Part shown: positions 1 through 64,000 of the stretch, piece by piece
How the letters are laid out: each line of letters opens with the position of its first letter
Numbering within the stretch: position 1 is the stretch's first letter
Source: Chloroflexota bacterium
GTDB taxonomy: Bacteria > Chloroflexota > UBA11872 > VXOZ01
NCBI GenBank assembly: GCA_963663275.1
Contig: OY760183.1
Span: 3,136,001-3,200,000, forward strand
Reading direction: 5' to 3'
DNA length: 64,000 nt
The notes under the pieces: model-generated
What the model saw: the letters and a program-made list of their open reading frames with translations, nothing else
Told to the model about the DNA's origin: nothing
The model's database searches: none
Translations under genes and position numbers: made by a program

Positions 1-440
1 CCCCCCGCCAGGGGAAAACGCCCAAACGTCGTCGCCCTCCCGTAGCGCGGGGGCTTGTCCCCCGCCTGGGCAGATAGGGGTAAGCACGTGTCATTCCGAG
101 CGCAGCGAGGAATCTAGAATTGATGGTCTTGCAGCGTAGCGCCTTAGATTCCTCTCTCCGCTGCGCTCCGTTCGGAATGACACGTGAAGTCGATTGTAGA
201 GTACATACTCCTGTCAGCCCGCCTGGGGAAAGCGCCCACCTGTTGTCGCACCACCATGGCGCGGGGGCTTGTCCCCCGCCTGGGCAGACAGGGGTAAGCA
301 CGTGTCATTCCGAGCGCAGCGAGGAATCTAGAATTGATGGTCTTGCAGCGTAGCGCCTTAGATTCCTCTCTCCGCTGCGCTCCGTTCGGAGTGACACGTG
401 AAGTCGATTGTAGAGTACATACCCCTGTCAGCCCGCCTGG
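1..440. repeat. 214-bp tandem repeat (about 2 units) built from REP-like palindromes (BIME-like)
   Basis: 45-226 is nearly identical to 259-440 (period 214). Each unit has a GCGCGGGGGCTTGTCCCCCGC hairpin (GTAG-preceded at 42) and a long palindrome CACGTGTCATTCCGA...TCGGAATGACACGTG (85-186). Confidence 0.9.
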
Positions 441-471
441 GCGAAGAGCAGGTGCGCGGCTTCCCGGACGA

Positions 472-1302
472 CTAGAGTCTGCGCCCCGCCGCAATCACCG
501 CCGCCATCGGCAAACTGATGCTGTCTCCATCGCCAAGCGCCAGCACGTTTTCCCTTACCGCCTGGCGAATAGCGGCCAGCGCCGCCGGCGACTGTGCCTG
601 CAAGAGCGCGCCGGTGCGCACCGCGCCGTGGTAGAACGTTTCGAAGAGGGTATCCGCGTGGGGCATCTCCCACGCGACGCGCGCCTCCTCCACCGCAGGC
701 GCGTTGAAACCCGTCTCTTCCAGAACGCGCCTGCTCTCAGCCGGATCGCTGAAGCGGAAGAAGGGCGGGCCGTCCGGCAGCGCCACGTCCATAGCGCCAT
801 GCTCGGCAATGGCGTCGAGCATAATCTTGAAACCCAGGCAAATCTCGGGCGCGCCCCATACGCTGTAGGCAACCCGGCCGCCCGGCCGCAGCACGCGATA
901 CGCCTCGGCCAGCGCCTTCTCCGGCTGAGCCACGTGCAGCAGGCCGAAGTTCATGACAACCGCGTCGAAATCGGCATCGGGAAACGGCAGGTCTTCGGCG
1001 CTGCCGACGTGAAACGCAAGCGCGGGATACTGCCGCCGCGCCACCGCCACCGCCGCTTCCGCAAAGTCGATGCCGACCACCGCGGCCCCGCGTTCCGCCG
1101 CCGCGGCCGCCACGTAGCCCGGCCCGCAGGCTACGTCCAGCACGCGGCGCCCCGCCGCCACGCCGCCGGCATCGAGCAGGGGCGCGATAAAGCGCGTGGT
1201 CAAAGCCGCGAAATAGCGGTGGTAGTCATCCGCCACCCGCTCCCAACCGGCCCTTTCGAATTCGTAGAAGGCGCTCACGGCGCCCTGATCGCGCTCCGCC
1301 AT
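472..1302 (-). CDS. Class I SAM-dependent methyltransferase
   Basis: VLDVACGPG motif I, GSAEDLPFPDADFDAV, LRPGG. ATG at 1302 preceded by a GAGGAG RBS; the ORF track start at 1470 is probably too long. Confidence 0.85.
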   Translation of the reverse strand: MAERDQGAVSAFYEFERAGWERVADDYHRYFAALTTRFIAPLLDAGGVAAGRRVLDVACGPGYVAAAAAERGAAVVGIDFAEAAVAVARRQYPALAFHVGSAEDLPFPDADFDAVVMNFGLLHVAQPEKALAEAYRVLRPGGRVAYSVWGAPEICLGFKIMLDAIAEHGAMDVALPDGPPFFRFSDPAESRRVLEETGFNAPAVEEARVAWEMPHADTLFETFYHGAVRTGALLQAQSPAALAAIRQAVRENVLALGDGDSISLPMAAVIAAGRRL

Positions 1303-1440
1303 ACCGTACTCCTCGATCGGCTCCTTACCACTCTCCCCATTGTAGCGGCAGTCGCGGCGCGGAAGCGTCCCCAACCGCCGCAGCCGGCAGCCGCCGCTCA
1401 AACCCACGTGCGACGGGCATGTACGCTCTGCCCCCAAGAA

Positions 1441-1449
1441 TGCTATAGT
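1441..1449 (+). promoter_or_regulatory. Putative extended -10 promoter for the mgs operon
   Basis: TGCTATAGT about 120 bp upstream of the mgsA ATG. Confidence 0.4.
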
Positions 1450-1571
1450 ATGGGATGAACATCCTCTCAAGGAGACGCGGAGCCGTATCGCCTTGCCGAA
1501 TGCGCGCGGCGCCGCTCTAATCTTAATGAGGCAACGCAGTCGGCCTTTCGACGGCAGGTAAGGAACGTCGC

Positions 1572-2483
1572 ATGTGCGGCATCATCGGCTTTCTCGAAAA
1601 GGACAGTGAGGGCGCGGCGCCGGTTGGCGCCACGGTGCTCACCATGCTCGACGCCCTGGCGTGCCGCGGGCCGGACTCCGCCGGCGTGGCGCTCTATACC
1701 GGCGCCAGCAACGGCCATACCGTCTTGCGCGTAAAGCTGGGCGAGAACGGCGACTTTGCCGGACGCCGCGAAAACATCACCGCGCGCATCGAATCGCTGG
1801 GCGAAATCCTCGACTCCTCAACCACCGAGGAATACCTGCGGCTGGAACTCGACTTTGCCGGAGACCCACAACAGCTTAGCGCCCTCATCGAGGCGGAAGC
1901 GAATAACGTGGAAGTGGTGAGCATGGGCAATGCCCTCGAAATCGTCAAGCAAGTGGGTTCGCCTGAGAATCTGGAACAGACCCACGGCGTCTCGCGCATC
2001 ACCGGCACCCACGGCATCGGGCACACGCGCCTTTCCACCGAATCGCGGGTGGACCTGAGCCACTCGCAGCCCTTCTGGGCGCACGGCACGCCGGACCTGG
2101 CGGTGGTGCACAACGGGCACATCACGAACTACCACAATCTGCGCCGCCGCTACGAGCAGCACGGCGTGCGCTTCTATACCGATAACGACTCCGAGGTCAT
2201 CGGCGTCTACCTGGCCGACCGGCTTGCCCAGGGCCTGTCGCTGCAAGAGGCGCTCACCGCTTCTCTCTACGACCTGGACGGCTCCTTCAGCTACCTGGCG
2301 GCAACCCGGAACGAGTTGGGTTTTGCCAAAGACCGCTTTGCCCTCAAACCGCTGCTCTTTACCGAAACGGACGACACCGTGGTGGTCGCAACCGAGGAGA
2401 TTGCCATCGAGAACGCCTTTCCCGGCATCGGCGGTGTGCGCGAGGCGCAAGCGAAGGAAGTGCGGGTATGGCAGTTGAACTAG
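1572..2483 (+). CDS. mgsA: Class II glutamine amidotransferase, N-methylglutamate synthase subunit A (GlxB/MgsA)
   Basis: N-terminal MCGIIG nucleophile, RGPDSAG, GHTRLSTES, HNGHITN, DSEV; adjacent to GXGXG and FMN subunits. Confidence 0.85.
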   Translation: MCGIIGFLEKDSEGAAPVGATVLTMLDALACRGPDSAGVALYTGASNGHTVLRVKLGENGDFAGRRENITARIESLGEILDSSTTEEYLRLELDFAGDPQQLSALIEAEANNVEVVSMGNALEIVKQVGSPENLEQTHGVSRITGTHGIGHTRLSTESRVDLSHSQPFWAHGTPDLAVVHNGHITNYHNLRRRYEQHGVRFYTDNDSEVIGVYLADRLAQGLSLQEALTASLYDLDGSFSYLAATRNELGFAKDRFALKPLLFTETDDTVVVATEEIAIENAFPGIGGVREAQAKEVRVWQLN

Positions 2484-3181
2484 ATTGCGCCGGCAAGACC
2501 ATCCGGGAGATAAACACCGCCATCAAGGAGCGCATCGCCGGCGGAGAGTCGGAGGTGCTGGTGCGCAATCCCGGCGCGCGGCACAATCTTGGCGTGGCGC
2601 TGCTGCAACCCGCCACGGTGACCTTCGACGGCAGCGTGGGCTATTTCTGCGCCGGTTTGATGGACGGCGCCACCGTCGAGATCAACGGCAGCACCGGCTG
2701 GGGACTGGCGGAATCGATGCTCTCCGGCACGGTTGTCGTGCGCGGCAGCGCCGGCAACGGGGCCGCGGCCACCATTCGCGGCGGCACGGTGGTCATTCAC
2801 AAGCACGCGGCCGCCCGGGCCGGCGTGGCCATGAAAGGCGGCCTGCTCTTGATTGGCGGCAACTGCGGCTACATGGCCGGCTTCATGGGGCAGCGCGGCA
2901 CCATCGTCGTCTGCGGCGACGTGGGCGACGCCTTTGCCGATTCGATGTACGAGACCGTCTGCTACGTGGGCGGCAAAATCGGCGAACTGGGCAATGACAC
3001 GGTGGTTGAGGAACTCGCCGCCGAAGACCTGGCGTTTCTGGAAACCACGATTGCGGAGCATCTTCCCGACCGGCTGGCCGACCTGAAGCCGCGCCTGGCG
3101 AATTTCAAGAAGATCGTCTCCGGACGAAGGTTGTGGAACTTCGATAAGGCCGATTGGGAAGCCTGGCAGCAGGTAGTGTAA
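2468..3181 (+). CDS. mgsB: GXGXG-domain N-methylglutamate synthase subunit B (GlxC/MgsB)
   Basis: Repeated GxxGxxxG beta-helix motifs, DSMYETVCYVGG, RRLWNF C-terminus; overlaps mgsA. Confidence 0.85.
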   Translation: MAVELDCAGKTIREINTAIKERIAGGESEVLVRNPGARHNLGVALLQPATVTFDGSVGYFCAGLMDGATVEINGSTGWGLAESMLSGTVVVRGSAGNGAAATIRGGTVVIHKHAAARAGVAMKGGLLLIGGNCGYMAGFMGQRGTIVVCGDVGDAFADSMYETVCYVGGKIGELGNDTVVEELAAEDLAFLETTIAEHLPDRLADLKPRLANFKKIVSGRRLWNFDKADWEAWQQVV

Positions 3182-3304
3182 GCGGAGAGACGGCCCCCGC
3201 AAGACGCGCCGGCGTCCACCGTTGTACGCGGTACACGAGGCAAAATTGACTCAGGGTCACGCCCCCAAACAGTCCGGTTAATGTCACTTGTACGTTGGAC
3301 ACGA

Positions 3305-3333
3305 CTGTCATTCCGAGCGGAGCGAGGAATCTA
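3305..3333. repeat. Half REP-like element (TGTCATTCCGAGCGGAGCGAGGAATCT family)
   Basis: Matches the left arm of the palindromes at 85-186 and 16481-16586. Confidence 0.7.
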
Positions 3334-3425
3334 AGCGCGGCAGGGCGCCTGAGGAACATCAAACGCCTGATTCACACCGCCGCCGCCATTGCGAAGCACA
3401 CGCCCGATAAGAGGAGCAAGGGACT

Positions 3426-4775
3426 ATGCCAGACGGCGAGAACGGCCGCCTGCGACCGAGCGGAACGTACACCCCCGATGTGATTGCCGAGATTCAAGAG
3501 AAAGCGCAACTGGGGCGCTACATCATGCGCGGTTTCGGCACGCTGCGCGAACGGAACTGGGCGACGTTCGACGACCTGACGTTTCTCCCGTGCACCCTGA
3601 CCCGCATCCCGCTGGAGGGCTACCGCGAACACTGCTCGACCAAGACGGTGATCGGCAGACGCCATGCCGAACAGCCGATCGAACTCGATATTCCCATTAT
3701 GATTACGGGCATGAGTTGGGGCGCGCTCTCGTACAACGCCAAAGTGGCGCTGGCCCAGGGCGCGGCCGCGGTCGGCTCTTCCAACACCACCGGCGACGGC
3801 GGCATGTTGGAGGCCGAACGCGAACACAGCAAGACCCTGGTCTACGAGGTCTTGCCCTCGCGCTACGGCGTCAGCATCCACCACGCCCGCGCCGCCGACG
3901 CCATCGAACTAACCATCGGCCAGGGCGCGAAACCCGGCACCGGCGGCCTGCTGCTGGGCTCGAAGGTTTCCGACGTGATTGCCGAACAACGGGATCTGCC
4001 CGTGGGCGTGGACCAGCGCAGCCCGGCCAGGCATCCGGACTTTCTGGGCCCGGACGATATGATCATCAAGGTGGAGGAACTGCGCGAGGCTACCGACTGG
4101 AAGGTGCCGATCTTCATCAAGATGGGCGCGACGCGCGTCTTCGACGACGTGCGCCTGGCCGCCAAAGCCGGCGCCGACGCGGTGGTGGTGGACGGCATGG
4201 AAGGCGGCACGGGCGCGTCGCCGGAAATGCTGCAAGAGCACACGGGCATCCCCACCCTGGCTGCGGTCTGCGAGGCGCGCGCGGCGCTGGAAGACCTGGG
4301 GCTCTACGGCGAGGTGCAACTCATCATCGCCGGCGGCATCCGCCACGGCGTGGACGCCGCCAAAGCCCTTGCCCTCGGCGCGGACGCGGTCTACATCGGC
4401 ACCTCCGCCCTGATCGCGCTCAACTGCAACCGCCCGCTCTACGTGGAAGATTATGAAAAGCTAGGCGCCAAGCCCGGCTTCTGCCACCACTGCCACACGG
4501 GACGCTGCCCGGTGGGCATTACGACCCAGGACCCGGAACTGATGCAACGCCTGCCGATCGACGAGGCCGCCGAACGGGTCTCCAGCTACCTGCGCGCAAT
4601 GGTCTCGGAAATGCAGATGCTGGCGCGCGCCTGCGGCAAGGCCGACGTGCACGACCTGGACCCGGACGACCTCCGCGCCCTGACGTCCGAAGCCTCGATG
4701 ATCTGCGGCATCCCCCTGGTCGGCACCAACCGCATCGTCGGCGGCGGCCCGGGCTGGGAAGAACGCGGGCACTAG
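3426..4775 (+). CDS. mgsC: FMN-binding glutamate synthase family, N-methylglutamate synthase subunit C (GlxD/MgsC)
   Basis: TGMSWGALS, TTGDGG, GQGAKPGTGG, DGMEGGTGA, CHHCHTGRCPVGITTQDP Fe-S motif. Confidence 0.88.
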   Translation: MPDGENGRLRPSGTYTPDVIAEIQEKAQLGRYIMRGFGTLRERNWATFDDLTFLPCTLTRIPLEGYREHCSTKTVIGRRHAEQPIELDIPIMITGMSWGALSYNAKVALAQGAAAVGSSNTTGDGGMLEAEREHSKTLVYEVLPSRYGVSIHHARAADAIELTIGQGAKPGTGGLLLGSKVSDVIAEQRDLPVGVDQRSPARHPDFLGPDDMIIKVEELREATDWKVPIFIKMGATRVFDDVRLAAKAGADAVVVDGMEGGTGASPEMLQEHTGIPTLAAVCEARAALEDLGLYGEVQLIIAGGIRHGVDAAKALALGADAVYIGTSALIALNCNRPLYVEDYEKLGAKPGFCHHCHTGRCPVGITTQDPELMQRLPIDEAAERVSSYLRAMVSEMQMLARACGKADVHDLDPDDLRALTSEASMICGIPLVGTNRIVGGGPGWEERGH

Positions 4776-4810
4776 ACAGTTGCGGTCATAAGACAGAAGA
4801 CACCGCTGCC

Positions 4811-6109
4811 ATGGCCATCCGCCGCCTCAAAGTCTCCAACTTCCGCAGTTTCAACGAGTTAGACGTCGAACTCGGCGACTTCAACGTGCTCATCGGCGCA
4901 AATGCGTCAGGCAAGTCGAACTTCGTGGAAATCTTCCGCTTCTTGCGCGACATCCGCAAGGAAGGCTTGCGCGACGCTATATCCCTGCAAGGCGGTAGCC
5001 GGTACATACAAAACCTTCGGATAGGAACGGCAGAACCGCTAAGCATGGACATTTCTGATGTACAAGACATCGAATACGAAGTGATGTCGAATCATGAAGT
5101 GGAGACGCGGCACTTAGTTCGTGTCAATGAAATGAAATACGGATTCTCGCTTGACTTTCTAGAAAAGAACCTTGGGCCACATGCTAATAACTGGAATATA
5201 CAACGTGATAGCATTGTGCGAAGCTTCTCCGTATTTCCTGACAGGGCAAGAGACCACAATATGACCGACGGGAATAGGTTTCCTGGCACGTTAGAATTCT
5301 TGGCTTGGCGGGATGATGATATCCTGAAACGGAAATATTGCGGAGACCCCTCCCTCATCGCACTCCTAAAACAGAAAGAGGGCGTTGGACACTTTGACTC
5401 GGACTTGTATCCGAAGGATTCATTGCTTCTAGAGTCTCGGCTATTCACTTATCTGCTCACGGGGAATTTGGCTCCGCCGTTTAGCACAATTCGTGATCCA
5501 GGTATCTTCCGAACTGATGCGGGAGCATCCCAGCATACCCAGCCGTTGCGGGCTCCTGCGGCCCTCACCGAAAGCGCATCGAATCTTGCGCCGATTCTAG
5601 ATCGGATCCTCTCCGACGGGGATCAGCGGAAAACGCTTCTAAACCTCGTCCGATACCTCTTGCCGTTTGTCAATGACATAGGTGTGCGGAAACTATCAGA
5701 TGAGTCTTCCTTACTCTATGTGAAGGAGACCTTTACCGATGAGAATAAACTCTACGCCGGTATGATGTCCGAAGGGACAACCGCCGCTATCGCGCTCGTC
5801 GTTGCTCTCTATTTCGAGGAGAATCCGCTGGTGATTTTCGAGGATCCCGACCGGGGTATGCATCCCAAACTGATGTCCCGCGTGGTGGAAATGATGAAGG
5901 AAGTTTCCAAAGAAAAGCAGATCATCGTCACGACGCATCATCCTGAGATGGTGCGCTACGCTGGCGTGGAAAACCTCCTCCTCGTTTCTCGTGACAATGA
6001 CGGTTTCTCGCAAATTACACGCCCGGCGGATAGAACAATGGTCAAGCGATTCCTCAAAAACGATATTGGCATCGATCAGCTCTACGTTGACGACTTGCTG
6101 GAAGTCTAA
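4811..6109 (+). CDS. ABC-type (AAA_21-like) ATPase of a putative defence pair
   Basis: NFRSF, Walker A GANASGKS, signature MSEGT, Walker B/D-loop FEDPDRGMHP, H-loop TTHHP. Confidence 0.8.
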   Translation: MAIRRLKVSNFRSFNELDVELGDFNVLIGANASGKSNFVEIFRFLRDIRKEGLRDAISLQGGSRYIQNLRIGTAEPLSMDISDVQDIEYEVMSNHEVETRHLVRVNEMKYGFSLDFLEKNLGPHANNWNIQRDSIVRSFSVFPDRARDHNMTDGNRFPGTLEFLAWRDDDILKRKYCGDPSLIALLKQKEGVGHFDSDLYPKDSLLLESRLFTYLLTGNLAPPFSTIRDPGIFRTDAGASQHTQPLRAPAALTESASNLAPILDRILSDGDQRKTLLNLVRYLLPFVNDIGVRKLSDESSLLYVKETFTDENKLYAGMMSEGTTAAIALVVALYFEENPLVIFEDPDRGMHPKLMSRVVEMMKEVSKEKQIIVTTHHPEMVRYAGVENLLLVSRDNDGFSQITRPADRTMVKRFLKNDIGIDQLYVDDLLEV

Positions 6110-6112
6110 ATA

Positions 6113-6643
6113 ATGCCCAAGGAACTATTCGTTTGGGTTGAGGGGGATTCCGATCAGCGCTTTTTTGAAGAAATCATCGAACCCCTACTGAGCGATCGGT
6201 ACGCGTCCGTACATAAGGGTCAGTATGCCCAGCAGCCCGACAACTACACGAGTAGAAAATTACACGAGGTTACACGATCACATACAATCCTGGACTACTT
6301 GTGGCTGGCCGACCTAGATCCAGGGAAGTTCCCCTGCGTAACAGCAAAGAAGAACGCCCTGACGTGCCAACATCCCCTGCTAGACCCGGATAGAATTGCA
6401 GTCGTAGCGCCGGAAATCGAAGCCTGGTACTTAGCAGGACTGGATAGTGCGGCCTGTGAAGCGCTTAGCATCCCCGAGTATCAAGACACCAGTTCCGTTA
6501 CCAAAGAGGACTTTAGCAGGCTCATGCCAAGCACATACAGATCTGAAATTGCCTTTAGAATGGACGTTCTCGATGAATTCTCAGTGGAAGTCGCCAAGCG
6601 CAAGAACGCCTCGTTCGCGTACTTTTGCAAGAAACACCTATAG
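6113..6643 (+). CDS. TOPRIM-like (DUF4276/RloB-like) partner protein
   Basis: VWVEGDSD, DLD and EIEAWYL motifs; starts 3 bp after the ATPase. Confidence 0.65.
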   Translation: MPKELFVWVEGDSDQRFFEEIIEPLLSDRYASVHKGQYAQQPDNYTSRKLHEVTRSHTILDYLWLADLDPGKFPCVTAKKNALTCQHPLLDPDRIAVVAPEIEAWYLAGLDSAACEALSIPEYQDTSSVTKEDFSRLMPSTYRSEIAFRMDVLDEFSVEVAKRKNASFAYFCKKHL

Positions 6644-6742
6644 GTGATATAAGCGTATCAATACAGTTGCCTTTGGTTTGCCTGTTTCCTTCGTAATCGG
6701 CCAATAAGGCACAGTCAGATTGCGCCTCTAACCGGAGTCACC

Positions 6743-7003
6743 ATGTCTTTCCTGATCCCCTGTCCCAACTGCGGCCAGCGCAGCGTCTACGAGTTTCGCT
6801 TTGGCGGCGAGGTGAAGGCGCGGCCGGAGGCGGGGTCGAGCGACGAGGCGTGGCTGGGGTACAGCTATGCCGCGGCGAACCGCGACCGCTCGCAGAAGGA
6901 GTGGTGGTTCCATACGCACGGCTGCCGCCAGTGGCTCTTTGCCGTGCGGGATACGGTGAACAATGAGGTGACGGAGACCAGCCTGCCCGAGGAGACGCCG
7001 TGA
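6743..7003 (+). CDS. soxD: Sarcosine oxidase delta-type subunit (NMG dehydrogenase)
   Basis: IPCPNCGQR..EF..GGE and EWWFHTHGCRQW..RDTVNNEV zinc motif. Confidence 0.88.
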   Translation: MSFLIPCPNCGQRSVYEFRFGGEVKARPEAGSSDEAWLGYSYAAANRDRSQKEWWFHTHGCRQWLFAVRDTVNNEVTETSLPEETP

Positions 7004-9768
7004 GCCGCGTTCCAGATTCCCGTCATTCCCGCGAAAGCGGGAATCCATCTTTGGCCGCCTCAGGGAACAACGGGCAGTCCTCTGTCACCTTCTCCTTCAA
7101 CGGCAGACCGATCGAGGCCCTGCCGCAGGACACCGTTGCCTCCGCGCTCTATCGCTCCGGCCGGCGCGTCTTCAGCCGCAGTTTCAAGTACCATCGCCCG
7201 CGCGGCCTGCTCTGCGTGGCGGGCAATTGCCCCAATTGCCTGATGAACGTGGACGGCGCGCCCAACGTGCGCGCCTGCACGCAGCCGGTGCGAGGCGGCA
7301 TGACGGTCGCCCACCAGAACGCCAACCCTTCCCTGGAGACCGACTTCCTGGCGGTTGCCGAGCGCTTTTCCTGGGCCATGCCGGTGGGCTTCTACTACAA
7401 GACCTTCACCCATCCCTGGATGTGGCGCCTTGCCGAGCCGCTCATCCGCCGCGCCGCCGGACTGGGCACAATCGACAACGACCCAAACTCGGTCGCGCAC
7501 CACGACTACGAGCATGTCTTCCTGCACACCACAACGACCGTAGTCGGCGGCGGGCCGTTCGGACTGCGGGCCGCCCTGGATGCGGCGGCACAAGGCGAAG
7601 ACGTCGTCCTCATCGACGACCAGCCGGAACTCGGCGGACACCTACGCTACACGGACGCCGGCGCTTCAAGGGCAGGCTCGGAGTCCACGGCCTCCACCGG
7701 CGGTGAAACATTCGAAAGCCTTGAAAACCTCTTGCGGCGCATCGACGAAAGCCCCCGCATTACCGTCTTCACCAACGCCACCTGCTTCGGTCTCTACGAG
7801 GGCAATCTGCTGGCCATCGCGCATCGGCAAGCGGATTCTCCCGAAGCCCAGCGCCTCACCCAACTGCGCACCGAGCGCATCGTCATCGCCACCGGCGCGC
7901 ATGAAGTCCCGCTGCTCTTCGAGAACAACGACTTGCCCGGCGTCATGTTGAGCAGCGGCGTCCTGCGCCTCAGCGGGCTGCACGGCGTCAAGCCCGGCGA
8001 CCGCGCCGTCGTAATTGGCAACGTGGAATTAGTGGGTTCGCTCATTGGCGCGCTCGAGTCTGCCGGTATCCAGGTTGAAAGCATCATACCGCCCGCGCAG
8101 GTCGTGAAAGCCATTGGCCGCAAGCGCGTCACCGGTCTCCAAACCACCGCGGGGCGCTATTCATGCGATCTCATCGTCGTCTGCGGCGACTGGGTTCCCG
8201 ACGCGGGACTGGTCGCGCAGGCCGGCGGCAGCGTGGAATGGGACGAAGAACGGGCCGTGTTCGCCACCAGCGGCCTGCCGGACGGAGTCTCCGCCGTGGG
8301 CGCGGTTACCGGAGAATCCTTGCCGCCCGCCGCCGGCCTCGCGTCCAGCGCCGCGTCGAATCCGAAGAAGGTCTTCGTCTGTCCCTGCGAGGACGTTTCG
8401 CTCCACGACCTGCGCACGGCCATCGACGAGGGATTCGACCATATCGAGACGCTCAAGCGCTACACCACCACGACCATGGGACCCTGCCAGGGCAAGATGT
8501 GCCAGCAGGCGGCTATCAGCGTCTGCGCCCAGGAAACCGGGCGTACGATCCAAGAAACCGGCAGAACGACCTCCCGTCCGCCCACCTCGCCCGTGCCGCT
8601 GGGCGCGCTGGCCGGGCCGCACCAGCATCCGGTCAAGCGCACGCCCATGCACGCCAAGCACGACGAGGCCGGCTGCGTCTGGATGGACATGGGCGAATGG
8701 AAGCGCCCGCTCTACTACGGCACGCCGGACAGCAAGCAAGAGTCAGTGGAGCAGGAGTACTGGGCGGTGCGCGAGCGCGTCGGCCTCATCGACCTGAGCA
8801 CCCTCGGCAAACTCGACGTCGTTGGCCGGGACGCCGGCAAACTCCTGGACAAGGTCTACACCAATCGCTTCTCCGACCTGCGCGTGGGCCGGGCGCGCTA
8901 CGGCGTCATCTGCGACGAGGCGGGCATCATCCTGGACGACGGCACGGTCTCGCGGGTGGCCGACGACCGTTACTTCATCACCACCACCACTGGCAACATC
9001 GAATTCGTCCAGGAGTGGCTGGAGTGGTGGCTGGCCGGCAGCGGCATGTGCGTCCACGTTACCAACGTCACCGGCGGCCTGGCGGCCGTGAACGTGGCCG
9101 GCCCCCAGGCCCGCGCCACCCTCGCCAAACTCACGGAACGCGACCTCAGCAACAAGCGCTTTGGCTACATGCGCTGCCGCCGGGCGGAAGTGGCGGGCGT
9201 GTCCAGCCTCATGCTGCGCATCGGCTTCGTGGGCGAGACCGGCTGGGAAATCCACTATCCCGCGGAGTACGGCGAACACGTCTGGGACGCCATCATGGAA
9301 GCCGGCAGGGAGTTCGACATCCGGCCCTTTGGCGTCGAAACGCAGCGCGTGCTCCGCCTGGAAAAGAAACACGTCATCGTCAGCGTGGATACCGACGCCA
9401 CCAGCAACCCGATCGAATCCGACCTGGCCTGGGTGGCCAAACTCGACAAAGAGGACTTCATCGGCAAGGCGGCCATCAGCCGCGCCACGGAACGCGCCCC
9501 CCGCGAAAAGCTGGTAGGGTTCGTCATGGATGAGAACGTGCTGCCGCCGGACGGCTGCGTGATCATCGCCGACGGCCAACCGGCGGGGCGGGTTACCAGC
9601 GTCCGCTACTCGCCAGTGAATGAGAAGGTGATCGGCCTCGCGTGGGTGGCGGCGGAGCTTGCCACGGCGGGCCAAGCCATTACCATGCGCGTCGACGACC
9701 GGCCCGCATCCGCCCGCGTGGCGGACGAACCCTTCTACGATCCCGCGCAGAAACGGCTGCGCCAGTGA
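7000..9768 (+). CDS. soxA: Sarcosine oxidase alpha-type subunit (NMG dehydrogenase; 2Fe-2S, FAD/NAD, GcvT domains)
   Basis: RSFKYHRPRGLLC, CPCEDV, KRYTTTTMGPCQGK, GFVGETGWEI, LRLEK. Confidence 0.88.
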   Translation: MSRVPDSRHSRESGNPSLAASGNNGQSSVTFSFNGRPIEALPQDTVASALYRSGRRVFSRSFKYHRPRGLLCVAGNCPNCLMNVDGAPNVRACTQPVRGGMTVAHQNANPSLETDFLAVAERFSWAMPVGFYYKTFTHPWMWRLAEPLIRRAAGLGTIDNDPNSVAHHDYEHVFLHTTTTVVGGGPFGLRAALDAAAQGEDVVLIDDQPELGGHLRYTDAGASRAGSESTASTGGETFESLENLLRRIDESPRITVFTNATCFGLYEGNLLAIAHRQADSPEAQRLTQLRTERIVIATGAHEVPLLFENNDLPGVMLSSGVLRLSGLHGVKPGDRAVVIGNVELVGSLIGALESAGIQVESIIPPAQVVKAIGRKRVTGLQTTAGRYSCDLIVVCGDWVPDAGLVAQAGGSVEWDEERAVFATSGLPDGVSAVGAVTGESLPPAAGLASSAASNPKKVFVCPCEDVSLHDLRTAIDEGFDHIETLKRYTTTTMGPCQGKMCQQAAISVCAQETGRTIQETGRTTSRPPTSPVPLGALAGPHQHPVKRTPMHAKHDEAGCVWMDMGEWKRPLYYGTPDSKQESVEQEYWAVRERVGLIDLSTLGKLDVVGRDAGKLLDKVYTNRFSDLRVGRARYGVICDEAGIILDDGTVSRVADDRYFITTTTGNIEFVQEWLEWWLAGSGMCVHVTNVTGGLAAVNVAGPQARATLAKLTERDLSNKRFGYMRCRRAEVAGVSSLMLRIGFVGETGWEIHYPAEYGEHVWDAIMEAGREFDIRPFGVETQRVLRLEKKHVIVSVDTDATSNPIESDLAWVAKLDKEDFIGKAAISRATERAPREKLVGFVMDENVLPPDGCVIIADGQPAGRVTSVRYSPVNEKVIGLAWVAAELATAGQAITMRVDDRPASARVADEPFYDPAQKRLRQ

Positions 9769-10613
9769 TGGAGCCTATGCAAGCGCCGCTCAAACAATCG
9801 CCGCTCTTCCACGTTCTGCGCGAACTGGGCGCTACGTTCAGCCCCTACCACGGCTGGAACCTGGCCGCTTCCATCGCCGCGCCCGAGGCGGAAGCGGAGG
9901 CGCTCAAGACCGGCGTGGGTCTCGCCGACGTAAGCTGGCTGGGCAAGCTGGAACTCAAAGGCCGCCAGGCGGCGTTGGATGCCCTCACTCTCGACGATGG
10001 CAAAGTCTGGCCCCTGGCGCGGGGGCACTGCCTCATCGTCTGCGACCCCGCGCGCACTGACGCGATCTCCCAGTCGATCGAAAACCAGACTGCAAAGCAA
10101 GAGGCCGACAACTCTCCTGACGCCAACTCCAACAATTCTGCCGACGCCAACTCCAACGATTCCGCTGACGCCAATTCCACCGTTCGCCCTGAGCCTGTCG
10201 AAGGGCAATCGGCTCATGGTTCGACAGGCTCACCACGAACGGACGTTTCCGCAAACCGCACCAGTCAAGAGACCTCGATAAGTACGCCTTGCGCGCACAT
10301 CATTGACGTAACCTCCACCTATGCCGGTCTCCTGCTCGCCGGCCCGCACAGCCGCGACGTGCTGCGGCGGCTCGCGGCGCCCGACGTTTCCCATGCCGCG
10401 CTGCCGAACGGGTCGTGTCTCAGCGCCAAGGTTGCGGGCGTGCACGCGCGCGCCTTGCGGGACGACCTTGACGAGACCCTCGCCTATTGGCTCTTCGTCG
10501 GCACCGAATACGCCGCCTACGCCTGGGAAGCAATCATGCATGCCGGGCGGCCGTTCGGCATCGTGCCGGTTGGCTCCGAAGCCGCGCGGAAGATGCGGAG
10601 CGGCGACCCATGA
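9768..10613 (+). CDS. soxG: Sarcosine oxidase gamma-type / GcvT-like subunit with an internal repeat insertion
   Basis: TGATG overlap with soxA; GLADVSWLGKLELKG, IDVTSTYAGLLLAGPHSRDVL, YAAYAWEAIM. Confidence 0.75.
   Translation: MEPMQAPLKQSPLFHVLRELGATFSPYHGWNLAASIAAPEAEAEALKTGVGLADVSWLGKLELKGRQAALDALTLDDGKVWPLARGHCLIVCDPARTDAISQSIENQTAKQEADNSPDANSNNSADANSNDSADANSTVRPEPVEGQSAHGSTGSPRTDVSANRTSQETSISTPCAHIIDVTSTYAGLLLAGPHSRDVLRRLAAPDVSHAALPNGSCLSAKVAGVHARALRDDLDETLAYWLFVGTEYAAYAWEAIMHAGRPFGIVPVGSEAARKMRSGDP
10119..10242. repeat. In-frame 24-bp tandem repeat plus a 63-bp palindromic element inside soxG
   Basis: About 2.6 copies of GACGCCAACTCCAAC(A/G)ATTC(T/C)GC(C/T) at 10119-10181; CCGTTCG..TGAGCCTGTCGAA...TTCGACAGGCTCA..CGAACGG at 10180-10242. 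Confidence 0.8.
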
Positions 10614-11875
10614 TCCAGTTGTTTCGCAAAGAGCGCATGTGGCGTGAGCACGAACTCAAGCGCAGTTACGACGTCGTCATCATCGGCGCGGGCGTGCACG
10701 GCCTCGCCACGGCCTACTACCTGGGCAAAGACCACGGCATCACCAACGTGGCGGTGCTGGAGAAGCGCTACCTGGGCGCGGGCAACTCGGGACGCAACAC
10801 CGCCATCATCCGCGCCAATTACCGCACGCCGGAAGGGGTGCCCTTCTTCGCGCGCTCGTTGGAACTCTACGAAGACCTCTCGCGCGAGCTTGAGTGGAAC
10901 CTGCTCTTCAACCAGTGCGGCCACCTGACGTTGGCGCACACGGACTCGTCGGTAGACGGGCTGCGGGTGCGCGCCGAAACCAACCAGATCATGGGCGTGG
11001 ACAGCCGCGTCATCTATCCGGAGGAGATTCAAAAGCTGGTCCCCGCGCTGGATATGAGCGACCGTCCGCGCCTGCCCGTCATGGCGGCGCTCTATCACCC
11101 GCCCGGCGGCATCATCCGCCACGACGCCGTGGTGTGGGGCTACGCCCGCGCCTGCGACCGCATGGGCATCGAGATTCATCCGTTCACGGAAGCCACGGGG
11201 ATTGGTATCAACGGCTCGCCGGCGGACGACAACGCGGCTGCGCCAACCGGTCTCAACCCGCCGGACGGCGCAATCACCGGCGTGGAAACCACCAGGGGCA
11301 GCATCGCGACCAACACCGTGGTGAACTGCGCCGCGGGCTGGGCCACGGTGGTCTCGCGCATGGCCGGCGTTGCCCTGCCCATCGTCACCCAGCCTCTCCA
11401 AGCGTGCGTCACGGAACCGCTCAAGCCTTTTCTCGATAAGGTGATCGTCTCGGCAAACCTGCACGTCTACGTCAGCCAGACCGACCGGGGCGACTGCGTG
11501 ATGGGCGCTGAAGTTGACCCACTTCAGTCCTACAGCATGTTGGGCACGCTGCCGACGCTGGAGCAGATGGCCACCTACACGTTGGAACTCTTCCCGCAGT
11601 TGCACAACGTGAACGTCCTGCGGCAATGGGCCGGCATCTGCGACATGACCCCCGACTTTTCGCCCATCATCGGCGCGGTGGAGGGGCTGGAAGGCTATCA
11701 CCTGGACGTCGGTTGGGGCACCTACGGCTTCAAGGCCGGCCCGGTGGCCGGCAAGTATCTGGCGGAACGCATCGCCACCGGCAAGACGCCGCCGCTAATC
11801 GAGCCGTTCCGGCTCTCGCGCTTCCGCGAAGAAGCGCTCGTCGGTGAAAAAGCGGCGGCGGCGGTATCGCACTAG
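10610..11875 (+). CDS. soxB: Sarcosine oxidase beta-type FAD subunit (NMG dehydrogenase)
   Basis: ATGA overlap; YDVVIIGAGVHGLATAYYL, GNSGRNTAIIR, RHDAVVWGYA, GWGTYGFKA. Confidence 0.88.
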   Translation: MIQLFRKERMWREHELKRSYDVVIIGAGVHGLATAYYLGKDHGITNVAVLEKRYLGAGNSGRNTAIIRANYRTPEGVPFFARSLELYEDLSRELEWNLLFNQCGHLTLAHTDSSVDGLRVRAETNQIMGVDSRVIYPEEIQKLVPALDMSDRPRLPVMAALYHPPGGIIRHDAVVWGYARACDRMGIEIHPFTEATGIGINGSPADDNAAAPTGLNPPDGAITGVETTRGSIATNTVVNCAAGWATVVSRMAGVALPIVTQPLQACVTEPLKPFLDKVIVSANLHVYVSQTDRGDCVMGAEVDPLQSYSMLGTLPTLEQMATYTLELFPQLHNVNVLRQWAGICDMTPDFSPIIGAVEGLEGYHLDVGWGTYGFKAGPVAGKYLAERIATGKTPPLIEPFRLSRFREEALVGEKAAAAVSH

Positions 11876-11927
11876 CGCCCGCTTCACTTTGTGTATGATG
11901 TATACGGCCGATAAATTACCCCTATCC

Positions 11928-11954
11928 GTCATTCCGGCGAAAGCCGGAATCCAG
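11928..11954. repeat. REP hairpin GTCATTCCGGCGAAAGCCGGAATCCAG
   Basis: Same family at 7021-7047, 37361-37387, and split by IS30 at 51002/52065. Confidence 0.8.
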
Positions 11955-12026
11955 AGGTGGGTAGGAGACAATTGCCGTATCAACAGCGCCCGGAGACGGC
12001 AAAAGCGCATTGAAGGAGGCACACCC

Positions 12027-13361
12027 ATGAATCTCGATCAAGTCAAGGAACTGGTAGCGGAGCGCGGCATCAAGTTCTTTCTCTGCTCCTACGTGGAGAT
12101 GAGCGGCGCGCCCAAGGCGAAGCTGATACCCGCCACGCACGTGGAGGACATGGCGGACGGCAGCGCCGGTTTTGCCGGTTTCGCCGCGGGCGAGATGGGC
12201 CAGAGTCCCCACGACCCGGACATGCTCTGCCATCCCGATTTCAACTCGCTGCTCGTGCTGCCCTGGCGGCCGGACATTGCCTGGGTCTCGGGCAACATCC
12301 ACGTGAACGACGCGCCGTGGCACTACGGCCCGCGCACCATTCTGGAGCAACAGTTGGAAAAGGCGGCGCAGGCGGGCTATCTCATGAACGTGGGCACGGA
12401 AGCCGAGTTCATGCTCCTCAAGCAGGACGAGCACGGCGGCTACGCGCCCTGGGACGCCCTCGACACCCTGGACAAGCCCTGCTACGACGTGCGCGCCCTC
12501 TACCGCAATCTCGACGTCATCACCACGCTGGTCGGCCACATGCAGGAACTCGGCTGGGAACCCTACGCCTCCGACCACGAGGACGCCACCTGCCAATTCG
12601 AACTCAACTGGCTCTACGCTGACGCGCTGACCACCGCCGACCGCCACACGTTCTTCCGCTGGATGGTCAAGACCGTGGCCGAGGAGCACGGCCTCACCGC
12701 CACGTTCATGCCCAAGCCGTTCCAGAATCTGACCGGCAACGGCGCCCACTGCCACGTGAGCCTCTGGGACCCCGCCAACACTACCAACCTCTTCCTGGAC
12801 GAAGACGACGAGAACGGCCTCTCCCAACTGGCGTACTGGTTCACCGGCGGCGTGCTGCATCACGCCCGCGCGCTGACGGCGGTTACGTGCCCGATCGTGA
12901 ACAGCTACAAGCGCCTGATCCGGGGCCAGCCCCGCTCCGGCGCGTCATGGGCCCCCGTGTACGGCACCTACGGCGGCTCCAACCGCACCCAGATGATCCG
13001 CATCCCGGACCCGGGACGCATCGAAAACCGCATCGTGGACGGCGCGACGAACCCCTATCTGGCCTACACCGTCTTGCTCGCCGCCGGCCTGGACGGCATC
13101 GCCAACCAGATCGACCCCGGCGTGCGCAACGACGACAACCTCTACGAACTCGACGAGGATGAACTCCACCGCCGCGGCATCACCTTCCTGCCCACCAGCC
13201 TGCCGGAGGCCCTGGACGAACTCGACAAGGACGACGTCCTCAAGGATGCCCTGGGCCGCGAATACGCCGACTACTTCATCGCCGTCAAACGCGAAGAATG
13301 GAACCGCTACCACCTGAGCGTGAGCCAGTGGGAACTGGATAACTACATCGGGGTGTTCTAG
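12027..13361 (+). CDS. glnT: GlnT-type glutamine synthetase homolog, gamma-glutamylmethylamide synthetase (GmaS)
   Basis: AAGGAGG RBS; GAGFAGFA-like SAGFAGFAAG, DHEDATCQFE, TFMPKPF..TGNGAH, NSYKRL, NRTQMIRIP; mgs/sox context. Confidence 0.85.
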   Translation: MNLDQVKELVAERGIKFFLCSYVEMSGAPKAKLIPATHVEDMADGSAGFAGFAAGEMGQSPHDPDMLCHPDFNSLLVLPWRPDIAWVSGNIHVNDAPWHYGPRTILEQQLEKAAQAGYLMNVGTEAEFMLLKQDEHGGYAPWDALDTLDKPCYDVRALYRNLDVITTLVGHMQELGWEPYASDHEDATCQFELNWLYADALTTADRHTFFRWMVKTVAEEHGLTATFMPKPFQNLTGNGAHCHVSLWDPANTTNLFLDEDDENGLSQLAYWFTGGVLHHARALTAVTCPIVNSYKRLIRGQPRSGASWAPVYGTYGGSNRTQMIRIPDPGRIENRIVDGATNPYLAYTVLLAAGLDGIANQIDPGVRNDDNLYELDEDELHRRGITFLPTSLPEALDELDKDDVLKDALGREYADYFIAVKREEWNRYHLSVSQWELDNYIGVF

Positions 13362-13502
13362 TCGGCCGGGCCCCCTTGTCGATTTCTTTTTGTGGAATTG
13401 GCGGCAGGATCACGATTGAGGCCGGTAGCGTAGGTTTGAAACCTGCGCACATTGGCGGACAACCGCTATCACACAAATGGCGGTCATTGCGGACGGGAGG
13501 GA

Positions 13503-14666
13503 ATGATGGCGCAATACCACGACGCAGAATCCGGCATCACTTTGGACAATGAGTTCGAAAGCGCCAGCGCGCGGGCGTTTAGCAAGCTCGGCCCCGGGCA
13601 ATACCAGGTTGATTTGCTCATAGAGAACTACAGCCCGGACTACCCGGTCGTCTGGGAGTACATGTTCTGCTTCCGGGTGCGGTCGCAGGCGGACGAAGCG
13701 CAGAGGGTCACGTTTCGCGTCATGCAGGGGCGCGGCGGCATCAGCTACATCGACGGCCCGCACTTCGCCAAGCGCAACGGCAATTGGGCGCTCGTGCCCC
13801 GTTCCCAGACGCACATGAGCAATGAGTACGTCGAGGTCACCCTCGACGTAGCGCCGGGCGACGAGTTCCTGCTGGGCAATCATCCCTTCCCCACGCCTGG
13901 CGAGGTAGAGTCCGCCATGCACGCCACCGCCGCGGCCTTAGACGACTTCTCGGTGCGCGAGTTTGGCCGCACGCCGGAGGATCGCCCGCTGCTGGCGCTG
14001 GAATCGGAGCCGCGCGACAAAGTCGTTATCGTCTTCGATACCATGCAGCCCGCCGAGCCGGGCGACGTGCCGATACTCTTCCTGGCCCACTGGCTCAGCA
14101 GCCGGTCCGCCGAGACCGAAAAGCTGCTGGAGGAATACCAGTTCTGCCTGCTGCCCCTGACCAACCCGGACGGCACAGCCCACGGCCATTCGGTAACCAA
14201 CGCCGCCGGCGAGGTGCCGCGCTGCCACTTCGAGGACGCCAAGCTGGGCAAACCCGTTCCCGGTGAAAGCAAGGTTATTTGGGACTACCTTGCCGCGAAA
14301 GCGCCCACCCTCTTCATCGAGTTCCACATCCACTACCTGGTGAGCGCCCCGCACAAGCTGGTGGGCATCGCCGTGAACGAACCCTCGGACGAACGGGGCG
14401 TGGTCGCGCTGCCGGCGGCCACCGTCCTCTGGGGCGAAATGCTCAAGCTGAACAGCCACTGGCGGGCTCGCCTGATCGAGGCCGAAAGCGATACCTTCCG
14501 CAACGCCCTGGACGCAACCCTGGCCCGCGATTTCGGCACCTTGGCATACGTCTACCAGATATACGCGCCCACCGTGGAGGCCGCCTGCGCCCACGCCGTG
14601 GACGTGACGCGCGCTACGCTGCAAGGCGCGGCCGCGGCATCCTCCCTGACGCTCCGCAACGCCTGA
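13503..14666 (+). CDS. M14 zinc carboxypeptidase-like protein, atypical active site
   Basis: N-terminal beta domain, FGRTPEDRPL, MQPAEP (HxxE position), PLTNPDG, IEFH. Confidence 0.6.
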   Translation: MMAQYHDAESGITLDNEFESASARAFSKLGPGQYQVDLLIENYSPDYPVVWEYMFCFRVRSQADEAQRVTFRVMQGRGGISYIDGPHFAKRNGNWALVPRSQTHMSNEYVEVTLDVAPGDEFLLGNHPFPTPGEVESAMHATAAALDDFSVREFGRTPEDRPLLALESEPRDKVVIVFDTMQPAEPGDVPILFLAHWLSSRSAETEKLLEEYQFCLLPLTNPDGTAHGHSVTNAAGEVPRCHFEDAKLGKPVPGESKVIWDYLAAKAPTLFIEFHIHYLVSAPHKLVGIAVNEPSDERGVVALPAATVLWGEMLKLNSHWRARLIEAESDTFRNALDATLARDFGTLAYVYQIYAPTVEAACAHAVDVTRATLQGAAAASSLTLRNA

Positions 14667-14809
14667 GCGGGCTCCGCTTGCGCTTTGGGATTGCTCAGCT
14701 TGCGCGCCGGTTCAATCCGGCGCGGGCCGCCGCTATATGTCATAATGGCAGGTGAGCCGTGTACTATTGCCGCGTTGCGCCGGGCGCGCAAGCAAAGGAG
14801 CGTTGCGCT

Positions 14810-15457
14810 ATGCAGAACCTAAATCCCGTAATCTGCGGTATTCGCCGGATTGGACGGCGCTTCCGCCCGCGTGGGCAGCGCGCGGCGCCCGCCGCACGCG
14901 CCGGCCTGGCCGCGCTCGCGCTCTGCCTCGCCTGGGTCCTCCTGGCGGGCTGTGAAGGCAGCGCGGCCTACTCGTCCGAGGCCTCCGCCGACAGCGCCGA
15001 CAGCGTGGTCGTCCATGAAAACCCCAACGGCGAGCAAATCAACCTGGACAGCAGCCAGAACGAGGCGCTCTACACCGCGCAACCCCTGGACCTGGTGAAG
15101 TGGACCAAATTGCCGGCCATCGAGGACGGCGGGCTGACGGCCGCCGGCGAGGTGCTGGACGGCGCGCGGCTCTTCAATCCCCAGGACGGCGAGGGTTTCG
15201 CTTTCGAGGTGCGCTACAAGACCCACGAGGAACCCATGGTGGTGCTCCTGCCCGACCTGGGCCCCGCCAAAGTGTGGGAGTCGTTCCTCACGATCGCGCC
15301 CACCGACTTTGAAATCTCCGGCGCGACGTTCAGCTTCCGCGCCTACTCGCCTCTGCTAATGGACGTCGGCTCCGGCGACTTGGAACTGCGCGTCTACGGC
15401 TACGACAAGGACGGCAACCCGGCCCTGCTCGCCGTCCTCACCATGGGCGAGGATTGA
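14810..15457 (+). CDS. Putative lipoprotein of unknown function
   Basis: AAGGAG RBS, Arg-rich N-terminus, hydrophobic stretch ending in lipobox LLAGC. Confidence 0.6.
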   Translation: MQNLNPVICGIRRIGRRFRPRGQRAAPAARAGLAALALCLAWVLLAGCEGSAAYSSEASADSADSVVVHENPNGEQINLDSSQNEALYTAQPLDLVKWTKLPAIEDGGLTAAGEVLDGARLFNPQDGEGFAFEVRYKTHEEPMVVLLPDLGPAKVWESFLTIAPTDFEISGATFSFRAYSPLLMDVGSGDLELRVYGYDKDGNPALLAVLTMGED

Positions 15458-15462
15458 TGGGT

Positions 15463-15590
15463 GTCCCCTCTCCCCGGGGAGAGGGTTAGGGTGAGGGGAA
15501 AAAGCATTGCGGTTCGGCTTGGCAGCGCAACCCGGCCGGTGGACGAAGAGACTCCCTCTCCCAGTGGGGAGAGGGCCGGGGTGAGGGGGA
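15463..15590. repeat. Two CCCTCTCCC-N-GGGAGAGGG..GGGTGAGGGG REP-like hairpins between convergent genes
   Basis: Copies at about 15463-15499 and 15554-15590; same family at 16601-16638 and 25357-25391. Confidence 0.75.
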
Positions 15591-15647
15591 AAGAGCGCCT
15601 GCCCCAGCGCGCGCCGGACGGTAGTATCTCAATCCCGCGCGGCTGGC

Positions 15648-16046
15648 TCACTCCGTCGCGCGCACGCGCTCCAACGCGCCCGGCCACGCCAGGATGCGCT
15701 CATCGGCGGTGACCAATTGGTGGCCTTCCAGCGCCGTAGCCACGATGATGCGGTCCGCCGGGTCGCCGTGCAGGTCCGAAAGCTGTGCGGCCCGGACGCC
15801 GATCGCGCCGCTCACCGGGATTTCCACCACGCCCTGCGCCAACTGCTCATCGCGCCAGCGGCCCACGTCATCCGGAAACCTGAGCCGCCCCTTCGCGTGC
15901 AGCAGCGCAACTTCCCAGAACGAAATCGCGGAAACGCACACCCCGTTGGCGAGCCATGCCGCATCGATCGCGTCACGCGCGCGCGGACCCAGGCGGTCGC
16001 TGCCCACTCTCAGCCACAGCATCACGTGCGTATCCAGGATGATCAC
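15648..16046 (-). CDS. vapC: VapC-family PIN-domain toxin
   Basis: ILDTHVMLW, SAISFWE, HGDPADRIIVATA, LVTAD. Confidence 0.88.
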   Translation of the reverse strand: MIILDTHVMLWLRVGSDRLGPRARDAIDAAWLANGVCVSAISFWEVALLHAKGRLRFPDDVGRWRDEQLAQGVVEIPVSGAIGVRAAQLSDLHGDPADRIIVATALEGHQLVTADERILAWPGALERVRATE

Positions 16047-16345
16047 GGTTCCAGCGTCCGCTCAGGCTCGCTCTCGGCCTCCCATTCCTCGTCCAACGGC
16101 GCGACGATGTCGCCGAGAATCTCGATGCGCCCTTTATCCACGCCAAAGAGGCTCCGCGGGCGGTCTTGATACGGCATCAGGCGCGAGACCGGACGCCCGT
16201 GCTTGGTAATCACGATCTCCTCGCCGCTTGCCGCCACCTCGTCCATCAGTTTCAGGCACTTCGCCTTGAACTCCGACGCCTTCATCACCCGCGCCCCGCC
16301 GGTATCGATGCTGTTGTCGTTACCCATGCCGCTGTCGTCTCCCAT
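16043..16345 (-). CDS. Phd/YefM-family antitoxin (start may be at MKASEF, 16285)
   Basis: KASEFKAKCLKLMDEV..GEEIVITKHGRPV; 4-bp overlap with vapC. Confidence 0.85.
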   Translation of the reverse strand: MGDDSGMGNDNSIDTGGARVMKASEFKAKCLKLMDEVAASGEEIVITKHGRPVSRLMPYQDRPRSLFGVDKGRIEILGDIVAPLDEEWEAESEPERTLEP

Positions 16346-16378
16346 GCCCCGCCATCCTGGTTTGGAGGATTTTGGTCA

Positions 16379-16410
16379 ATTGTACCATAGTCATGACCAT
16401 AGTCATAACC
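16379..16410 (-). promoter_or_regulatory. Putative TA promoter/operator
   Basis: Minus-strand TGGTACAAT extended -10 overlapping direct repeats ACCATAGTCAT at 16384 and 16396. Confidence 0.5.
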
Positions 16411-16480
16411 GCGCTGATGATACCCTCTTGTCCCCTCTCCCTGACTGACAGGGGTAGGCAATCTTGAATCGGCTTGACGT

Positions 16481-16638
16481 GTCATTCCGAACGGAGCGCA
16501 GCGCAGTGTCGAACCCTGTTCGCGGAATCTAGAGCGGAGAGCCGCAAATCCAGCATTCTAGATTCCTCGCTCCGCTCGGAATGACAGTTGCATCCCTCCT
16601 GTCCCCTCTCCCGCTGGGAGAGGGTTAGGGTGAGGGGG
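16481..16638. repeat. Composite REP-like palindromes
   Basis: GTCATTCCGA...TCGGAATGACA long palindrome (16481-16586) followed by a CCCTCTCCC/GGGAGAGGG hairpin. Confidence 0.78.
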
Positions 16639-16713
16639 AAGGTCGATTTGCCAAGCCAGAGGGCATACGCTACTCTGATTCTTAGCCGGACGTTCACCGA
16701 AGGAGAGCCGCGC

Positions 16714-16998
16714 ATGAGCAGAAAGTGGCCGGCGCGCGAGGCCGCGGCGCGCTTCAGCGAATTCCTTGAAGCCAGCATCGCCGACGGCCCCCAAATCGTC
16801 ACCAAGCGCGGCGTAGAAGTTGCCGTGCTCGTGCCCATCGCCCAGTGGTGCGCGCCGGAGCAGCCGGCGCAGCCGGATTTGAAAGCGTTGCTGCTTGCCC
16901 CGGAAGCGCGCACCGAAGCCCTCACCCCGCCCCGCGTCACGCGCCGGCGCCGCGCCCCCGCGCCCATCGTGTATGAAGACCCGCAGCCGAGCCCTTAG
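16714..16998 (+). CDS. Orphan Phd/YefM antitoxin
   Basis: AAARFSEFLEASIADGPQIVTKRGVEVAVLVP; AAGGAG RBS; no downstream toxin. Confidence 0.75.
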   Translation: MSRKWPAREAAARFSEFLEASIADGPQIVTKRGVEVAVLVPIAQWCAPEQPAQPDLKALLLAPEARTEALTPPRVTRRRRAPAPIVYEDPQPSP

Positions 16999-17621
16999 CC
17001 GAATAGCGCGGTCAGCCAAGCGACGAAATCCTGGCAGAGCGCGCCGCCAACGTCCAGGTCTGTTGCGCCAATCGCCGCGCCCATCTGCCGCGGATCCTCC
17101 CGCGCCGCCAGCCAGGCGTGGACTTGCGCTCTCAGTTCCTTCTTATCGCTGAACTTCCGCTCCGCTTGGGGAATGCCGTCGATATAGCCTCGCGCCCGCG
17201 GCCAGACCGGATCGCCGGCGGGGATCATCTGTGCAACGAAATCCTCAAGTTCGCCTTGCGAGGAGTTGTCCGGCATCAGCCACACACCGACGCGCGGGGG
17301 CCCCGCGATGATTGTGCCCGAGGGAGACTGGTGCGCGGGCAGGGATGGGTAATAGCCGGTTTCCGCAAGCCTGTTCTTGACCGCTTGCCAACGCCCGGCC
17401 AGGTTCGTGTTCGCATCCACCAGAATGCCCAATGACTGTAGTCCAGGCGTCTCGATTTCAGTGTCAATGGAATCGAGCAACTTTTCAACACTGCCCTTCT
17501 CTCTGATGCAAAAATCAGATTGAACTTCAGTGCGCTGGCAGATGTGCAAAACCACGTGTAAATCGTCCTGCCCTTCCACCAGGAGCACGCGGCTTGGCGA
17601 CGGGCCGGTGGGTGTCGCCAT
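16995..17621 (-). CDS. DUF3226-like TOPRIM-fold protein
   Basis: LLVEGQDD, GILVDAN, GVWLMPDN..GELEDF, HAWLA. Confidence 0.75.
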   Translation of the reverse strand: MATPTGPSPSRVLLVEGQDDLHVVLHICQRTEVQSDFCIREKGSVEKLLDSIDTEIETPGLQSLGILVDANTNLAGRWQAVKNRLAETGYYPSLPAHQSPSGTIIAGPPRVGVWLMPDNSSQGELEDFVAQMIPAGDPVWPRARGYIDGIPQAERKFSDKKELRAQVHAWLAAREDPRQMGAAIGATDLDVGGALCQDFVAWLTALFG

Positions 17622-17624
17622 GGG

Positions 17625-18734
17625 TTAGCGCACCTCGATGCCCTGCTCGGCCGCCACGCGGAGTTGGCGCTCGGAGTATTCCACCGCGCGGGTGTGGACG
17701 CCGTCGCTCTCCAGGCGCACCAGCGCGCCCGACACGTCCTCCGTATCCACCGCCGCCCGCGCGAAACCGGCCGCGCAATCCCAGCTATGCGTCGTAGCAA
17801 ACACCTGCACGTCGTTCGCCTCCGCCGTCAGCAGCACCATGCGCCAGAAATCGCGCTGGATTGTGTGGTGGATGCCGTTCTCCGCCTCGTCGATCAGCAG
17901 GAACCCGCCCTGGCTGTTCGCCAGCGCCAACGCCACCCCAAACAACCGCACCGCCCCGTCACCCAAACTGCGCAATGGTACCGGCCGCTCCTGCCCCGCA
18001 AGCCGCACCATCACCCGCCGGCCGTAACGAGAGCGCGAGCTTGTATCATCGCCAATAACCGCGACACGCTCCACCGTGTCGCCATAGATAAGCCTTAGCG
18101 CCTCTACCGCGCGGTCTTCATCGTCCGTGAGCGCAACCTTGTCCCACAACCGTGCGATATCCCTATTGGCCAACACGTTTGGCCCTATGGACTCGCACCG
18201 AACTTCGGGGGAGAGTTCAGATTCGTCACCTCGCTCTTTGGAACGCCATACACTTCTAAGGCCGAATATTGGCGCGTTAGGTTCTTCGCCTTCAAGTAGT
18301 ATTCCAAGCCTGTTCCCTGCTTCGTCCAATAGGTGGTCTGACACAAAACTCTGCCACCCATGCGCTTCCTCGTCACTGAGTTGCGTGGGTTTGATTACAA
18401 GGGTGCCACAATCATCTAGTGGTCCTATTGCGATGGGATGCCCTATCAAGGCGCGGCGGCCGTAGAAGAGCGCGTCCCAGTGAGGCGCAACCACATCGTC
18501 TCCATCTTCATTGACCGACCGATTAAGCTCCTCATTCTTGCGCAAGATGCTCGCAATTACTGAAGACTTACCGCGCACGGCATAGGTCCGCACGGCGTCC
18601 AGCACCGTCGTCTTGCCGACGCCGTTCTTGCCAGCAATGAGCGTCACGCGGCCCAAGCGCTCAATCGAAAGGTCTCGAATGCCGCGAAACCTTCTGATGG
18701 TCAGACTGGGAAGTTGTAGGTCAATTCCAGACAT
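17625..18734 (-). CDS. ABC-type (AAA_15/AAA_21) ATPase
   Basis: RFRGI, GKNGVGKT, signature LGDG, LLIDEAENGIHH, TTHS. Confidence 0.82.
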   Translation of the reverse strand: MSGIDLQLPSLTIRRFRGIRDLSIERLGRVTLIAGKNGVGKTTVLDAVRTYAVRGKSSVIASILRKNEELNRSVNEDGDDVVAPHWDALFYGRRALIGHPIAIGPLDDCGTLVIKPTQLSDEEAHGWQSFVSDHLLDEAGNRLGILLEGEEPNAPIFGLRSVWRSKERGDESELSPEVRCESIGPNVLANRDIARLWDKVALTDDEDRAVEALRLIYGDTVERVAVIGDDTSSRSRYGRRVMVRLAGQERPVPLRSLGDGAVRLFGVALALANSQGGFLLIDEAENGIHHTIQRDFWRMVLLTAEANDVQVFATTHSWDCAAGFARAAVDTEDVSGALVRLESDGVHTRAVEYSERQLRVAAEQGIEVR

Positions 18735-18800
18735 AGCGGCTTCTCATTCGGCCTTGAAGTGCACTTAGACTTGGCATTGCGAGCACTTCCGAGCTTTCAA

Positions 18801-19724
18801 TCACCTAATTCTTGCGTCCAGTTCTTTCGCCAATCGGCCAAGCGTTTCTATGTTTATGCGCAATCGATCTGTTTCCAACGGGAGAATTCGACCCACCATG
18901 TGGGCAACTGCTGGCTGTTTAGCGGCAAATCGATTATCCACAACTCCCGCATTGTGGTTATATATGTGTCGGGCTTGAAAGAACCACTTCAATTCCTCCC
19001 AGGCATTCACTCCGACAAGCTCTTTGATGCGAGGAATGTCCATCACCTGCAACTCCGCGTCAAGCGCCTCAATGGCCTGAAACAGATTGCTCCTGGCTTT
19101 GGAACGGAAGCCAGTGCGCCGGGAGCGCAGGGCCTTGCCGAAGGCGTCGAAGGCGCCGACTGCTCCAACGAGTGCATCCCGGAGAAAGTCGCTCTTGAGG
19201 TCGTCGTCGAGGTTTTGGTCTTGCGACAGTTTCAGCTTCTTCTTTGCAGTTTCAAGAGAAGCCAGACAGACGCTTAGCGCATTGAGTTGCCCACAATCTG
19301 GGCAAGTACTGAAGACTCCATAGATGGCGAATTCCAATCCACACTGATCGCAGCTAATTTCTGTTTCAAGCTGCTCTTCCATGTACTCGTGAGGTGGCAT
19401 GATTTCATAACGGACGGAGAAGCCAAAGCGAATAAGACTATCTGGCTGGTTGCGGTTCAATTGCTCAATGTTCTGCGCAAACTCCCTTGCTGCAGGCTCC
19501 ACGATCTCTTTGGCAACTACTGACTTTATGAATTGCAATTGGTCTCTTGTGAAGAATTCAACCATTTCTGCTTCTGTCTCACAGTAAGGACAACGAGTCA
19601 CTTGGATGGGTAGGCCCGTTCCAAGCTTCAATTTGAAGTAGAGACCGCAGTCTTCACTCGGACACTCGCGGCCTATCATCCCTTTGTCATCGGTCTTCAT
19701 CGGGATTTGGATTCCTAGGTTCAA
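18801..19724 (-). CDS. Double Zn-ribbon protein with C-terminal HEPN-like Rx4H motif
   Basis: CPSEDC/CPYC and CDQC/CPDC; QARHIYNHNAG; GGAGG RBS before TTG. Confidence 0.6.
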   Translation of the reverse strand: MNLGIQIPMKTDDKGMIGRECPSEDCGLYFKLKLGTGLPIQVTRCPYCETEAEMVEFFTRDQLQFIKSVVAKEIVEPAAREFAQNIEQLNRNQPDSLIRFGFSVRYEIMPPHEYMEEQLETEISCDQCGLEFAIYGVFSTCPDCGQLNALSVCLASLETAKKKLKLSQDQNLDDDLKSDFLRDALVGAVGAFDAFGKALRSRRTGFRSKARSNLFQAIEALDAELQVMDIPRIKELVGVNAWEELKWFFQARHIYNHNAGVVDNRFAAKQPAVAHMVGRILPLETDRLRINIETLGRLAKELDARIR

Positions 19725-19787
19725 GACTTATCCTCCAACTACAGCCACACTCGCCTCTCAGCAAGGAATTGCTGTTCACTCTTCTAA

Positions 19788-19925
19788 TTATGTTGATCTT
19801 ATAATGAAGGTTTCAGTCTTCAATGTTGTAAGTGGATTGTTGAAAGTCTGTACAGCGTTCAAGGCAGCTTCGCGAGACTTGCTGATCAACTCACGCCAAA
19901 CGGTAGGTCTGCGTGTTCTTGCCAC
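19788..19925 (-). pseudogene. Truncated N-terminus of a DUF3644-like protein
   Basis: Hand translation MARTRRPTVWRELISKSREAALNAVQTFNNPLTTLKTETFIIRST* resembles the KSREAAL.AVQ.FNNP...K.E.FI start of that family. Confidence 0.55.
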
Positions 19926-20004
19926 AACTCTACTTTCATCCCAATTTGCAATTCAGCGCGCTCAACTCTGCAAATGCGGTAGCCAGAACTGTAAATCAAA
20001 TGGT

Positions 20005-20346
20005 TTACTGGTTTGCCCGTGAAAGCTCCTCTGCCAATGCATAAATTCGGCGAGCGATCTCCTCTGCTCTCTTGTAACGCATGTGCGACAGTGTCGCCCC
20101 TATCCTGCCTTCATATCCTTCAACTATCTCGCCCTGAATTAGGGCACGTCGCTTTGCTGGATTCTTGGTGAGGGATTCCTTTATCCAGCCATACTCTTCT
20201 CTTAGATGCTCCGGTAGGTCTGCCATAGAAACCGAATGGAACTCCCGGAAGGCCTCTGCCAAGCGTTCCATTATGTTGCCTCTGCCCGTCGCCAACACGT
20301 AGACGGCCATACTAAGTTTCTCCTCCGCGTAAAGGGAATTACCCAT
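20005..20346 (-). CDS. Hypothetical protein
   Basis: ATG with GGAGG RBS; 113-aa helical ORF. Confidence 0.6.
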   Translation of the reverse strand: MGNSLYAEEKLSMAVYVLATGRGNIMERLAEAFREFHSVSMADLPEHLREEYGWIKESLTKNPAKRRALIQGEIVEGYEGRIGATLSHMRYKRAEEIARRIYALAEELSRANQ

Positions 20347-20476
20347 GTTAGCTCCTCCCAAGCGTGCAATTCCTGGTACGATCTGCCTTCTCCAAGACAT
20401 AGTGTGAAGTGTACTTACAATTATAGCAGGATATCTAGAGTTTGACCCTTGCTCCCCGCCAAAGTATCTTCGGTTT

Positions 20477-20680
20477 CTAAATGACCAACTTCGCGTCTTT
20501 GGGACGGGGTTTGCCGCCGTGGACTGAGGGTTCGGCGCACCATTTGGCGGATAGGCGGCGGACGGCTGTATAGGTTTGTTCGTCGAAGCCTAAGAGGTCG
20601 CAGATGACGCGGCGGTCGAGGAGGGCGCGGTTGGGGTCGGCGTCGGCAAGGTAGGCCGGCTGCAGATCTTTGTTGTGGAA
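20477..20680 (-). pseudogene. Orphan diverged 3'-end copy (67 codons plus stop) of the type IIG RM gene
   Basis: Colinear with 22082-22285; 59/67 aa identical by hand alignment. Confidence 0.85.
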
Positions 20681-20754
20681 AGTAGCGTCACCCCAACACT
20701 AGCTCCGATGAAATCTTGCTCATTGAACTGAACAGTTGGGACTTGAGTGCTCGA

Positions 20755-21942
20755 CTACTCTGACTTCCCCAGTGCAGCGGCGATCTCAATCCCCTTTTGT
20801 GTTATCTCAAATCTCTTGTCCAGCCCATTAGTATATCTGACAAGCCCTCTATCAATCAGGTCAGTCAGAGCCTGTTCCCACTTTGCCTGAGATTCCACAT
20901 CGCCACTCTCCCCAAAGACTCTGCCATTTGTCTGAATTAGTAAGTCTATTGTTGGCCCAGACTTGACAACAAATCGGATTTCGTCTTTGGTTGCTTCTGC
21001 GAGAAGCTGTTTTGCTTCCTCCGAAAGATGCGTGTCCTCACTCTTTTTCAGCTCCAATGCATCTGTAGATTCTGATTGTACTCGTACCACCGATTCAATT
21101 GCAGCCTCAAAGTCTCCCACGCTTTGCTCGTCTATTCCATCCCAATTCACTGGACAACCAGCAGTCTCCAAGCGTCTAGCCAATTCCTGGAGTTGCTCGG
21201 TGCTGCCATCCAGCCGGACGACATGAAGTCCCTCAATGTCGCTGAATCGCCTTAGCCGGCCAAGTTCCACCAGTACCGTTCGTTCATTGTTCCGCCCCAT
21301 CGCCATGCCAGCTTCAAACAGCACGTTTGGTCTGGCTTGGCCTCTAAACTCAGTCTCATAGTCAGGTTCGTTTTCGTTCCACAACTGAGCGTTTAGCCTA
21401 GCTTCATCGTCAGGCGTAAAAAGCACTATCACTGCATGCGCCTGTGAAAAAGCAGCGTCAAGGACTTCACCCACATAGGGAGTCGGTTTGCCTGTGGCCT
21501 GGACGAGTTCGGACCATTCCAGGGGATGAAGTCCAATAGACCTCAGGAAGGCAAAAAGCGCATCGCGGCCCTGCTCATTCCTGCCATGAACAACAAAGAC
21601 ATCGCGAGTGTCACTAGACGGAACTTGTGCTTCTGACAATTCTTCAGGATCCTCATGGCTGCCTCCGGGTGGTCCCACAATGAAGTCATTTGTAACATCG
21701 TTCTCCGCTGGGATTTCCCCGTCATCAAACAAGTGTGCGGAGTCTTGTCCTCCCGCTACCTTCTCTTGGGTTGCCAATATTTGGACCCTGCTGGCTCCAT
21801 GCACATCGATTTCCCTTGCGTTCAGGGTTATCGGAGTACCCTGTTGGTAGGGCTTCAATATGCGTTCTTCGACAAAGTCTTTTGACACATTCAAGGCGTA
21901 ACCATTAGATTGCCAGTGCTTAACACGTACGTGATAGAACAA
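20755..21942 (-). CDS. TIR-like nucleotide-binding domain protein (CAP12/Pycsar-type TIR) with C-terminal wHTH-like region
   Basis: VFVVHGRN, LFTPDDE, QARPNVLFEAGMAMG; TTG start after GGAGGAGG. Confidence 0.8.
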   Translation of the reverse strand: MFYHVRVKHWQSNGYALNVSKDFVEERILKPYQQGTPITLNAREIDVHGASRVQILATQEKVAGGQDSAHLFDDGEIPAENDVTNDFIVGPPGGSHEDPEELSEAQVPSSDTRDVFVVHGRNEQGRDALFAFLRSIGLHPLEWSELVQATGKPTPYVGEVLDAAFSQAHAVIVLFTPDDEARLNAQLWNENEPDYETEFRGQARPNVLFEAGMAMGRNNERTVLVELGRLRRFSDIEGLHVVRLDGSTEQLQELARRLETAGCPVNWDGIDEQSVGDFEAAIESVVRVQSESTDALELKKSEDTHLSEEAKQLLAEATKDEIRFVVKSGPTIDLLIQTNGRVFGESGDVESQAKWEQALTDLIDRGLVRYTNGLDKRFEITQKGIEIAAALGKSE

Positions 21943-22081
21943 CAAAGACCTCCTCCACAATTCAGTATGCCTTTACATCACTGGTCAGCTCGATCAATGG
22001 GCGTTGCTCACGTCTCAATCACTGTTCTCAGTATAGCCCACTAATTTCAGATTTCGCTACACATCGGAATCTACTTGGCCA

Positions 22082-24984
22082 CTACATGACCAGCTTTGCA
22101 CCTTTCGGACGGGGTTTGCCGCCGTGGACGGATGGTTCGGCACACCATTTGGCGGCTAGGCGGCGGACGGCGGTGTAGATGGCTTCGTCGAAACCCAAGA
22201 GGTCACAGATGACGCGGCGGTCGAGGAGGGCGCGGTTGGGGTCGGCGTCGGCGAGGTAGGCGGGTTGTAGGTCTCTATCGCGGAACTCTTCGAAGATGAG
22301 TTCCGCCATGATGAGTTGGTCGTCGCTAAGTGCGCGGAAGTCGAGGACGGGCAGGGATGGGGCGACAAGCCGTGTCATGCTCGCCTTGCTCGATTGCTGT
22401 CGGCTAGAGAGCCACCAATAGGAAAGGAGACCGAGAGTGCAGTTTCCCCAAACTGCAAAGGCGAAGTCAAACGCCTCCTCGTCGAAGATCACGTTGGGCC
22501 AGACTCTGCCACCGATGGCTTTTTCTTGCGTAAACGCTACGGCAAGTGCCTGTGATCCGAACGTAAAGTCTCTGTTCAAGTGGCCGCGACTAGCAGTCGC
22601 CCAAAGTTCGGCCGCTCTCTTCTCCATTCCTTGCTTCACGCGCAACTGTGAATCGGGCTCGCAAGTCAACCTTGTCTCTTTTGGCGCATCGTGGTTGTAG
22701 AGCGATGGGTAAGTGGCCGTAGGACTTGCCGCTTCCTTGGTGAAAGGCCCATTGTGAGTCTTTAGGGTTAACATTGAGTCGTGAACTCCCAACCGACCTA
22801 TCTCGTTTAGAGAGGCTATCGGCAACTCCCGGCAATTCGGTTCTGCGGGAAGCCACAGCTTGCCCGTCGATAAAGAGTGCGCAACCTGCATAACAGAGGC
22901 ATCTAGTATGCGCGCCGCGCCCCATCCGTTTTCGTGACTCTCAATGGTAGCCTCTACCATCTCACCAGCAATTGCGTCACCACAATAAATGGTATCTCCC
23001 CCGTAGGGTCCATCTTCCAGCTTGCGGATTTCCTTACCGGAATGTATCGCCTTAGCCATGTCCTGAGCTTCCGCAAGGTTGCCTGGCCTATGCCGCAAAG
23101 ATATGAAAGTGCCCCTACCGCTTGGCTTTTCATTTGGCGCCAGGCTGCGGCCGATTACCAGGCACTCCGCCATGCCGGTGTCGGACGAAAACGACATGTC
23201 GTGACCGTTGGCGGCAATGCTGACCACGGTGACATCGGTGCATTGCGTCGCTATCAACTTTCTAAACTTGGTCCAGGACGCGCCATTGATAGCGGTAAAC
23301 GGCAAAACGAGCGCAACAACGCTGTTGGGAGCCATCTTTCTAGCAGCGAGAGACCCGAAGGCGGAACCAAGCCCGGCGTGACCGTGGTAGAAGGTGTTCT
23401 TGGCAAGTTGCTTCAATCGCCCTGCCATTTCAGCCTGGTCATCATCAGAAGAGTCGAAAGCGGCAAAGGCGGCATTGAGAACACCGTCTCTCGCGTTATA
23501 GTGCTTGGTATTGCTGGTAAACGGCGGGTTCATTATCACCAAATCAAAACTCTCATCCGGCATATCCACCGTCACTTGCGCCGCGGTTTCCTCACCCACG
23601 CTGCCGGTGCGCAGGGCGGGGTCGCTGGTATTGAAGAGGGTTTGCACGTCGGAGGGTTGCAGGAGTTCCAGGGAGCCGATTTTCACCGTGCCGTCGTCCT
23701 GGCGGCCGTAGGGCATGGTGTAGAGGCGCGAATTGCGGAAGCCGACGGCGGGTTCCACCCCGGAAAGCGTGGAGCCGGTGATGTGGATGGCCGAGGGCAT
23801 GACGTCGCAGCCGTAGAGCACTTCTTCCATCATGGCCTGGTGCAGGGCGGCGGGATTGCCGCCGGCGCGCTCGTGGCGGGCGGCGACCTGGGCATAGACC
23901 GCCGAGAGCAGCGCGCCGGTGCCGCAGGCGAAATCGCCGACGCGCAGCCGGCCGATGGCCCCGGCGTCCGCCCAATCCACGCCCGGCAACTTGGCCACCG
24001 CCAGCCGCGCCAGCAACGCCGCCGAGGCGGGCAACTATAAAAAGTAGCCAGATACTTGCGGTCGGCAATCAGGCGCTGGAAGATGCGGCCGGTGAGGTCG
24101 TGGGAGTTCTCCACGCCCATGGCGCTGACCTCCTGCGCGGTGTGCCGCAGGCGTCCCAAAATCTGCGCCGCCTCGGCCGCGGGCAAGTGCGCCAGAATGT
24201 CTTTAGCCACGGCAAAGATCGCCCAATAGTTGATCTTCAGTATCTCCCCCCACGCCGCGCCTACCGCGCTCTGCGGATTGGCGACGGCGTCCCCACAGAC
24301 GATCTCCAACGGCTTGATTGCGGCATACATGCCGGCGATGCGCTCGTGAAAAACGAGAGCGTTGGCGATGATGGCACAGGCCATGCGGCGGGTCTGGGGG
24401 ACGTTGCTCATGCCCAATAGACGCGCAATATCCATGGTGACGGCCTGGCGGTTGACGTCCATTTCGTCCAGGATCTGCGCGGCGGCGCTGATGCCTTGTT
24501 CCAGCGTGTCGGTGGCTGCGTCTACGGCGCGCTGGGGCACGGATACTAACCGGATGAGGTCGGCTACGTCCGCGGGCGCGCCGTCCAACCAGCCGGACGC
24601 GGGAAAACGATTGATACCGTCCTTTTCTTCGGTGAACACACAATAAGAAAGCCGCGCCCGGCCTAAGGCGAGCGGCAGGTCGTCGGCGTCGCCTATTTCG
24701 TGCGGGTAGCGCAAGGCGACGGCGGCCTCGATGCGCCGCCCGCCAGCGGCAACCGCCAACCCTAACCGCGATTTGGCCTCTTCCTCAACAGTAGCGGCCG
24801 GTAAATACTCGGCTTCGACGACCACCGGCGCATGGTCCGGCGCGGTGATGAGCAAATCTGGCCGCAACCCGGGCTGCCCAACTATGGCACGAGTATTCTC
24901 CGAGCGCACCCGGCTGCGCGCCATCATGCCCTGCAAGACAGCCTGAAGGGCGTTGTTGACACTGGGTTCGGTCTGGCGCGGCAT
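22082..24984 (-). pseudogene. Type IIG restriction-modification enzyme (REase-N6-MTase-TRD) split by a frameshift near 24035
   Basis: PDLLI..VEAEY nuclease motif; KYLATFY then out-of-frame LPASAALL; DFACGTG motif I; NPPF motif IV. Confidence 0.75.
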
Positions 24985-25094
24985 GGATGTGCCTTTCAGT
25001 GAAGATGGTGTTTGCGGTTTTGGGCGGTGTGGTGGGTTGGCGTTTGGTGTTGCGCGGTTTCGTGAGATGGCGTTTGGTTTTGTGCGCGAAAGAG

Positions 25095-25462
25095 GCGGGG
25101 GACAAGCCCCAATGCTGTCGCATTAAACACAATGAGAGTGAAAACAACGCTCGTTTCTCCGGTAGCGCAGGTTTGTAACCTGCGTCTTCCGTAGGGTCAA
25201 TCCATTTCGTTAGCATTTCTCTTATTCCGGCGGGGGACAAGCCCCCGCGCTACGTTAATGCGACAGTATTGGGGACAAGCCCCCGCGCTACGGCGATTCC
25301 GTGTTCAAGAGGCGGGGGATAAACCCCCGCGCTACGGCTCCTTTGTGCGCGATTGACCCCCTCTCCCTGGGGAGAGGGCCGGGGTGAGGGGACTCTTGGC
25401 GCTGCCAGTTCACCCCCATCCCAACCTTCCCCCCAAAGGGGAAGGGGCAATGCAAAGGTCTA
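25095..25462. repeat. Cluster of REP-like hairpins plus a solo MITE-like end
   Basis: GGGGA(C/T)AA(G/A)CCCCCGCGCTACG at 25230, 25271, 25312 (partial at 25095); GTAGCGCAGGTTTGTAACCTGCG at 25162; 25409-25461 resembles the reverse complement of 50908-50962. Confidence 0.8.
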
Positions 25463-25573
25463 CTTGGAGAAATCCCCTGCACAACTGTACCACGCCGGTG
25501 TAGATGGGTTGCGCGGCGCCGGCGCGGGCTTGCTACAATACGGTCAATACCGTTTTCTCAGTTCTCATCGGCC

Positions 25574-28126
25574 ATGAATGAAGCTACCGCGCGGCTCAAG
25601 ATCAATAAACTGCTGGAGCAAGCCGGCTGGCGATTCTTCCCGGGGGAGAATGGCCCTGCCAACATCCAACTTGAGCACAACGTCGCTCTCGACCGCACGA
25701 AACTAGACTCTCTGGGTGACAACTTCGAGAACACGCGGCGCGGTTTCGTTGACTTTCTCCTGCTGGATGCCAAAGGCTTTCCCCTGGTTGTCCTGGAAGC
25801 CAAGTCCGAAGCGAAAGAACCCTTGGCGGCGAAAGAGCAGGCGCGGCGGTATGCGCGTTCCCTGAACTGCCGGTTCGTCATCCTCTCGAACGGAAACCTG
25901 CACTACTTCTGGGACCTGGAACGGGGCGACCCGCACATCATCACCGCGTTCCCGAGGCCAGAGTCGGTCGCGGGGTACACCAAGGTCGAGCCCAATCCAC
26001 AACGCCTCGTCGACGAACGGGTTCACCACGACTACATCGTCCTCAGCCAGCGACCCCATTACGAATCCGAGGCGGCGTGGATTAACCTGAAAGAGCGCCC
26101 GGGCTTCATAAAGGCCAACAACCTGCGCTTTCTGCGCGCCTACCAACTCCAGGCCGTCCACGCCTTGCAGCGGGCGGTAAGGGATGGCAAAGATCGCTTT
26201 CTCTTCGAAATGGCCACCGGCACGGGCAAGACCCTCACCGCTGCCGCCATTGTCAAGCTCTTCCTGAGCACCCGCAACGCCTCGCGCGTGTTGTTCCTCG
26301 TAGACCGTCTGGAACTTGAAGGGCAAGCCAGCAAGGTCTTCACGGATCTCCTCTCAGCAGACTTCCAGACGGTGATCTACAAGGAGAAGCGCGACGACTG
26401 GCGGTCGGCGGAAATCGTCGTCACCACGGTCCAGTCGCTGCTTTTCAACAGCAAGTACCAGCATCTCTTCTCACCGACCGACTTCGATCTGGTAATCTCC
26501 GATGAAGCGCACCGTTCCATCAGCGGCAACGCGCGCGCCGTGTTCGAATATTTCGTTGGCTACAAGCTCGGCCTCACCGCCACGCCGCGCGACTACCTGC
26601 GCGGCACAAAGGGTAGCGGCCCCATTGCGCGCGACCCGCGTGAGGTGGAGCGCCGTTTGCTGGAGGACACCTACCGCACCTTCGGCTGCGCGAGCGGGCA
26701 GCCCACCTTCCGCTACTCGCTGCTCGACGGGGTGCGGGACCGCTATCTCATCAACCCCACCGTCGTGGACGCCCGCACTGAGGTAACGACCCAATTGCTG
26801 GCGGATGACGGCTTCGTCGTTGCCGTCACGGACGATACCGGCGATGAGCACGAGGAGTCGTACAAGCAGCGTGAGTTTGAGAAGCGCTTCTTCTCCGCGG
26901 CGACGAACCAGGTCTTTTGCAAGACGTTTCTGGAGAATGCGCTGCGGGACCCGGTCAGCGGCGAGATTGGCAAGTCCATCGTCTTTGCCGTCAGCCAGCG
27001 CCACGCCGCCAGGCTGACCCAGACCCTCAACCAGATGGCAACGCGCATGTACCCCGGCAAGTACCAATCCGACTTTGCCGTTCAGGTCACCTCGCACGTG
27101 CAAGACGCGCAGCAGTTCACCAGCAGATTTGCCAACAACAACCTGATGGGCTCCGGCAACTTCCTGCCCGCCTACCGCACCAGCAAAGCGCGGGTCTGCG
27201 TCACTGTCGGCATGATGACCACCGGCTACGACTGCACCGACATCCTCAACCTCGGCCTCTTCCGGCCCATCTTCTCGCCCACGGACTTCGTGCAGATCAA
27301 GGGACGGGGCACGCGCAGGCACAACTTCCTCGATGAAGTTCACGCTCACGGCGCAGCGGAGCGCGTGGAACACCCGGAGAAGACCACTTTCAAGCTCTTC
27401 GACTTCTTCGGCAATTGCGAATACTTCGAGACCGAATTCAACTATGATGAAGTTCTCACGCTGCCCAGGCCGCAGTCCTCATCAGGGGAAGCGGGCGGAG
27501 GAGCGGGGCAGCCAGCGCGGTTCGACGGCGCCTACCAACACCTCGGCGCGGACATTCTCGCAACCATCAAAGAAGAGCCGGTCGGCTACGAAGGCATGAA
27601 GATCGACCGCATGTTGTTCGACCGTTTTGCCGACACCGTGCGTGCGGATGAAGTCGTCACGGAGGCGGTCGAAACCAGGCAATGGGACCGCGCCATCGAC
27701 CACGTCCACCGGGAGATCTTCGACAAGCCTGAGGACTTCATCAACCTCAAGAAGCTACGGCAAGCGGCCGGCGTCGACCGCCGCGTAACCCTGCGTGAAT
27801 TTCTCGAATGGGTTTTCGACCTCATTCCCAACATCAAGTCTAAAGACGAGTTGCTGGAAGAGGAATTTGCCAGGTTCGTCAGCGACCACAAGCCCGATGA
27901 GGCCCGGTACATCCCCGTCATCAAGGCGTTCTTCAAGGCCTACGTTACCAGCGACCTCACGCGCCACAGCGTTGACGCCGGCAAGCTCACGGATCTGGCT
28001 ACGAACCCCATCTTCTCTCTTAAGGATTACCGCTCGGTACCCAGAAAGTATCGGGGCTTGGTGCCGGAATATGTCAAAGATTATGTCTCGTTGAACCGGT
28101 TTGAGGACTACGAATCGTCATGCTAG
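25574..28126 (+). CDS. hsdR: Type I restriction enzyme R subunit (EcoAI-like)
   Basis: VDFLL..LEAK nuclease, MATGTGKT, DEAHRS, GLTATP, MMTTGYD, QIKGRGTR. Confidence 0.88.
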   Translation: MNEATARLKINKLLEQAGWRFFPGENGPANIQLEHNVALDRTKLDSLGDNFENTRRGFVDFLLLDAKGFPLVVLEAKSEAKEPLAAKEQARRYARSLNCRFVILSNGNLHYFWDLERGDPHIITAFPRPESVAGYTKVEPNPQRLVDERVHHDYIVLSQRPHYESEAAWINLKERPGFIKANNLRFLRAYQLQAVHALQRAVRDGKDRFLFEMATGTGKTLTAAAIVKLFLSTRNASRVLFLVDRLELEGQASKVFTDLLSADFQTVIYKEKRDDWRSAEIVVTTVQSLLFNSKYQHLFSPTDFDLVISDEAHRSISGNARAVFEYFVGYKLGLTATPRDYLRGTKGSGPIARDPREVERRLLEDTYRTFGCASGQPTFRYSLLDGVRDRYLINPTVVDARTEVTTQLLADDGFVVAVTDDTGDEHEESYKQREFEKRFFSAATNQVFCKTFLENALRDPVSGEIGKSIVFAVSQRHAARLTQTLNQMATRMYPGKYQSDFAVQVTSHVQDAQQFTSRFANNNLMGSGNFLPAYRTSKARVCVTVGMMTTGYDCTDILNLGLFRPIFSPTDFVQIKGRGTRRHNFLDEVHAHGAAERVEHPEKTTFKLFDFFGNCEYFETEFNYDEVLTLPRPQSSSGEAGGGAGQPARFDGAYQHLGADILATIKEEPVGYEGMKIDRMLFDRFADTVRADEVVTEAVETRQWDRAIDHVHREIFDKPEDFINLKKLRQAAGVDRRVTLREFLEWVFDLIPNIKSKDELLEEEFARFVSDHKPDEARYIPVIKAFFKAYVTSDLTRHSVDAGKLTDLATNPIFSLKDYRSVPRKYRGLVPEYVKDYVSLNRFEDYESSC

Positions 28127-30093
28127 ACGCCGACACCAAACGCCGCATCGACACTGCCCGCGACATCCTGGTGGGCAAGGTGCCCGACCCCAAGAGCCAG
28201 GTGGAGCAGATCACCATCGCGCTCATCTACAAGTTCATGGACGACATCGACGCGGAAAGCGAAGAACTCGGCGGCCAGCGCAGTTTCTTTGCCGGCGAGT
28301 TCGCGCAATACGGCTGGGCCAGGCTCATGCGCTCCGGCCTGAGCGGTCACGAAGTGCTCAATCTCTATGGCGAGGCCATCACGCGCATGGCGGAGAACCC
28401 CGGCATTCCGCCGCTCTTCCGCACCATCTTCAACAACGCCTACCTGCCCTACCGCGATCCCGAGACCCTGCGCGCCTTCCTCAAGGTCGTCGACGAGTTC
28501 GTCTACGACCATTCCGAGCGGCTGGGGGACGCCTTCGAATATCTGCTCTCGGTGCTTGGTTCTCAAGGCGATGCGGGACAGTTCCGCACGCCGCGCCACA
28601 TCATCGACTTCATCGTGGCCGTCGTCGATCCCAAGAAGGACGAGACGGTCCTGGACCCGGCCTGCGGCACGGCCGGCTTCCTCATCTCGTCCTACAAGCA
28701 CATCCTGGCGGCCAACACCGGCGCGGACGGCGCCAGCGCCCTGACGCCGGATGAGAAAGCGCGGTTGGCCGCGAACTTCAAGGGCTACGACATCTCGCCC
28801 GACATGGTGCGCCTCTCGCTGGTCAACATGTATCTACACCAATTCGCCAATCCCCAGATCTTCGAGTACGACACCCTGACCAGCGACGAACGCTGGCACG
28901 AGTACGCCGACGTCATTCTGGCCAATCCGCCGTTCATGTCGCCCAAAGGCGGCATCCGGCCCCATAGCCGCTTCTCGGTGCGATCCAAGCGCAGCGAAGT
29001 CCTCTTTGTGGACTACATGGCCGAGCATCTGAGCCCCACCGGCCGCGCCGGCTTCATCGTGCCCGAGGGCATCATCTTCCAGAGCCAGAACGCCCACAAG
29101 CAACTGCGCAAAATGCTGGTGGAAGATAACCTGGTAGCCGTCGTCTCCCTCCCCGCCGGCGTCTTCAATCCGTATTCCGGCGTCAAGACCTCCATCCTCT
29201 TCCTGGATAGAACCCTCGCCACACAGACCGACCGCATCGCCTTCTTCAAGGTGGAAAACGACGGGTTCGACCTCGGGGCGCAGCGGAGACCTATAGATGA
29301 GAACGACCTGCCGGAAGTGCAGGAAGAACTATCCGAATACCTGCGCTGCCTGCGGGCAGGCGAGCACCTGGACGACCGCCGGCCCTCCAAAGGTTCAATT
29401 GTTGATAAGGTGAAGATAGCGGCGGATGAGGATTACAACCTAAGCGGAGAGCGGTACCGGCGACGTGCCGTGGGAACGCACACCCATCCATTAGCCAGGC
29501 TCGGCGATATCTGTACCATCAATCCCCGCAAGAGTCGGTTGAACGGCCTTGATCCAAACACGCGCGTCTCGTTTGTCCCCATGGCCGATCTCAATGAGTT
29601 CAGTTTGACCTTCTCTCCTGACAAGGAAAGACTGCTGTCTGAGGTTTCCTCAAGCTACACGTACTTTGAGGATAACGACGTTCTTCTCGCCAGGGTTACG
29701 CCGTGCTTTGAAAACGGCAAAGCCGGTATCGCTCGTGGCCTGACCAACGGCATTGGTTTCGGCTCCAGCGAGTTTCTCGTGTTTAGAAGTGGCGAGCGCG
29801 TCCTACCTGAGTGGATATTCTATTGCGTTACCCACGAGTCGTTTCGCAATTCCGCTACCGCGCAGATGACGGGCACGGGAGGCCTGCAACGTGTGCCGCG
29901 TGCCTATGTGGAGAACTTCCAAATCCCCCTCCCTCCGCTGGAAGTGCAAGAAGAGATCGTCGCCGAGATCGAGGGCTACCAAAAAGACATAGACGCCCAC
30001 CGTGAGCTAATCGAACGCTTCGAGCGAAAGATTCAGTCCGCCGTGGCGCGAGTATGGGGAGAGGACGTCTCCACCCAGAGAGATGCCCCGTAG
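28120..30093 (+). CDS. hsdM: Type I N6-MTase fused to a single-TRD specificity domain (HsdM-HsdS half)
   Basis: GQFRTPRHI, DPACGTAGFL, ANPPF; C-terminal ARVTPCFENGK..GSSEF..QIPLPPLEVQEEIV. Confidence 0.85.
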   Translation: MLDADTKRRIDTARDILVGKVPDPKSQVEQITIALIYKFMDDIDAESEELGGQRSFFAGEFAQYGWARLMRSGLSGHEVLNLYGEAITRMAENPGIPPLFRTIFNNAYLPYRDPETLRAFLKVVDEFVYDHSERLGDAFEYLLSVLGSQGDAGQFRTPRHIIDFIVAVVDPKKDETVLDPACGTAGFLISSYKHILAANTGADGASALTPDEKARLAANFKGYDISPDMVRLSLVNMYLHQFANPQIFEYDTLTSDERWHEYADVILANPPFMSPKGGIRPHSRFSVRSKRSEVLFVDYMAEHLSPTGRAGFIVPEGIIFQSQNAHKQLRKMLVEDNLVAVVSLPAGVFNPYSGVKTSILFLDRTLATQTDRIAFFKVENDGFDLGAQRRPIDENDLPEVQEELSEYLRCLRAGEHLDDRRPSKGSIVDKVKIAADEDYNLSGERYRRRAVGTHTHPLARLGDICTINPRKSRLNGLDPNTRVSFVPMADLNEFSLTFSPDKERLLSEVSSSYTYFEDNDVLLARVTPCFENGKAGIARGLTNGIGFGSSEFLVFRSGERVLPEWIFYCVTHESFRNSATAQMTGTGGLQRVPRAYVENFQIPLPPLEVQEEIVAEIEGYQKDIDAHRELIERFERKIQSAVARVWGEDVSTQRDAP

Positions 30094-30384
30094 GGCCGCC
30101 AGTTTGCGCCTGTTATTCCCCACATACCCCTTGCGCGAAACGCTATATCTGGTACACTGGTGAGGTATGCACCACACTCTGTGGTGTTTGTCTGCCAGTC
30201 CCGTCCTGTTCAGTTTCTCTCGCTTCAACCGCATACCGGCCATGCTGTGCATTGTAGATTCCCGCTGCTTTAGTGCGCCAATGGGAGCGGGGAGCTTGTG
30301 CGACAGGCCTGGCAAATACCCAGTGGGGTCTCTCCCCCAGTAGCAGTGGCGGCATCCGCCACATCCAAGTAAGGAGAATAGAAC

Positions 30385-31467
30385 GTGATTCTCGTTTTCG
30401 CCGGCGCCGGCGCCTCGGCCGCGATCGACCCTGAACAATATCCAACTACAATCGAATTCTTCGAGCGAATCCCGGGTGACATCAAGAGTAACACTTGGTT
30501 TGTACACGCCTCTCAATTCCTGAGCAGCCGGCATGACGGTTTGCCTTTGGACATTGAAAAGATACTTGGCGCCTTGAGTGAGATGCGAGACTATTGCTTG
30601 CAGTCTTACCAAAACAGCAAGTTTTCTGGATGGATGCTGGCGGAGGGTCGCCTCTTGGACCTAGCAAATTCTCGCACAGTTTTTCGGACATTGACCAACT
30701 CTTCTCTAGGAGAATTCGTGCGTGAGATGGAAAATGAGCGTGCTCTGATCGAGGAATTGCAGGGCGACATACATTCTCTTGTATATCAATACTATGAGCC
30801 GGTGCCTCCCCCCGAAGCATTGGCGACTTGGATGACCCTAATCGAAACTCTCTTGCATCACAATCGTAGCCTGGAGATCTTCACGACGAACTATGACCGT
30901 GTGCTAGAAGAGGTTATCCTTGAAAGCAACCACACGTACCTCACTGTGCCTGATGCCGAGGAGTCGGCAACCGGCAAACGGTACGACCGCAGGCATCCGT
31001 GGCTGGACCTCTCGTGCTGGGATCCTCGGCGAGAGTCCCGGGACGCCCTTCGAGTGCGCCTAACCAAACTTCACGGCTCAGTCGAATGGCAACGCCATAC
31101 CAGCGGCAAGATAGTCATCAGCAACCCCGTCTACACAAGAAGCGACCAAAACCACATTCTCTTGTATCCCGGGCACAAAGGAGAGCCCAACAGGGAACCC
31201 TTCATCACCTTTCACAATCACCTCCGGTCGATCGTACTGCAGGCGGAGGCCGCCATCTTCATTGGCTATGCCTTTCGGGACGAGCATATCAATGGAATAC
31301 TCGCCAATCTTCCTCCCGATATCCCAATGTATCTCATCAACAAGGGGGAACGGCCAAGTCTCCCAGCATTCCTGGACGACGCGATCTACTTCGATAGTGG
31401 ATTTACAGACCAGTCCGTCGCAGAGTGCATAGACAGCCTGAGGAGTCTCAATCTCATCTCTGAATGA
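30385..31467 (+). CDS. SIR2-like (SIR2_2) domain protein
   Basis: VFAGAGAS, FTTNYD, KLHGS, FIGYAFRDEHIN. Confidence 0.8.
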   Translation: MILVFAGAGASAAIDPEQYPTTIEFFERIPGDIKSNTWFVHASQFLSSRHDGLPLDIEKILGALSEMRDYCLQSYQNSKFSGWMLAEGRLLDLANSRTVFRTLTNSSLGEFVREMENERALIEELQGDIHSLVYQYYEPVPPPEALATWMTLIETLLHHNRSLEIFTTNYDRVLEEVILESNHTYLTVPDAEESATGKRYDRRHPWLDLSCWDPRRESRDALRVRLTKLHGSVEWQRHTSGKIVISNPVYTRSDQNHILLYPGHKGEPNREPFITFHNHLRSIVLQAEAAIFIGYAFRDEHINGILANLPPDIPMYLINKGERPSLPAFLDDAIYFDSGFTDQSVAECIDSLRSLNLISE

Positions 31468-31548
31468 TCTTGTGTTGAGATAGCGCAGCGCGATGGCGCC
31501 TGCCTGCGCTGCGCCTACCCGCATCTTCAGCTACGCGAGCGGGCGCTG

Positions 31549-31965
31549 CTACTCTGCATTCCGCGCCTCCTGTTCCTCGGTCGGCCAGTGGCCGGGGACG
31601 GGGTAGGCTTCCTGTTCGCCCGGCCAGGGGGGCATGGTGACGATGATGAAGCGCAGGGGGCGCTTGCCGGTGTTCCGAAACTGAAAGCGCGCGCCCACCG
31701 GGATGGAGAAGCTGACGCCCGGGGCCATGTCCACAATGCGCTGCGCGCCGTCCAGCCGCCGCCAGACCTGGCCCGTGCCCTCCAGGCAGTACCAGACCTC
31801 CTCCACCGTGCGGTGCGCCACTGCCACGGACACCTGGCCGGGCGGCAGCGTGCAGTGCACCATGCTGCCGCGTCCCGTCTGCGCCAGCAGGCGGATCTCC
31901 GACCCATCCGGCGCCAGGACGTCGTAATCCGCCGCCAGGTGTTTGCGGTCCAGGTCTTCGTTCAT
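31549..31965 (-). CDS. Cupin-domain protein
   Basis: APDGSEIRLL, HRTVEEVWY, IPVGARFQFRN, TMPPWPG; GAGGAG RBS. Confidence 0.8.
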   Translation of the reverse strand: MNEDLDRKHLAADYDVLAPDGSEIRLLAQTGRGSMVHCTLPPGQVSVAVAHRTVEEVWYCLEGTGQVWRRLDGAQRIVDMAPGVSFSIPVGARFQFRNTGKRPLRFIIVTMPPWPGEQEAYPVPGHWPTEEQEARNAE

Positions 31966-32113
31966 GCCGGTAAACTCCTCTCCCAAATACGGGCTTTCGT
32001 GGCGCGATGCGTCCTGTACTATACTATCCGCAATGATAGCAATCCCCGCGCGCGCGCCGGTGTGACGTGGAGCGAAGCCGGCTGGCGCTCCGGGTACGGA
32101 CGGATTCAGGGTG

Positions 32114-35100
32114 ATGCCTGGCGCAACGAACGGTCTCTTGTCCCGCTGCCTGAGCGTGGACCTGGAAGTGAGCGCGGCGGAAGACCGCATCTTCGCGTTG
32201 GCCGGCGTGCGCCCGGATACCGGCAGGTCTGTGGTCTTCCCGGAGCGAGGCCGGAGCCTGACCGCCGCGTTGTCACGACTGGACAATCTCACCGGGGGCG
32301 CGGACTTTCTGCTGGGCCACAACCTGATTGCCTTCGATTTGCCCAGGCTGCGCGCCGCCAATCCCAGCCTGCGGCTGCTGCGGTTGCCGGCCGTGGATAC
32401 GCTGCGGCTGAACCCCCTCGCCTTCCCGCGCAATCCGTATCACCACCTGGTCAAGCATTACCAGGATGGGCAACTCAAACGCGGGCGCGTCAACGACCCG
32501 GAACTGGACGCGCGGCTGACGCTGGAGGTCTTCGCCAACCAGCAAAAGGCCTTGCGCGCGGCGCCGCCCGACTTGCTGACCGCCTGGCATTGGCTGACCA
32601 CGGTGGAAGACGGCGCGGGCTTCGACCGGGTGTTCGCGGCGCTCCGGCGCGCGGGCAGGCCGTCCGACGCCGAGGCGCGGGCGGCCATGCGCGCACGCGC
32701 GGCCGGCGCCGCCTGCCAAACCCACGCCAATGAGGCCATACGCGCCGCGGCCCGCCACGGCTGGGCGCTGGCCTACGCGCTGGCATGGCTCTCGGTCGCC
32801 GGGGGCAACTCGGTCATGCCACCCTGGGTGCGGCACCAGTTTCCTGAAGCGGGGCGCTTGGTACGCCGACTACGTAACACCGCATGTGCGGATCCTGCCT
32901 GCAACTGGTGCCGGGAGCGGCACGATGCCCGCCAGGAACTTAGCCGCTGGTTTGGCTTCAGCGATTTCCGCCCGCAGCCGGCGGACGAGCGCGGCCGCTC
33001 CAGGCAACAGGCCATCATCGAGGCGGCAATGGCCGGCGAGCACGCGCTGGGGATCCTCCCCACCGGCGCCGGCAAATCGCTGTGCTACCAGGCGCCGGCG
33101 CTCTCGCGCTACGACAAGACCGGCGCGTTGACGGTCGTCATTTCTCCGCTCGTCGCGCTCATGGCGGACCAGGTGGCGGGGCTGGAGGCCAAGGGCATTG
33201 GCTCCTGCGTCACTATCAACGGTCTCTTGTCCATGCCTGAACGCTCCGATGCGCTCGACCGGGTGCGGCTGGGAGACGCCGGCATCCTCCTCATCTCGCC
33301 TGAGCAACTGCGCAGCGTCACCGTGCGCCGTGTCCTGGGTCAGCGCGAGATCGGCGCTTGGGTGCTGGACGAGGCGCACTGCCTCTCCAAGTGGGGGCAC
33401 GACTTCCGGCCCGATTACCGGTACGTCGGGCGCTTCATCCGCAAGCGGGCCGGGGAGGAGCCGGTTCCGCCGGTGTTGTGCCTGACCGCGACCGCCAAGC
33501 CCGACGTGAAAGCGGAACTCGTGGGCTACTTTCAGCAAGAACTCGGTATCGACTTGAAGGTCTTCGACGGCGGCGCGCGGCGCGCCAACCTGGAATTCGT
33601 GGTGGCGCAAACCAGCGGCGGCGCGAAGTTCAATGACATTCACCAGATTCTCACGGCCGATCTACCCGCAGACGGGCAGGGCGGCGCCATCGTCTACTGC
33701 GCGACGCGGCGGCAGGCGGAAGAAATCGCGGAATACTTGGATGCAAAAGGGATGGAGGCCGATTTCTTCCACGCGGGATTGCCGCCGGAGACTAAGAAGA
33801 ACGTCCAGCAACGCTTCATCTCCGGCGCGCTGCGGGTCATCGTCGCCACCAACGCCTTCGGCATGGGCATAGACAAGCCGGACGTGCGCCTGGTGATTCA
33901 CGCCGACATCCCCGGCTCTCTGGAGAACTATCTGCAGGAAGCGGGCCGCGCGGGACGTGACCAGCAAGGGGCGCGCTGCGTGCTGCTCTATACGATGGAA
34001 GACGTGGAGCGACAGTTTGGCATGTCGGCCCGCTCGCGGCTCACGCGGCGGGAAATCCACGGCGTGCTGCGCGCGCTGCGCAACCTGGACCGCAAGGGGC
34101 GCTTGGAAGGGCAGGTGGTAGCCACCTCCGGTGAAATCCTGGGCGAGGACGATGAGAAGGTCTTCAGGCGGGATTCCGCCACCGACGATACCCGCACGCG
34201 CACCGCGGTAGCCTGGCTGGAAGAGGCGGAACTCCTGAACCGAGAGGAAAACCGCGTCCAGGTGTTTCCCTCTTCCCTGCGGGTGCGCTCGTTGGAAGAG
34301 GCGCGCGCCAAGCTGCAAAAGGCCCGCATCACGGCTGGCTACCGCCAAAAACTGCTGAACGTCGCCGCGGAGTTGATCGAGGCGGACGCCGACGAGGGCA
34401 TCTCCACCGACGAACTCATGGCGGCATCGGGCCTGAACGCGGAGGGCGTGCGCGCCGCCCTCTACGACCTGGAACGGCTGGGTATCGCCAGCAACGACAC
34501 GGTGTTAACCGCCTTCGTGCATACCGGCGTGCAACGAGGTTCCCGGCAACGTTTCGAGCAGGCGGCAAACCTGGAAACGGCCTTGATCGATCTCTTGCGC
34601 GAATCGGCCCCGGATACGGAAAAGGGCGAGACGTGGCCGCTGCACCTGCGCGTGGCGACCCAACGGCTGAAGGACGAAGGCCACGCCTACGCGCTGCCGG
34701 AATTCGTGCGGCGGATCGTGCGCAGTATTGCCGCCGACGGGCGGAGCGAGGGCGGCGGCGGGGGCAGCCTCGGCGTGCGCGGACGGGACAGTGAAACCCT
34801 GTACGTGACGTTGCAGCGCGACTGGAAGATGCTGGAGAGAATCGCCGAGTTGCGCCGCGCGGCCGCCGGCCGCTTGCTGGACCATCTGCTCGCCACCCTG
34901 CCGCCAGGAACCCGCGGCACGGACCTCTTGGCCGAGACGACGTTAGGCAAGCTACTGGAGGCTGTCAGTTCCGACATGACCCTCATGAGCGAAATCAAGG
35001 ACCCCGGCAAGCTGACGGATCGTGCCTTGCTCTGGCTGCACGAGCAAGAGGTGATCCAGCTCAATCGGGGACTAACCGTGTTTCGTCCCGCCATGACCAT

Positions 35101-37222
35101 CAGTCTAAGACCGGAGCGGCGCGGTTTCGCCCAGGCCGACTTCGGGGCGCTCAAGCTGCATTACGACGAACAGGTCTTGCAGATACACGTGATGGCGGAA
35201 TACGTGCAACAGGGCCTGCAAGCGATGGCGGACGCCTTGCGCTTGGCCGTGGACTACTTCAGCCTACGCCGGGAGGAGTTTCTGCGCCGCTGGTTGCCGG
35301 ATCGCGACCGCGAGCTTTCCCGCCAGACCACGCCGGAATCGTGGCAGACAATCGTTGAAAGCTTGCATAACCCCATCCAAAGACGAATCGTCGCCGACGA
35401 CCGGGAACAAACGAACGTCCTGGTGCTGGCCGGTCCCGGCTCCGGCAAGACGCGGGTGCTGGTGCACCGCATCGCCTATCTGGTGCGCGCGAGGCGCGAG
35501 GACCCGCGCGGCATCCTGGCGCTGGCCTATAACCGGCACGCCGCGGTTGAGATTCGCCGCCGCCTGGGGGAACTCATCGGCGACGACGCCCGCGGCGTCA
35601 TCGTGCTTACCTGCCACGCGCTCGCCATGCGGCTGGTAGGCGCGAGTTTCACCGGACGCGCGAACAGCCTGCGCGAAGGCGAATTTCAAGAAATCCTGCA
35701 CCAAGCGGTGGCTCTGCTGCGCGGCGAGGGGCTGCCGCCGGACGAAGCAGACGAGTACCGCGCGCGGCTGCTGGCGGGTTTTCGTTGGATATTGGTGGAC
35801 GAGTACCAGGACATCGGCCCGGACCAGTACGCGCTGATTTCCGCCCTGGCCGGCAGGACGCTTGCCGAGGAAGACGACAAGCTCAGCCTCTTTGCGGTGG
35901 GTGACGACGATCAGAACATCTACGCCTTCAACGGCTCGTCAGTCGAGTTCATCCGTCGCTTCGAAGAGGACTACACGGCACGGCCCGTGTTCCTTACGGA
36001 CAACTATCGCTCCACCGCCAACATCATCGCGGCCGCCAATGCGGTTATCGAACCGGCCCGGCAGCGGATGAAGACCGGGCATCCAATCCACGTAGACCGC
36101 GCACGCGAAAAAGAACCGCCCGGCGGCGCGTGGGCCGGATTGGACCCCGTGACGCGCGGCCGCGTCCAGATATTGCCGGTTGGCGGCACGCCTATCGCCC
36201 AGGCGCAGGCGGTTGTGGCTGAACTGAAGCGGCTCTCCGGCCTCACCCGCGACTGGGACTGGTCTACCTGCGCGGTAATCGCCCGCGCGTGGCGTTACCT
36301 GGATCCGGTGCGCAGCCTGTGCGAACTGGATGGCATTCCGGTGCAGATGGCAAATGAAGAGTTCACCGGTGTCTGGCATCTGCGGGAAACCCAAGCGCTC
36401 GTTGCATGGCTGCGGGGGCGCGATTCCCGCTTGGTGACGAGCGCCGCTCTAGCCGACCGGCTGGCGGAGCAACCCGCAAGCGACTGGACCGAACTATTGC
36501 GGCAAGCGGTGGAGGAATACGCTTTGGAAACCGGCGGCGCCGAGACGCCGGTAGACCACTGCATCGAATGGCTGGCCGAGTGGGCGCGGGAGGCGCGCCG
36601 CCGCCAGCGAGGGCTGTTGCTGCTGACCGCCCATCGCGCCAAGGGCCTGGAATTCGCGCACGTGGTCGTGCTGGACGGCGGCTGGGAGCGCGTTAGCCGG
36701 GGCGAGGATGCGGACGCCCCGCGCCGCCTCTACTACGTGGCCATGACCCGCGCCCGGCAGACACTCGCCCTCGCCTGCCTCCCCGGGCCACACCCCTTCC
36801 AAGACTCCTTGTCTAACCTTCCATCCGTGCAGTATCGCAGGCCGCTCGTCGACTTCCCACCGGCCAGGCCGGAATTGGCGCGCAGCTACCGGCGGCTCAG
36901 CCTGCGCGACATCTTTCTCAGCTTTGCCGGGTACAGGCGTCCTGAAGATCCGGTCCATCGTGCCATTGCCGCGCTCTCGCCCGGAGACACGTTGGGTGTG
37001 CGCGAAAGCACGAACCGCTGGCAACTTCTCGATGGCAATGGAACGGTCGTAGGCCAGCTTGCAAGCAGTTTCGCGCCACCCAATGGCATGCGTTGCGCAT
37101 ATGCTACGGTGCTGGCAATTGTCTCGTGGGAGAAAGAGAAATCCGAGCCGGATTACCAAGACAATCTGCGCTGCGAGAAATGGGAAGTTGTAGTACCTGA
37201 GTTGGTATTCGAGCCGGAGTAG
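32114..37222 (+). CDS. Fusion of DnaQ-like exonuclease, RecQ (SF2) helicase and UvrD (SF1) helicase
   Basis: VDLEV..GHNLIAFD..VDTL; PTGAGKS, DEAH, QEAGRAGRD; AGPGSGKT, DEYQD, GDDDQNIY, NYRS, HRAKGLEF, YVAMTRA. Confidence 0.85.
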   Translation: MPGATNGLLSRCLSVDLEVSAAEDRIFALAGVRPDTGRSVVFPERGRSLTAALSRLDNLTGGADFLLGHNLIAFDLPRLRAANPSLRLLRLPAVDTLRLNPLAFPRNPYHHLVKHYQDGQLKRGRVNDPELDARLTLEVFANQQKALRAAPPDLLTAWHWLTTVEDGAGFDRVFAALRRAGRPSDAEARAAMRARAAGAACQTHANEAIRAAARHGWALAYALAWLSVAGGNSVMPPWVRHQFPEAGRLVRRLRNTACADPACNWCRERHDARQELSRWFGFSDFRPQPADERGRSRQQAIIEAAMAGEHALGILPTGAGKSLCYQAPALSRYDKTGALTVVISPLVALMADQVAGLEAKGIGSCVTINGLLSMPERSDALDRVRLGDAGILLISPEQLRSVTVRRVLGQREIGAWVLDEAHCLSKWGHDFRPDYRYVGRFIRKRAGEEPVPPVLCLTATAKPDVKAELVGYFQQELGIDLKVFDGGARRANLEFVVAQTSGGAKFNDIHQILTADLPADGQGGAIVYCATRRQAEEIAEYLDAKGMEADFFHAGLPPETKKNVQQRFISGALRVIVATNAFGMGIDKPDVRLVIHADIPGSLENYLQEAGRAGRDQQGARCVLLYTMEDVERQFGMSARSRLTRREIHGVLRALRNLDRKGRLEGQVVATSGEILGEDDEKVFRRDSATDDTRTRTAVAWLEEAELLNREENRVQVFPSSLRVRSLEEARAKLQKARITAGYRQKLLNVAAELIEADADEGISTDELMAASGLNAEGVRAALYDLERLGIASNDTVLTAFVHTGVQRGSRQRFEQAANLETALIDLLRESAPDTEKGETWPLHLRVATQRLKDEGHAYALPEFVRRIVRSIAADGRSEGGGGGSLGVRGRDSETLYVTLQRDWKMLERIAELRRAAAGRLLDHLLATLPPGTRGTDLLAETTLGKLLEAVSSDMTLMSEIKDPGKLTDRALLWLHEQEVIQLNRGLTVFRPAMTISLRPERRGFAQADFGALKLHYDEQVLQIHVMAEYVQQGLQAMADALRLAVDYFSLRREEFLRRWLPDRDRELSRQTTPESWQTIVESLHNPIQRRIVADDREQTNVLVLAGPGSGKTRVLVHRIAYLVRARREDPRGILALAYNRHAAVEIRRRLGELIGDDARGVIVLTCHALAMRLVGASFTGRANSLREGEFQEILHQAVALLRGEGLPPDEADEYRARLLAGFRWILVDEYQDIGPDQYALISALAGRTLAEEDDKLSLFAVGDDDQNIYAFNGSSVEFIRRFEEDYTARPVFLTDNYRSTANIIAAANAVIEPARQRMKTGHPIHVDRAREKEPPGGAWAGLDPVTRGRVQILPVGGTPIAQAQAVVAELKRLSGLTRDWDWSTCAVIARAWRYLDPVRSLCELDGIPVQMANEEFTGVWHLRETQALVAWLRGRDSRLVTSAALADRLAEQPASDWTELLRQAVEEYALETGGAETPVDHCIEWLAEWAREARRRQRGLLLLTAHRAKGLEFAHVVVLDGGWERVSRGEDADAPRRLYYVAMTRARQTLALACLPGPHPFQDSLSNLPSVQYRRPLVDFPPARPELARSYRRLSLRDIFLSFAGYRRPEDPVHRAIAALSPGDTLGVRESTNRWQLLDGNGTVVGQLASSFAPPNGMRCAYATVLAIVSWEKEKSEPDYQDNLRCEKWEVVVPELVFEPE

Positions 37223-37360
37223 GCACTCGCTGGGTTGTGTTAACTTTCCAAGAATCAGTCCATGATTACTGTGGGAATAGCACGACGGACTCCATCATTT
37301 GTATTTTGAAGAAAGCGTACAAATGAGTGAATCCGAAAGGTAACGCGAGAGCGCGCCGTC

Positions 37361-37457
37361 CGTCATTCCCGCGCAAGCGGGAATCCATCCGTATTCTATC
37401 TCGCTGCACACAACACCAGGAGCGGGGGACAAGCCCCCGCGCTACGCTCGGAATGAG
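37361..37457. repeat. REP-like hairpins of two families
   Basis: CGTCATTCCCGCGCAAGCGGGAATCCA and GCGGGGGACAAGCCCCCGCGCTACG. Confidence 0.75.
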
Positions 37458-37618
37458 ACGCACTATCAACACTACCTAACAACCAAAGAGCCAGACACAA
37501 TCTACGCCGCCCGCGTCATGACAACCGTCGCTATCGAACATCCCTACACCATCGGCCTGATTGCGTCTTGCAGTATACTATCGGCACAGGAGGCTTAGAT
37601 GTCCTTGGTGAGGCCGCT

Positions 37619-39688
37619 ATGACGTTGCGCAAGACGCTGGGTGAATCCGAACACGGCGAAACGCTTGGCTTCAACTTCGACGATGGCGGCGGGCTGCGGG
37701 TGGCGCGGGCGCGGTTCGAGTCCGAGAGCAAGTTCGATTGGTCGTTGTTCGACGGTTACGACCGGGTGCGCATACTCACCTACTCGGCGGGGGTGAGCGC
37801 GCTCGTGCGGCTGCTGGAGCGGCACGGGTTCAGCGACTTCGAGTGCGTCTTTGGCTGCGAGAGCACGCTGCGCACCCTGAAGGACATCCTGGCGTTCCAG
37901 CAGGTTGCCATTGGCGACACGCGGGCGGCCATCAAGGGGCTATCCGACGAACGCCACGCCTTCATTCTCAGCCGCGTGCGGCAGGGGCAGGCGCGGTTTC
38001 GGGTGCTGCGCAAGCAAATCGCCCACGCCAAACTCTACCTGCTGGAGAACACCGAGACCGGTAGCACCCGCGCTATAATCGGCTCCGCGAACCTCTCCGA
38101 AACGGCCTTTGGCGGCCGCCAGTCCGAGACGCTGGTCTGCTTCGACGACGACTTGGCCGCCTGGCGCCACTACCTGGGCATGTACGAAGCCATCCGCGAC
38201 CGCGCCTCCAACGAGATTCCGCTGCCGCCGGAACGCATCGAGAAGGCCGAAATAACGCTGGAAGAAGCGCCCGTCCTGGACCCGGCAGACATTTCCACTC
38301 TGGTCATTGACAATACGGAAGCCGAGCCGGAACCGGGCGCCGGCGTCCAGATCGCCGTGCCCGCGCAGATCGAGCGCATCGAGAAGATGAAAGCCGCCAT
38401 ACCGCCGGTGGTTGGCAACCTCATGCCGCCGGTGCGCAACGGCAGGCAGCGCATCACGCCCGACGTCCGGCGCACGATCGTGCGCGAATCCAGCCGTATC
38501 CGCACGGTGCAATCCGAGGAAGAGGCCGACCACCGCCAGCTTTCCATCGACCGCGACGCCAGGACCGTCACGCTGCTCGGCGAACCGTTTTCGCTGGAAA
38601 CCGACCGTGCCGCCGCCAAGCGGGACGCGGACCTGCTGGTTGACTTCTTCAGCAACTACGAAGGCACGTTCGAAGGCGGCATGGGGGTGGAGCGGCTCCA
38701 GCGCGACTACTTCATCCTCTGGTCGTGGCTCTATTTCGCGCCGTTCATGTGCGACCTGCGCACGCTGGCGGGGCACCAGGGCGACATCTTCCGCTTCCCC
38801 TCGTTCGCCATCGTCTACGGCAAGCCCTCCTGCGGCAAGTCCAGCCTGATCGACACGCTGATGACCTCCATGTTCGGCAAGGCGTACAGCGTCGACAAGC
38901 GCGAGTTCACCAAGGCCCGGCTGCGGGACATCCAGCACGCCTACAAGCGCTTTCCCGCCGTGTTCGACGACATCGGCCGGGCCGCCATCCGCAGCCACGG
39001 CGAGGACGTGATCAAGGACGAAAACCCGCCGCTGGCTGCCGAGTACCCCTGCTTCGTGCTCTCCATGAACCAGGAACTCAAGGCCTTCAGCGACCAGATC
39101 GTCAAGCGCAGCCTGATGATCTACACCACCACCGCGCTGCCGTCATACAAGGAGAGCCTGCGCCACGAACTGCACCTGAAGATACAGGAGGTGCGCCGGG
39201 GCCTCTCCACGCATCTCTACCGCGCGTACCTGGGGCGGACGCTGGAACACCTGAGCGCCAACCCCAAGCCCGAGGACTGGCTGGCGCTCTCGTCCACCAT
39301 CCTGGCCGGGCTGATCGGCGACCTGCGGGACGCGCGCCCGCCGCTCTGGTGCGCCCCCATCACCTGGGACGCATACGCCGACAAACGCCACGAGCGCGTC
39401 AAGGCGCAACTGGAACACCTGCTGCGCCCGGCCACCCGCATGAAACAGGAAGGCGACCGGCCCACCGGCTGGTTCCTGGAAGGCGCTACGGTCATCGTGC
39501 TGGAACAAACCAACACCTTCGGCCGCCGCGAGTTCGATTGGGAAAACGTCCCCTCCACCCTCATCGACGACAACGCCAGCGTGGGCGGGAGAACAGTGCT
39601 GAACCGGCGGGAATTGGAGGAGTTTCTGGGGGCGAAACTCTCCGGTCAGGGGAATAGGCTCTTGGACAAGCTGTTCGGTTGGCGTTAA
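37619..39688 (+). CDS. PLD (HKD)-family nuclease fused to a P-loop ATPase
   Basis: HAKLYLLE..IIGSANLS..QSE; Walker A GKPSCGKS, Walker B VFDD, sensor-like LSMN. Confidence 0.75.
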   Translation: MTLRKTLGESEHGETLGFNFDDGGGLRVARARFESESKFDWSLFDGYDRVRILTYSAGVSALVRLLERHGFSDFECVFGCESTLRTLKDILAFQQVAIGDTRAAIKGLSDERHAFILSRVRQGQARFRVLRKQIAHAKLYLLENTETGSTRAIIGSANLSETAFGGRQSETLVCFDDDLAAWRHYLGMYEAIRDRASNEIPLPPERIEKAEITLEEAPVLDPADISTLVIDNTEAEPEPGAGVQIAVPAQIERIEKMKAAIPPVVGNLMPPVRNGRQRITPDVRRTIVRESSRIRTVQSEEEADHRQLSIDRDARTVTLLGEPFSLETDRAAAKRDADLLVDFFSNYEGTFEGGMGVERLQRDYFILWSWLYFAPFMCDLRTLAGHQGDIFRFPSFAIVYGKPSCGKSSLIDTLMTSMFGKAYSVDKREFTKARLRDIQHAYKRFPAVFDDIGRAAIRSHGEDVIKDENPPLAAEYPCFVLSMNQELKAFSDQIVKRSLMIYTTTALPSYKESLRHELHLKIQEVRRGLSTHLYRAYLGRTLEHLSANPKPEDWLALSSTILAGLIGDLRDARPPLWCAPITWDAYADKRHERVKAQLEHLLRPATRMKQEGDRPTGWFLEGATVIVLEQTNTFGRREFDWENVPSTLIDDNASVGGRTVLNRRELEEFLGAKLSGQGNRLLDKLFGWR

Positions 39689-39771
39689 AGAGAAGAACAA
39701 CTGTGCCGCAGCCAAAATGAACCGGACGTACCGTTCTGTTGGTTCATGCTCCCGCGTGACACGTAGCCCGC

Positions 39772-39791
39772 TTGTACGATGTATCGTACAA
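39772..39791. promoter_or_regulatory. Palindromic TA operator overlapping a -10
   Basis: TTGTACGAT-GT-ATCGTACAA perfect inverted repeat; TACAAT at 39787-39792. Confidence 0.6.
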
Positions 39792-39798
39792 TATGGTC

Positions 39799-40095
39799 AT
39801 GTACACGATCCTGCGAAGCGCGACGTTCAACCGGTGGCTGAGCAGGCTGCGGGACCGGCAGGCGGTAGACCGCATCGTCGCCAGGTTGCTGGCAGCCGAA
39901 GACGGGCATCTGGGAGACGTGCGGTCTGTTGGCGGCGGCGTGTCGGAGATGAGAATCCAGCATGGACCTGGATACCGGGTCTACTTCATCACGCGCGGCG
40001 CTGAGTTGATCGTCCTGCTATGCGGCGGCGACAAGGACAGCCAACGGCGAGACATCGAGCGTGCCAAGAGAATGGCGACAGAATGGAGGAGCTGA
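39799..40095 (+). CDS. RelE/HigB-type addiction module toxin
   Basis: GHLGDVRSVGGGVSEMRIQHGPGYRVYF..LLCGGDKDSQRRDI. Confidence 0.88.
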   Translation: MYTILRSATFNRWLSRLRDRQAVDRIVARLLAAEDGHLGDVRSVGGGVSEMRIQHGPGYRVYFITRGAELIVLLCGGDKDSQRRDIERAKRMATEWRS

Positions 40096-40460
40096 TGTCT
40101 GAGGAGTACCGAAAGTTCGACGCGGCGGACTACATAAAGACTGCGGAAGATGCCCGAGGGCTTCTCAGAGCGGCTGCGGATGAGGATCTTGGGGATGGGG
40201 CCGTGATTCGCGCCGCCCTCAAGTACCTCGCTCGGACGCAGAACATGAGCGCCCTCGCCCGCGAAACCGGGCTTAACCGGGGCAACCTCTACGCGGCGCT
40301 GTCAGCAGACGGCAACCCTACCCTGGCAACACTGCTGAAGGTTGCCAACGCCCTGGGGCTGAGGCTGCGCCTCGAGCCTGTCGAAAGCCCCGCCCAGAAC
40401 GCGCAACCGGCTGAAGCAAGACGGCGCTCAAATCACCGGCCGGATACCGGAGGACGCTAA
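40095..40460 (+). CDS. Addiction module antidote (HTH) antitoxin
   Basis: FDAADYI, MSALARETGLNRGNLYAALSADGNPTLATL; TGATG overlap. Confidence 0.85.
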   Translation: MSEEYRKFDAADYIKTAEDARGLLRAAADEDLGDGAVIRAALKYLARTQNMSALARETGLNRGNLYAALSADGNPTLATLLKVANALGLRLRLEPVESPAQNAQPAEARRRSNHRPDTGGR

Positions 40461-40659
40461 GGTCATCGTCATCGAGCAGACCGACACCTTCGGCCGCCGC
40501 GAGTTCGATTGGGGAAAAGTCCCCTCTACCCTCACCCACGACAACGCCACCGTGGGCGGCAGAACGGTACTAAACCGGCGGGAGTTGGAGGAGTTCTTGG
40601 GCGTGAAACTCAGTGGAGGACGAAATAACCTACTTGACAGGATTCTCGGTAGGAGATGA
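40408..40659 (+). pseudogene. Orphan diverged 3'-end copy of the PLD-ATPase gene
   Basis: Colinear with 39437-39688 (offset 971); RLKQDG..VIVIEQTDTFGRREFDWGKVPSTL..RRELEEFLG..*. Confidence 0.85.
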
Positions 40660-40813
40660 TTGACAGGCAACCTTCAAAACAACATTATGGGCGTTTGGAA
40701 TCACTGTCAAGCTACTCGATAGTAGAGTGCCCAATAAACATGACTTGTGGTTCTGAGCCTATTGGTTTGGCTTATTCCGAGGTTTCGGAATCAGTCACTT
40801 TGCGCTCATGGTG

Positions 40814-42280
40814 TCAGACTGGCAACCGAGGTTCAGCTTCGCGCCGTCCTGCCGCTACGTTCGGGGTCTTGAATCGCTTGCCATCAAGTATGTCCGCTAC
40901 TGTGAGTATCTGCATTCGCGGGTACTGCATCCCGTGAACCTCTAGACTACCCGCCTCTGCCATGTAGCGGTTGAAGTTGCGCACTTGCCCCGCGCTAAGC
41001 GGTTCCATCACGATAAGGCCGGCCATGAGCGCGCTATCTCCATCCATGACCGCGCGCAATTCCCGCAGCACTTTTATTGTGACGTTTCGGCCGCCCTTGA
41101 CCTCGAGCACCATGCTATGAATCTGGTCATCGTGCGGCATGTAGAAGTAAAGCCGTCCATCAATCCCTCTGTCAGCCGTGCGCTTGGCAGTCACGAATCC
41201 GTCCACTTGCTCTACCGCCCACTGCTGGAAGTGGTACGTATCCCGCTGCCACAGATCCCGGGCCGCCTCTAGGGTAAGCGGTACGCCATCCACTTCATAG
41301 TCCTTGCCCTCTACCAGTCCGCAGCGGTCTTTTAGGCGGTTCTGAATCACGCGGTTGACGGCGTGAAACGCTATGTCTATGCCTATCCACTTGCGGCCTA
41401 GGATGTGCGCCGCCTCTAGGGTAGTTGCGCATCCTGCGAACGGGTCGAGCACCACGTCTCCCTCACTCGAGCTTGCCTTGATGATGCGCTCCAGCAGGGC
41501 GCGCGGTTTCTGTGTGGCGTACCCCATGCGTTCTTTCGACTGGGTTTGCCCTAGCGAATGCACGTCGGTCCACCAGTCAGGAATCGGTGTGCCAGGGATT
41601 TCGTCAAGGTACGTTCTGCCGCCAGGGTATTGCTTGTAAGCCCGGCCGTCCTCATCCTTCATCGTGTACTTGGCTTTTGCCGCGTCGGTCAGAGGCTTGT
41701 AAGGACGGTTGAATACACCGCTCTTGCTTGAGCGTCCGTAGTAGAAGATGGTGTCATGCTTGCGGTGGAATCCAAACTTGGGACCGCGTCCACCCGGAGG
41801 GTAGCACCACACAATCTCGTTACGAAAGTTCTGATGTCCGAACACCGCGTCCATAATGGTCTTGAGATAGTGACTTGCCGTTGTGTCGCAATGCAGGTAG
41901 ATACTTCCGGTGGGCTTCAATAAGCGCTGCATGACAAGCAGGCGCTGCGTCATGTATGACAGATAGGCAAGCAAGCGCGGTTGTGTGTGACGCAGCGCGT
42001 TCATCCACAGTCTCCATAGTTCAGCGGCGGAGTCGTCCAATCCAGCCTCACGCATCAAGACCGGCATGGCGCGTACGACACGTTCGCTTTCCGCGTCCAT
42101 TTCCCACATATCGCAGAAAGCGTCCACTTGCTCTGGCAAGGGTTGGCCGGTCTCGTCCTTGTAGATGGAATTGTACGTGCGATTGCTATTGAACGGCGGG
42201 TCAAGGTAGATGAGGTCAACGCTGCCTAACTTCATGTCCTGCATCACGGTCAAGCAATCGCCAAAGTATAGTTTGTTCAC
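40814..42280 (-). CDS. Beta-class N4/N6 DNA methyltransferase with a C-terminal Mrr-like PD-(D/E)XK domain
   Basis: LYFGDCL, YLDPPFNS, TQKP, DPFAGCATT; IDGRLYF..LEVKGG. Confidence 0.82.
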   Translation of the reverse strand: MNKLYFGDCLTVMQDMKLGSVDLIYLDPPFNSNRTYNSIYKDETGQPLPEQVDAFCDMWEMDAESERVVRAMPVLMREAGLDDSAAELWRLWMNALRHTQPRLLAYLSYMTQRLLVMQRLLKPTGSIYLHCDTTASHYLKTIMDAVFGHQNFRNEIVWCYPPGGRGPKFGFHRKHDTIFYYGRSSKSGVFNRPYKPLTDAAKAKYTMKDEDGRAYKQYPGGRTYLDEIPGTPIPDWWTDVHSLGQTQSKERMGYATQKPRALLERIIKASSSEGDVVLDPFAGCATTLEAAHILGRKWIGIDIAFHAVNRVIQNRLKDRCGLVEGKDYEVDGVPLTLEAARDLWQRDTYHFQQWAVEQVDGFVTAKRTADRGIDGRLYFYMPHDDQIHSMVLEVKGGRNVTIKVLRELRAVMDGDSALMAGLIVMEPLSAGQVRNFNRYMAEAGSLEVHGMQYPRMQILTVADILDGKRFKTPNVAAGRREAEPRLPV

Positions 42281-42427
42281 GTGACTGCCGCCTGGATGAA
42301 ATCACCAGTTGCATTCTCGCTGCAGCCGATGTTGTACTTGTAGCATGCTTTCGTAACGCGGGACGGGGCGTGCCTCACGGTGTAGCAGTGATGCGAGCCA
42401 CCCAACACCTGTTCTAGCAGCACACCG

Positions 42428-44410
42428 TTATCCACCATCTCGTGCCAGACTTTCATCGCCATGGTGACTAGCTCCGCAAGCTAAAGAAACAACACCCGAT
42501 TCTACATAAGATCGAATCGTGCTCAGCATAATCACTTCAATGGCATGCGTCTCACCGTCTCTTTGGAGTAGATGGGTTGTTCCCGGATACCTTCGTTGGT
42601 CGAGGTTTGTGATATCTATCGGCTTCAGTTCATACCCAGCAAAACTCTCTTGAACTGTTCCCCAGCAAACGCAAATGTCTATGTGATTGTATTGCTTTGG
42701 CTTATTCTCGTCGTCGATGTCGTCTATCAAACCATCAAGATTGTTCTTGTATTCGAGTGTCAGGTTCCTAGTTTGAAATGTGTCGCTTTCACCGAGCACA
42801 GAGGGTGCCAATCCTAAGATACTCTCACTTGCTTTCAGTTCCCTTTCAGTACTGTCACATCGAAAGAATACTAGTGAGTCATACGTCTGGCTCTGACTCG
42901 TCGCTAGTAAGCGTATCCCGGGAAACACACCCAATGCACACAGTTGGTGAAAAAGCCCAACTACATCTTGTTCAGTCAGAGGTTCGCTTTCATATGTCAC
43001 TGGGGGAATATGAATCGGCTTTCGTTCCTGGTGCTTGCGCACATTGAATTCCCAGTCCTGCTTGTTGAATTCCACCTCTCGTTGTTGCGCGGAAGGAGTC
43101 TCGCCCGTAGGCCTAAGGAATAAGCGCTGGTTGGCCAGATACTGAACAACTCGATTTGCCGCGGCCTTTGCAGTGTCAAGTACCTCGTCCTGTACAGTCT
43201 TGCGGCCTTGGTCTGGGAATGCGTTGTCGAAGTGGACGACTACAAGCACGTTACGACTAAAGGCCTCGTACCGTGTGGCATCAATGGGAAATAAGTCGGC
43301 CAACCTTTGCCGGTTTATGGCGAGCACGAGGCCCGGAGAGAGATACGACCTAGACCTTGACTGAGAGAGAATGCTGTTCATATCACCCCAAATCCCACCT
43401 TGGTATGGAACGAAAGCGTACAGGGTGGGATCGTAAGTATTCAGCTGTTCCTCGAATTCCTCTCTCTCAGCCCTTGTGTACTCAGTTCGAATTCTCTCAG
43501 TGTCCCAATAGACAAATACACCATCTTGCCGTTTGAACTGATCGGGAATGTCCGCGCGTTGCGGATGCTCCGTATAATACGTTCCTAAATCTAGAAAGCG
43601 GTATTCGGGATTGCGGTCAACATTGTGTGGATAGAGAAAGCTAGGTTCGAAGGGGCGGTCCGACTTTTCACCCTGAGAGTCAATCAAGGTAAGTGAGGCT
43701 TCGATATCGTCAAGTGGTTGGCGGTCAATTAGAATCTGGCCGATCGCAGTCCGAGTTTGCAAGATTGCGGCCCAAGCATCAATGTGTGGGGTAAGAGCAC
43801 GCAGGCTCTTGGGTCGTGTTGATTCAGAAAACTGCAATCTTACAAACGTGCCCCTGCTAAGTCCACTTAGCGGCGATTCGTCATCATCCCTGTCAACCAT
43901 TGCTGAATTGGGGCGTTCACCACGTGCCCAAGCATTGCCATATCGCATGCGTAAAGCAACAATCTCTTGGCCCTCTACCTTAGAGTGAATTCTCAGGTCG
44001 TCAGTGCCGTAGGCAAGGAGGGTTAGACCCACGCCCTTATAGCCACGGTATGAATTCTTCTTGCCTCTGCGGTCCATGATCCCTCCTTCACCCTTGAGGG
44101 AAACATGAGGTGCTACCGCACGAGCCAAGTCTCTCTCTGCCATCCCGATGCCGGTATCTAGGACAGAGACGTTGTTTTCACTAAGATTTATGGTTACTTC
44201 CAACCGAAAGGGGCCGGCAAGCTCATCAAGCACGGCATCCTCAATTGCGTCGACAGCATTCTGCACAGCCTCGGCCAAGAAGTCATAGTTGCTGTTATAG
44301 CTCTCGAGAACCCCAGACACGAGGCTTCGCTTATAGATGTCACTCTGAACTACGGTTTCTAGAGGATCGCGAGGGTATGAAATAGCCCTCTCAGATTCTC
44401 GTTCCGTCAT
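42428..44410 (-). CDS. GHKL (HATPase/MORC-like) ATPase with a C-terminal PD-(D/E)XK-like nuclease
   Basis: EAVQNAVDA, DTGIGM, GYKGVG; EQDVVGLF..YDSL..LEYK. Confidence 0.7.
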   Translation of the reverse strand: MTERESERAISYPRDPLETVVQSDIYKRSLVSGVLESYNSNYDFLAEAVQNAVDAIEDAVLDELAGPFRLEVTINLSENNVSVLDTGIGMAERDLARAVAPHVSLKGEGGIMDRRGKKNSYRGYKGVGLTLLAYGTDDLRIHSKVEGQEIVALRMRYGNAWARGERPNSAMVDRDDDESPLSGLSRGTFVRLQFSESTRPKSLRALTPHIDAWAAILQTRTAIGQILIDRQPLDDIEASLTLIDSQGEKSDRPFEPSFLYPHNVDRNPEYRFLDLGTYYTEHPQRADIPDQFKRQDGVFVYWDTERIRTEYTRAEREEFEEQLNTYDPTLYAFVPYQGGIWGDMNSILSQSRSRSYLSPGLVLAINRQRLADLFPIDATRYEAFSRNVLVVVHFDNAFPDQGRKTVQDEVLDTAKAAANRVVQYLANQRLFLRPTGETPSAQQREVEFNKQDWEFNVRKHQERKPIHIPPVTYESEPLTEQDVVGLFHQLCALGVFPGIRLLATSQSQTYDSLVFFRCDSTERELKASESILGLAPSVLGESDTFQTRNLTLEYKNNLDGLIDDIDDENKPKQYNHIDICVCWGTVQESFAGYELKPIDITNLDQRRYPGTTHLLQRDGETHAIEVIMLSTIRSYVESGVVSLACGASHHGDESLARDGG

Positions 44411-44658
44411 GATTTTCCTCGTCGTTCCTTGAGGCCAAACACAGTGGCTATGAGCCTGAAATCAGATCTGCCTATTCCAAGTCCACAAAGAAGTGCTCCA
44501 AGGCACATTGGTACGTTTCGTTACGCAATTGACCGCTTCGCCTCAACAGAACATGTACTACATGCACAATCTGCAACTTTAGAAGTGTATCGACATTCAA
44601 TAGGGCATTCGCTAGCTACGTAAAGAAAAGTCAATCTGGATTTAGACTTCCTGCAACT

Positions 44659-44737
44659 TGGTGAGAAAAAGAGGGCTTGACCTCCAAGCCTCCACGGTTT
44701 TCATTCGTGGCGATTGAACCAGTTGAGCTACTTGCTC
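44659..44737 (-). pseudogene. Highly degenerate tRNA copy (paralog of 46313-46389)
   Basis: Reverse complement GAGCAAGTAGCTCAACTGGTT...CCACG..CGTGG..CTCACCA; anticodon loop enlarged, T-loop broken. Confidence 0.55.
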
Positions 44738-45044
44738 TTCATCCACTGCGGAGTATAGCACGGCACCAATACGTGAGCAATGGCTATCAGCGGGGCGACT
44801 GACCCCCTCGACCCTGTGGGCGGGGTGTTAGCGCAATGAAGCTAACACCTCGTCGCGGCGGCCGCATTGCCGGAGTGGTCGATGCGGTAGCCCGCGGCGG
44901 CTGAAAGCGGTGTGCGCGTGGGCGGCTTTCGAGCCGGACGGACTCATACTTCCGCCGTCCGCCAGACGCCTTGCCGGTAGCGCCACCAGGCTCCGGCGGT
45001 GCGCGCCGCGAAGAAGGCGACCCCGGCAACGTAGACGCCGGGGA
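44659..45044. repeat. About 385-bp diverged duplicate of 46313-46696 (MATE 3' end, spacer, promoter and tRNA)
   Basis: Colinear at offset about 1652; the MATE-coding part 44944-45044 is near-identical to 46596-46696. Confidence 0.85.
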
Positions 45045-45139
45045 CATGGACGAGTATCTCAAGGACGACGACTACGGAAGTCCCTTACGCTTAAAGAGAA
45101 GCTGCCCTGGGCAGATAGTGGAGGGGCAGATCACCTGGG

Positions 45140-45898
45140 CTAACCTTGTAGGGTACCGCTCGCGCGGGTTGGGTACCGAGCGTTCGGGCTTTCAAGGATT
45201 GCGCGCTGGGATTCGGTCAGGTCTGCATAGTCATCGGGATCCAGGTAGCTGGCCGACCATGAGAGCGGGTGCGGGCTGTACTTGAAGAAGATAGTGCGGC
45301 GCTCGTCGGCGCCGTTCCAGGGAAGGGTGCCGTGGGTAAGGGCCTCGGTGAAGATGATGGCGGTGCCGGCGGGTCCGGTTACCCGCTCCACGAAAGGGCC
45401 CGGTTCGTCCATCTCTTTCCACTCTTCGGGGAACTTGAAGTTGCTCTTATGCGAGCCTGGCACGCAGCCAAAGCCGCCGTCCATGGGGCCGACATCCTTC
45501 AGATTGTAGGCAACCACGGAAAGGCCGTTATGCATCATCCCGTCATGGAAGCGGTAGTAGAACATGGGCCGGAAGGGGGCGCCGCCGCCGTGGAGGCTTG
45601 TCCCGATCGGGCCCTTGCCTGACCTGATGACATCGAGATAAACGTGGTCGAGCCTGAACTGATCGCCAAGCAGTTCGGTCAGGTAGGGTGTGATGGCCGG
45701 ATTGTCGATTAGGTCGCGGTAGTCCTTGGACCAGTGAAGCAGATGCTCAAACCTATGGGTGCGCATGTCCGTTGGGCATTCAGCGGCCATGTGCTCGTCG
45801 AGCACGCTGTTGAGCTGGGCGATCTTCTCAGGTGATAGTGCTCCCGGCACGGCAAGGTAGCCTTGAAGGTCGAACATGTAGCGCTCGTGGTCGTTCAT
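45140..45898 (-). CDS. Phytanoyl-CoA dioxygenase (PhyH)-family Fe/2OG-like protein
   Basis: YMFDLQGYLAV, LHGG, GGFGCVPGSHK, FTEALTHGTLPW, RRTIFFKY. Confidence 0.82.
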   Translation of the reverse strand: MNDHERYMFDLQGYLAVPGALSPEKIAQLNSVLDEHMAAECPTDMRTHRFEHLLHWSKDYRDLIDNPAITPYLTELLGDQFRLDHVYLDVIRSGKGPIGTSLHGGGAPFRPMFYYRFHDGMMHNGLSVVAYNLKDVGPMDGGFGCVPGSHKSNFKFPEEWKEMDEPGPFVERVTGPAGTAIIFTEALTHGTLPWNGADERRTIFFKYSPHPLSWSASYLDPDDYADLTESQRAILESPNARYPTRASGTLQG

Positions 45899-46312
45899 GA
45901 GTTGTCTCCTTGTTACATGTTTTCTGGAATCAATGGCAACAGCCTTTATGCCACACTCTTTCCAGGCTCTGACTTTAGCCTACATCGACCGCCTCGATGG
46001 TCTACCACGATGCGCCAACTTAGAACTTGCCTTGCCACTCTGGAGCGCCAATCGCGGGAACCTGAATTCAATCTCTGTAACTGGAGTTTTGCCAAGGCAG
46101 CAGACATGCGCTTGCGTGGCGTCCATGATTTGCTTGCGAACGGGCGACCCTCTTCCTTCCCTAACACGGTTCCGTTCTTACCCTCCGTATTGTCAAATCC
46201 CTAAGAAACAATCTCAAAATGGTCAGCCGCCACAGTCGGCGGAACCACAAGGCGGGTCTGGCCAAATGCTACCGTGGAATAGTTCGAGTCCCCTCAGTGC
46301 TTAGCTATGAAC

Positions 46313-46389
46313 TGGTGGGCAAGGGAGGACTCGAACCTCAGATCTCCACGATGTCAACATGGCGCTCTAACCGGCTGCGCTACTTTCCC
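46313..46389 (-). tRNA. tRNA-Val(GAC), probably a pseudogene
   Basis: 77 nt ending CCA; anticodon arm CCATG-TTGACAT-CGTGG; GGTTCGAGT T-loop; one mismatch each in acceptor, D and T stems. Confidence 0.7.
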
Positions 46390-46403
46390 TACCTACAAAG
46401 CGG

Positions 46404-46432
46404 AGTATAGCACGGCGCCTACATGGGAACAA
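46404..46432 (-). promoter_or_regulatory. Sigma70-type promoter of the tRNA
   Basis: TTGTTC-17-TATACT with TG extension; twin TTGCTC-17-TATACT at 44752-44780. Confidence 0.6.
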
Positions 46433-46595
46433 TCGCCGTCGGTGGAGCAAGCGACCTTCTTGACGCTGTGGGCGGGGACTTAACGCAATGAAACTAACGC
46501 GCCGTTGCGGCGGCCGCATTGCCGCAATGGTCGATGCAGCAGCCCTCGGCGGCCGAAAACGGTGTGCGCATGGGCGGCTTGCGAGCCGGACGACC

Positions 46596-47927
46596 TCATA
46601 CTTCTGCCGTGCGCCAGGCTCCTTGCCGGTAGCGCCACCAGGCACCGGCGGTGCGCGCCGCGAAGAAGGCGACCCCGGCAACGTAGACGCCGGGGAGTCC
46701 CCAGCCGACCACGCCGGTGAGCAGCCACGCCAGCGGTACCATGACCAGGTAGCTGGCAGCCGTGGACGTGTAGAGCACCCATTTGGAGTCACCGGCGGCG
46801 CGCAGCACCGCGGCCAGCGTCATGCTCGCGGCCATGAAGGGCACCTGCAGCAACAGGAGGGGGAGAACGCGCGTTACCTCCGCTACCACAGCGACGTCGG
46901 GGGTCAGCAGGTGCAGTATTGCGGACGGCGCGACCAGCACCGGCGCCAGGACGAACGCCGGCAGGGCGGCCATCAGCAGCAGCCCGGCCCGCTGGGTGAG
47001 CGCCACCGTGCGCTCATCGTCGTTGCCAAGGCTCTGCCCGATCAGGATAGACACGCCGGTCGAAAGCGCCCAAATCATCGCCCAGAGGATCTGGTGTACA
47101 TTGGTGACGACCTGCATCCCGGCGATGACGGTGGCGCCGAGCGCGGCGACAATCCAGAGCACGAGCACGTTGTTGGCGTAGCCCAGGAAGAGCATGGCCG
47201 TCTCGGGCCAACCGATCGACCAGAGCCGCGGCAGCGCCTCCCGGGCCTGGCGCAGTCGCCCGAAGCGGAAGAGAGCGTACGTGCCGCGGAACCTTCTCCA
47301 GCCAAATTGCGCCATGTAGACGCAGCCCACGGCTACCGCGATCAGCGTCCCGACGCCCGCGCCGCGAAGCCCCCAGCCTGCCACGAAGATCAGGACATAG
47401 TTCAGCGGGACGTTGATCACGTTGACGAGGAGCGTCACGCGCATCGCCACGCCGGTCTCCCCCACGCCCGCGTAGACGGCGCGGAACATAGCCGTGGCGG
47501 CCGCGAACGGCGCGGCGAGCGCGAGTATGCGGAGATACGGCACGCCCTCGGACTGCACAACCTCGCTCAATCCGAACGCGGCGAGGAGCGGCCCTGCGGC
47601 GACGTTCAAGACCAGGAGCACCACGAGGCCGGCGCCAACGCCGATGAGCAACGAGACGTCCAGCAACCGCCCAACCGCCGCCGGCCGTCCCTCGCCGAAC
47701 CTGCGGGCCGAGATCACCTGCGCCGCGGTCGCCCATCCGCCAAACAGCATGCCCGCCGCGATGTTGATGGACGAGGCGACGGCCGCCGCCGCCAGCGCCT
47801 GAGTGGACACACGGCTGATCATCGCGGTGTCCACGACCGCAAGCACGATCTGCGAGAGATTCGCGACGACGATCGGGTAGCTCAAGGCGAGCACCCGCTT
47901 CAGCACGACCGTCTGGGCTGTTGCCAC
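46596..47927 (-). CDS. MATE family efflux transporter (start uncertain, 47927 or up to 48011)
   Basis: LALSYPIVVANL..VDTAMI, NVPLNYVLIF..GLRGAGVGT, LRAAGD; many TM segments. Confidence 0.85.
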   Translation of the reverse strand: MATAQTVVLKRVLALSYPIVVANLSQIVLAVVDTAMISRVSTQALAAAAVASSINIAAGMLFGGWATAAQVISARRFGEGRPAAVGRLLDVSLLIGVGAGLVVLLVLNVAAGPLLAAFGLSEVVQSEGVPYLRILALAAPFAAATAMFRAVYAGVGETGVAMRVTLLVNVINVPLNYVLIFVAGWGLRGAGVGTLIAVAVGCVYMAQFGWRRFRGTYALFRFGRLRQAREALPRLWSIGWPETAMLFLGYANNVLVLWIVAALGATVIAGMQVVTNVHQILWAMIWALSTGVSILIGQSLGNDDERTVALTQRAGLLLMAALPAFVLAPVLVAPSAILHLLTPDVAVVAEVTRVLPLLLLQVPFMAASMTLAAVLRAAGDSKWVLYTSTAASYLVMVPLAWLLTGVVGWGLPGVYVAGVAFFAARTAGAWWRYRQGAWRTAEV

Positions 47928-48293
47928 CGCGACGCCAGCTTTCGTCAAGATGGTGCGCGCGCAGCCACCGGCATGAGCGAGGGCGCATCCCGGTGGAGAC
48001 GCTTGCCGCAATCGAGCGGTCGGCGTTCATGCGGCGCGCCGTGGCCGCCACCTCCACTTATTGCGACTTCATGTCATTATGGAGTCTAGGTATGGTATAC
48101 CGTCCTCATCAAGGTGTCAACCTCTGTCGAGGACCGTTAGCGAGGCTGTTAGAAGGGGGATTCGTCGCTCCGAAGTCGCGCTTGGGCGGATGTGCGCCTT
48201 CCGATCGGCTACAGCCATGCGGCAGAGTCTCTCGGAACATACATGACATGAGCTATCAACAGAAGATCGTGAGGGAGCCCGGAGGCTTGTCCA

Positions 48294-48611
48294 TTAGCGA
48301 ACGGTGTTCATTTCGAGTTGGACGCCCTCGTGCTGCTGGATGCGGCTGATGACCTCGAAGAGATTGCGCGCGTGGGGGTTGCCGGCTGGCCCGAACATGC
48401 GCATCAGACTCTTGGGCGGCTTGCCGGTCAGGGAACCAAGCTCCTCGAACCCGACGGTGGCGTTGATATAGTCACGCAGGACGATCTTGCCCACATCGAC
48501 GTCCCCGGCAAGCAGGCGCTCAATACCTTCCTCGAGCAGCCCTTCGCGAAATTCCGGGTCGCGCGCGGCGCGGGTCTGGACGGTCTCTTTAGAGTCGCGG
48601 GTGAGCGGCAT
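48294..48611 (-). CDS. Orphan addiction-module antidote-like HTH protein
   Basis: MPLTRD..RDPEFR..LRDYINATVGFEEL..KSLMRMFGPAGNP..NLF. Confidence 0.75.
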   Translation of the reverse strand: MPLTRDSKETVQTRAARDPEFREGLLEEGIERLLAGDVDVGKIVLRDYINATVGFEELGSLTGKPPKSLMRMFGPAGNPHARNLFEVISRIQQHEGVQLEMNTVR

Positions 48612-48645
48612 CTTTCACGCCTCCCGCTGCATGTGACGATTGTAC

Positions 48646-50814
<2,169 letters not shown>

Positions 50815-51009
50815 CTACGCGCCGCGCGGACGTGACGTGCGCTGCTATCGCTTCGCTGTCGCCCAGTCGCGGCGCCGGTTAACTGCGTTGCTTGCGCTTC
50901 CCCATTGGAGACCTTTGCATAACCCCTTCCCCATTGAGGGGGAAGGTTGGGATGGGGGTGAAACGGCTTGACTTCATGGCGCTGTTGGTTGTAATTGCGC
51001 TCTGGATTC

Positions 51010-52043
51010 CCTAGACTCACAAACGAAGTGCAACACTTTGCTAAGGTGTTGCCATGGGAAAACAATACACACAACTTACCATTGAAGAGCGGTGTGAAAT
51101 TGCCCGACTTCTCACCGCGAGAACCTCGCACCGGCAAATCGCTGCAACTCTGGGTCGCGCGCCATCGACGATTTCGCGGGAGGTGAAACGAAATGGATCG
51201 CAATCGGCAGGCTATGAGCCAAAGTATGCCGATGATCAGGCGTGGGCGCGGTGCTGGCGCGGCAGCAAGCTGGAGCGGGATGCCGAGTTGCGGGAGGTGG
51301 TGTTGGGATACTTGCGGGATTGTTGGTCGCCGGAGCAGGTATCCGGACGTTTGGCGCGGGAGAACGGCGCGCCGGTCGTCTCTCACGAGACCATCTATCG
51401 CTTCATCTACGGGCAGCAGGCGCGCACGAAGGACGGTAACTGGCGGCATTACCTGCCGCGCGCCAAGTCCAAACGGGGCTGGCGCGGGCGAAAGGGCGGC
51501 AGTCCGGCCTCGTTCATTGCCCAGCGCCGACCGCTGGCAGAACGGCCCCAGGCGGCGGCAGACCGCCAAACGCCCGGCCACTGGGAGGCGGACCTGATGC
51601 TCTTTCGCACCTACGGTCAAGCAGTCTTGACCCTGCACGAGCGCCACTCGCGCCTGTTGCTGGCCGCGCGACCGCCCGGCAAGGCGGCAGCGCCGATCGC
51701 CACTATCCTGCACGACCTGTTCGCCGCGCTGCCCCCAGCGTGCAGCCAGACCGTCACGTTCGACAATGGCACGGAGTTCGCACAGCATTACCGCCTCCAT
51801 GACTTGGGCATCCAAACCTTCTTCTGCGATACCCACTCGCCCTGGCAGAAAGGGGGCATCGAGAACGCCATCGGCCGCCTGCGGCGCCGGCTGCCGCGCA
51901 AGACCGACCTGGCACAGGTGAGCCAACAACGCTTTGCGCAACTGGTCCACGCCTACAACCACACCCCGCGCAAGTGTCTTGACTTCCAAACGCCAGCCGA
52001 AGTATTCATCAACCAGGTGTTGCACTTGAAATGTGAATCCACC
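51010..52043 (+). mobile_element. IS30-family insertion sequence inserted in a REP hairpin
   Basis: Imperfect 25-bp IRs 51012-51036 and 52017-52041 (19/25 match); TTC duplicated at 51007-51009 and 52044-52046. Confidence 0.82.
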
Positions 52044-52064
52044 TTCCGGCTTTCGCCGGAATGA
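51054..52064 (+). CDS. IS30-family transposase
   Basis: YTQLTIEER, STISREVKRN, WSPEQ, GHWEADL, TFDNGTEF, PWQKGGIEN, PRKCL. Confidence 0.93.
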   Translation: MGKQYTQLTIEERCEIARLLTARTSHRQIAATLGRAPSTISREVKRNGSQSAGYEPKYADDQAWARCWRGSKLERDAELREVVLGYLRDCWSPEQVSGRLARENGAPVVSHETIYRFIYGQQARTKDGNWRHYLPRAKSKRGWRGRKGGSPASFIAQRRPLAERPQAAADRQTPGHWEADLMLFRTYGQAVLTLHERHSRLLLAARPPGKAAAPIATILHDLFAALPPACSQTVTFDNGTEFAQHYRLHDLGIQTFFCDTHSPWQKGGIENAIGRLRRRLPRKTDLAQVSQQRFAQLVHAYNHTPRKCLDFQTPAEVFINQVLHLKCESTFRLSPE

Positions 52065-52095
52065 CAGAGTTATGCAAAGGTCTCCCATTGAGCGG

Positions 52096-52124
52096 AGTAT
52101 AGCATGGGACGTATGCCGGGACAA
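52096..52124 (-). promoter_or_regulatory. Putative original katG promoter
   Basis: Minus-strand TTGTCC-17-TATACT with TG extension, ending 5 bp from the MITE target duplication. Confidence 0.55.
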
Positions 52125-52140
52125 TCGAGGACGGCGCGCG

Positions 52141-52488
52141 CTACTCGCTCTCTTCCGCGCCGCCCGCCTGGGCGTGCCTGGCGTGGAAGCCCCACCAGGC
52201 GAGGGCGATCACGGCAACCACGACAACGGGTATCCACACCCACGTCCACGTCTCCCACGCAATGATGCGCATCAGGAGCATCGCGGCGGAGAGGGAGAGC
52301 AGGATGCTGGGCACGTGCTGCTTCTGCAGGGACGCGATGCTACCGACGCCCATGAAGATGCCGGGGACGATGAAACTGCTCCACGGCTCATCCGTGAAGA
52401 TGACACCTACCACCTGGGCAACGACCAACCCCAACACGAACATGGCAGCGTACTTGCCAATCGACGCAGCGGAAATCATGGATGCCAC
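52141..52488 (-). CDS. Small membrane protein (about 4 TM)
   Basis: Hydrophobic 115-aa ORF with AAGGGAG RBS. Confidence 0.6.
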   Translation of the reverse strand: MASMISAASIGKYAAMFVLGLVVAQVVGVIFTDEPWSSFIVPGIFMGVGSIASLQKQHVPSILLSLSAAMLLMRIIAWETWTWVWIPVVVVAVIALAWWGFHARHAQAGGAEESE

Positions 52489-52570
52489 TCCCTTCAGTGT
52501 AAATGAGTCTTCCGCCGTCCATGATACGCCATTGGCGCAAACGGGGCAGCGCGCCGCCCGTGGCGCGGGG

Positions 52571-55500
52571 CTAGACCCAGTGGCGGCGGCGCTGGAAGGG
52601 ATAGGTGGGCAGCGCGACGCGCCGCCGGGTTTCGCCGGCGAAGAGACCGCCGAACGAGACGTTCAGCCCGGCTGCGTACGCGGCCGCGACCGCCTGCGTG
52701 AACGCTTCATGGGCTGGCGGCGCTTCCCCGCCGTCCGCAGTCTGCGCCGGAGCGGCGAGCACGGTAGGCGCAGGGGCGGCTTGCGGCCAAGCGCCGCCGA
52801 TCCGCCGGCCAAGCATGGCGTCCGAGCCGATTTCCAGCACCGCGTCCACCCCAAGCCGCGCCAGCGTCTCGGCGCAGCCGGAGAAATCGCCCGCGCCGCC
52901 GTCGTTGGCGCGTTGCCAGTCTTGCCGCAACCAGTAGCCGCCGTCAAGCGCGTCCTCGGGCGCTACGACGCGGCCGGTGGCGCTGCTGACAAGCGGCACG
53001 GCGGGCGCGGCAAGCGAGTTCACACTATCCGCCGCTTCCGATCCGGTCGCCGTTTCCGACGCGGTCGCCGTCTCTGACGCAGCCATCGCCAGGCGAGCGC
53101 CGTCCTCCAGCGTGAACACGCCGGCCGCTTGCGCCGCCGCCAGCGCGCCCGCGCCGTGCCCCACAACCGCGTTGGGACGTATGCCCACGCTGGCCCATTG
53201 CGCGGTCAGAGCGCAGCCAAGCGCATAGGCGGCCATCCCGGCCAAAGCAGGATCATCCGCATCCCGCTCATCCCCGGGTTCACCGAGAAACACGTTCAGC
53301 AGCGAGACGTCCCGCGCTTCCCGCAACACCGCGTCGCAGCGGTCCAGCGCGTCCCGCGCCACCGGCTCGCCGCGATAGAGCGCCGCGGCCATACCGGCCC
53401 ACTCGTCGCCCGGCCCGGCGTACAGGAAAGCGACCTTGGTCGCCGCGGGCGGGTCATCCTCATCCAAAACCTCGTCGGCAGCGGCCAGCGCGCGCAGTCG
53501 TTGCCGCAGTTGCGCCGCGTCGCCGAAAACCAGCCCGGCGCGGTGCGAAAAGTGGCTGCGGCCCACCCCGGCGGTCCAGGCCGCGTCGGCGAGCGCCTCG
53601 TTCAAGGCCGGTCTATCTTCACCGCCATTAGCGGAGAGTTGGTCGAGCCACGCCAGGTACCGTTCCGCCAGGTCTCGCAGCGCGCCCGCCGACTTGCCGG
53701 AAAGCGGCAAGAGGCGCGCCGCGCGCTCCACGCCCTCAGCAGCCTCAAGCGCCGGAGCGCCATCGTCCTGTTCCGCCAGCGGAACGGGTACCGCTTGGGG
53801 ACTGCCCGCGGGCAGAACCGCGCCGTTGGCCGCCGTGGGCGCATTCGCCGGAGAGCCGTAGCCCTCCACCAGGACGTGCGCGTTCGCGCCGGAAATGCCG
53901 AAGGCGTTCACCCCGGCCAGCGGCTGGCGGCCGGAAGTATCGGGCCACGCCGTCTCGTCGGCGGTGACCCGCAGCGGCAATTCCTCCCAATCGACATTTG
54001 GATTTGGATTTTCAAAGTGGAGATGCTTGGGAATCACCCCCTGGTTCATGGCAAGGACCGTCTTGATGAGCGCCGCGCTGCCGGCTGCCCATTCGGTGTG
54101 GCCGATGTTGGACTTGACCGTGCCCACCAGCAGCGGGCGTTCGGTGTCGCGGTCCTGGCCGTAGACCGAGGCCGCGGCGTGCAACTCGATCGGGTCGCCC
54201 ATCGGGGATCCGGTGGCGTGCGCTTCCAGATAGTCCACCTGGGAAGGAAGGACGCCCGCCTGTGCCAGGGCTTCCGCCATTACGCGCTCCTGGGACGGGC
54301 CATTGGGCACGGTGAGACCCGCGCTGGCGCCGCTCTGGTTGACGGCGGAACCGCGAATGACGGCATAGATTCGATCGCCGTCGGCTTCGGCTTGGCTCAG
54401 GCGCTTGAGCGCCACGATGCCGCAGCCCTCGCCGCGCACGTATCCGTTGGCGGCGGCGTCGAACGGCCGGCACTGGCCGGTGGGCGATAACAATTCGAAC
54501 TCCATCATGAACCGGGATAGCCCGGGCGAGAGCACGACGTTCACGCCCCCGGCCAGCGCCAGATCCACTTCGCCCCGCTGCAAGCCGACGACGCCCTGAT
54601 GAACAGCCGCAAGCGCCGACGCGCAGGCCATGTCCAACGGCATCGCCGGCCCTGCCAACCCCAAAGCGAACGCGACCCGGCCCACCGCCACGCTGCCGGT
54701 GGTGCCCAGATAGTTGTGCGCCGCGTTGCGGGCCGCTGCCACCTCCCGGTATTCGCTGCTGCTCACGCCGGCGTAGACGCCGGCGCGGCTGCCCCGCAGG
54801 CTCTCCGGGTCGATGCCGGCATCCTCCAGGGCCTGCCAGGTCGTCTCCAGCAGCATGCGCTGTTGGGGATCCATCATCCGCGCCTCGATCGGCGCAATGC
54901 GGAAGAAGCGGGAGTCGAACAGGTCGATGTCCGCGACGAACGCGCCGCGCCGGGTGGCCACGTCCGGGGCCTCCGGGTCTCCCACCGTCCCGCTCCAGTC
55001 ACTGCCGCCCTGGCGACCGTCGGAGATCGCGTCGGTCCCGTTTGCCAGGAGTTCCCAGAAAGACGCCAGGTCCGGCGCGCCCGGGAAGCGGCAGGCCATG
55101 CCCACGATGGCGATAGCGTCGTCTTCTGCGCCTCTCTCACGTTGCGGTTGCGGCGCCGCGGGTTCGGCGCTCGCTTCGGCAACGGCCGCGGGAGCGTCTG
55201 CGCTCAGTACCTCGGACAATTCCGCCGCCAGGTGGACGGCCAGCGCCTCCACGTTGGGATAGTCGAACACCGCCGTGTTGGAGACCACGTATTCGTCCGC
55301 CAGCGCCCGGTTCAGCCGGTTGCGCAACTCCACCGCCATGAGCGAGTCCATGCCCAGGTCGAAGAAGCCAATCGTGGTCGCCGGCGGGGTCGGCAGGCGC
55401 AGCACTGCCTGGGTCTCCGCCTGCAAAAGGGAAACCAGCAGCGGTTCCCACTCGCCGGCGGGCGCTTGCCGCAGCCGGGTCGGGAGGTCTTCCTGCGGGG

Positions 55501-58500
55501 TGTCCGCGTCGCCGTCCGCCGCCGCGTCTTCGGTAACCAATTCCTCAAGGTACGGGGGCTTTTCCTCGAAATTCTCGATGAACATGGGCCAGTCTACCGC
55601 CGCCGCCATGCCGGACGTCTGGTCCTGGCGCACCAATTCGTCGAAGGCCTCGAGGCCCTGTTGCGGGCTGATCCAGTCGGTGCCCGACGCGGCCAGTTGC
55701 CGCTCGATGCGGGCGCGCTGCTCTTCGGCCTCGCCCAGCCCCGACCACGCGCCCCAGGCGATCGCCTGGCCCGGCAGGCCCAGGGAGCGCCGGTAGCCGG
55801 CCAGTTGGTCCAGGAAAGCGTTGGCCGCCGCATGGTTGCCCTGGCCCGCGTTGCCCAGCACGCCGGTGACGCTGGAAAAGAGCACGAACAGATCCAGGTC
55901 CTGGCGGCGGGTCGCCTGGTGCAAGTGCCACGCGCCCAGCACCTTGGGCCACAGCACCTGCTCGTACCGCTCCCACGTCTGATTACCCAGGGAACCGTCG
56001 GAGAGGACGCCCACGCTGTGGACAATACCGGCCAGCGGCGGCGCGCTGGCGCGCAGCCGCTCCAGCATGGCGTCCAGAGCGGCCGGATCGGCCGCGTCCG
56101 CCAACTCCACCCGCACGTCCGCGCCCTGCCGCCGCAAGGCGTCGATCGCCGCCGCGGCCGGGGGGTCCGGCGGGCGGCGGCCGTTCAACACGATCACGCC
56201 GGCGCCCCGCTCCGCCAGCCAGCCGGCTACCTGCGTGCCAATGCCGCCCATGCCGCCGGTTACCAGGTACGCGCGGTCCGCCCGCAAGCGCCCGTGGGCG
56301 AGCGGCGGCATGACGATGACGATCTTGCCCACGTGGCGCGTCGAGCGCATGAAATCCATCGCCGCCGCCACTTCGGCCATGGGCCAACGGGTGAATGGCA
56401 GCGGGGCAAGAGACTCGCCGTCGTTCACGCGCGCCATCACGCGCCGCAGCGACGCCCCGGGGGTAGCCGGGTCTTCCCGCTTCAAGACATCCAACGCCAA
56501 CACCGCGTAGGCAACGTCGGGCCGGGCCGCCGCCATCTCTTCCGGGGTCCAAATGTCGCGCCTGCCCAATTCTACGAAGCGGCCGCCTTCAGCCAAACAC
56601 GCGAGGCCGGCCTCGATATAACCCGGCCCGGTAAGGGTGTTCAGCACCACGTCCACGCCGGCCCCGCCGGTAGCCTGGAGGATTTCATCCGCAAAATCGG
56701 TACTGCGGCTGTCGAAGACGTGCGTTACGCCCTGCGAACGCAGGTAGGCGTGCTTGGCTTTGCTGGCCGTGGCGAACACTTCCGCGCCGGCCGCCCGGAC
56801 GAGTTGGATGGCCGCCAGGCCCACCCCGCCGGAGGCGGTATGGATGAGCACCCGCTCTCCGGCATTCAGACCGGTAAACTGGAAAGACAATTCCGCGGAA
56901 ACGAAGGCTTCGGGAATGGTGGCCAGCGCGGCCGCGGGCGCTGCCGTGTCCACCCGCGCCACCATCTCGGCGCGCGTTACTACCTCCGGCCTGAACGTGC
57001 CGATACCCAGGCCCACCACGCGCTCGCCCACGCGAAACTCGGTCACGTCCGGCGCAACTTCCGTCACGCGGCCGCAGAACTCGGCGCCCAGCACCGGCAC
57101 ATTTTCCACCGCGCCCAGGCTGATGAGCACGTCGGCAAAGTTGAGGCCGGCCGCTTCCACCGCCACCCGCACGTCGCCGCTCCCCAGCGGCTGCGGCGCG
57201 GCGGGCTCGGCGCGCAGCCCTTCCAGTCCCTCGCCCGCGGTGGGCGCCAGCCGCCAGTCCGGCTCCTGCGGCAGTTCGACGCGCGACCGGCCCTCCCCTC
57301 GCTTGACCAGCCGCGCCGCCAGACGCTTGCCGGATCGGTAGGCGACGTGGGTCTCCGCGTCCGGGAACATGATTTCGTCAACCAGAGCGCCGGCATCCGG
57401 CGGCGCGTCCGGTTCCAGGTCGATCATGCGCGGTTGCAGGTAGCCGACCTCCCGCGCCAGCGCCTTGCCGAAGCCCCAGAGCGCGGCGCCGGCCAGTTGG
57501 TCGACGCTCTCCAGCATGTAGTCCCGCTCCAACGCCTGCGCGCCCCGGGTAAGGATCCACAGACCCTTTTCCGGCCTCAGCCCGGTGTCCTGCAAGGCCT
57601 GCGCCAATGCCAATGCGCTCGCGCCCGTCCGGCTCGCGTCAGCCGCCAACTGCGCCGTGGTTGCCTCCGTCCCGTGACCCTCCAGCGCGGCGCAGTGCAC
57701 CACGCCCTGCAACGGCGCATCCCCGGGCAGATTCTCCAACAGTCTCCGCCAGGACTCTCTGTCTTCCGCGTCCACCTGAACGGGGAAGACGCCGGGGCCG
57801 TCGCTTGCGCTCATGCCACCGCTGTGAGCCGTGCCCGCCACCGCCACCGTCTGGTTTTGCGCCGCCAGACGCGCCGCCAGCATTTCCGCCGCTACCGCAT
57901 GGTCCGACGCCACAACCCACGCGCCCCTGTCCTGGACTATCTCCGCCGGCCCTTGACCGAGTATGACGCCGGAACCCAGGGGCCCGTCGGCGCCCGGGCT
58001 CTCCCCGCCCAGCACCGCCGTGTCCTCAAAGCCAACGTCCGCCAAGGCCCGGCGCCACACCTCCGGCGAGGCAAGGGCGTGATGTGGGCGGTAGTCATCG
58101 GCATAGCGCCACCAGCCGTCCAATTGACCGAAGGTCATGTCCTGCCAGCCGCGGCCGCGCAGATTCTCCATCGCGATCAACTTGCCGGACGGCGCCAGGA
58201 GGCGCTGGCAATTGGTCAGGGTCTCTTCCAGGCTGCGGGTGGCGTGGAGGACGTTGACGGCGATTACCAGGTCGTAGGCGTGCCGGTCGAACCCTTGTTC
58301 GGCCGGGTCGCGCTCGATGTTCAGCGGGCGGTACTCGATAGGCGCGTCAACCTCGCTGAACCGCCGTTCGGCCTCGGCAAAGAAGCCCGCCGAAATATCC
58401 GTAAAGACGTAGTCGTACCCGCCGGCCGGCAGTTCCGGCAGCACGGACGTCGTGCCGGCGCCGGTGCCCGCGCCCACTTCCACAATGCGCAGCGGGCGGT

Positions 58501-61500
58501 CGCCCGGCCAGCCGGCGACGGTGGCCGCCACCGCGTCGGCCAGGATCCGGTTGGAGGCCCGTGACGCCGGCGCGGCAAAGTAGTAGTCCTGCGCGCCGGG
58601 CCCTTCCCGGGGGAAGAGGATTGACAGAGGATCCACCTCGCCCCGCAGCACCTCGGCCAGCGCGCCGCCGCTGCGCCTCAGCAGTCCCAATTCGACGGCG
58701 CCGTGGGGATGCACCTCCGCTATGCGGTCGGCAAACGCTTCCGCATCGCCCAGGACTTCGTCCGGCAGCGGCTCAGCGGCGCTCAATTCCACGCGGTAGC
58801 CGCCGTTCGCGGTGTGGCTCAATTCCCCGGCGTCGGCCAACAAGCGCAGCATGCGTTCCAACAATTTCCCATGTTCCGGCAAAACGTCCAGCCGCTCCCG
58901 CAACGCTTCCGGATCGATGGCCGTCCCCGCCTCGCGCTGCCATCCCAGCCGGTGCAGGGCCGCCAAGGCGTACGAGCGAGCCAACCGCTCCAGGTCGCGC
59001 AACAGCGCCGCCCGCTCGCCGGTATTGACGCCTTCCTGAGAGAGATAGTCGGCATACGTGCCCGCGTCCGCCGCAACCGCGGACGGCCCGTTCAGCGCGG
59101 CGGCGGAGCGCAAACCGCCCGCCAGGGGACGTTCGCGCCACACGTGCTCGTACAGAAGTTCCCCCACGCCTTCCGCTGACGTCAGCAAAGACGCCCGCGT
59201 GGCGCGCTTCAGGGCAAAGCCGGTCAATTCGCCCACCGGCGCGCCGTCCGGCGTGTAGAGCCACACGTCTCCCGTAAGGGTTTCCGGCGTCAGGGCGGCC
59301 GCTTCCCCCTCTTCCTGCCCCTGCGCGCTCTCCCGCACGCGCGCGCGGCAGACAATCCGCTCAGGCAGCGGCCCGCTCAGCCGCAGCCGCTCCCAACCGA
59401 ACGGCAGGTAGGTGGCGTCGCCACCGATGCCCGCCAGGTTGCGGGCGGCCGACATGACCTGAAAGCAGCCGTCCAGCAGCAGCGGATGGAGACTCGAACC
59501 GTCGGCCTCTTCGCCGTCTTGCAGCGCGACTTCCCCCACCGCCTCGCCTTCGTCACCCCACAACGCTTCCAGGGTGCGGAAGGACGGCCCAAAGTCAATG
59601 CCGCTCGCGGTCTTGTCCCGGTAGTAGCCGTTCAGGTCCACCGCATCGAGACGCGCCCGCAGGGCCGCAAGATCCATCCTCTCGCCGTTGGACGGCCCGC
59701 CCAAGCCGTCGGAGAGCCGGCCCTCGGCGTGGAGCGTCCACTCCTCGCCGTCATCGCCTTTGCTGAAAATCTCGAAAGCGCGGGCGGCCCCGTTCTCGGG
59801 CGCGTCGACGACCAGTTGCAGCCGGCGACCCGGCTCCGGGTTTTCGTCCGGCTCCCCGTGCTCGGCGCTTTGTTCCGGGTACACCAACGGGCTGTGCAGT
59901 TGCAGTTCCTCCACCACGGCGGCGTCCGCCCCCTCGGCCAGGAGCGCGGTCGCGGCCATCGCGCCGTACACCGCCCCGGGCATCACCACCCGGCCGAACA
60001 CCTGGTGATGGTCGAGCCAGGGCGGATCCGAGGGGAACATCTCCGTCTCGTACGCGACCTCGCCACGCGGCGATTCGCGCTTTGCGCCCAGCAGCGGATG
60101 CGCCTCTTCCTCGAAATCGCCGTTCCCTGAGGCGCGCCGCCGGCCGGCCGCTACCCAGTAGCGCCGCCGCTGGAAAGGATAGCCGGGCACGGAGACGCGC
60201 TGCCGTTCTTCACCGGCGTAGAGGCCACTCCAGTCCACCGGCAGACCGGCCTGGTATGCATCGCCGACGGCGCGCATGAAAGCGTCCGCCCGTTCCGGTT
60301 CTGAGCCGTCGTAGGCCGGGCGCAGCAAGCTCTGCAAGACCGCCGGAGACGCGGCGGCGCCCGCGTTCTCAGGCCAGTTCATGGAAACCAAAGGGCCCAG
60401 TATCGCGTGGGGGCCAAGCTCGATGACGGCGTCCACGCCGAGGCGGGCCAGACTCTCGATACAGTCCCGAAAGGCCACCCGCTGCCGGGCGTGGCGCCGC
60501 CAGTACGCGCCGTCCATCCTGACTTCCACTTCCCGGCCGGTGACGTTGCTGATGAGCGGCACGGCGGGGTCTGAGACCGGCATATCCGCCAGTGCCGCCA
60601 CCATGTCGTCCAGCCCGGGCTCGACCATGGCGCTGTGGTAGGCGGGGCTGGGCCTGAGCCGCCGCACGGACACGCCCGCCGCTTCCATCTCGTCCGCCAG
60701 ACCATGCACTGCCGCGCGCGGCCCGCTGACCACCTGGTGCGTGCCGTTGTCCACGCCGATGCAAAGCTCCGCGCCGGGCTGGTTCTCGTTCCACTGAGCA
60801 ATCGCCGCCGCCACCCGGGGCGCCGGGGCAAAGATGGCCGCCATAGCCCCGTCCATGGGCAGGTCTCCCAGAATGCTCCCCCGGGCCGCGGCAAAGCGCA
60901 GGCCGTCTTCCAAAGACAGCACTCCGGCCGCCTGGGCCGCCGCGATTTCGCCCAAACTGTGGCCCACCACCACGTCGGGACGAATGCCCACGCTCTCCCA
61001 GAGCGCGGTGAGAGCGCACTCCAGAGCGTAGATGGCCGGCTGGGTCCAGCGCGGCTCATCCAAGTCCCCGGCAGCGCCGGACCGGCCGAACATCACGTCC
61101 AGCAGAGATTCTCCACGCTCTTCTCGCAGGAGCCGGTCGCAGCGGTCGAGAACGGCGCGGAAGACCGGTTCCGTCCGGTAGAGCAGCACGCCCATGCCCA
61201 CCCACTGGTTCCCCTGCCCGGTGTAGGCGAAGGCTACCTTGGACGCGGCTGTGGCGGGCGCGTCATCGGCTGTATCCGCGATCCGCCGCAACTCGTCCCG
61301 CAGCCCGCCGGCGTCCCGGAAAACCGCCGCGCCGCGCCGCTGGAAGTGGCGGCGCGCGACGCTGGCGCTCCAGGCCGCGTCGGCCAGAGCGTCGTTCGCG
61401 GCGAGATTGGCATCGCCTTCCGCGCCCTCCGCCGCGTCCGCGCCGTTCCGGTCGTCCAGCCAGTAGAGGTACGCATCGGCCGCGTCCCGCAGCGCGCCGC

Positions 61501-63091
61501 CGTTCCTGCCGGAGAGCGGCAGCACGCGCGCCGGACGAGATTCTGCCGCTGTAGGCGGCCCGTCTGCCATTGGCAGGGAAAGCCGCGCGGGAACGGCGCG
61601 CGGCGGCCCAGCCGGGGGCGTCAAGGCGGCGCCGTTCTCCGAAATGGTCGCGGCAACCTCAGGGCAACCCTCCACGATGACGTGCACGTTGGTTCCCGAC
61701 CAACCGTATGAACTGACGCCGGCCCGCGGCGGCCGGTCGGCGTTTACCGGCCACGCCGTCCGTTCTGACGTAATCTTCACCGGCAGACGCTCCCAATCCA
61801 GGCGCGGATTGGGGTCGTTGAAATGCAGGTGCCGGGGAATCGACCTGTGATGCATTGACAAGATCGCCTTCATAAACCCGGCCACCCCGGCCGCCGACTC
61901 CATGTGACCGACGTTGGTCTTGACAGAGCCGACCAGCAGCGGGCGGTCGGGCGTTCTGCCCTTGCCGTAGATTGCGGCGGCGGCGTTCAGCTCGATGGGG
62001 TCGCCCACTTCCGTGCCCGTGCCGTGGGCCTCTACGTAGTCAACCTCGTGGGGCGCGACGCGGGCCTGCCGGAGGGCATCCACGATGACGCGCTCCTGCG
62101 CGGGGCCGCTGGGGACGGTGAAGCCGGCGCTTGTGCCGTCCTGGTTGACGGCCGAGCCGAGCATGATACCCCAAATGCGGTCGCCGTCGGCCCGGGCGTC
62201 GCGGAGCCGCTTGAGCACGACCATGCCGCAGCCCTCGCCGCGCACGAAACCGTTGGCGGAGGCGTCGAAGGCTTTGCACTGGCCGTCCGGCGATAACATG
62301 CCGGCCTGGGCGCGCAACTGCGTGAGCCGTCCAAGAAAGATGGCCTGCACGCCGCCGACGACGATCATGTCGGCCTCGTCCTGCCGCAGGCTGGCTGCGG
62401 CCTGGTGCAAGGCGAGCAGCGAGGATGAACAGGCCGTGTCCACGGCCATGGCCGGCCCCTCTAACCCCAAGGCGAAGGCGACCCGGCCGGCGGCGGTGTT
62501 GAGCGACGTGCCGGCGACGGCATAGAGACTGGCGGCGGGCTCGGTCTGCTGGGCGGCGGCCATGCTGATGCCCCGGTAGTCCATGTTGCTGATGCCAAGG
62601 AAAACGCCGGTGCGGCTGCCCTTGAGTTGGGCGGGATCCACCAGCGCGTCCTCGAGCGCCTGCCAGCAGGTCTCCAGCACCATGCGCTGCTGGGGATCCA
62701 GCAGTTGCGCCTCCACCGGGGAAATGCGGAAGAACTCGGCGTCGAAGAGGTCGATGTCGTCCACCAGGGCGGCATAGCGGCAGGCCGGAATCTCATTGGC
62801 GGCCTTGGGATAGAACTGGCCGATGCGCCCCACGCCGGAACCAGGCACGCCCTCGGTGACGGCGTTGCGGCCCTCCGCCAGCAGCCGCCAGAATGACGCC
62901 AGATCCGGCGCGCCGGGAAACTTGCACGCCATGCCGATCACGGCGATCGGCTCCACGTCTCCGGCCAAGCCCGCGCCCGCGGCGGAGCCGACTTCCGCAG
63001 CCCCCCGCTCACCGTCAGGCGTGGCGCGCAACCGATCCCGCTCCAATTGCTTCAGCGTGTCGCGCTCCCGCGCGGTCGGTTCGTCGCTCAC
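52571..63091 (-). CDS. Type I PKS, KS-AT-DH-cMT-ER-KR-ACP-KS-AT0 (Sup-like highly reducing PKS/FAS)
   Basis: KS DTACSS/HGTGT/GHME; AT GHSLG; DH HQVFGRVVMP; MT EVGAGTG; ER HTASGGVG; KR TGGMGGIG; ACP GMDSL; KS2 ACAS/HATG/GHTE; AT2 GHGAG. GTG at 63091 has a GAGGAG RBS. Confidence 0.9.
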   Translation of the reverse strand: MSDEPTARERDTLKQLERDRLRATPDGERGAAEVGSAAGAGLAGDVEPIAVIGMACKFPGAPDLASFWRLLAEGRNAVTEGVPGSGVGRIGQFYPKAANEIPACRYAALVDDIDLFDAEFFRISPVEAQLLDPQQRMVLETCWQALEDALVDPAQLKGSRTGVFLGISNMDYRGISMAAAQQTEPAASLYAVAGTSLNTAAGRVAFALGLEGPAMAVDTACSSSLLALHQAAASLRQDEADMIVVGGVQAIFLGRLTQLRAQAGMLSPDGQCKAFDASANGFVRGEGCGMVVLKRLRDARADGDRIWGIMLGSAVNQDGTSAGFTVPSGPAQERVIVDALRQARVAPHEVDYVEAHGTGTEVGDPIELNAAAAIYGKGRTPDRPLLVGSVKTNVGHMESAAGVAGFMKAILSMHHRSIPRHLHFNDPNPRLDWERLPVKITSERTAWPVNADRPPRAGVSSYGWSGTNVHVIVEGCPEVAATISENGAALTPPAGPPRAVPARLSLPMADGPPTAAESRPARVLPLSGRNGGALRDAADAYLYWLDDRNGADAAEGAEGDANLAANDALADAAWSASVARRHFQRRGAAVFRDAGGLRDELRRIADTADDAPATAASKVAFAYTGQGNQWVGMGVLLYRTEPVFRAVLDRCDRLLREERGESLLDVMFGRSGAAGDLDEPRWTQPAIYALECALTALWESVGIRPDVVVGHSLGEIAAAQAAGVLSLEDGLRFAAARGSILGDLPMDGAMAAIFAPAPRVAAAIAQWNENQPGAELCIGVDNGTHQVVSGPRAAVHGLADEMEAAGVSVRRLRPSPAYHSAMVEPGLDDMVAALADMPVSDPAVPLISNVTGREVEVRMDGAYWRRHARQRVAFRDCIESLARLGVDAVIELGPHAILGPLVSMNWPENAGAAASPAVLQSLLRPAYDGSEPERADAFMRAVGDAYQAGLPVDWSGLYAGEERQRVSVPGYPFQRRRYWVAAGRRRASGNGDFEEEAHPLLGAKRESPRGEVAYETEMFPSDPPWLDHHQVFGRVVMPGAVYGAMAATALLAEGADAAVVEELQLHSPLVYPEQSAEHGEPDENPEPGRRLQLVVDAPENGAARAFEIFSKGDDGEEWTLHAEGRLSDGLGGPSNGERMDLAALRARLDAVDLNGYYRDKTASGIDFGPSFRTLEALWGDEGEAVGEVALQDGEEADGSSLHPLLLDGCFQVMSAARNLAGIGGDATYLPFGWERLRLSGPLPERIVCRARVRESAQGQEEGEAAALTPETLTGDVWLYTPDGAPVGELTGFALKRATRASLLTSAEGVGELLYEHVWRERPLAGGLRSAAALNGPSAVAADAGTYADYLSQEGVNTGERAALLRDLERLARSYALAALHRLGWQREAGTAIDPEALRERLDVLPEHGKLLERMLRLLADAGELSHTANGGYRVELSAAEPLPDEVLGDAEAFADRIAEVHPHGAVELGLLRRSGGALAEVLRGEVDPLSILFPREGPGAQDYYFAAPASRASNRILADAVAATVAGWPGDRPLRIVEVGAGTGAGTTSVLPELPAGGYDYVFTDISAGFFAEAERRFSEVDAPIEYRPLNIERDPAEQGFDRHAYDLVIAVNVLHATRSLEETLTNCQRLLAPSGKLIAMENLRGRGWQDMTFGQLDGWWRYADDYRPHHALASPEVWRRALADVGFEDTAVLGGESPGADGPLGSGVILGQGPAEIVQDRGAWVVASDHAVAAEMLAARLAAQNQTVAVAGTAHSGGMSASDGPGVFPVQVDAEDRESWRRLLENLPGDAPLQGVVHCAALEGHGTEATTAQLAADASRTGASALALAQALQDTGLRPEKGLWILTRGAQALERDYMLESVDQLAGAALWGFGKALAREVGYLQPRMIDLEPDAPPDAGALVDEIMFPDAETHVAYRSGKRLAARLVKRGEGRSRVELPQEPDWRLAPTAGEGLEGLRAEPAAPQPLGSGDVRVAVEAAGLNFADVLISLGAVENVPVLGAEFCGRVTEVAPDVTEFRVGERVVGLGIGTFRPEVVTRAEMVARVDTAAPAAALATIPEAFVSAELSFQFTGLNAGERVLIHTASGGVGLAAIQLVRAAGAEVFATASKAKHAYLRSQGVTHVFDSRSTDFADEILQATGGAGVDVVLNTLTGPGYIEAGLACLAEGGRFVELGRRDIWTPEEMAAARPDVAYAVLALDVLKREDPATPGASLRRVMARVNDGESLAPLPFTRWPMAEVAAAMDFMRSTRHVGKIVIVMPPLAHGRLRADRAYLVTGGMGGIGTQVAGWLAERGAGVIVLNGRRPPDPPAAAAIDALRRQGADVRVELADAADPAALDAMLERLRASAPPLAGIVHSVGVLSDGSLGNQTWERYEQVLWPKVLGAWHLHQATRRQDLDLFVLFSSVTGVLGNAGQGNHAAANAFLDQLAGYRRSLGLPGQAIAWGAWSGLGEAEEQRARIERQLAASGTDWISPQQGLEAFDELVRQDQTSGMAAAVDWPMFIENFEEKPPYLEELVTEDAAADGDADTPQEDLPTRLRQAPAGEWEPLLVSLLQAETQAVLRLPTPPATTIGFFDLGMDSLMAVELRNRLNRALADEYVVSNTAVFDYPNVEALAVHLAAELSEVLSADAPAAVAEASAEPAAPQPQRERGAEDDAIAIVGMACRFPGAPDLASFWELLANGTDAISDGRQGGSDWSGTVGDPEAPDVATRRGAFVADIDLFDSRFFRIAPIEARMMDPQQRMLLETTWQALEDAGIDPESLRGSRAGVYAGVSSSEYREVAAARNAAHNYLGTTGSVAVGRVAFALGLAGPAMPLDMACASALAAVHQGVVGLQRGEVDLALAGGVNVVLSPGLSRFMMEFELLSPTGQCRPFDAAANGYVRGEGCGIVALKRLSQAEADGDRIYAVIRGSAVNQSGASAGLTVPNGPSQERVMAEALAQAGVLPSQVDYLEAHATGSPMGDPIELHAAASVYGQDRDTERPLLVGTVKSNIGHTEWAAGSAALIKTVLAMNQGVIPKHLHFENPNPNVDWEELPLRVTADETAWPDTSGRQPLAGVNAFGISGANAHVLVEGYGSPANAPTAANGAVLPAGSPQAVPVPLAEQDDGAPALEAAEGVERAARLLPLSGKSAGALRDLAERYLAWLDQLSANGGEDRPALNEALADAAWTAGVGRSHFSHRAGLVFGDAAQLRQRLRALAAADEVLDEDDPPAATKVAFLYAGPGDEWAGMAAALYRGEPVARDALDRCDAVLREARDVSLLNVFLGEPGDERDADDPALAGMAAYALGCALTAQWASVGIRPNAVVGHGAGALAAAQAAGVFTLEDGARLAMAASETATASETATGSEAADSVNSLAAPAVPLVSSATGRVVAPEDALDGGYWLRQDWQRANDGGAGDFSGCAETLARLGVDAVLEIGSDAMLGRRIGGAWPQAAPAPTVLAAPAQTADGGEAPPAHEAFTQAVAAAYAAGLNVSFGGLFAGETRRRVALPTYPFQRRRHWV

Positions 63092-63488
63092 GGCAGTCTC
63101 CTCTGTCGAATTCTGATATGCATGCGGCTGGGAGTGGTCTTCTTCAGATTGCGCGCGCCCTTTGCGCGCGCCCTCGGCCCGCTTCACGCGCGGCCTGGAA
63201 TGAAGGTGCCGGCCCGGCGCTACCCCGTGTGTCATCTGGGCCGGGCGGCGCTCTTGGATCGGGTGCTCCGGCCCGTCTGCCACGCCGCCCCGCTCGCTGG
63301 GACAGATTGCTCCCTGGAACGAGAGACCCCGCTGCTCGGCACGGCGCCGGCGCTCTTCCACGCCCCGATCGAAGCGGACGGCTATATGTCAATTATCACG
63401 CGGCGCATGACTTTTGGCAACAGATCTCCCTTGGTCTTGAACGGGGTGTGGTTGTAGGGTTGAATCAGGGTTCGACGCCGTAGGGGGC

Positions 63489-63722
63489 TTGGGAGAGATC
63501 TCGGTGGTCGACGGCGTCCTGTACGCCAACTCCCTGGACGGGTACCTGCATACGCTGGATGCCAGAACAGGAAAACCCATCCGGAGCGTCACGATCGGCT
63601 ACCACCTCGGCGGACCGGAAGAGCCCTACGTTGTCTCGGGAGGGGTGGTATACGTGGGTTATATGACAAATGAGGGGTCCAGCGGGGTGTATGCCTTCAA
63701 GGCCCCCAGCGGCGGGGAGTGA
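63489..63722 (+). pseudogene. C-terminal fragment of a PQQ-like beta-propeller protein
   Basis: VVDGVLYANSLDGYLHTLDARTGK and VSGGVVYVG repeats; only about 2 blades, no convincing start. Confidence 0.5.
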
Positions 63723-64000
63723 TCCAGCGTATCCAACGGTGAGAGCAGGACGAGGGAAGACATCCATTCATCCTGCCAGCCCTCTGGACGCTGGAATCTC
63801 TTCTGCGCGCCCGCTCCTGCAGCGGCGTCAGCACAGTTGAAGCCCCCGTACTAAGTACGCGGCGAGGGCCAGTGGCGGCTGGCGCTGGCCGATGGGAACG
63901 ACATATTCATCGTCATTCCTTTCCTGCCGCGCCACCTGGGCGCTCCCGTCGCCGCCCTCAAGACTCTCGACGGCCAGGAAATCGGCAATGAGATAGCGGC

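Follow-up and report, generated by a model that had tools for sequence, protein, structure and literature searches.

Duplicated gene tails in a Chloroflexota defence island: probable scars of recombination between diverged alleles

In a 64,000-nt stretch of the genome of a Chloroflexota bacterium (GCA_963663275.1, contig OY760183.1, 3.136-3.200 Mb; here called the window), three unrelated genes in and beside an anti-phage island, the anchors, are each followed by other genes, the cargo, and then by a start-less, diverged copy of the anchor's own end, here called an echo. These echoes are probably scars left where diverged versions of one locus recombined and DNA was added. How defence islands gain and reshuffle genes without mobile-element machinery is still poorly understood, and such scars would be a readable record of single defence genes (TIR, ApeA, toxin-antitoxin) being added behind anchor genes by host recombination alone. 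The leftover gene tail would be a footprint identifying the allele involved, and as it can be searched for in any genome it offers a way to count events and to find anchors and cargo.

Results

The genome, a single 3.53-Mb contig with a CheckM-type contamination of 5.26%, was compared with itself by blast in 16-kb tiles, a check that an earlier sequence-only reading of this DNA had proposed, and dispersed repeats and tandem paralogues were removed from the candidate pairs. Most of the screened candidates were dropped as dispersed repeats of 76-174 copies or as tandem paralogues, and the other local repeats that passed the filter were mostly dispersed elements of the same copy number. Four pairs of a gene tail and a downstream echo remained, three of them in one 26.3-kb span inside the window (P about 2e-6 for this clustering). 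Read as recombination scars, they require three separate rare events inside 26 kb.

The three direct repeats of the window, identified by repeat search and pairwise blastn, are 84-88% identical over 178-328 aligned nt, and each is present in exactly two copies genome-wide, flanking cargo. This confirmed the order of gene, cargo and echo that had been described at an RM-like gene, a PLD-nuclease/ATPase gene and a MATE gene. The identities given for the cargo were also correct: a TIR gene, a HigBA-like toxin-antitoxin pair (a small ORF with an HI1420-type antidote) and phyH. The echoes are 193-386 nt long in this window and 70 to 386 nt over all cases. In the fourth pair, a gene with Pfam matches of SelA/aminotransferase type is followed by a multicopper oxidase gene and then by the echo, with no tRNA there. 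The echo pattern is therefore not specific to defence cargo.

On its left the variable island is bordered by a conserved AbiLi/PDC-M38A-type ATPase gene (17625-18734, minus strand; Pfam AAA_21, 1.4e-19; PADLOC PDC-M38A, 1e-78), and similarity to relatives stops at 18733-18737. Next to it, behind the RM echo, are two ORFs of low GC (0.50), X (307 aa) and Y (131 aa), at 18801-20400 on the minus strand. Only X has a PADLOC match (PDC-M14A, 1e-8), and a class-wide search of 97 other genomes for a donor arrangement of X (18801-19724) gave a single, distant match, in genome G052.

The first anchor is an RM-like methyltransferase gene (22082-24984, minus strand). The sequence-only reading took it to be an intact type IIG gene. 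An RM-like gene with an echo is indeed present, but a 1-nt loss near 24034 splits its reading frame into two ORFs (22082-24034 and 23830-24984), and the type IIG call is backed by weak matches only (Eco57I, E 2e-4; PglX, E 6e-4). Behind it are the TIR-domain gene (20755-21960, minus strand; Pfam CAP12-PCTIR_TIR, 1.5e-26) and then the echo (20477-20680, minus strand), which by blastn repeats the last 64 codons and stop of the RM gene but has no start. Positions 22082-22285 and 20477-20680 are 87.6% identical over 193 nt (E 9e-63). In this repeat and in the PLD repeat the similarity stops at the stop codon, and both echoes retain the frame, as the earlier reading had seen, and the stop.

The RM echo and the RM gene differ with a dN/dS of 0.107 (Sd 17.5, Nd 7.5). 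For the echo against orthologues the value is 0.07-0.21, similar to that of the gene against orthologues. The alternative to be weighed here is a local origin, by tandem duplication in this lineage followed by deletions, with the unused copy diverging in place. Had one copy drifted in this way the low ratio would be surprising, as finding at most 7 of 25 changes non-synonymous has a P of 5e-4 under neutral decay from the local copy (pair omega 0.55). The echo is also closer to the RM ends of other species (88-93%) than to its own gene (87.6%), and the low-GC foreign DNA (0.50-0.53) between the copies would not be supplied by a duplication. The divergence of 12-16% is at the between-species level for the genus, and yet the junctions of this genome were found in no relative among the genus loci aligned to the window or self-compared. 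The tree of RM 3' ends is an unresolved polytomy; within it two RM ends of another genome (G001) group together weakly (92/65), which is a point in favour of a local origin. On balance a local origin is unlikely.

The second anchor, a PLD-nuclease/ATPase gene (37568-39688, plus strand; Pfam RE_NgoFVII PLD, 6e-7), has 77 related loci of 37-84% identity. It is followed by the toxin-antitoxin-like pair (39717-40460, plus strand; dnstrm_HI1420, 1.4e-24), and the same pair lies behind PLD in three other loci (L043, L081, L095) and the antitoxin in a fourth (L041). The echo (40408-40659, plus strand; blastn and in-frame alignment) comprises the last 83 codons and stop. The repeat was detected at 39463-39640 and 40434-40611 with 84.3% identity over 178 nt (E 1e-47), and the in-frame similarity spans about 250 nt and reaches both stop codons. 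The dN/dS of this echo is 0.31. It meets the 3' end of the antitoxin gene at about 40410-40416, where an imperfect overlap of about 4-8 nt is seen. Between this echo and that of MATE lie N6/N4 DNA methyltransferase and GHKL-ATPase genes (40814-44410, minus strand; GC 0.53), a region with no relative in the 77 PLD loci except a methylase of 36-45% identity in L068.

In a 76-row tree the active PLD end is sister to the allele of genome G011 (100/98) and the echo falls among four toxin-antitoxin-linked alleles of other genomes (97/93). Past its stop codon, copy 1 is homologous to the spacer and toxin of the toxin-antitoxin-linked alleles. Copy 1 is thus G011-like up to the stop codon and like the toxin-antitoxin alleles after it, as a crossover at the stop codon predicts, and these allele types weakly favour such a route. 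A local origin can also call on the PLD data: in a 21-row subset the clade of the echo with the toxin-antitoxin alleles is not the best tree, and the active end and echo as a single clade are not rejected by the AU test (p 0.082). Furthermore, two nearby states (AGA and G) are shared only by the active end and the echo, which may reflect gene conversion or else closer kinship. The low dN/dS of the RM echo and the separate clade of the PLD echo nevertheless support the earlier proposal that the echoes come from functional, separately evolved alleles.

The third anchor is a MATE efflux gene (46596-48011, minus strand; Pfam MatE, 1.2e-48). By blastn, 46369-46696 matches 44717-45044 with 83.8% identity over 328 nt (E 2e-89); with gaps the match extends to 46313-46696 and 44659-45044, both on the minus strand. 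The first of these, copy 1, consists of a tRNA-Val, an intergenic stretch of about 205 nt and the last 100 coding nt of MATE, and in the second, the echo unit, the tRNA-Val is decayed. The sequence-only reading had described each echo as the last 100-250 coding bp of its gene. This applies to RM and PLD, but in the MATE repeat most of the sequence is non-coding, an entire tRNA included. Identity falls along the unit from 100% for 52 nt to about 94%, about 85% and finally about 65% in the tRNA. The identical 52 nt are a further point for a local origin. In one metagenome run (X2), on the other hand, a contig links tRNA-Val to an intergenic/MATE allele that is closer to the echo (about 90%).

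Where the MATE echo unit joins the phyH block there is a 9-nt microhomology, CGCCGGGGA, at 45036-45044; microhomology is clear at this one of the three junctions, the others lying at about 20680 and about 40410-40416. The block itself (45036-46415, minus strand) holds phyH (45140-45898) and tRNA-Val(GAC) (46313-46389) and is conserved in the genus, with 88-92% identity in at least 14 genomes. Beside phyH, up to 345 nt common to relatives are missing here. The MATE gene is found at other locations in relatives. As phyH and tRNA-Val form a conserved block and MATE lies elsewhere in relatives, this is not a case of a gene capturing phyH, and the role of MATE as a capturing anchor proposed by the earlier reading is not upheld.

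No tyrosine recombinase gene (PF00589) is present in the window, the only two in the genome being distant, at 2.62 and 2.86 Mb, and no serine recombinase gene (PF00239) was found in the whole genome. A search of 18000-49000 for attC-like imperfect inverted repeats gave just two inverted pairs of 41 nt and 71% identity, 12-14 kb apart. The earlier statements that neither an integrase nor an attC-like array is present therefore hold. An integron cassette array was considered and rejected, with no IntI-type tyrosine recombinase beside the array and no attC-like ends.

Integrative elements typically duplicate just the 3' part of a tRNA. A tRNA-targeting integrative island was also rejected as the source of the repeat, which consists of the whole tRNA with 205 nt upstream of it and 100 nt of MATE, with no integrase. 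A more elaborate form of this idea is that two or three related islands, placed in tandem at tRNA-Val by an integrase that either worked in trans or has been lost, collapsed through large deletions that left the tails. The island does adjoin tRNA-Val and has the second, decayed tRNA-Val inside it, several tRNA-Val copies lie near the locus in relatives, and the block 40408-45044 has a truncated tail at either end. Collapse of this kind would, however, call for three islands and for repeated deletions of about 20 kb, and does not explain a repeat extending beyond the 3' part of the tRNA; no integrase was found other than the two distant tyrosine recombinases. Moreover, no tRNA lies at the fourth pair or at the L041 and G001 echoes. 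Collapsed tandem islands are thus improbable.

The same anchors were sought in relatives, all of them other species, as the earlier reading had suggested. The anchor genes are 64-84% identical to theirs as proteins and 80-90% as DNA of the 3' ends, and they occur with other cargo or none. In G006 both RM-TIR and PLD-toxin-antitoxin are present with no echoes, in G011 neither cargo lies behind the anchors, and RM followed by TIR with no echo also occurs in L113, L114 and L121; the C-terminal ~100 aa of the TIR protein here are unlike those of the latter three. Independent echoes were found as well. G001 has an RM remnant, ApeA and an echo, L041 has PLD, antitoxin and an echo, and G013 has a PLD fragment and a toxin-antitoxin remnant. 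Between the L041 echo and its gene the identity is 94%, as a local origin would have it. Junction positions differ from case to case, those of PLD in L041 and G013 differing from that in the window.

Overall, echoes were found at 3 of 88 PLD loci and 2 of 25 RM loci, and at none of the 10 PLD loci in metagenomes. They are rare scars, not the product of a regular array-building system. The suggestion that they build an anti-phage array finds no support in this rarity or in the multicopper oxidase of the fourth pair.

These data also bear on whether the echoes are working parts of selected, reusable cassettes, RecA looping the cargo out between the repeats and the circle re-entering genomes that have the anchor. 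The recurrence of the same anchors with echoes in several genomes with varying cargo (TIR, ApeA, toxin-antitoxin), the enrichment of defence genes among the cargo and a PLD allele pattern compatible with entry of a circle are all in keeping with this. The rarity of the echoes, their variable junctions and lengths, the private non-conservative changes in the PLD echo and the decay of the echo tRNA are not, and no circle junction was seen in the metagenome-run contigs examined. Selection for reuse seems unlikely.

Finally, strain variants of one locus could have been strung together in a metagenome-derived assembly. Some contamination is indicated, the relatives are themselves MAGs, and the metagenome data are uneven. 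X10, the only one of the runs examined that covers most of the stretch, has contigs that are broken at the exact 52-nt repeat and give near-zero cover of 39000-40868 and almost none of 42471-44339. The 26-nt junction between the toxin-antitoxin pair and the PLD echo was absent from the metagenome contigs searched. Nevertheless, X10 contigs match both MATE copies exactly and at similar depth, and a direct repeat permits only the assembled linear path. The genome is in one contig, the joints lie at microhomology, clear in one case, whereas assemblers change strain within shared sequence, a decayed tRNA would not be expected in a living strain variant, and comparable arrangements are seen in other, independent assemblies (L041, L135, L039). 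An assembly artefact is thus very improbable.

Discussion

The reading of the echoes as scars of recombination between diverged alleles suggests the following order of events, donor and route of entry. A piece of DNA from another strain would bring the tail of a conserved anchor gene together with the neighbouring gene. Two joining events would bring it in: a homologous exchange within the 3' region of the anchor or at its very end, and an illegitimate junction where a few bases are shared. This would yield an insertion-duplication in which the 3' end of the anchor is still complete, the added gene follows it, and a second tail, lacking a start, lies further downstream. The product could be reached either by single-crossover (Campbell-type) entry of a circularised fragment or by homology-facilitated illegitimate recombination (HFIR), in which the non-homologous end of a linear fragment would join within the anchor.

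As described in one report, HFIR combines one homologous anchor with one illegitimate junction, which often shows 3-10 bp of microhomology; no site-specific recombinase is required, and DNA is inserted while a stretch of similar size is deleted (PMC3240628). Points in common here are the conserved anchors, one junction with 9 nt of microhomology and a window free of recombinase genes, but the homologous segment is duplicated, not deleted, and natural transformation of this organism is only putative. In an E. coli plasmid experiment in that report, 56 of 60 clones carried a duplicated stretch of the homologous segment, 109-950 bp long, produced when truncated circular molecules integrated by a single crossover (PMC3240628). 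The arrangement of gene, insert and partial second copy, the direct repeats flanking the insert and the echo lengths are alike here; the differences are that natural alleles diverged by 12-16% are involved in place of plasmids and that no circle was observed. As the product is a duplication and not a deletion, single-crossover entry of a circularised fragment would fit at least as well as textbook HFIR. Illegitimate rejoining near the resident 3' end, as the sequence-only reading had it, therefore stands as one of two equivalent routes and not as the only one.

The same reading had likened the pattern to HFIR and to C-terminal displacement of polymorphic toxins. Recombination without an integrase is a valid point of likeness, but duplication in place of deletion and the conserved 3' tails are not matched. 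In T6SS effector-immunity displacement, recombination in the conserved upstream part leaves old 3' pieces downstream as orphans, and T6SS/Rhs arrays grow without an integrase, the authors invoking an HFIR-like event and citing Rhs work (PMC5361080). There the toxic 3' tips are variable and immunity genes are retained; here the 3' ends are conserved, and the cargo consists of unrelated, stand-alone genes for defence or metabolism. An Rhs/CDI/T6SS displacement array was rejected as an explanation, the tails being conserved (84-93% between species) and the cargo being TIR, a toxin-antitoxin pair and phyH.

Prophages e14 and phage 21 integrate at the 3' end of E. coli icd and supply a replacement 3' end, in an integrase-driven reaction at a fixed core site. 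As here, the gene stays intact and a diverged pseudo-3'-end lies at the far side of the insert; unlike there, no integrase is found, junction positions are variable and the inserted DNA measures only 1-1.4 kb.

The proposed mechanism is already known in kind, and its use in a defence island would be new; no description of duplicated gene tails was found in the titles and abstract openings of the defence-island and hotspot literature. Exchange at core defence hotspots reportedly proceeds by double homologous recombination, leaving no duplicated gene tails. These hotspots carry variable defence genes between conserved flanks (PMC10250203), and so does the present island, the difference being that here anchors inside the island carry the scars.

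If the repeats also permitted loop-out and re-entry, the pattern would be an integrase-free cassette system. The conserved 3' ends of the PLD-ATPase and RM-like methylase genes would then be landing pads from which tail-flanked defence genes loop out and re-enter, which seems doubtful. If true, the cargo would move between genomes in circular or linear form, any genome with the anchor being open to its re-entry, and defence genes would circulate among sponge-associated Chloroflexota much like integron cassettes, using host recombination only.

Ku is absent from the genome. It has homologues of ComEC and DprA; 10 and 11, respectively, of 14 control genomes have them too.

Results and discussion

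The sequence-only reading had proposed three direct repeats, each pairing an anchor gene with an echo, a start-less and diverged second copy of the gene's tail on the far side of a cargo, and all three were found where it had placed them. The RM-like methylase (RM, 22082-24984) is followed by a TIR gene and an echo at 20477-20680, and the PLD-nuclease/ATPase (PLD, 37568-39688) by a toxin-antitoxin-like (TA) pair and an echo at 40408-40659. In both, the likeness begins within the gene and ends at the stop codon, and the echo keeps its frame, as had been claimed, and its stop. The third pair, with phyH as cargo, was only partly as described: 100 nt of the echo are coding sequence of the MATE efflux gene (46596-48011), but the rest is about 205 nt of spacer and an entire tRNA-Val. 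A gapped alignment matches 46313-46696 with 44659-45044; the first 52 nt are identical, after which identity declines to about 94%, then about 85% and finally, within the tRNA, about 65%. The echo tRNA-Val (44659-44735) is decayed, being some 65% identical to the live gene with an anticodon loop region 2 nt longer, and neither ARAGORN nor Rfam calls it.

The source contig is a single one of 3.53 Mb, with the window at 3,136,001-3,200,000. Between about 18,000 and 46,000 the GC content is 0.49-0.62, down from about 0.65-0.70, and this stretch is a defence island. It encodes an AbiLi/PDC-M38A-type ATPase, the TIR protein, the RM-like methylase, type I HsdR and HsdM/S, a SIR2 protein, a DpdF/GajB-like double helicase of 1,703 aa, the PLD-nuclease/ATPase, the TA pair, and a DNA methylase with a GHKL ATPase. 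Its right edge is formed by phyH and tRNA-Val(GAC), beyond which lie the MATE gene, katG and an IS30-family element.

The possibility that the echoes are products of chimeric assembly was considered. The genome is a single contig, however, the joints lie at microhomology (clear at one of the three) instead of shared sequence, the echo tRNA has decayed, and the same kind of structure occurs in independent assemblies. Both MATE copies have exact matches among the contigs of metagenome run X10, with similar depth on each (47-96), and these contigs are interrupted only at the 52-nt exact repeat, where no linear path other than the assembled order is possible; this read-derived support concerns the MATE pair only. 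These points argue against chimerism. At the RM anchor, comparison with three relatives' loci (L113, L121 and L122) places a 1-base loss at 23990-24040 that leaves two overlapping ORFs, both parts being in one frame in other full-length relatives; the cause is a genuine frameshift or else an error of assembly.

The junctions were then compared with relatives, all of which are other species. Where the MATE echo meets the phyH block, the two have an overlap of nine bases, CGCCGGGGA (45036-45044), and beyond this point 42-345 nt common to relatives are missing from the genome under study, both there and elsewhere. The block itself (45036-46415, phyH and tRNA-Val) is 88-92% identical in at least 14 genomes of the genus. 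The junction of TA and PLD echo (about 40410-40416) shows a short imperfect overlap and cuts into the 3' end of the antitoxin gene; that of the RM echo lies at about 20680. The sequence that follows the stop codon of the active PLD gene shares homology with the spacer and toxin of TA-linked alleles.

The RM echo has the features of a separately evolved allele. It differs from the active end by Sd 17.5 and Nd 7.5 (dS 0.50), giving a dN/dS of 0.107, not near the value of 1 named earlier for a neutrally evolving echo. Neutral drift from the local copy would imply a pair omega of about 0.55, under which at most 7 non-synonymous changes among 25 has a P of 5e-4. Omega between echo and orthologues (0.07-0.21) falls in the same range as between gene and orthologues (0.10-0.24), the echo peptide is near the family consensus, and RM ends of other species match the echo at 88-93% identity, against 87.6% for its own gene. 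The RM 3'-end tree is an unresolved polytomy.

For PLD, the comparison of active end and echo gives an omega of 0.31; some decay has taken place, as several non-conservative changes are private to the echo. In a 3'-end tree of 76 rows the active end is sister (100/98) to the allele of G011, the genome closest to the window in likeness and gene order, and the echo falls inside a clade of four alleles that precede a TA pair (97/93). In a 21-row subset this latter clade is not in the best tree, and both 'active plus echo' (p 0.082) and 'echo plus TA alleles' (p 0.32) survived the AU test; the typing of the two PLD ends is therefore only suggestive. Two states some 10 nt from each other, an AGA codon and a G, occur in these two copies alone and might be a short gene-conversion tract, in which case both copies reside in one genome.

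The comparison proposed earlier, of cargo behind the same anchors, was made with islands at the same place in two relatives. In G006, with TIR behind RM and TA behind PLD, the order is ATPase-TIR-RM-helicase-PLD-TA-5.5 kb-phyH, and in G011, with other contents behind RM and PLD, it is ATPase-4 kb-RM-HsdR-HsdM-PLD-7 kb-phyH; RM and PLD echoes are absent from both islands. TIR lies directly behind RM in 3 of 24 RM loci (L113, L114 and L121), with the ATPase right after it. Over its final ~100 residues (20755-21060) the window's TIR protein is unrelated to these three orthologues, which looks like a C-terminal domain swap.

Independent echoes were found elsewhere. In G001 (L135, 7794-9918) an internally deleted RM (162-aa ORF) is followed by an ApeA/HEPN gene, a second copy of the C-terminal 90 RM codons and, on the other strand, a SIR2 gene. 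A survey of 77 genome and 10 metagenome PLD loci gave two further downstream tail fragments. L041 reads PLD-antitoxin-echo, with a junction that, relative to that in the window, reaches some 50 nt deeper into the TA side and some 60 nt deeper into PLD, and L039 (genome G013) has a 70-nt PLD fragment and then a 61-nt antitoxin-end remnant just beside phyH. L060 holds an internal PLD fragment and L098 a PLD gene interrupted by about 2.2 kb; no surveyed locus has a fragment upstream of the gene. Echoes are thus recurrent but rare (3 of 88 PLD loci, 2 of 25 RM loci).

The genome was also cut into 16-kb tiles, each compared with itself, and screened for repeats between 80 and 450 nt long that were 75% or more identical, lay 150-8000 nt from each other and had one copy ending a long open frame. 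Fourteen of the 20 distinct pairs examined were dispersed elements (12-174 copies). Among the six two-copy pairs, two lay in tandem or repeated genes (one of these was inspected), leaving four gene-tail/echo pairs, a lower bound as crude ORF calls underlie the screen. Three are those of the window, within one 26.3-kb stretch (P about 2e-6). The fourth, at 459,840/461,957 and outside any defence context, comprises a gene with Pfam SelA/aminotransferase-type matches, a multicopper oxidase and a 144-nt echo of 90% identity (genome 458774-462099). Relatives resemble this locus only as far as the stop codon of the gene preceding the oxidase, and the oxidase has a match in none of 16 genus genomes. 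G002 carries a 99-nt copy of that preceding gene's tail, about 4.8 kb downstream of the gene itself.

A site-specific route to these structures is unsupported, since the only two tyrosine recombinase genes of the genome are both far from the window, serine recombinases are absent from the genome and attC-like inverted repeats were not found; the integrase and attC-like array reported missing from the window earlier are indeed missing there. The product is an insertion-duplication: a gene, then an insert, then part of the homologous segment a second time. Homology-facilitated illegitimate recombination (HFIR), according to PMC3240628, is insertion coupled with deletion, usually at 3-10 bp of microhomology; the same paper reports that in 56 of 60 clones the homologous segment was duplicated over 109-950 bp by a single crossover of a circular molecule that lacked part of the homology. 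Either route involves one homologous exchange and one illegitimate joint, and both could give the same map.

In the circle route for PLD, the donor would carry a TA-type PLD and then TA, and the resident a G011-type PLD; both arrangements occur in the genomes compared. A crossover at the stop codon would predict a G011-type tail, TA-type spacer, TA, TA-type echo and resident downstream DNA, and this is exactly the observed order. HFIR would require a donor with a G011-type PLD linked to TA, which none of the four TA-bearing loci shows. The circle route is therefore preferred for PLD, weakly, because the AU tests rejected neither grouping. For MATE the scheme would fit as well, given a circle with tRNA-Val, spacer, MATE tail and phyH that entered a resident whose island abutted tRNA-Val-spacer-MATE; the exchange may have taken place in the stretch of 52 identical bases. 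A spacer/MATE allele closer to the echo (about 90%) is joined to tRNA-Val in a contig of an unrelated metagenome run, which shows that alleles of this kind occur in a normal context.

The closest described case is that of T6SS effector-immunity arrays in Vibrio cholerae and Rhs loci, for which PMC5361080 has incoming modules pushing old 3' pieces downstream and proposes an HFIR-like event. Here, in contrast, conservation lies in the duplicated tails, and the genes added are stand-alone defence or metabolic genes. The titles and opening abstract lines of the literature searched describe no such scars in defence islands. The echoes are of interest chiefly as a searchable footprint of integrase-free gene gain.

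Several features of the surroundings were also recorded. The PLD-nuclease/ATPase is unusually conserved and widespread (65-84% protein identity in many Chloroflexota and some Latescibacterota MAGs); it matches no PADLOC or NCBIfam family apart from weakly ZacB, and may be an undescribed single-gene defence system. Same-genus relatives carry MATE (82-84%) at other places, in G011 beside katG. As both are at another locus there, an IS-linked rearrangement may have brought them to their present position. The IS30-family element (50899-52086) adjoins katG and has at least eight copies at 97-99% identity; the copy at genome 660,197-661,207 is 98% identical, with HTH_38 and rve domains. In G011 and G006 the MATE gene (L014, 10737-12529; L017, 6856-8674) is flanked by direct repeats of 105-146 nt (74%). 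Two 1.8-kb stretches 6 kb apart (53099-54931 and 60902-62758; 66% identical) are probably paralogous genes. Repeats of about 100-200 nt, dispersed over many sites of the genome (in the window at 16424-16640), form families of about 76-174 copies that also occur in relatives, and one family has palindromic, MITE-like ends.
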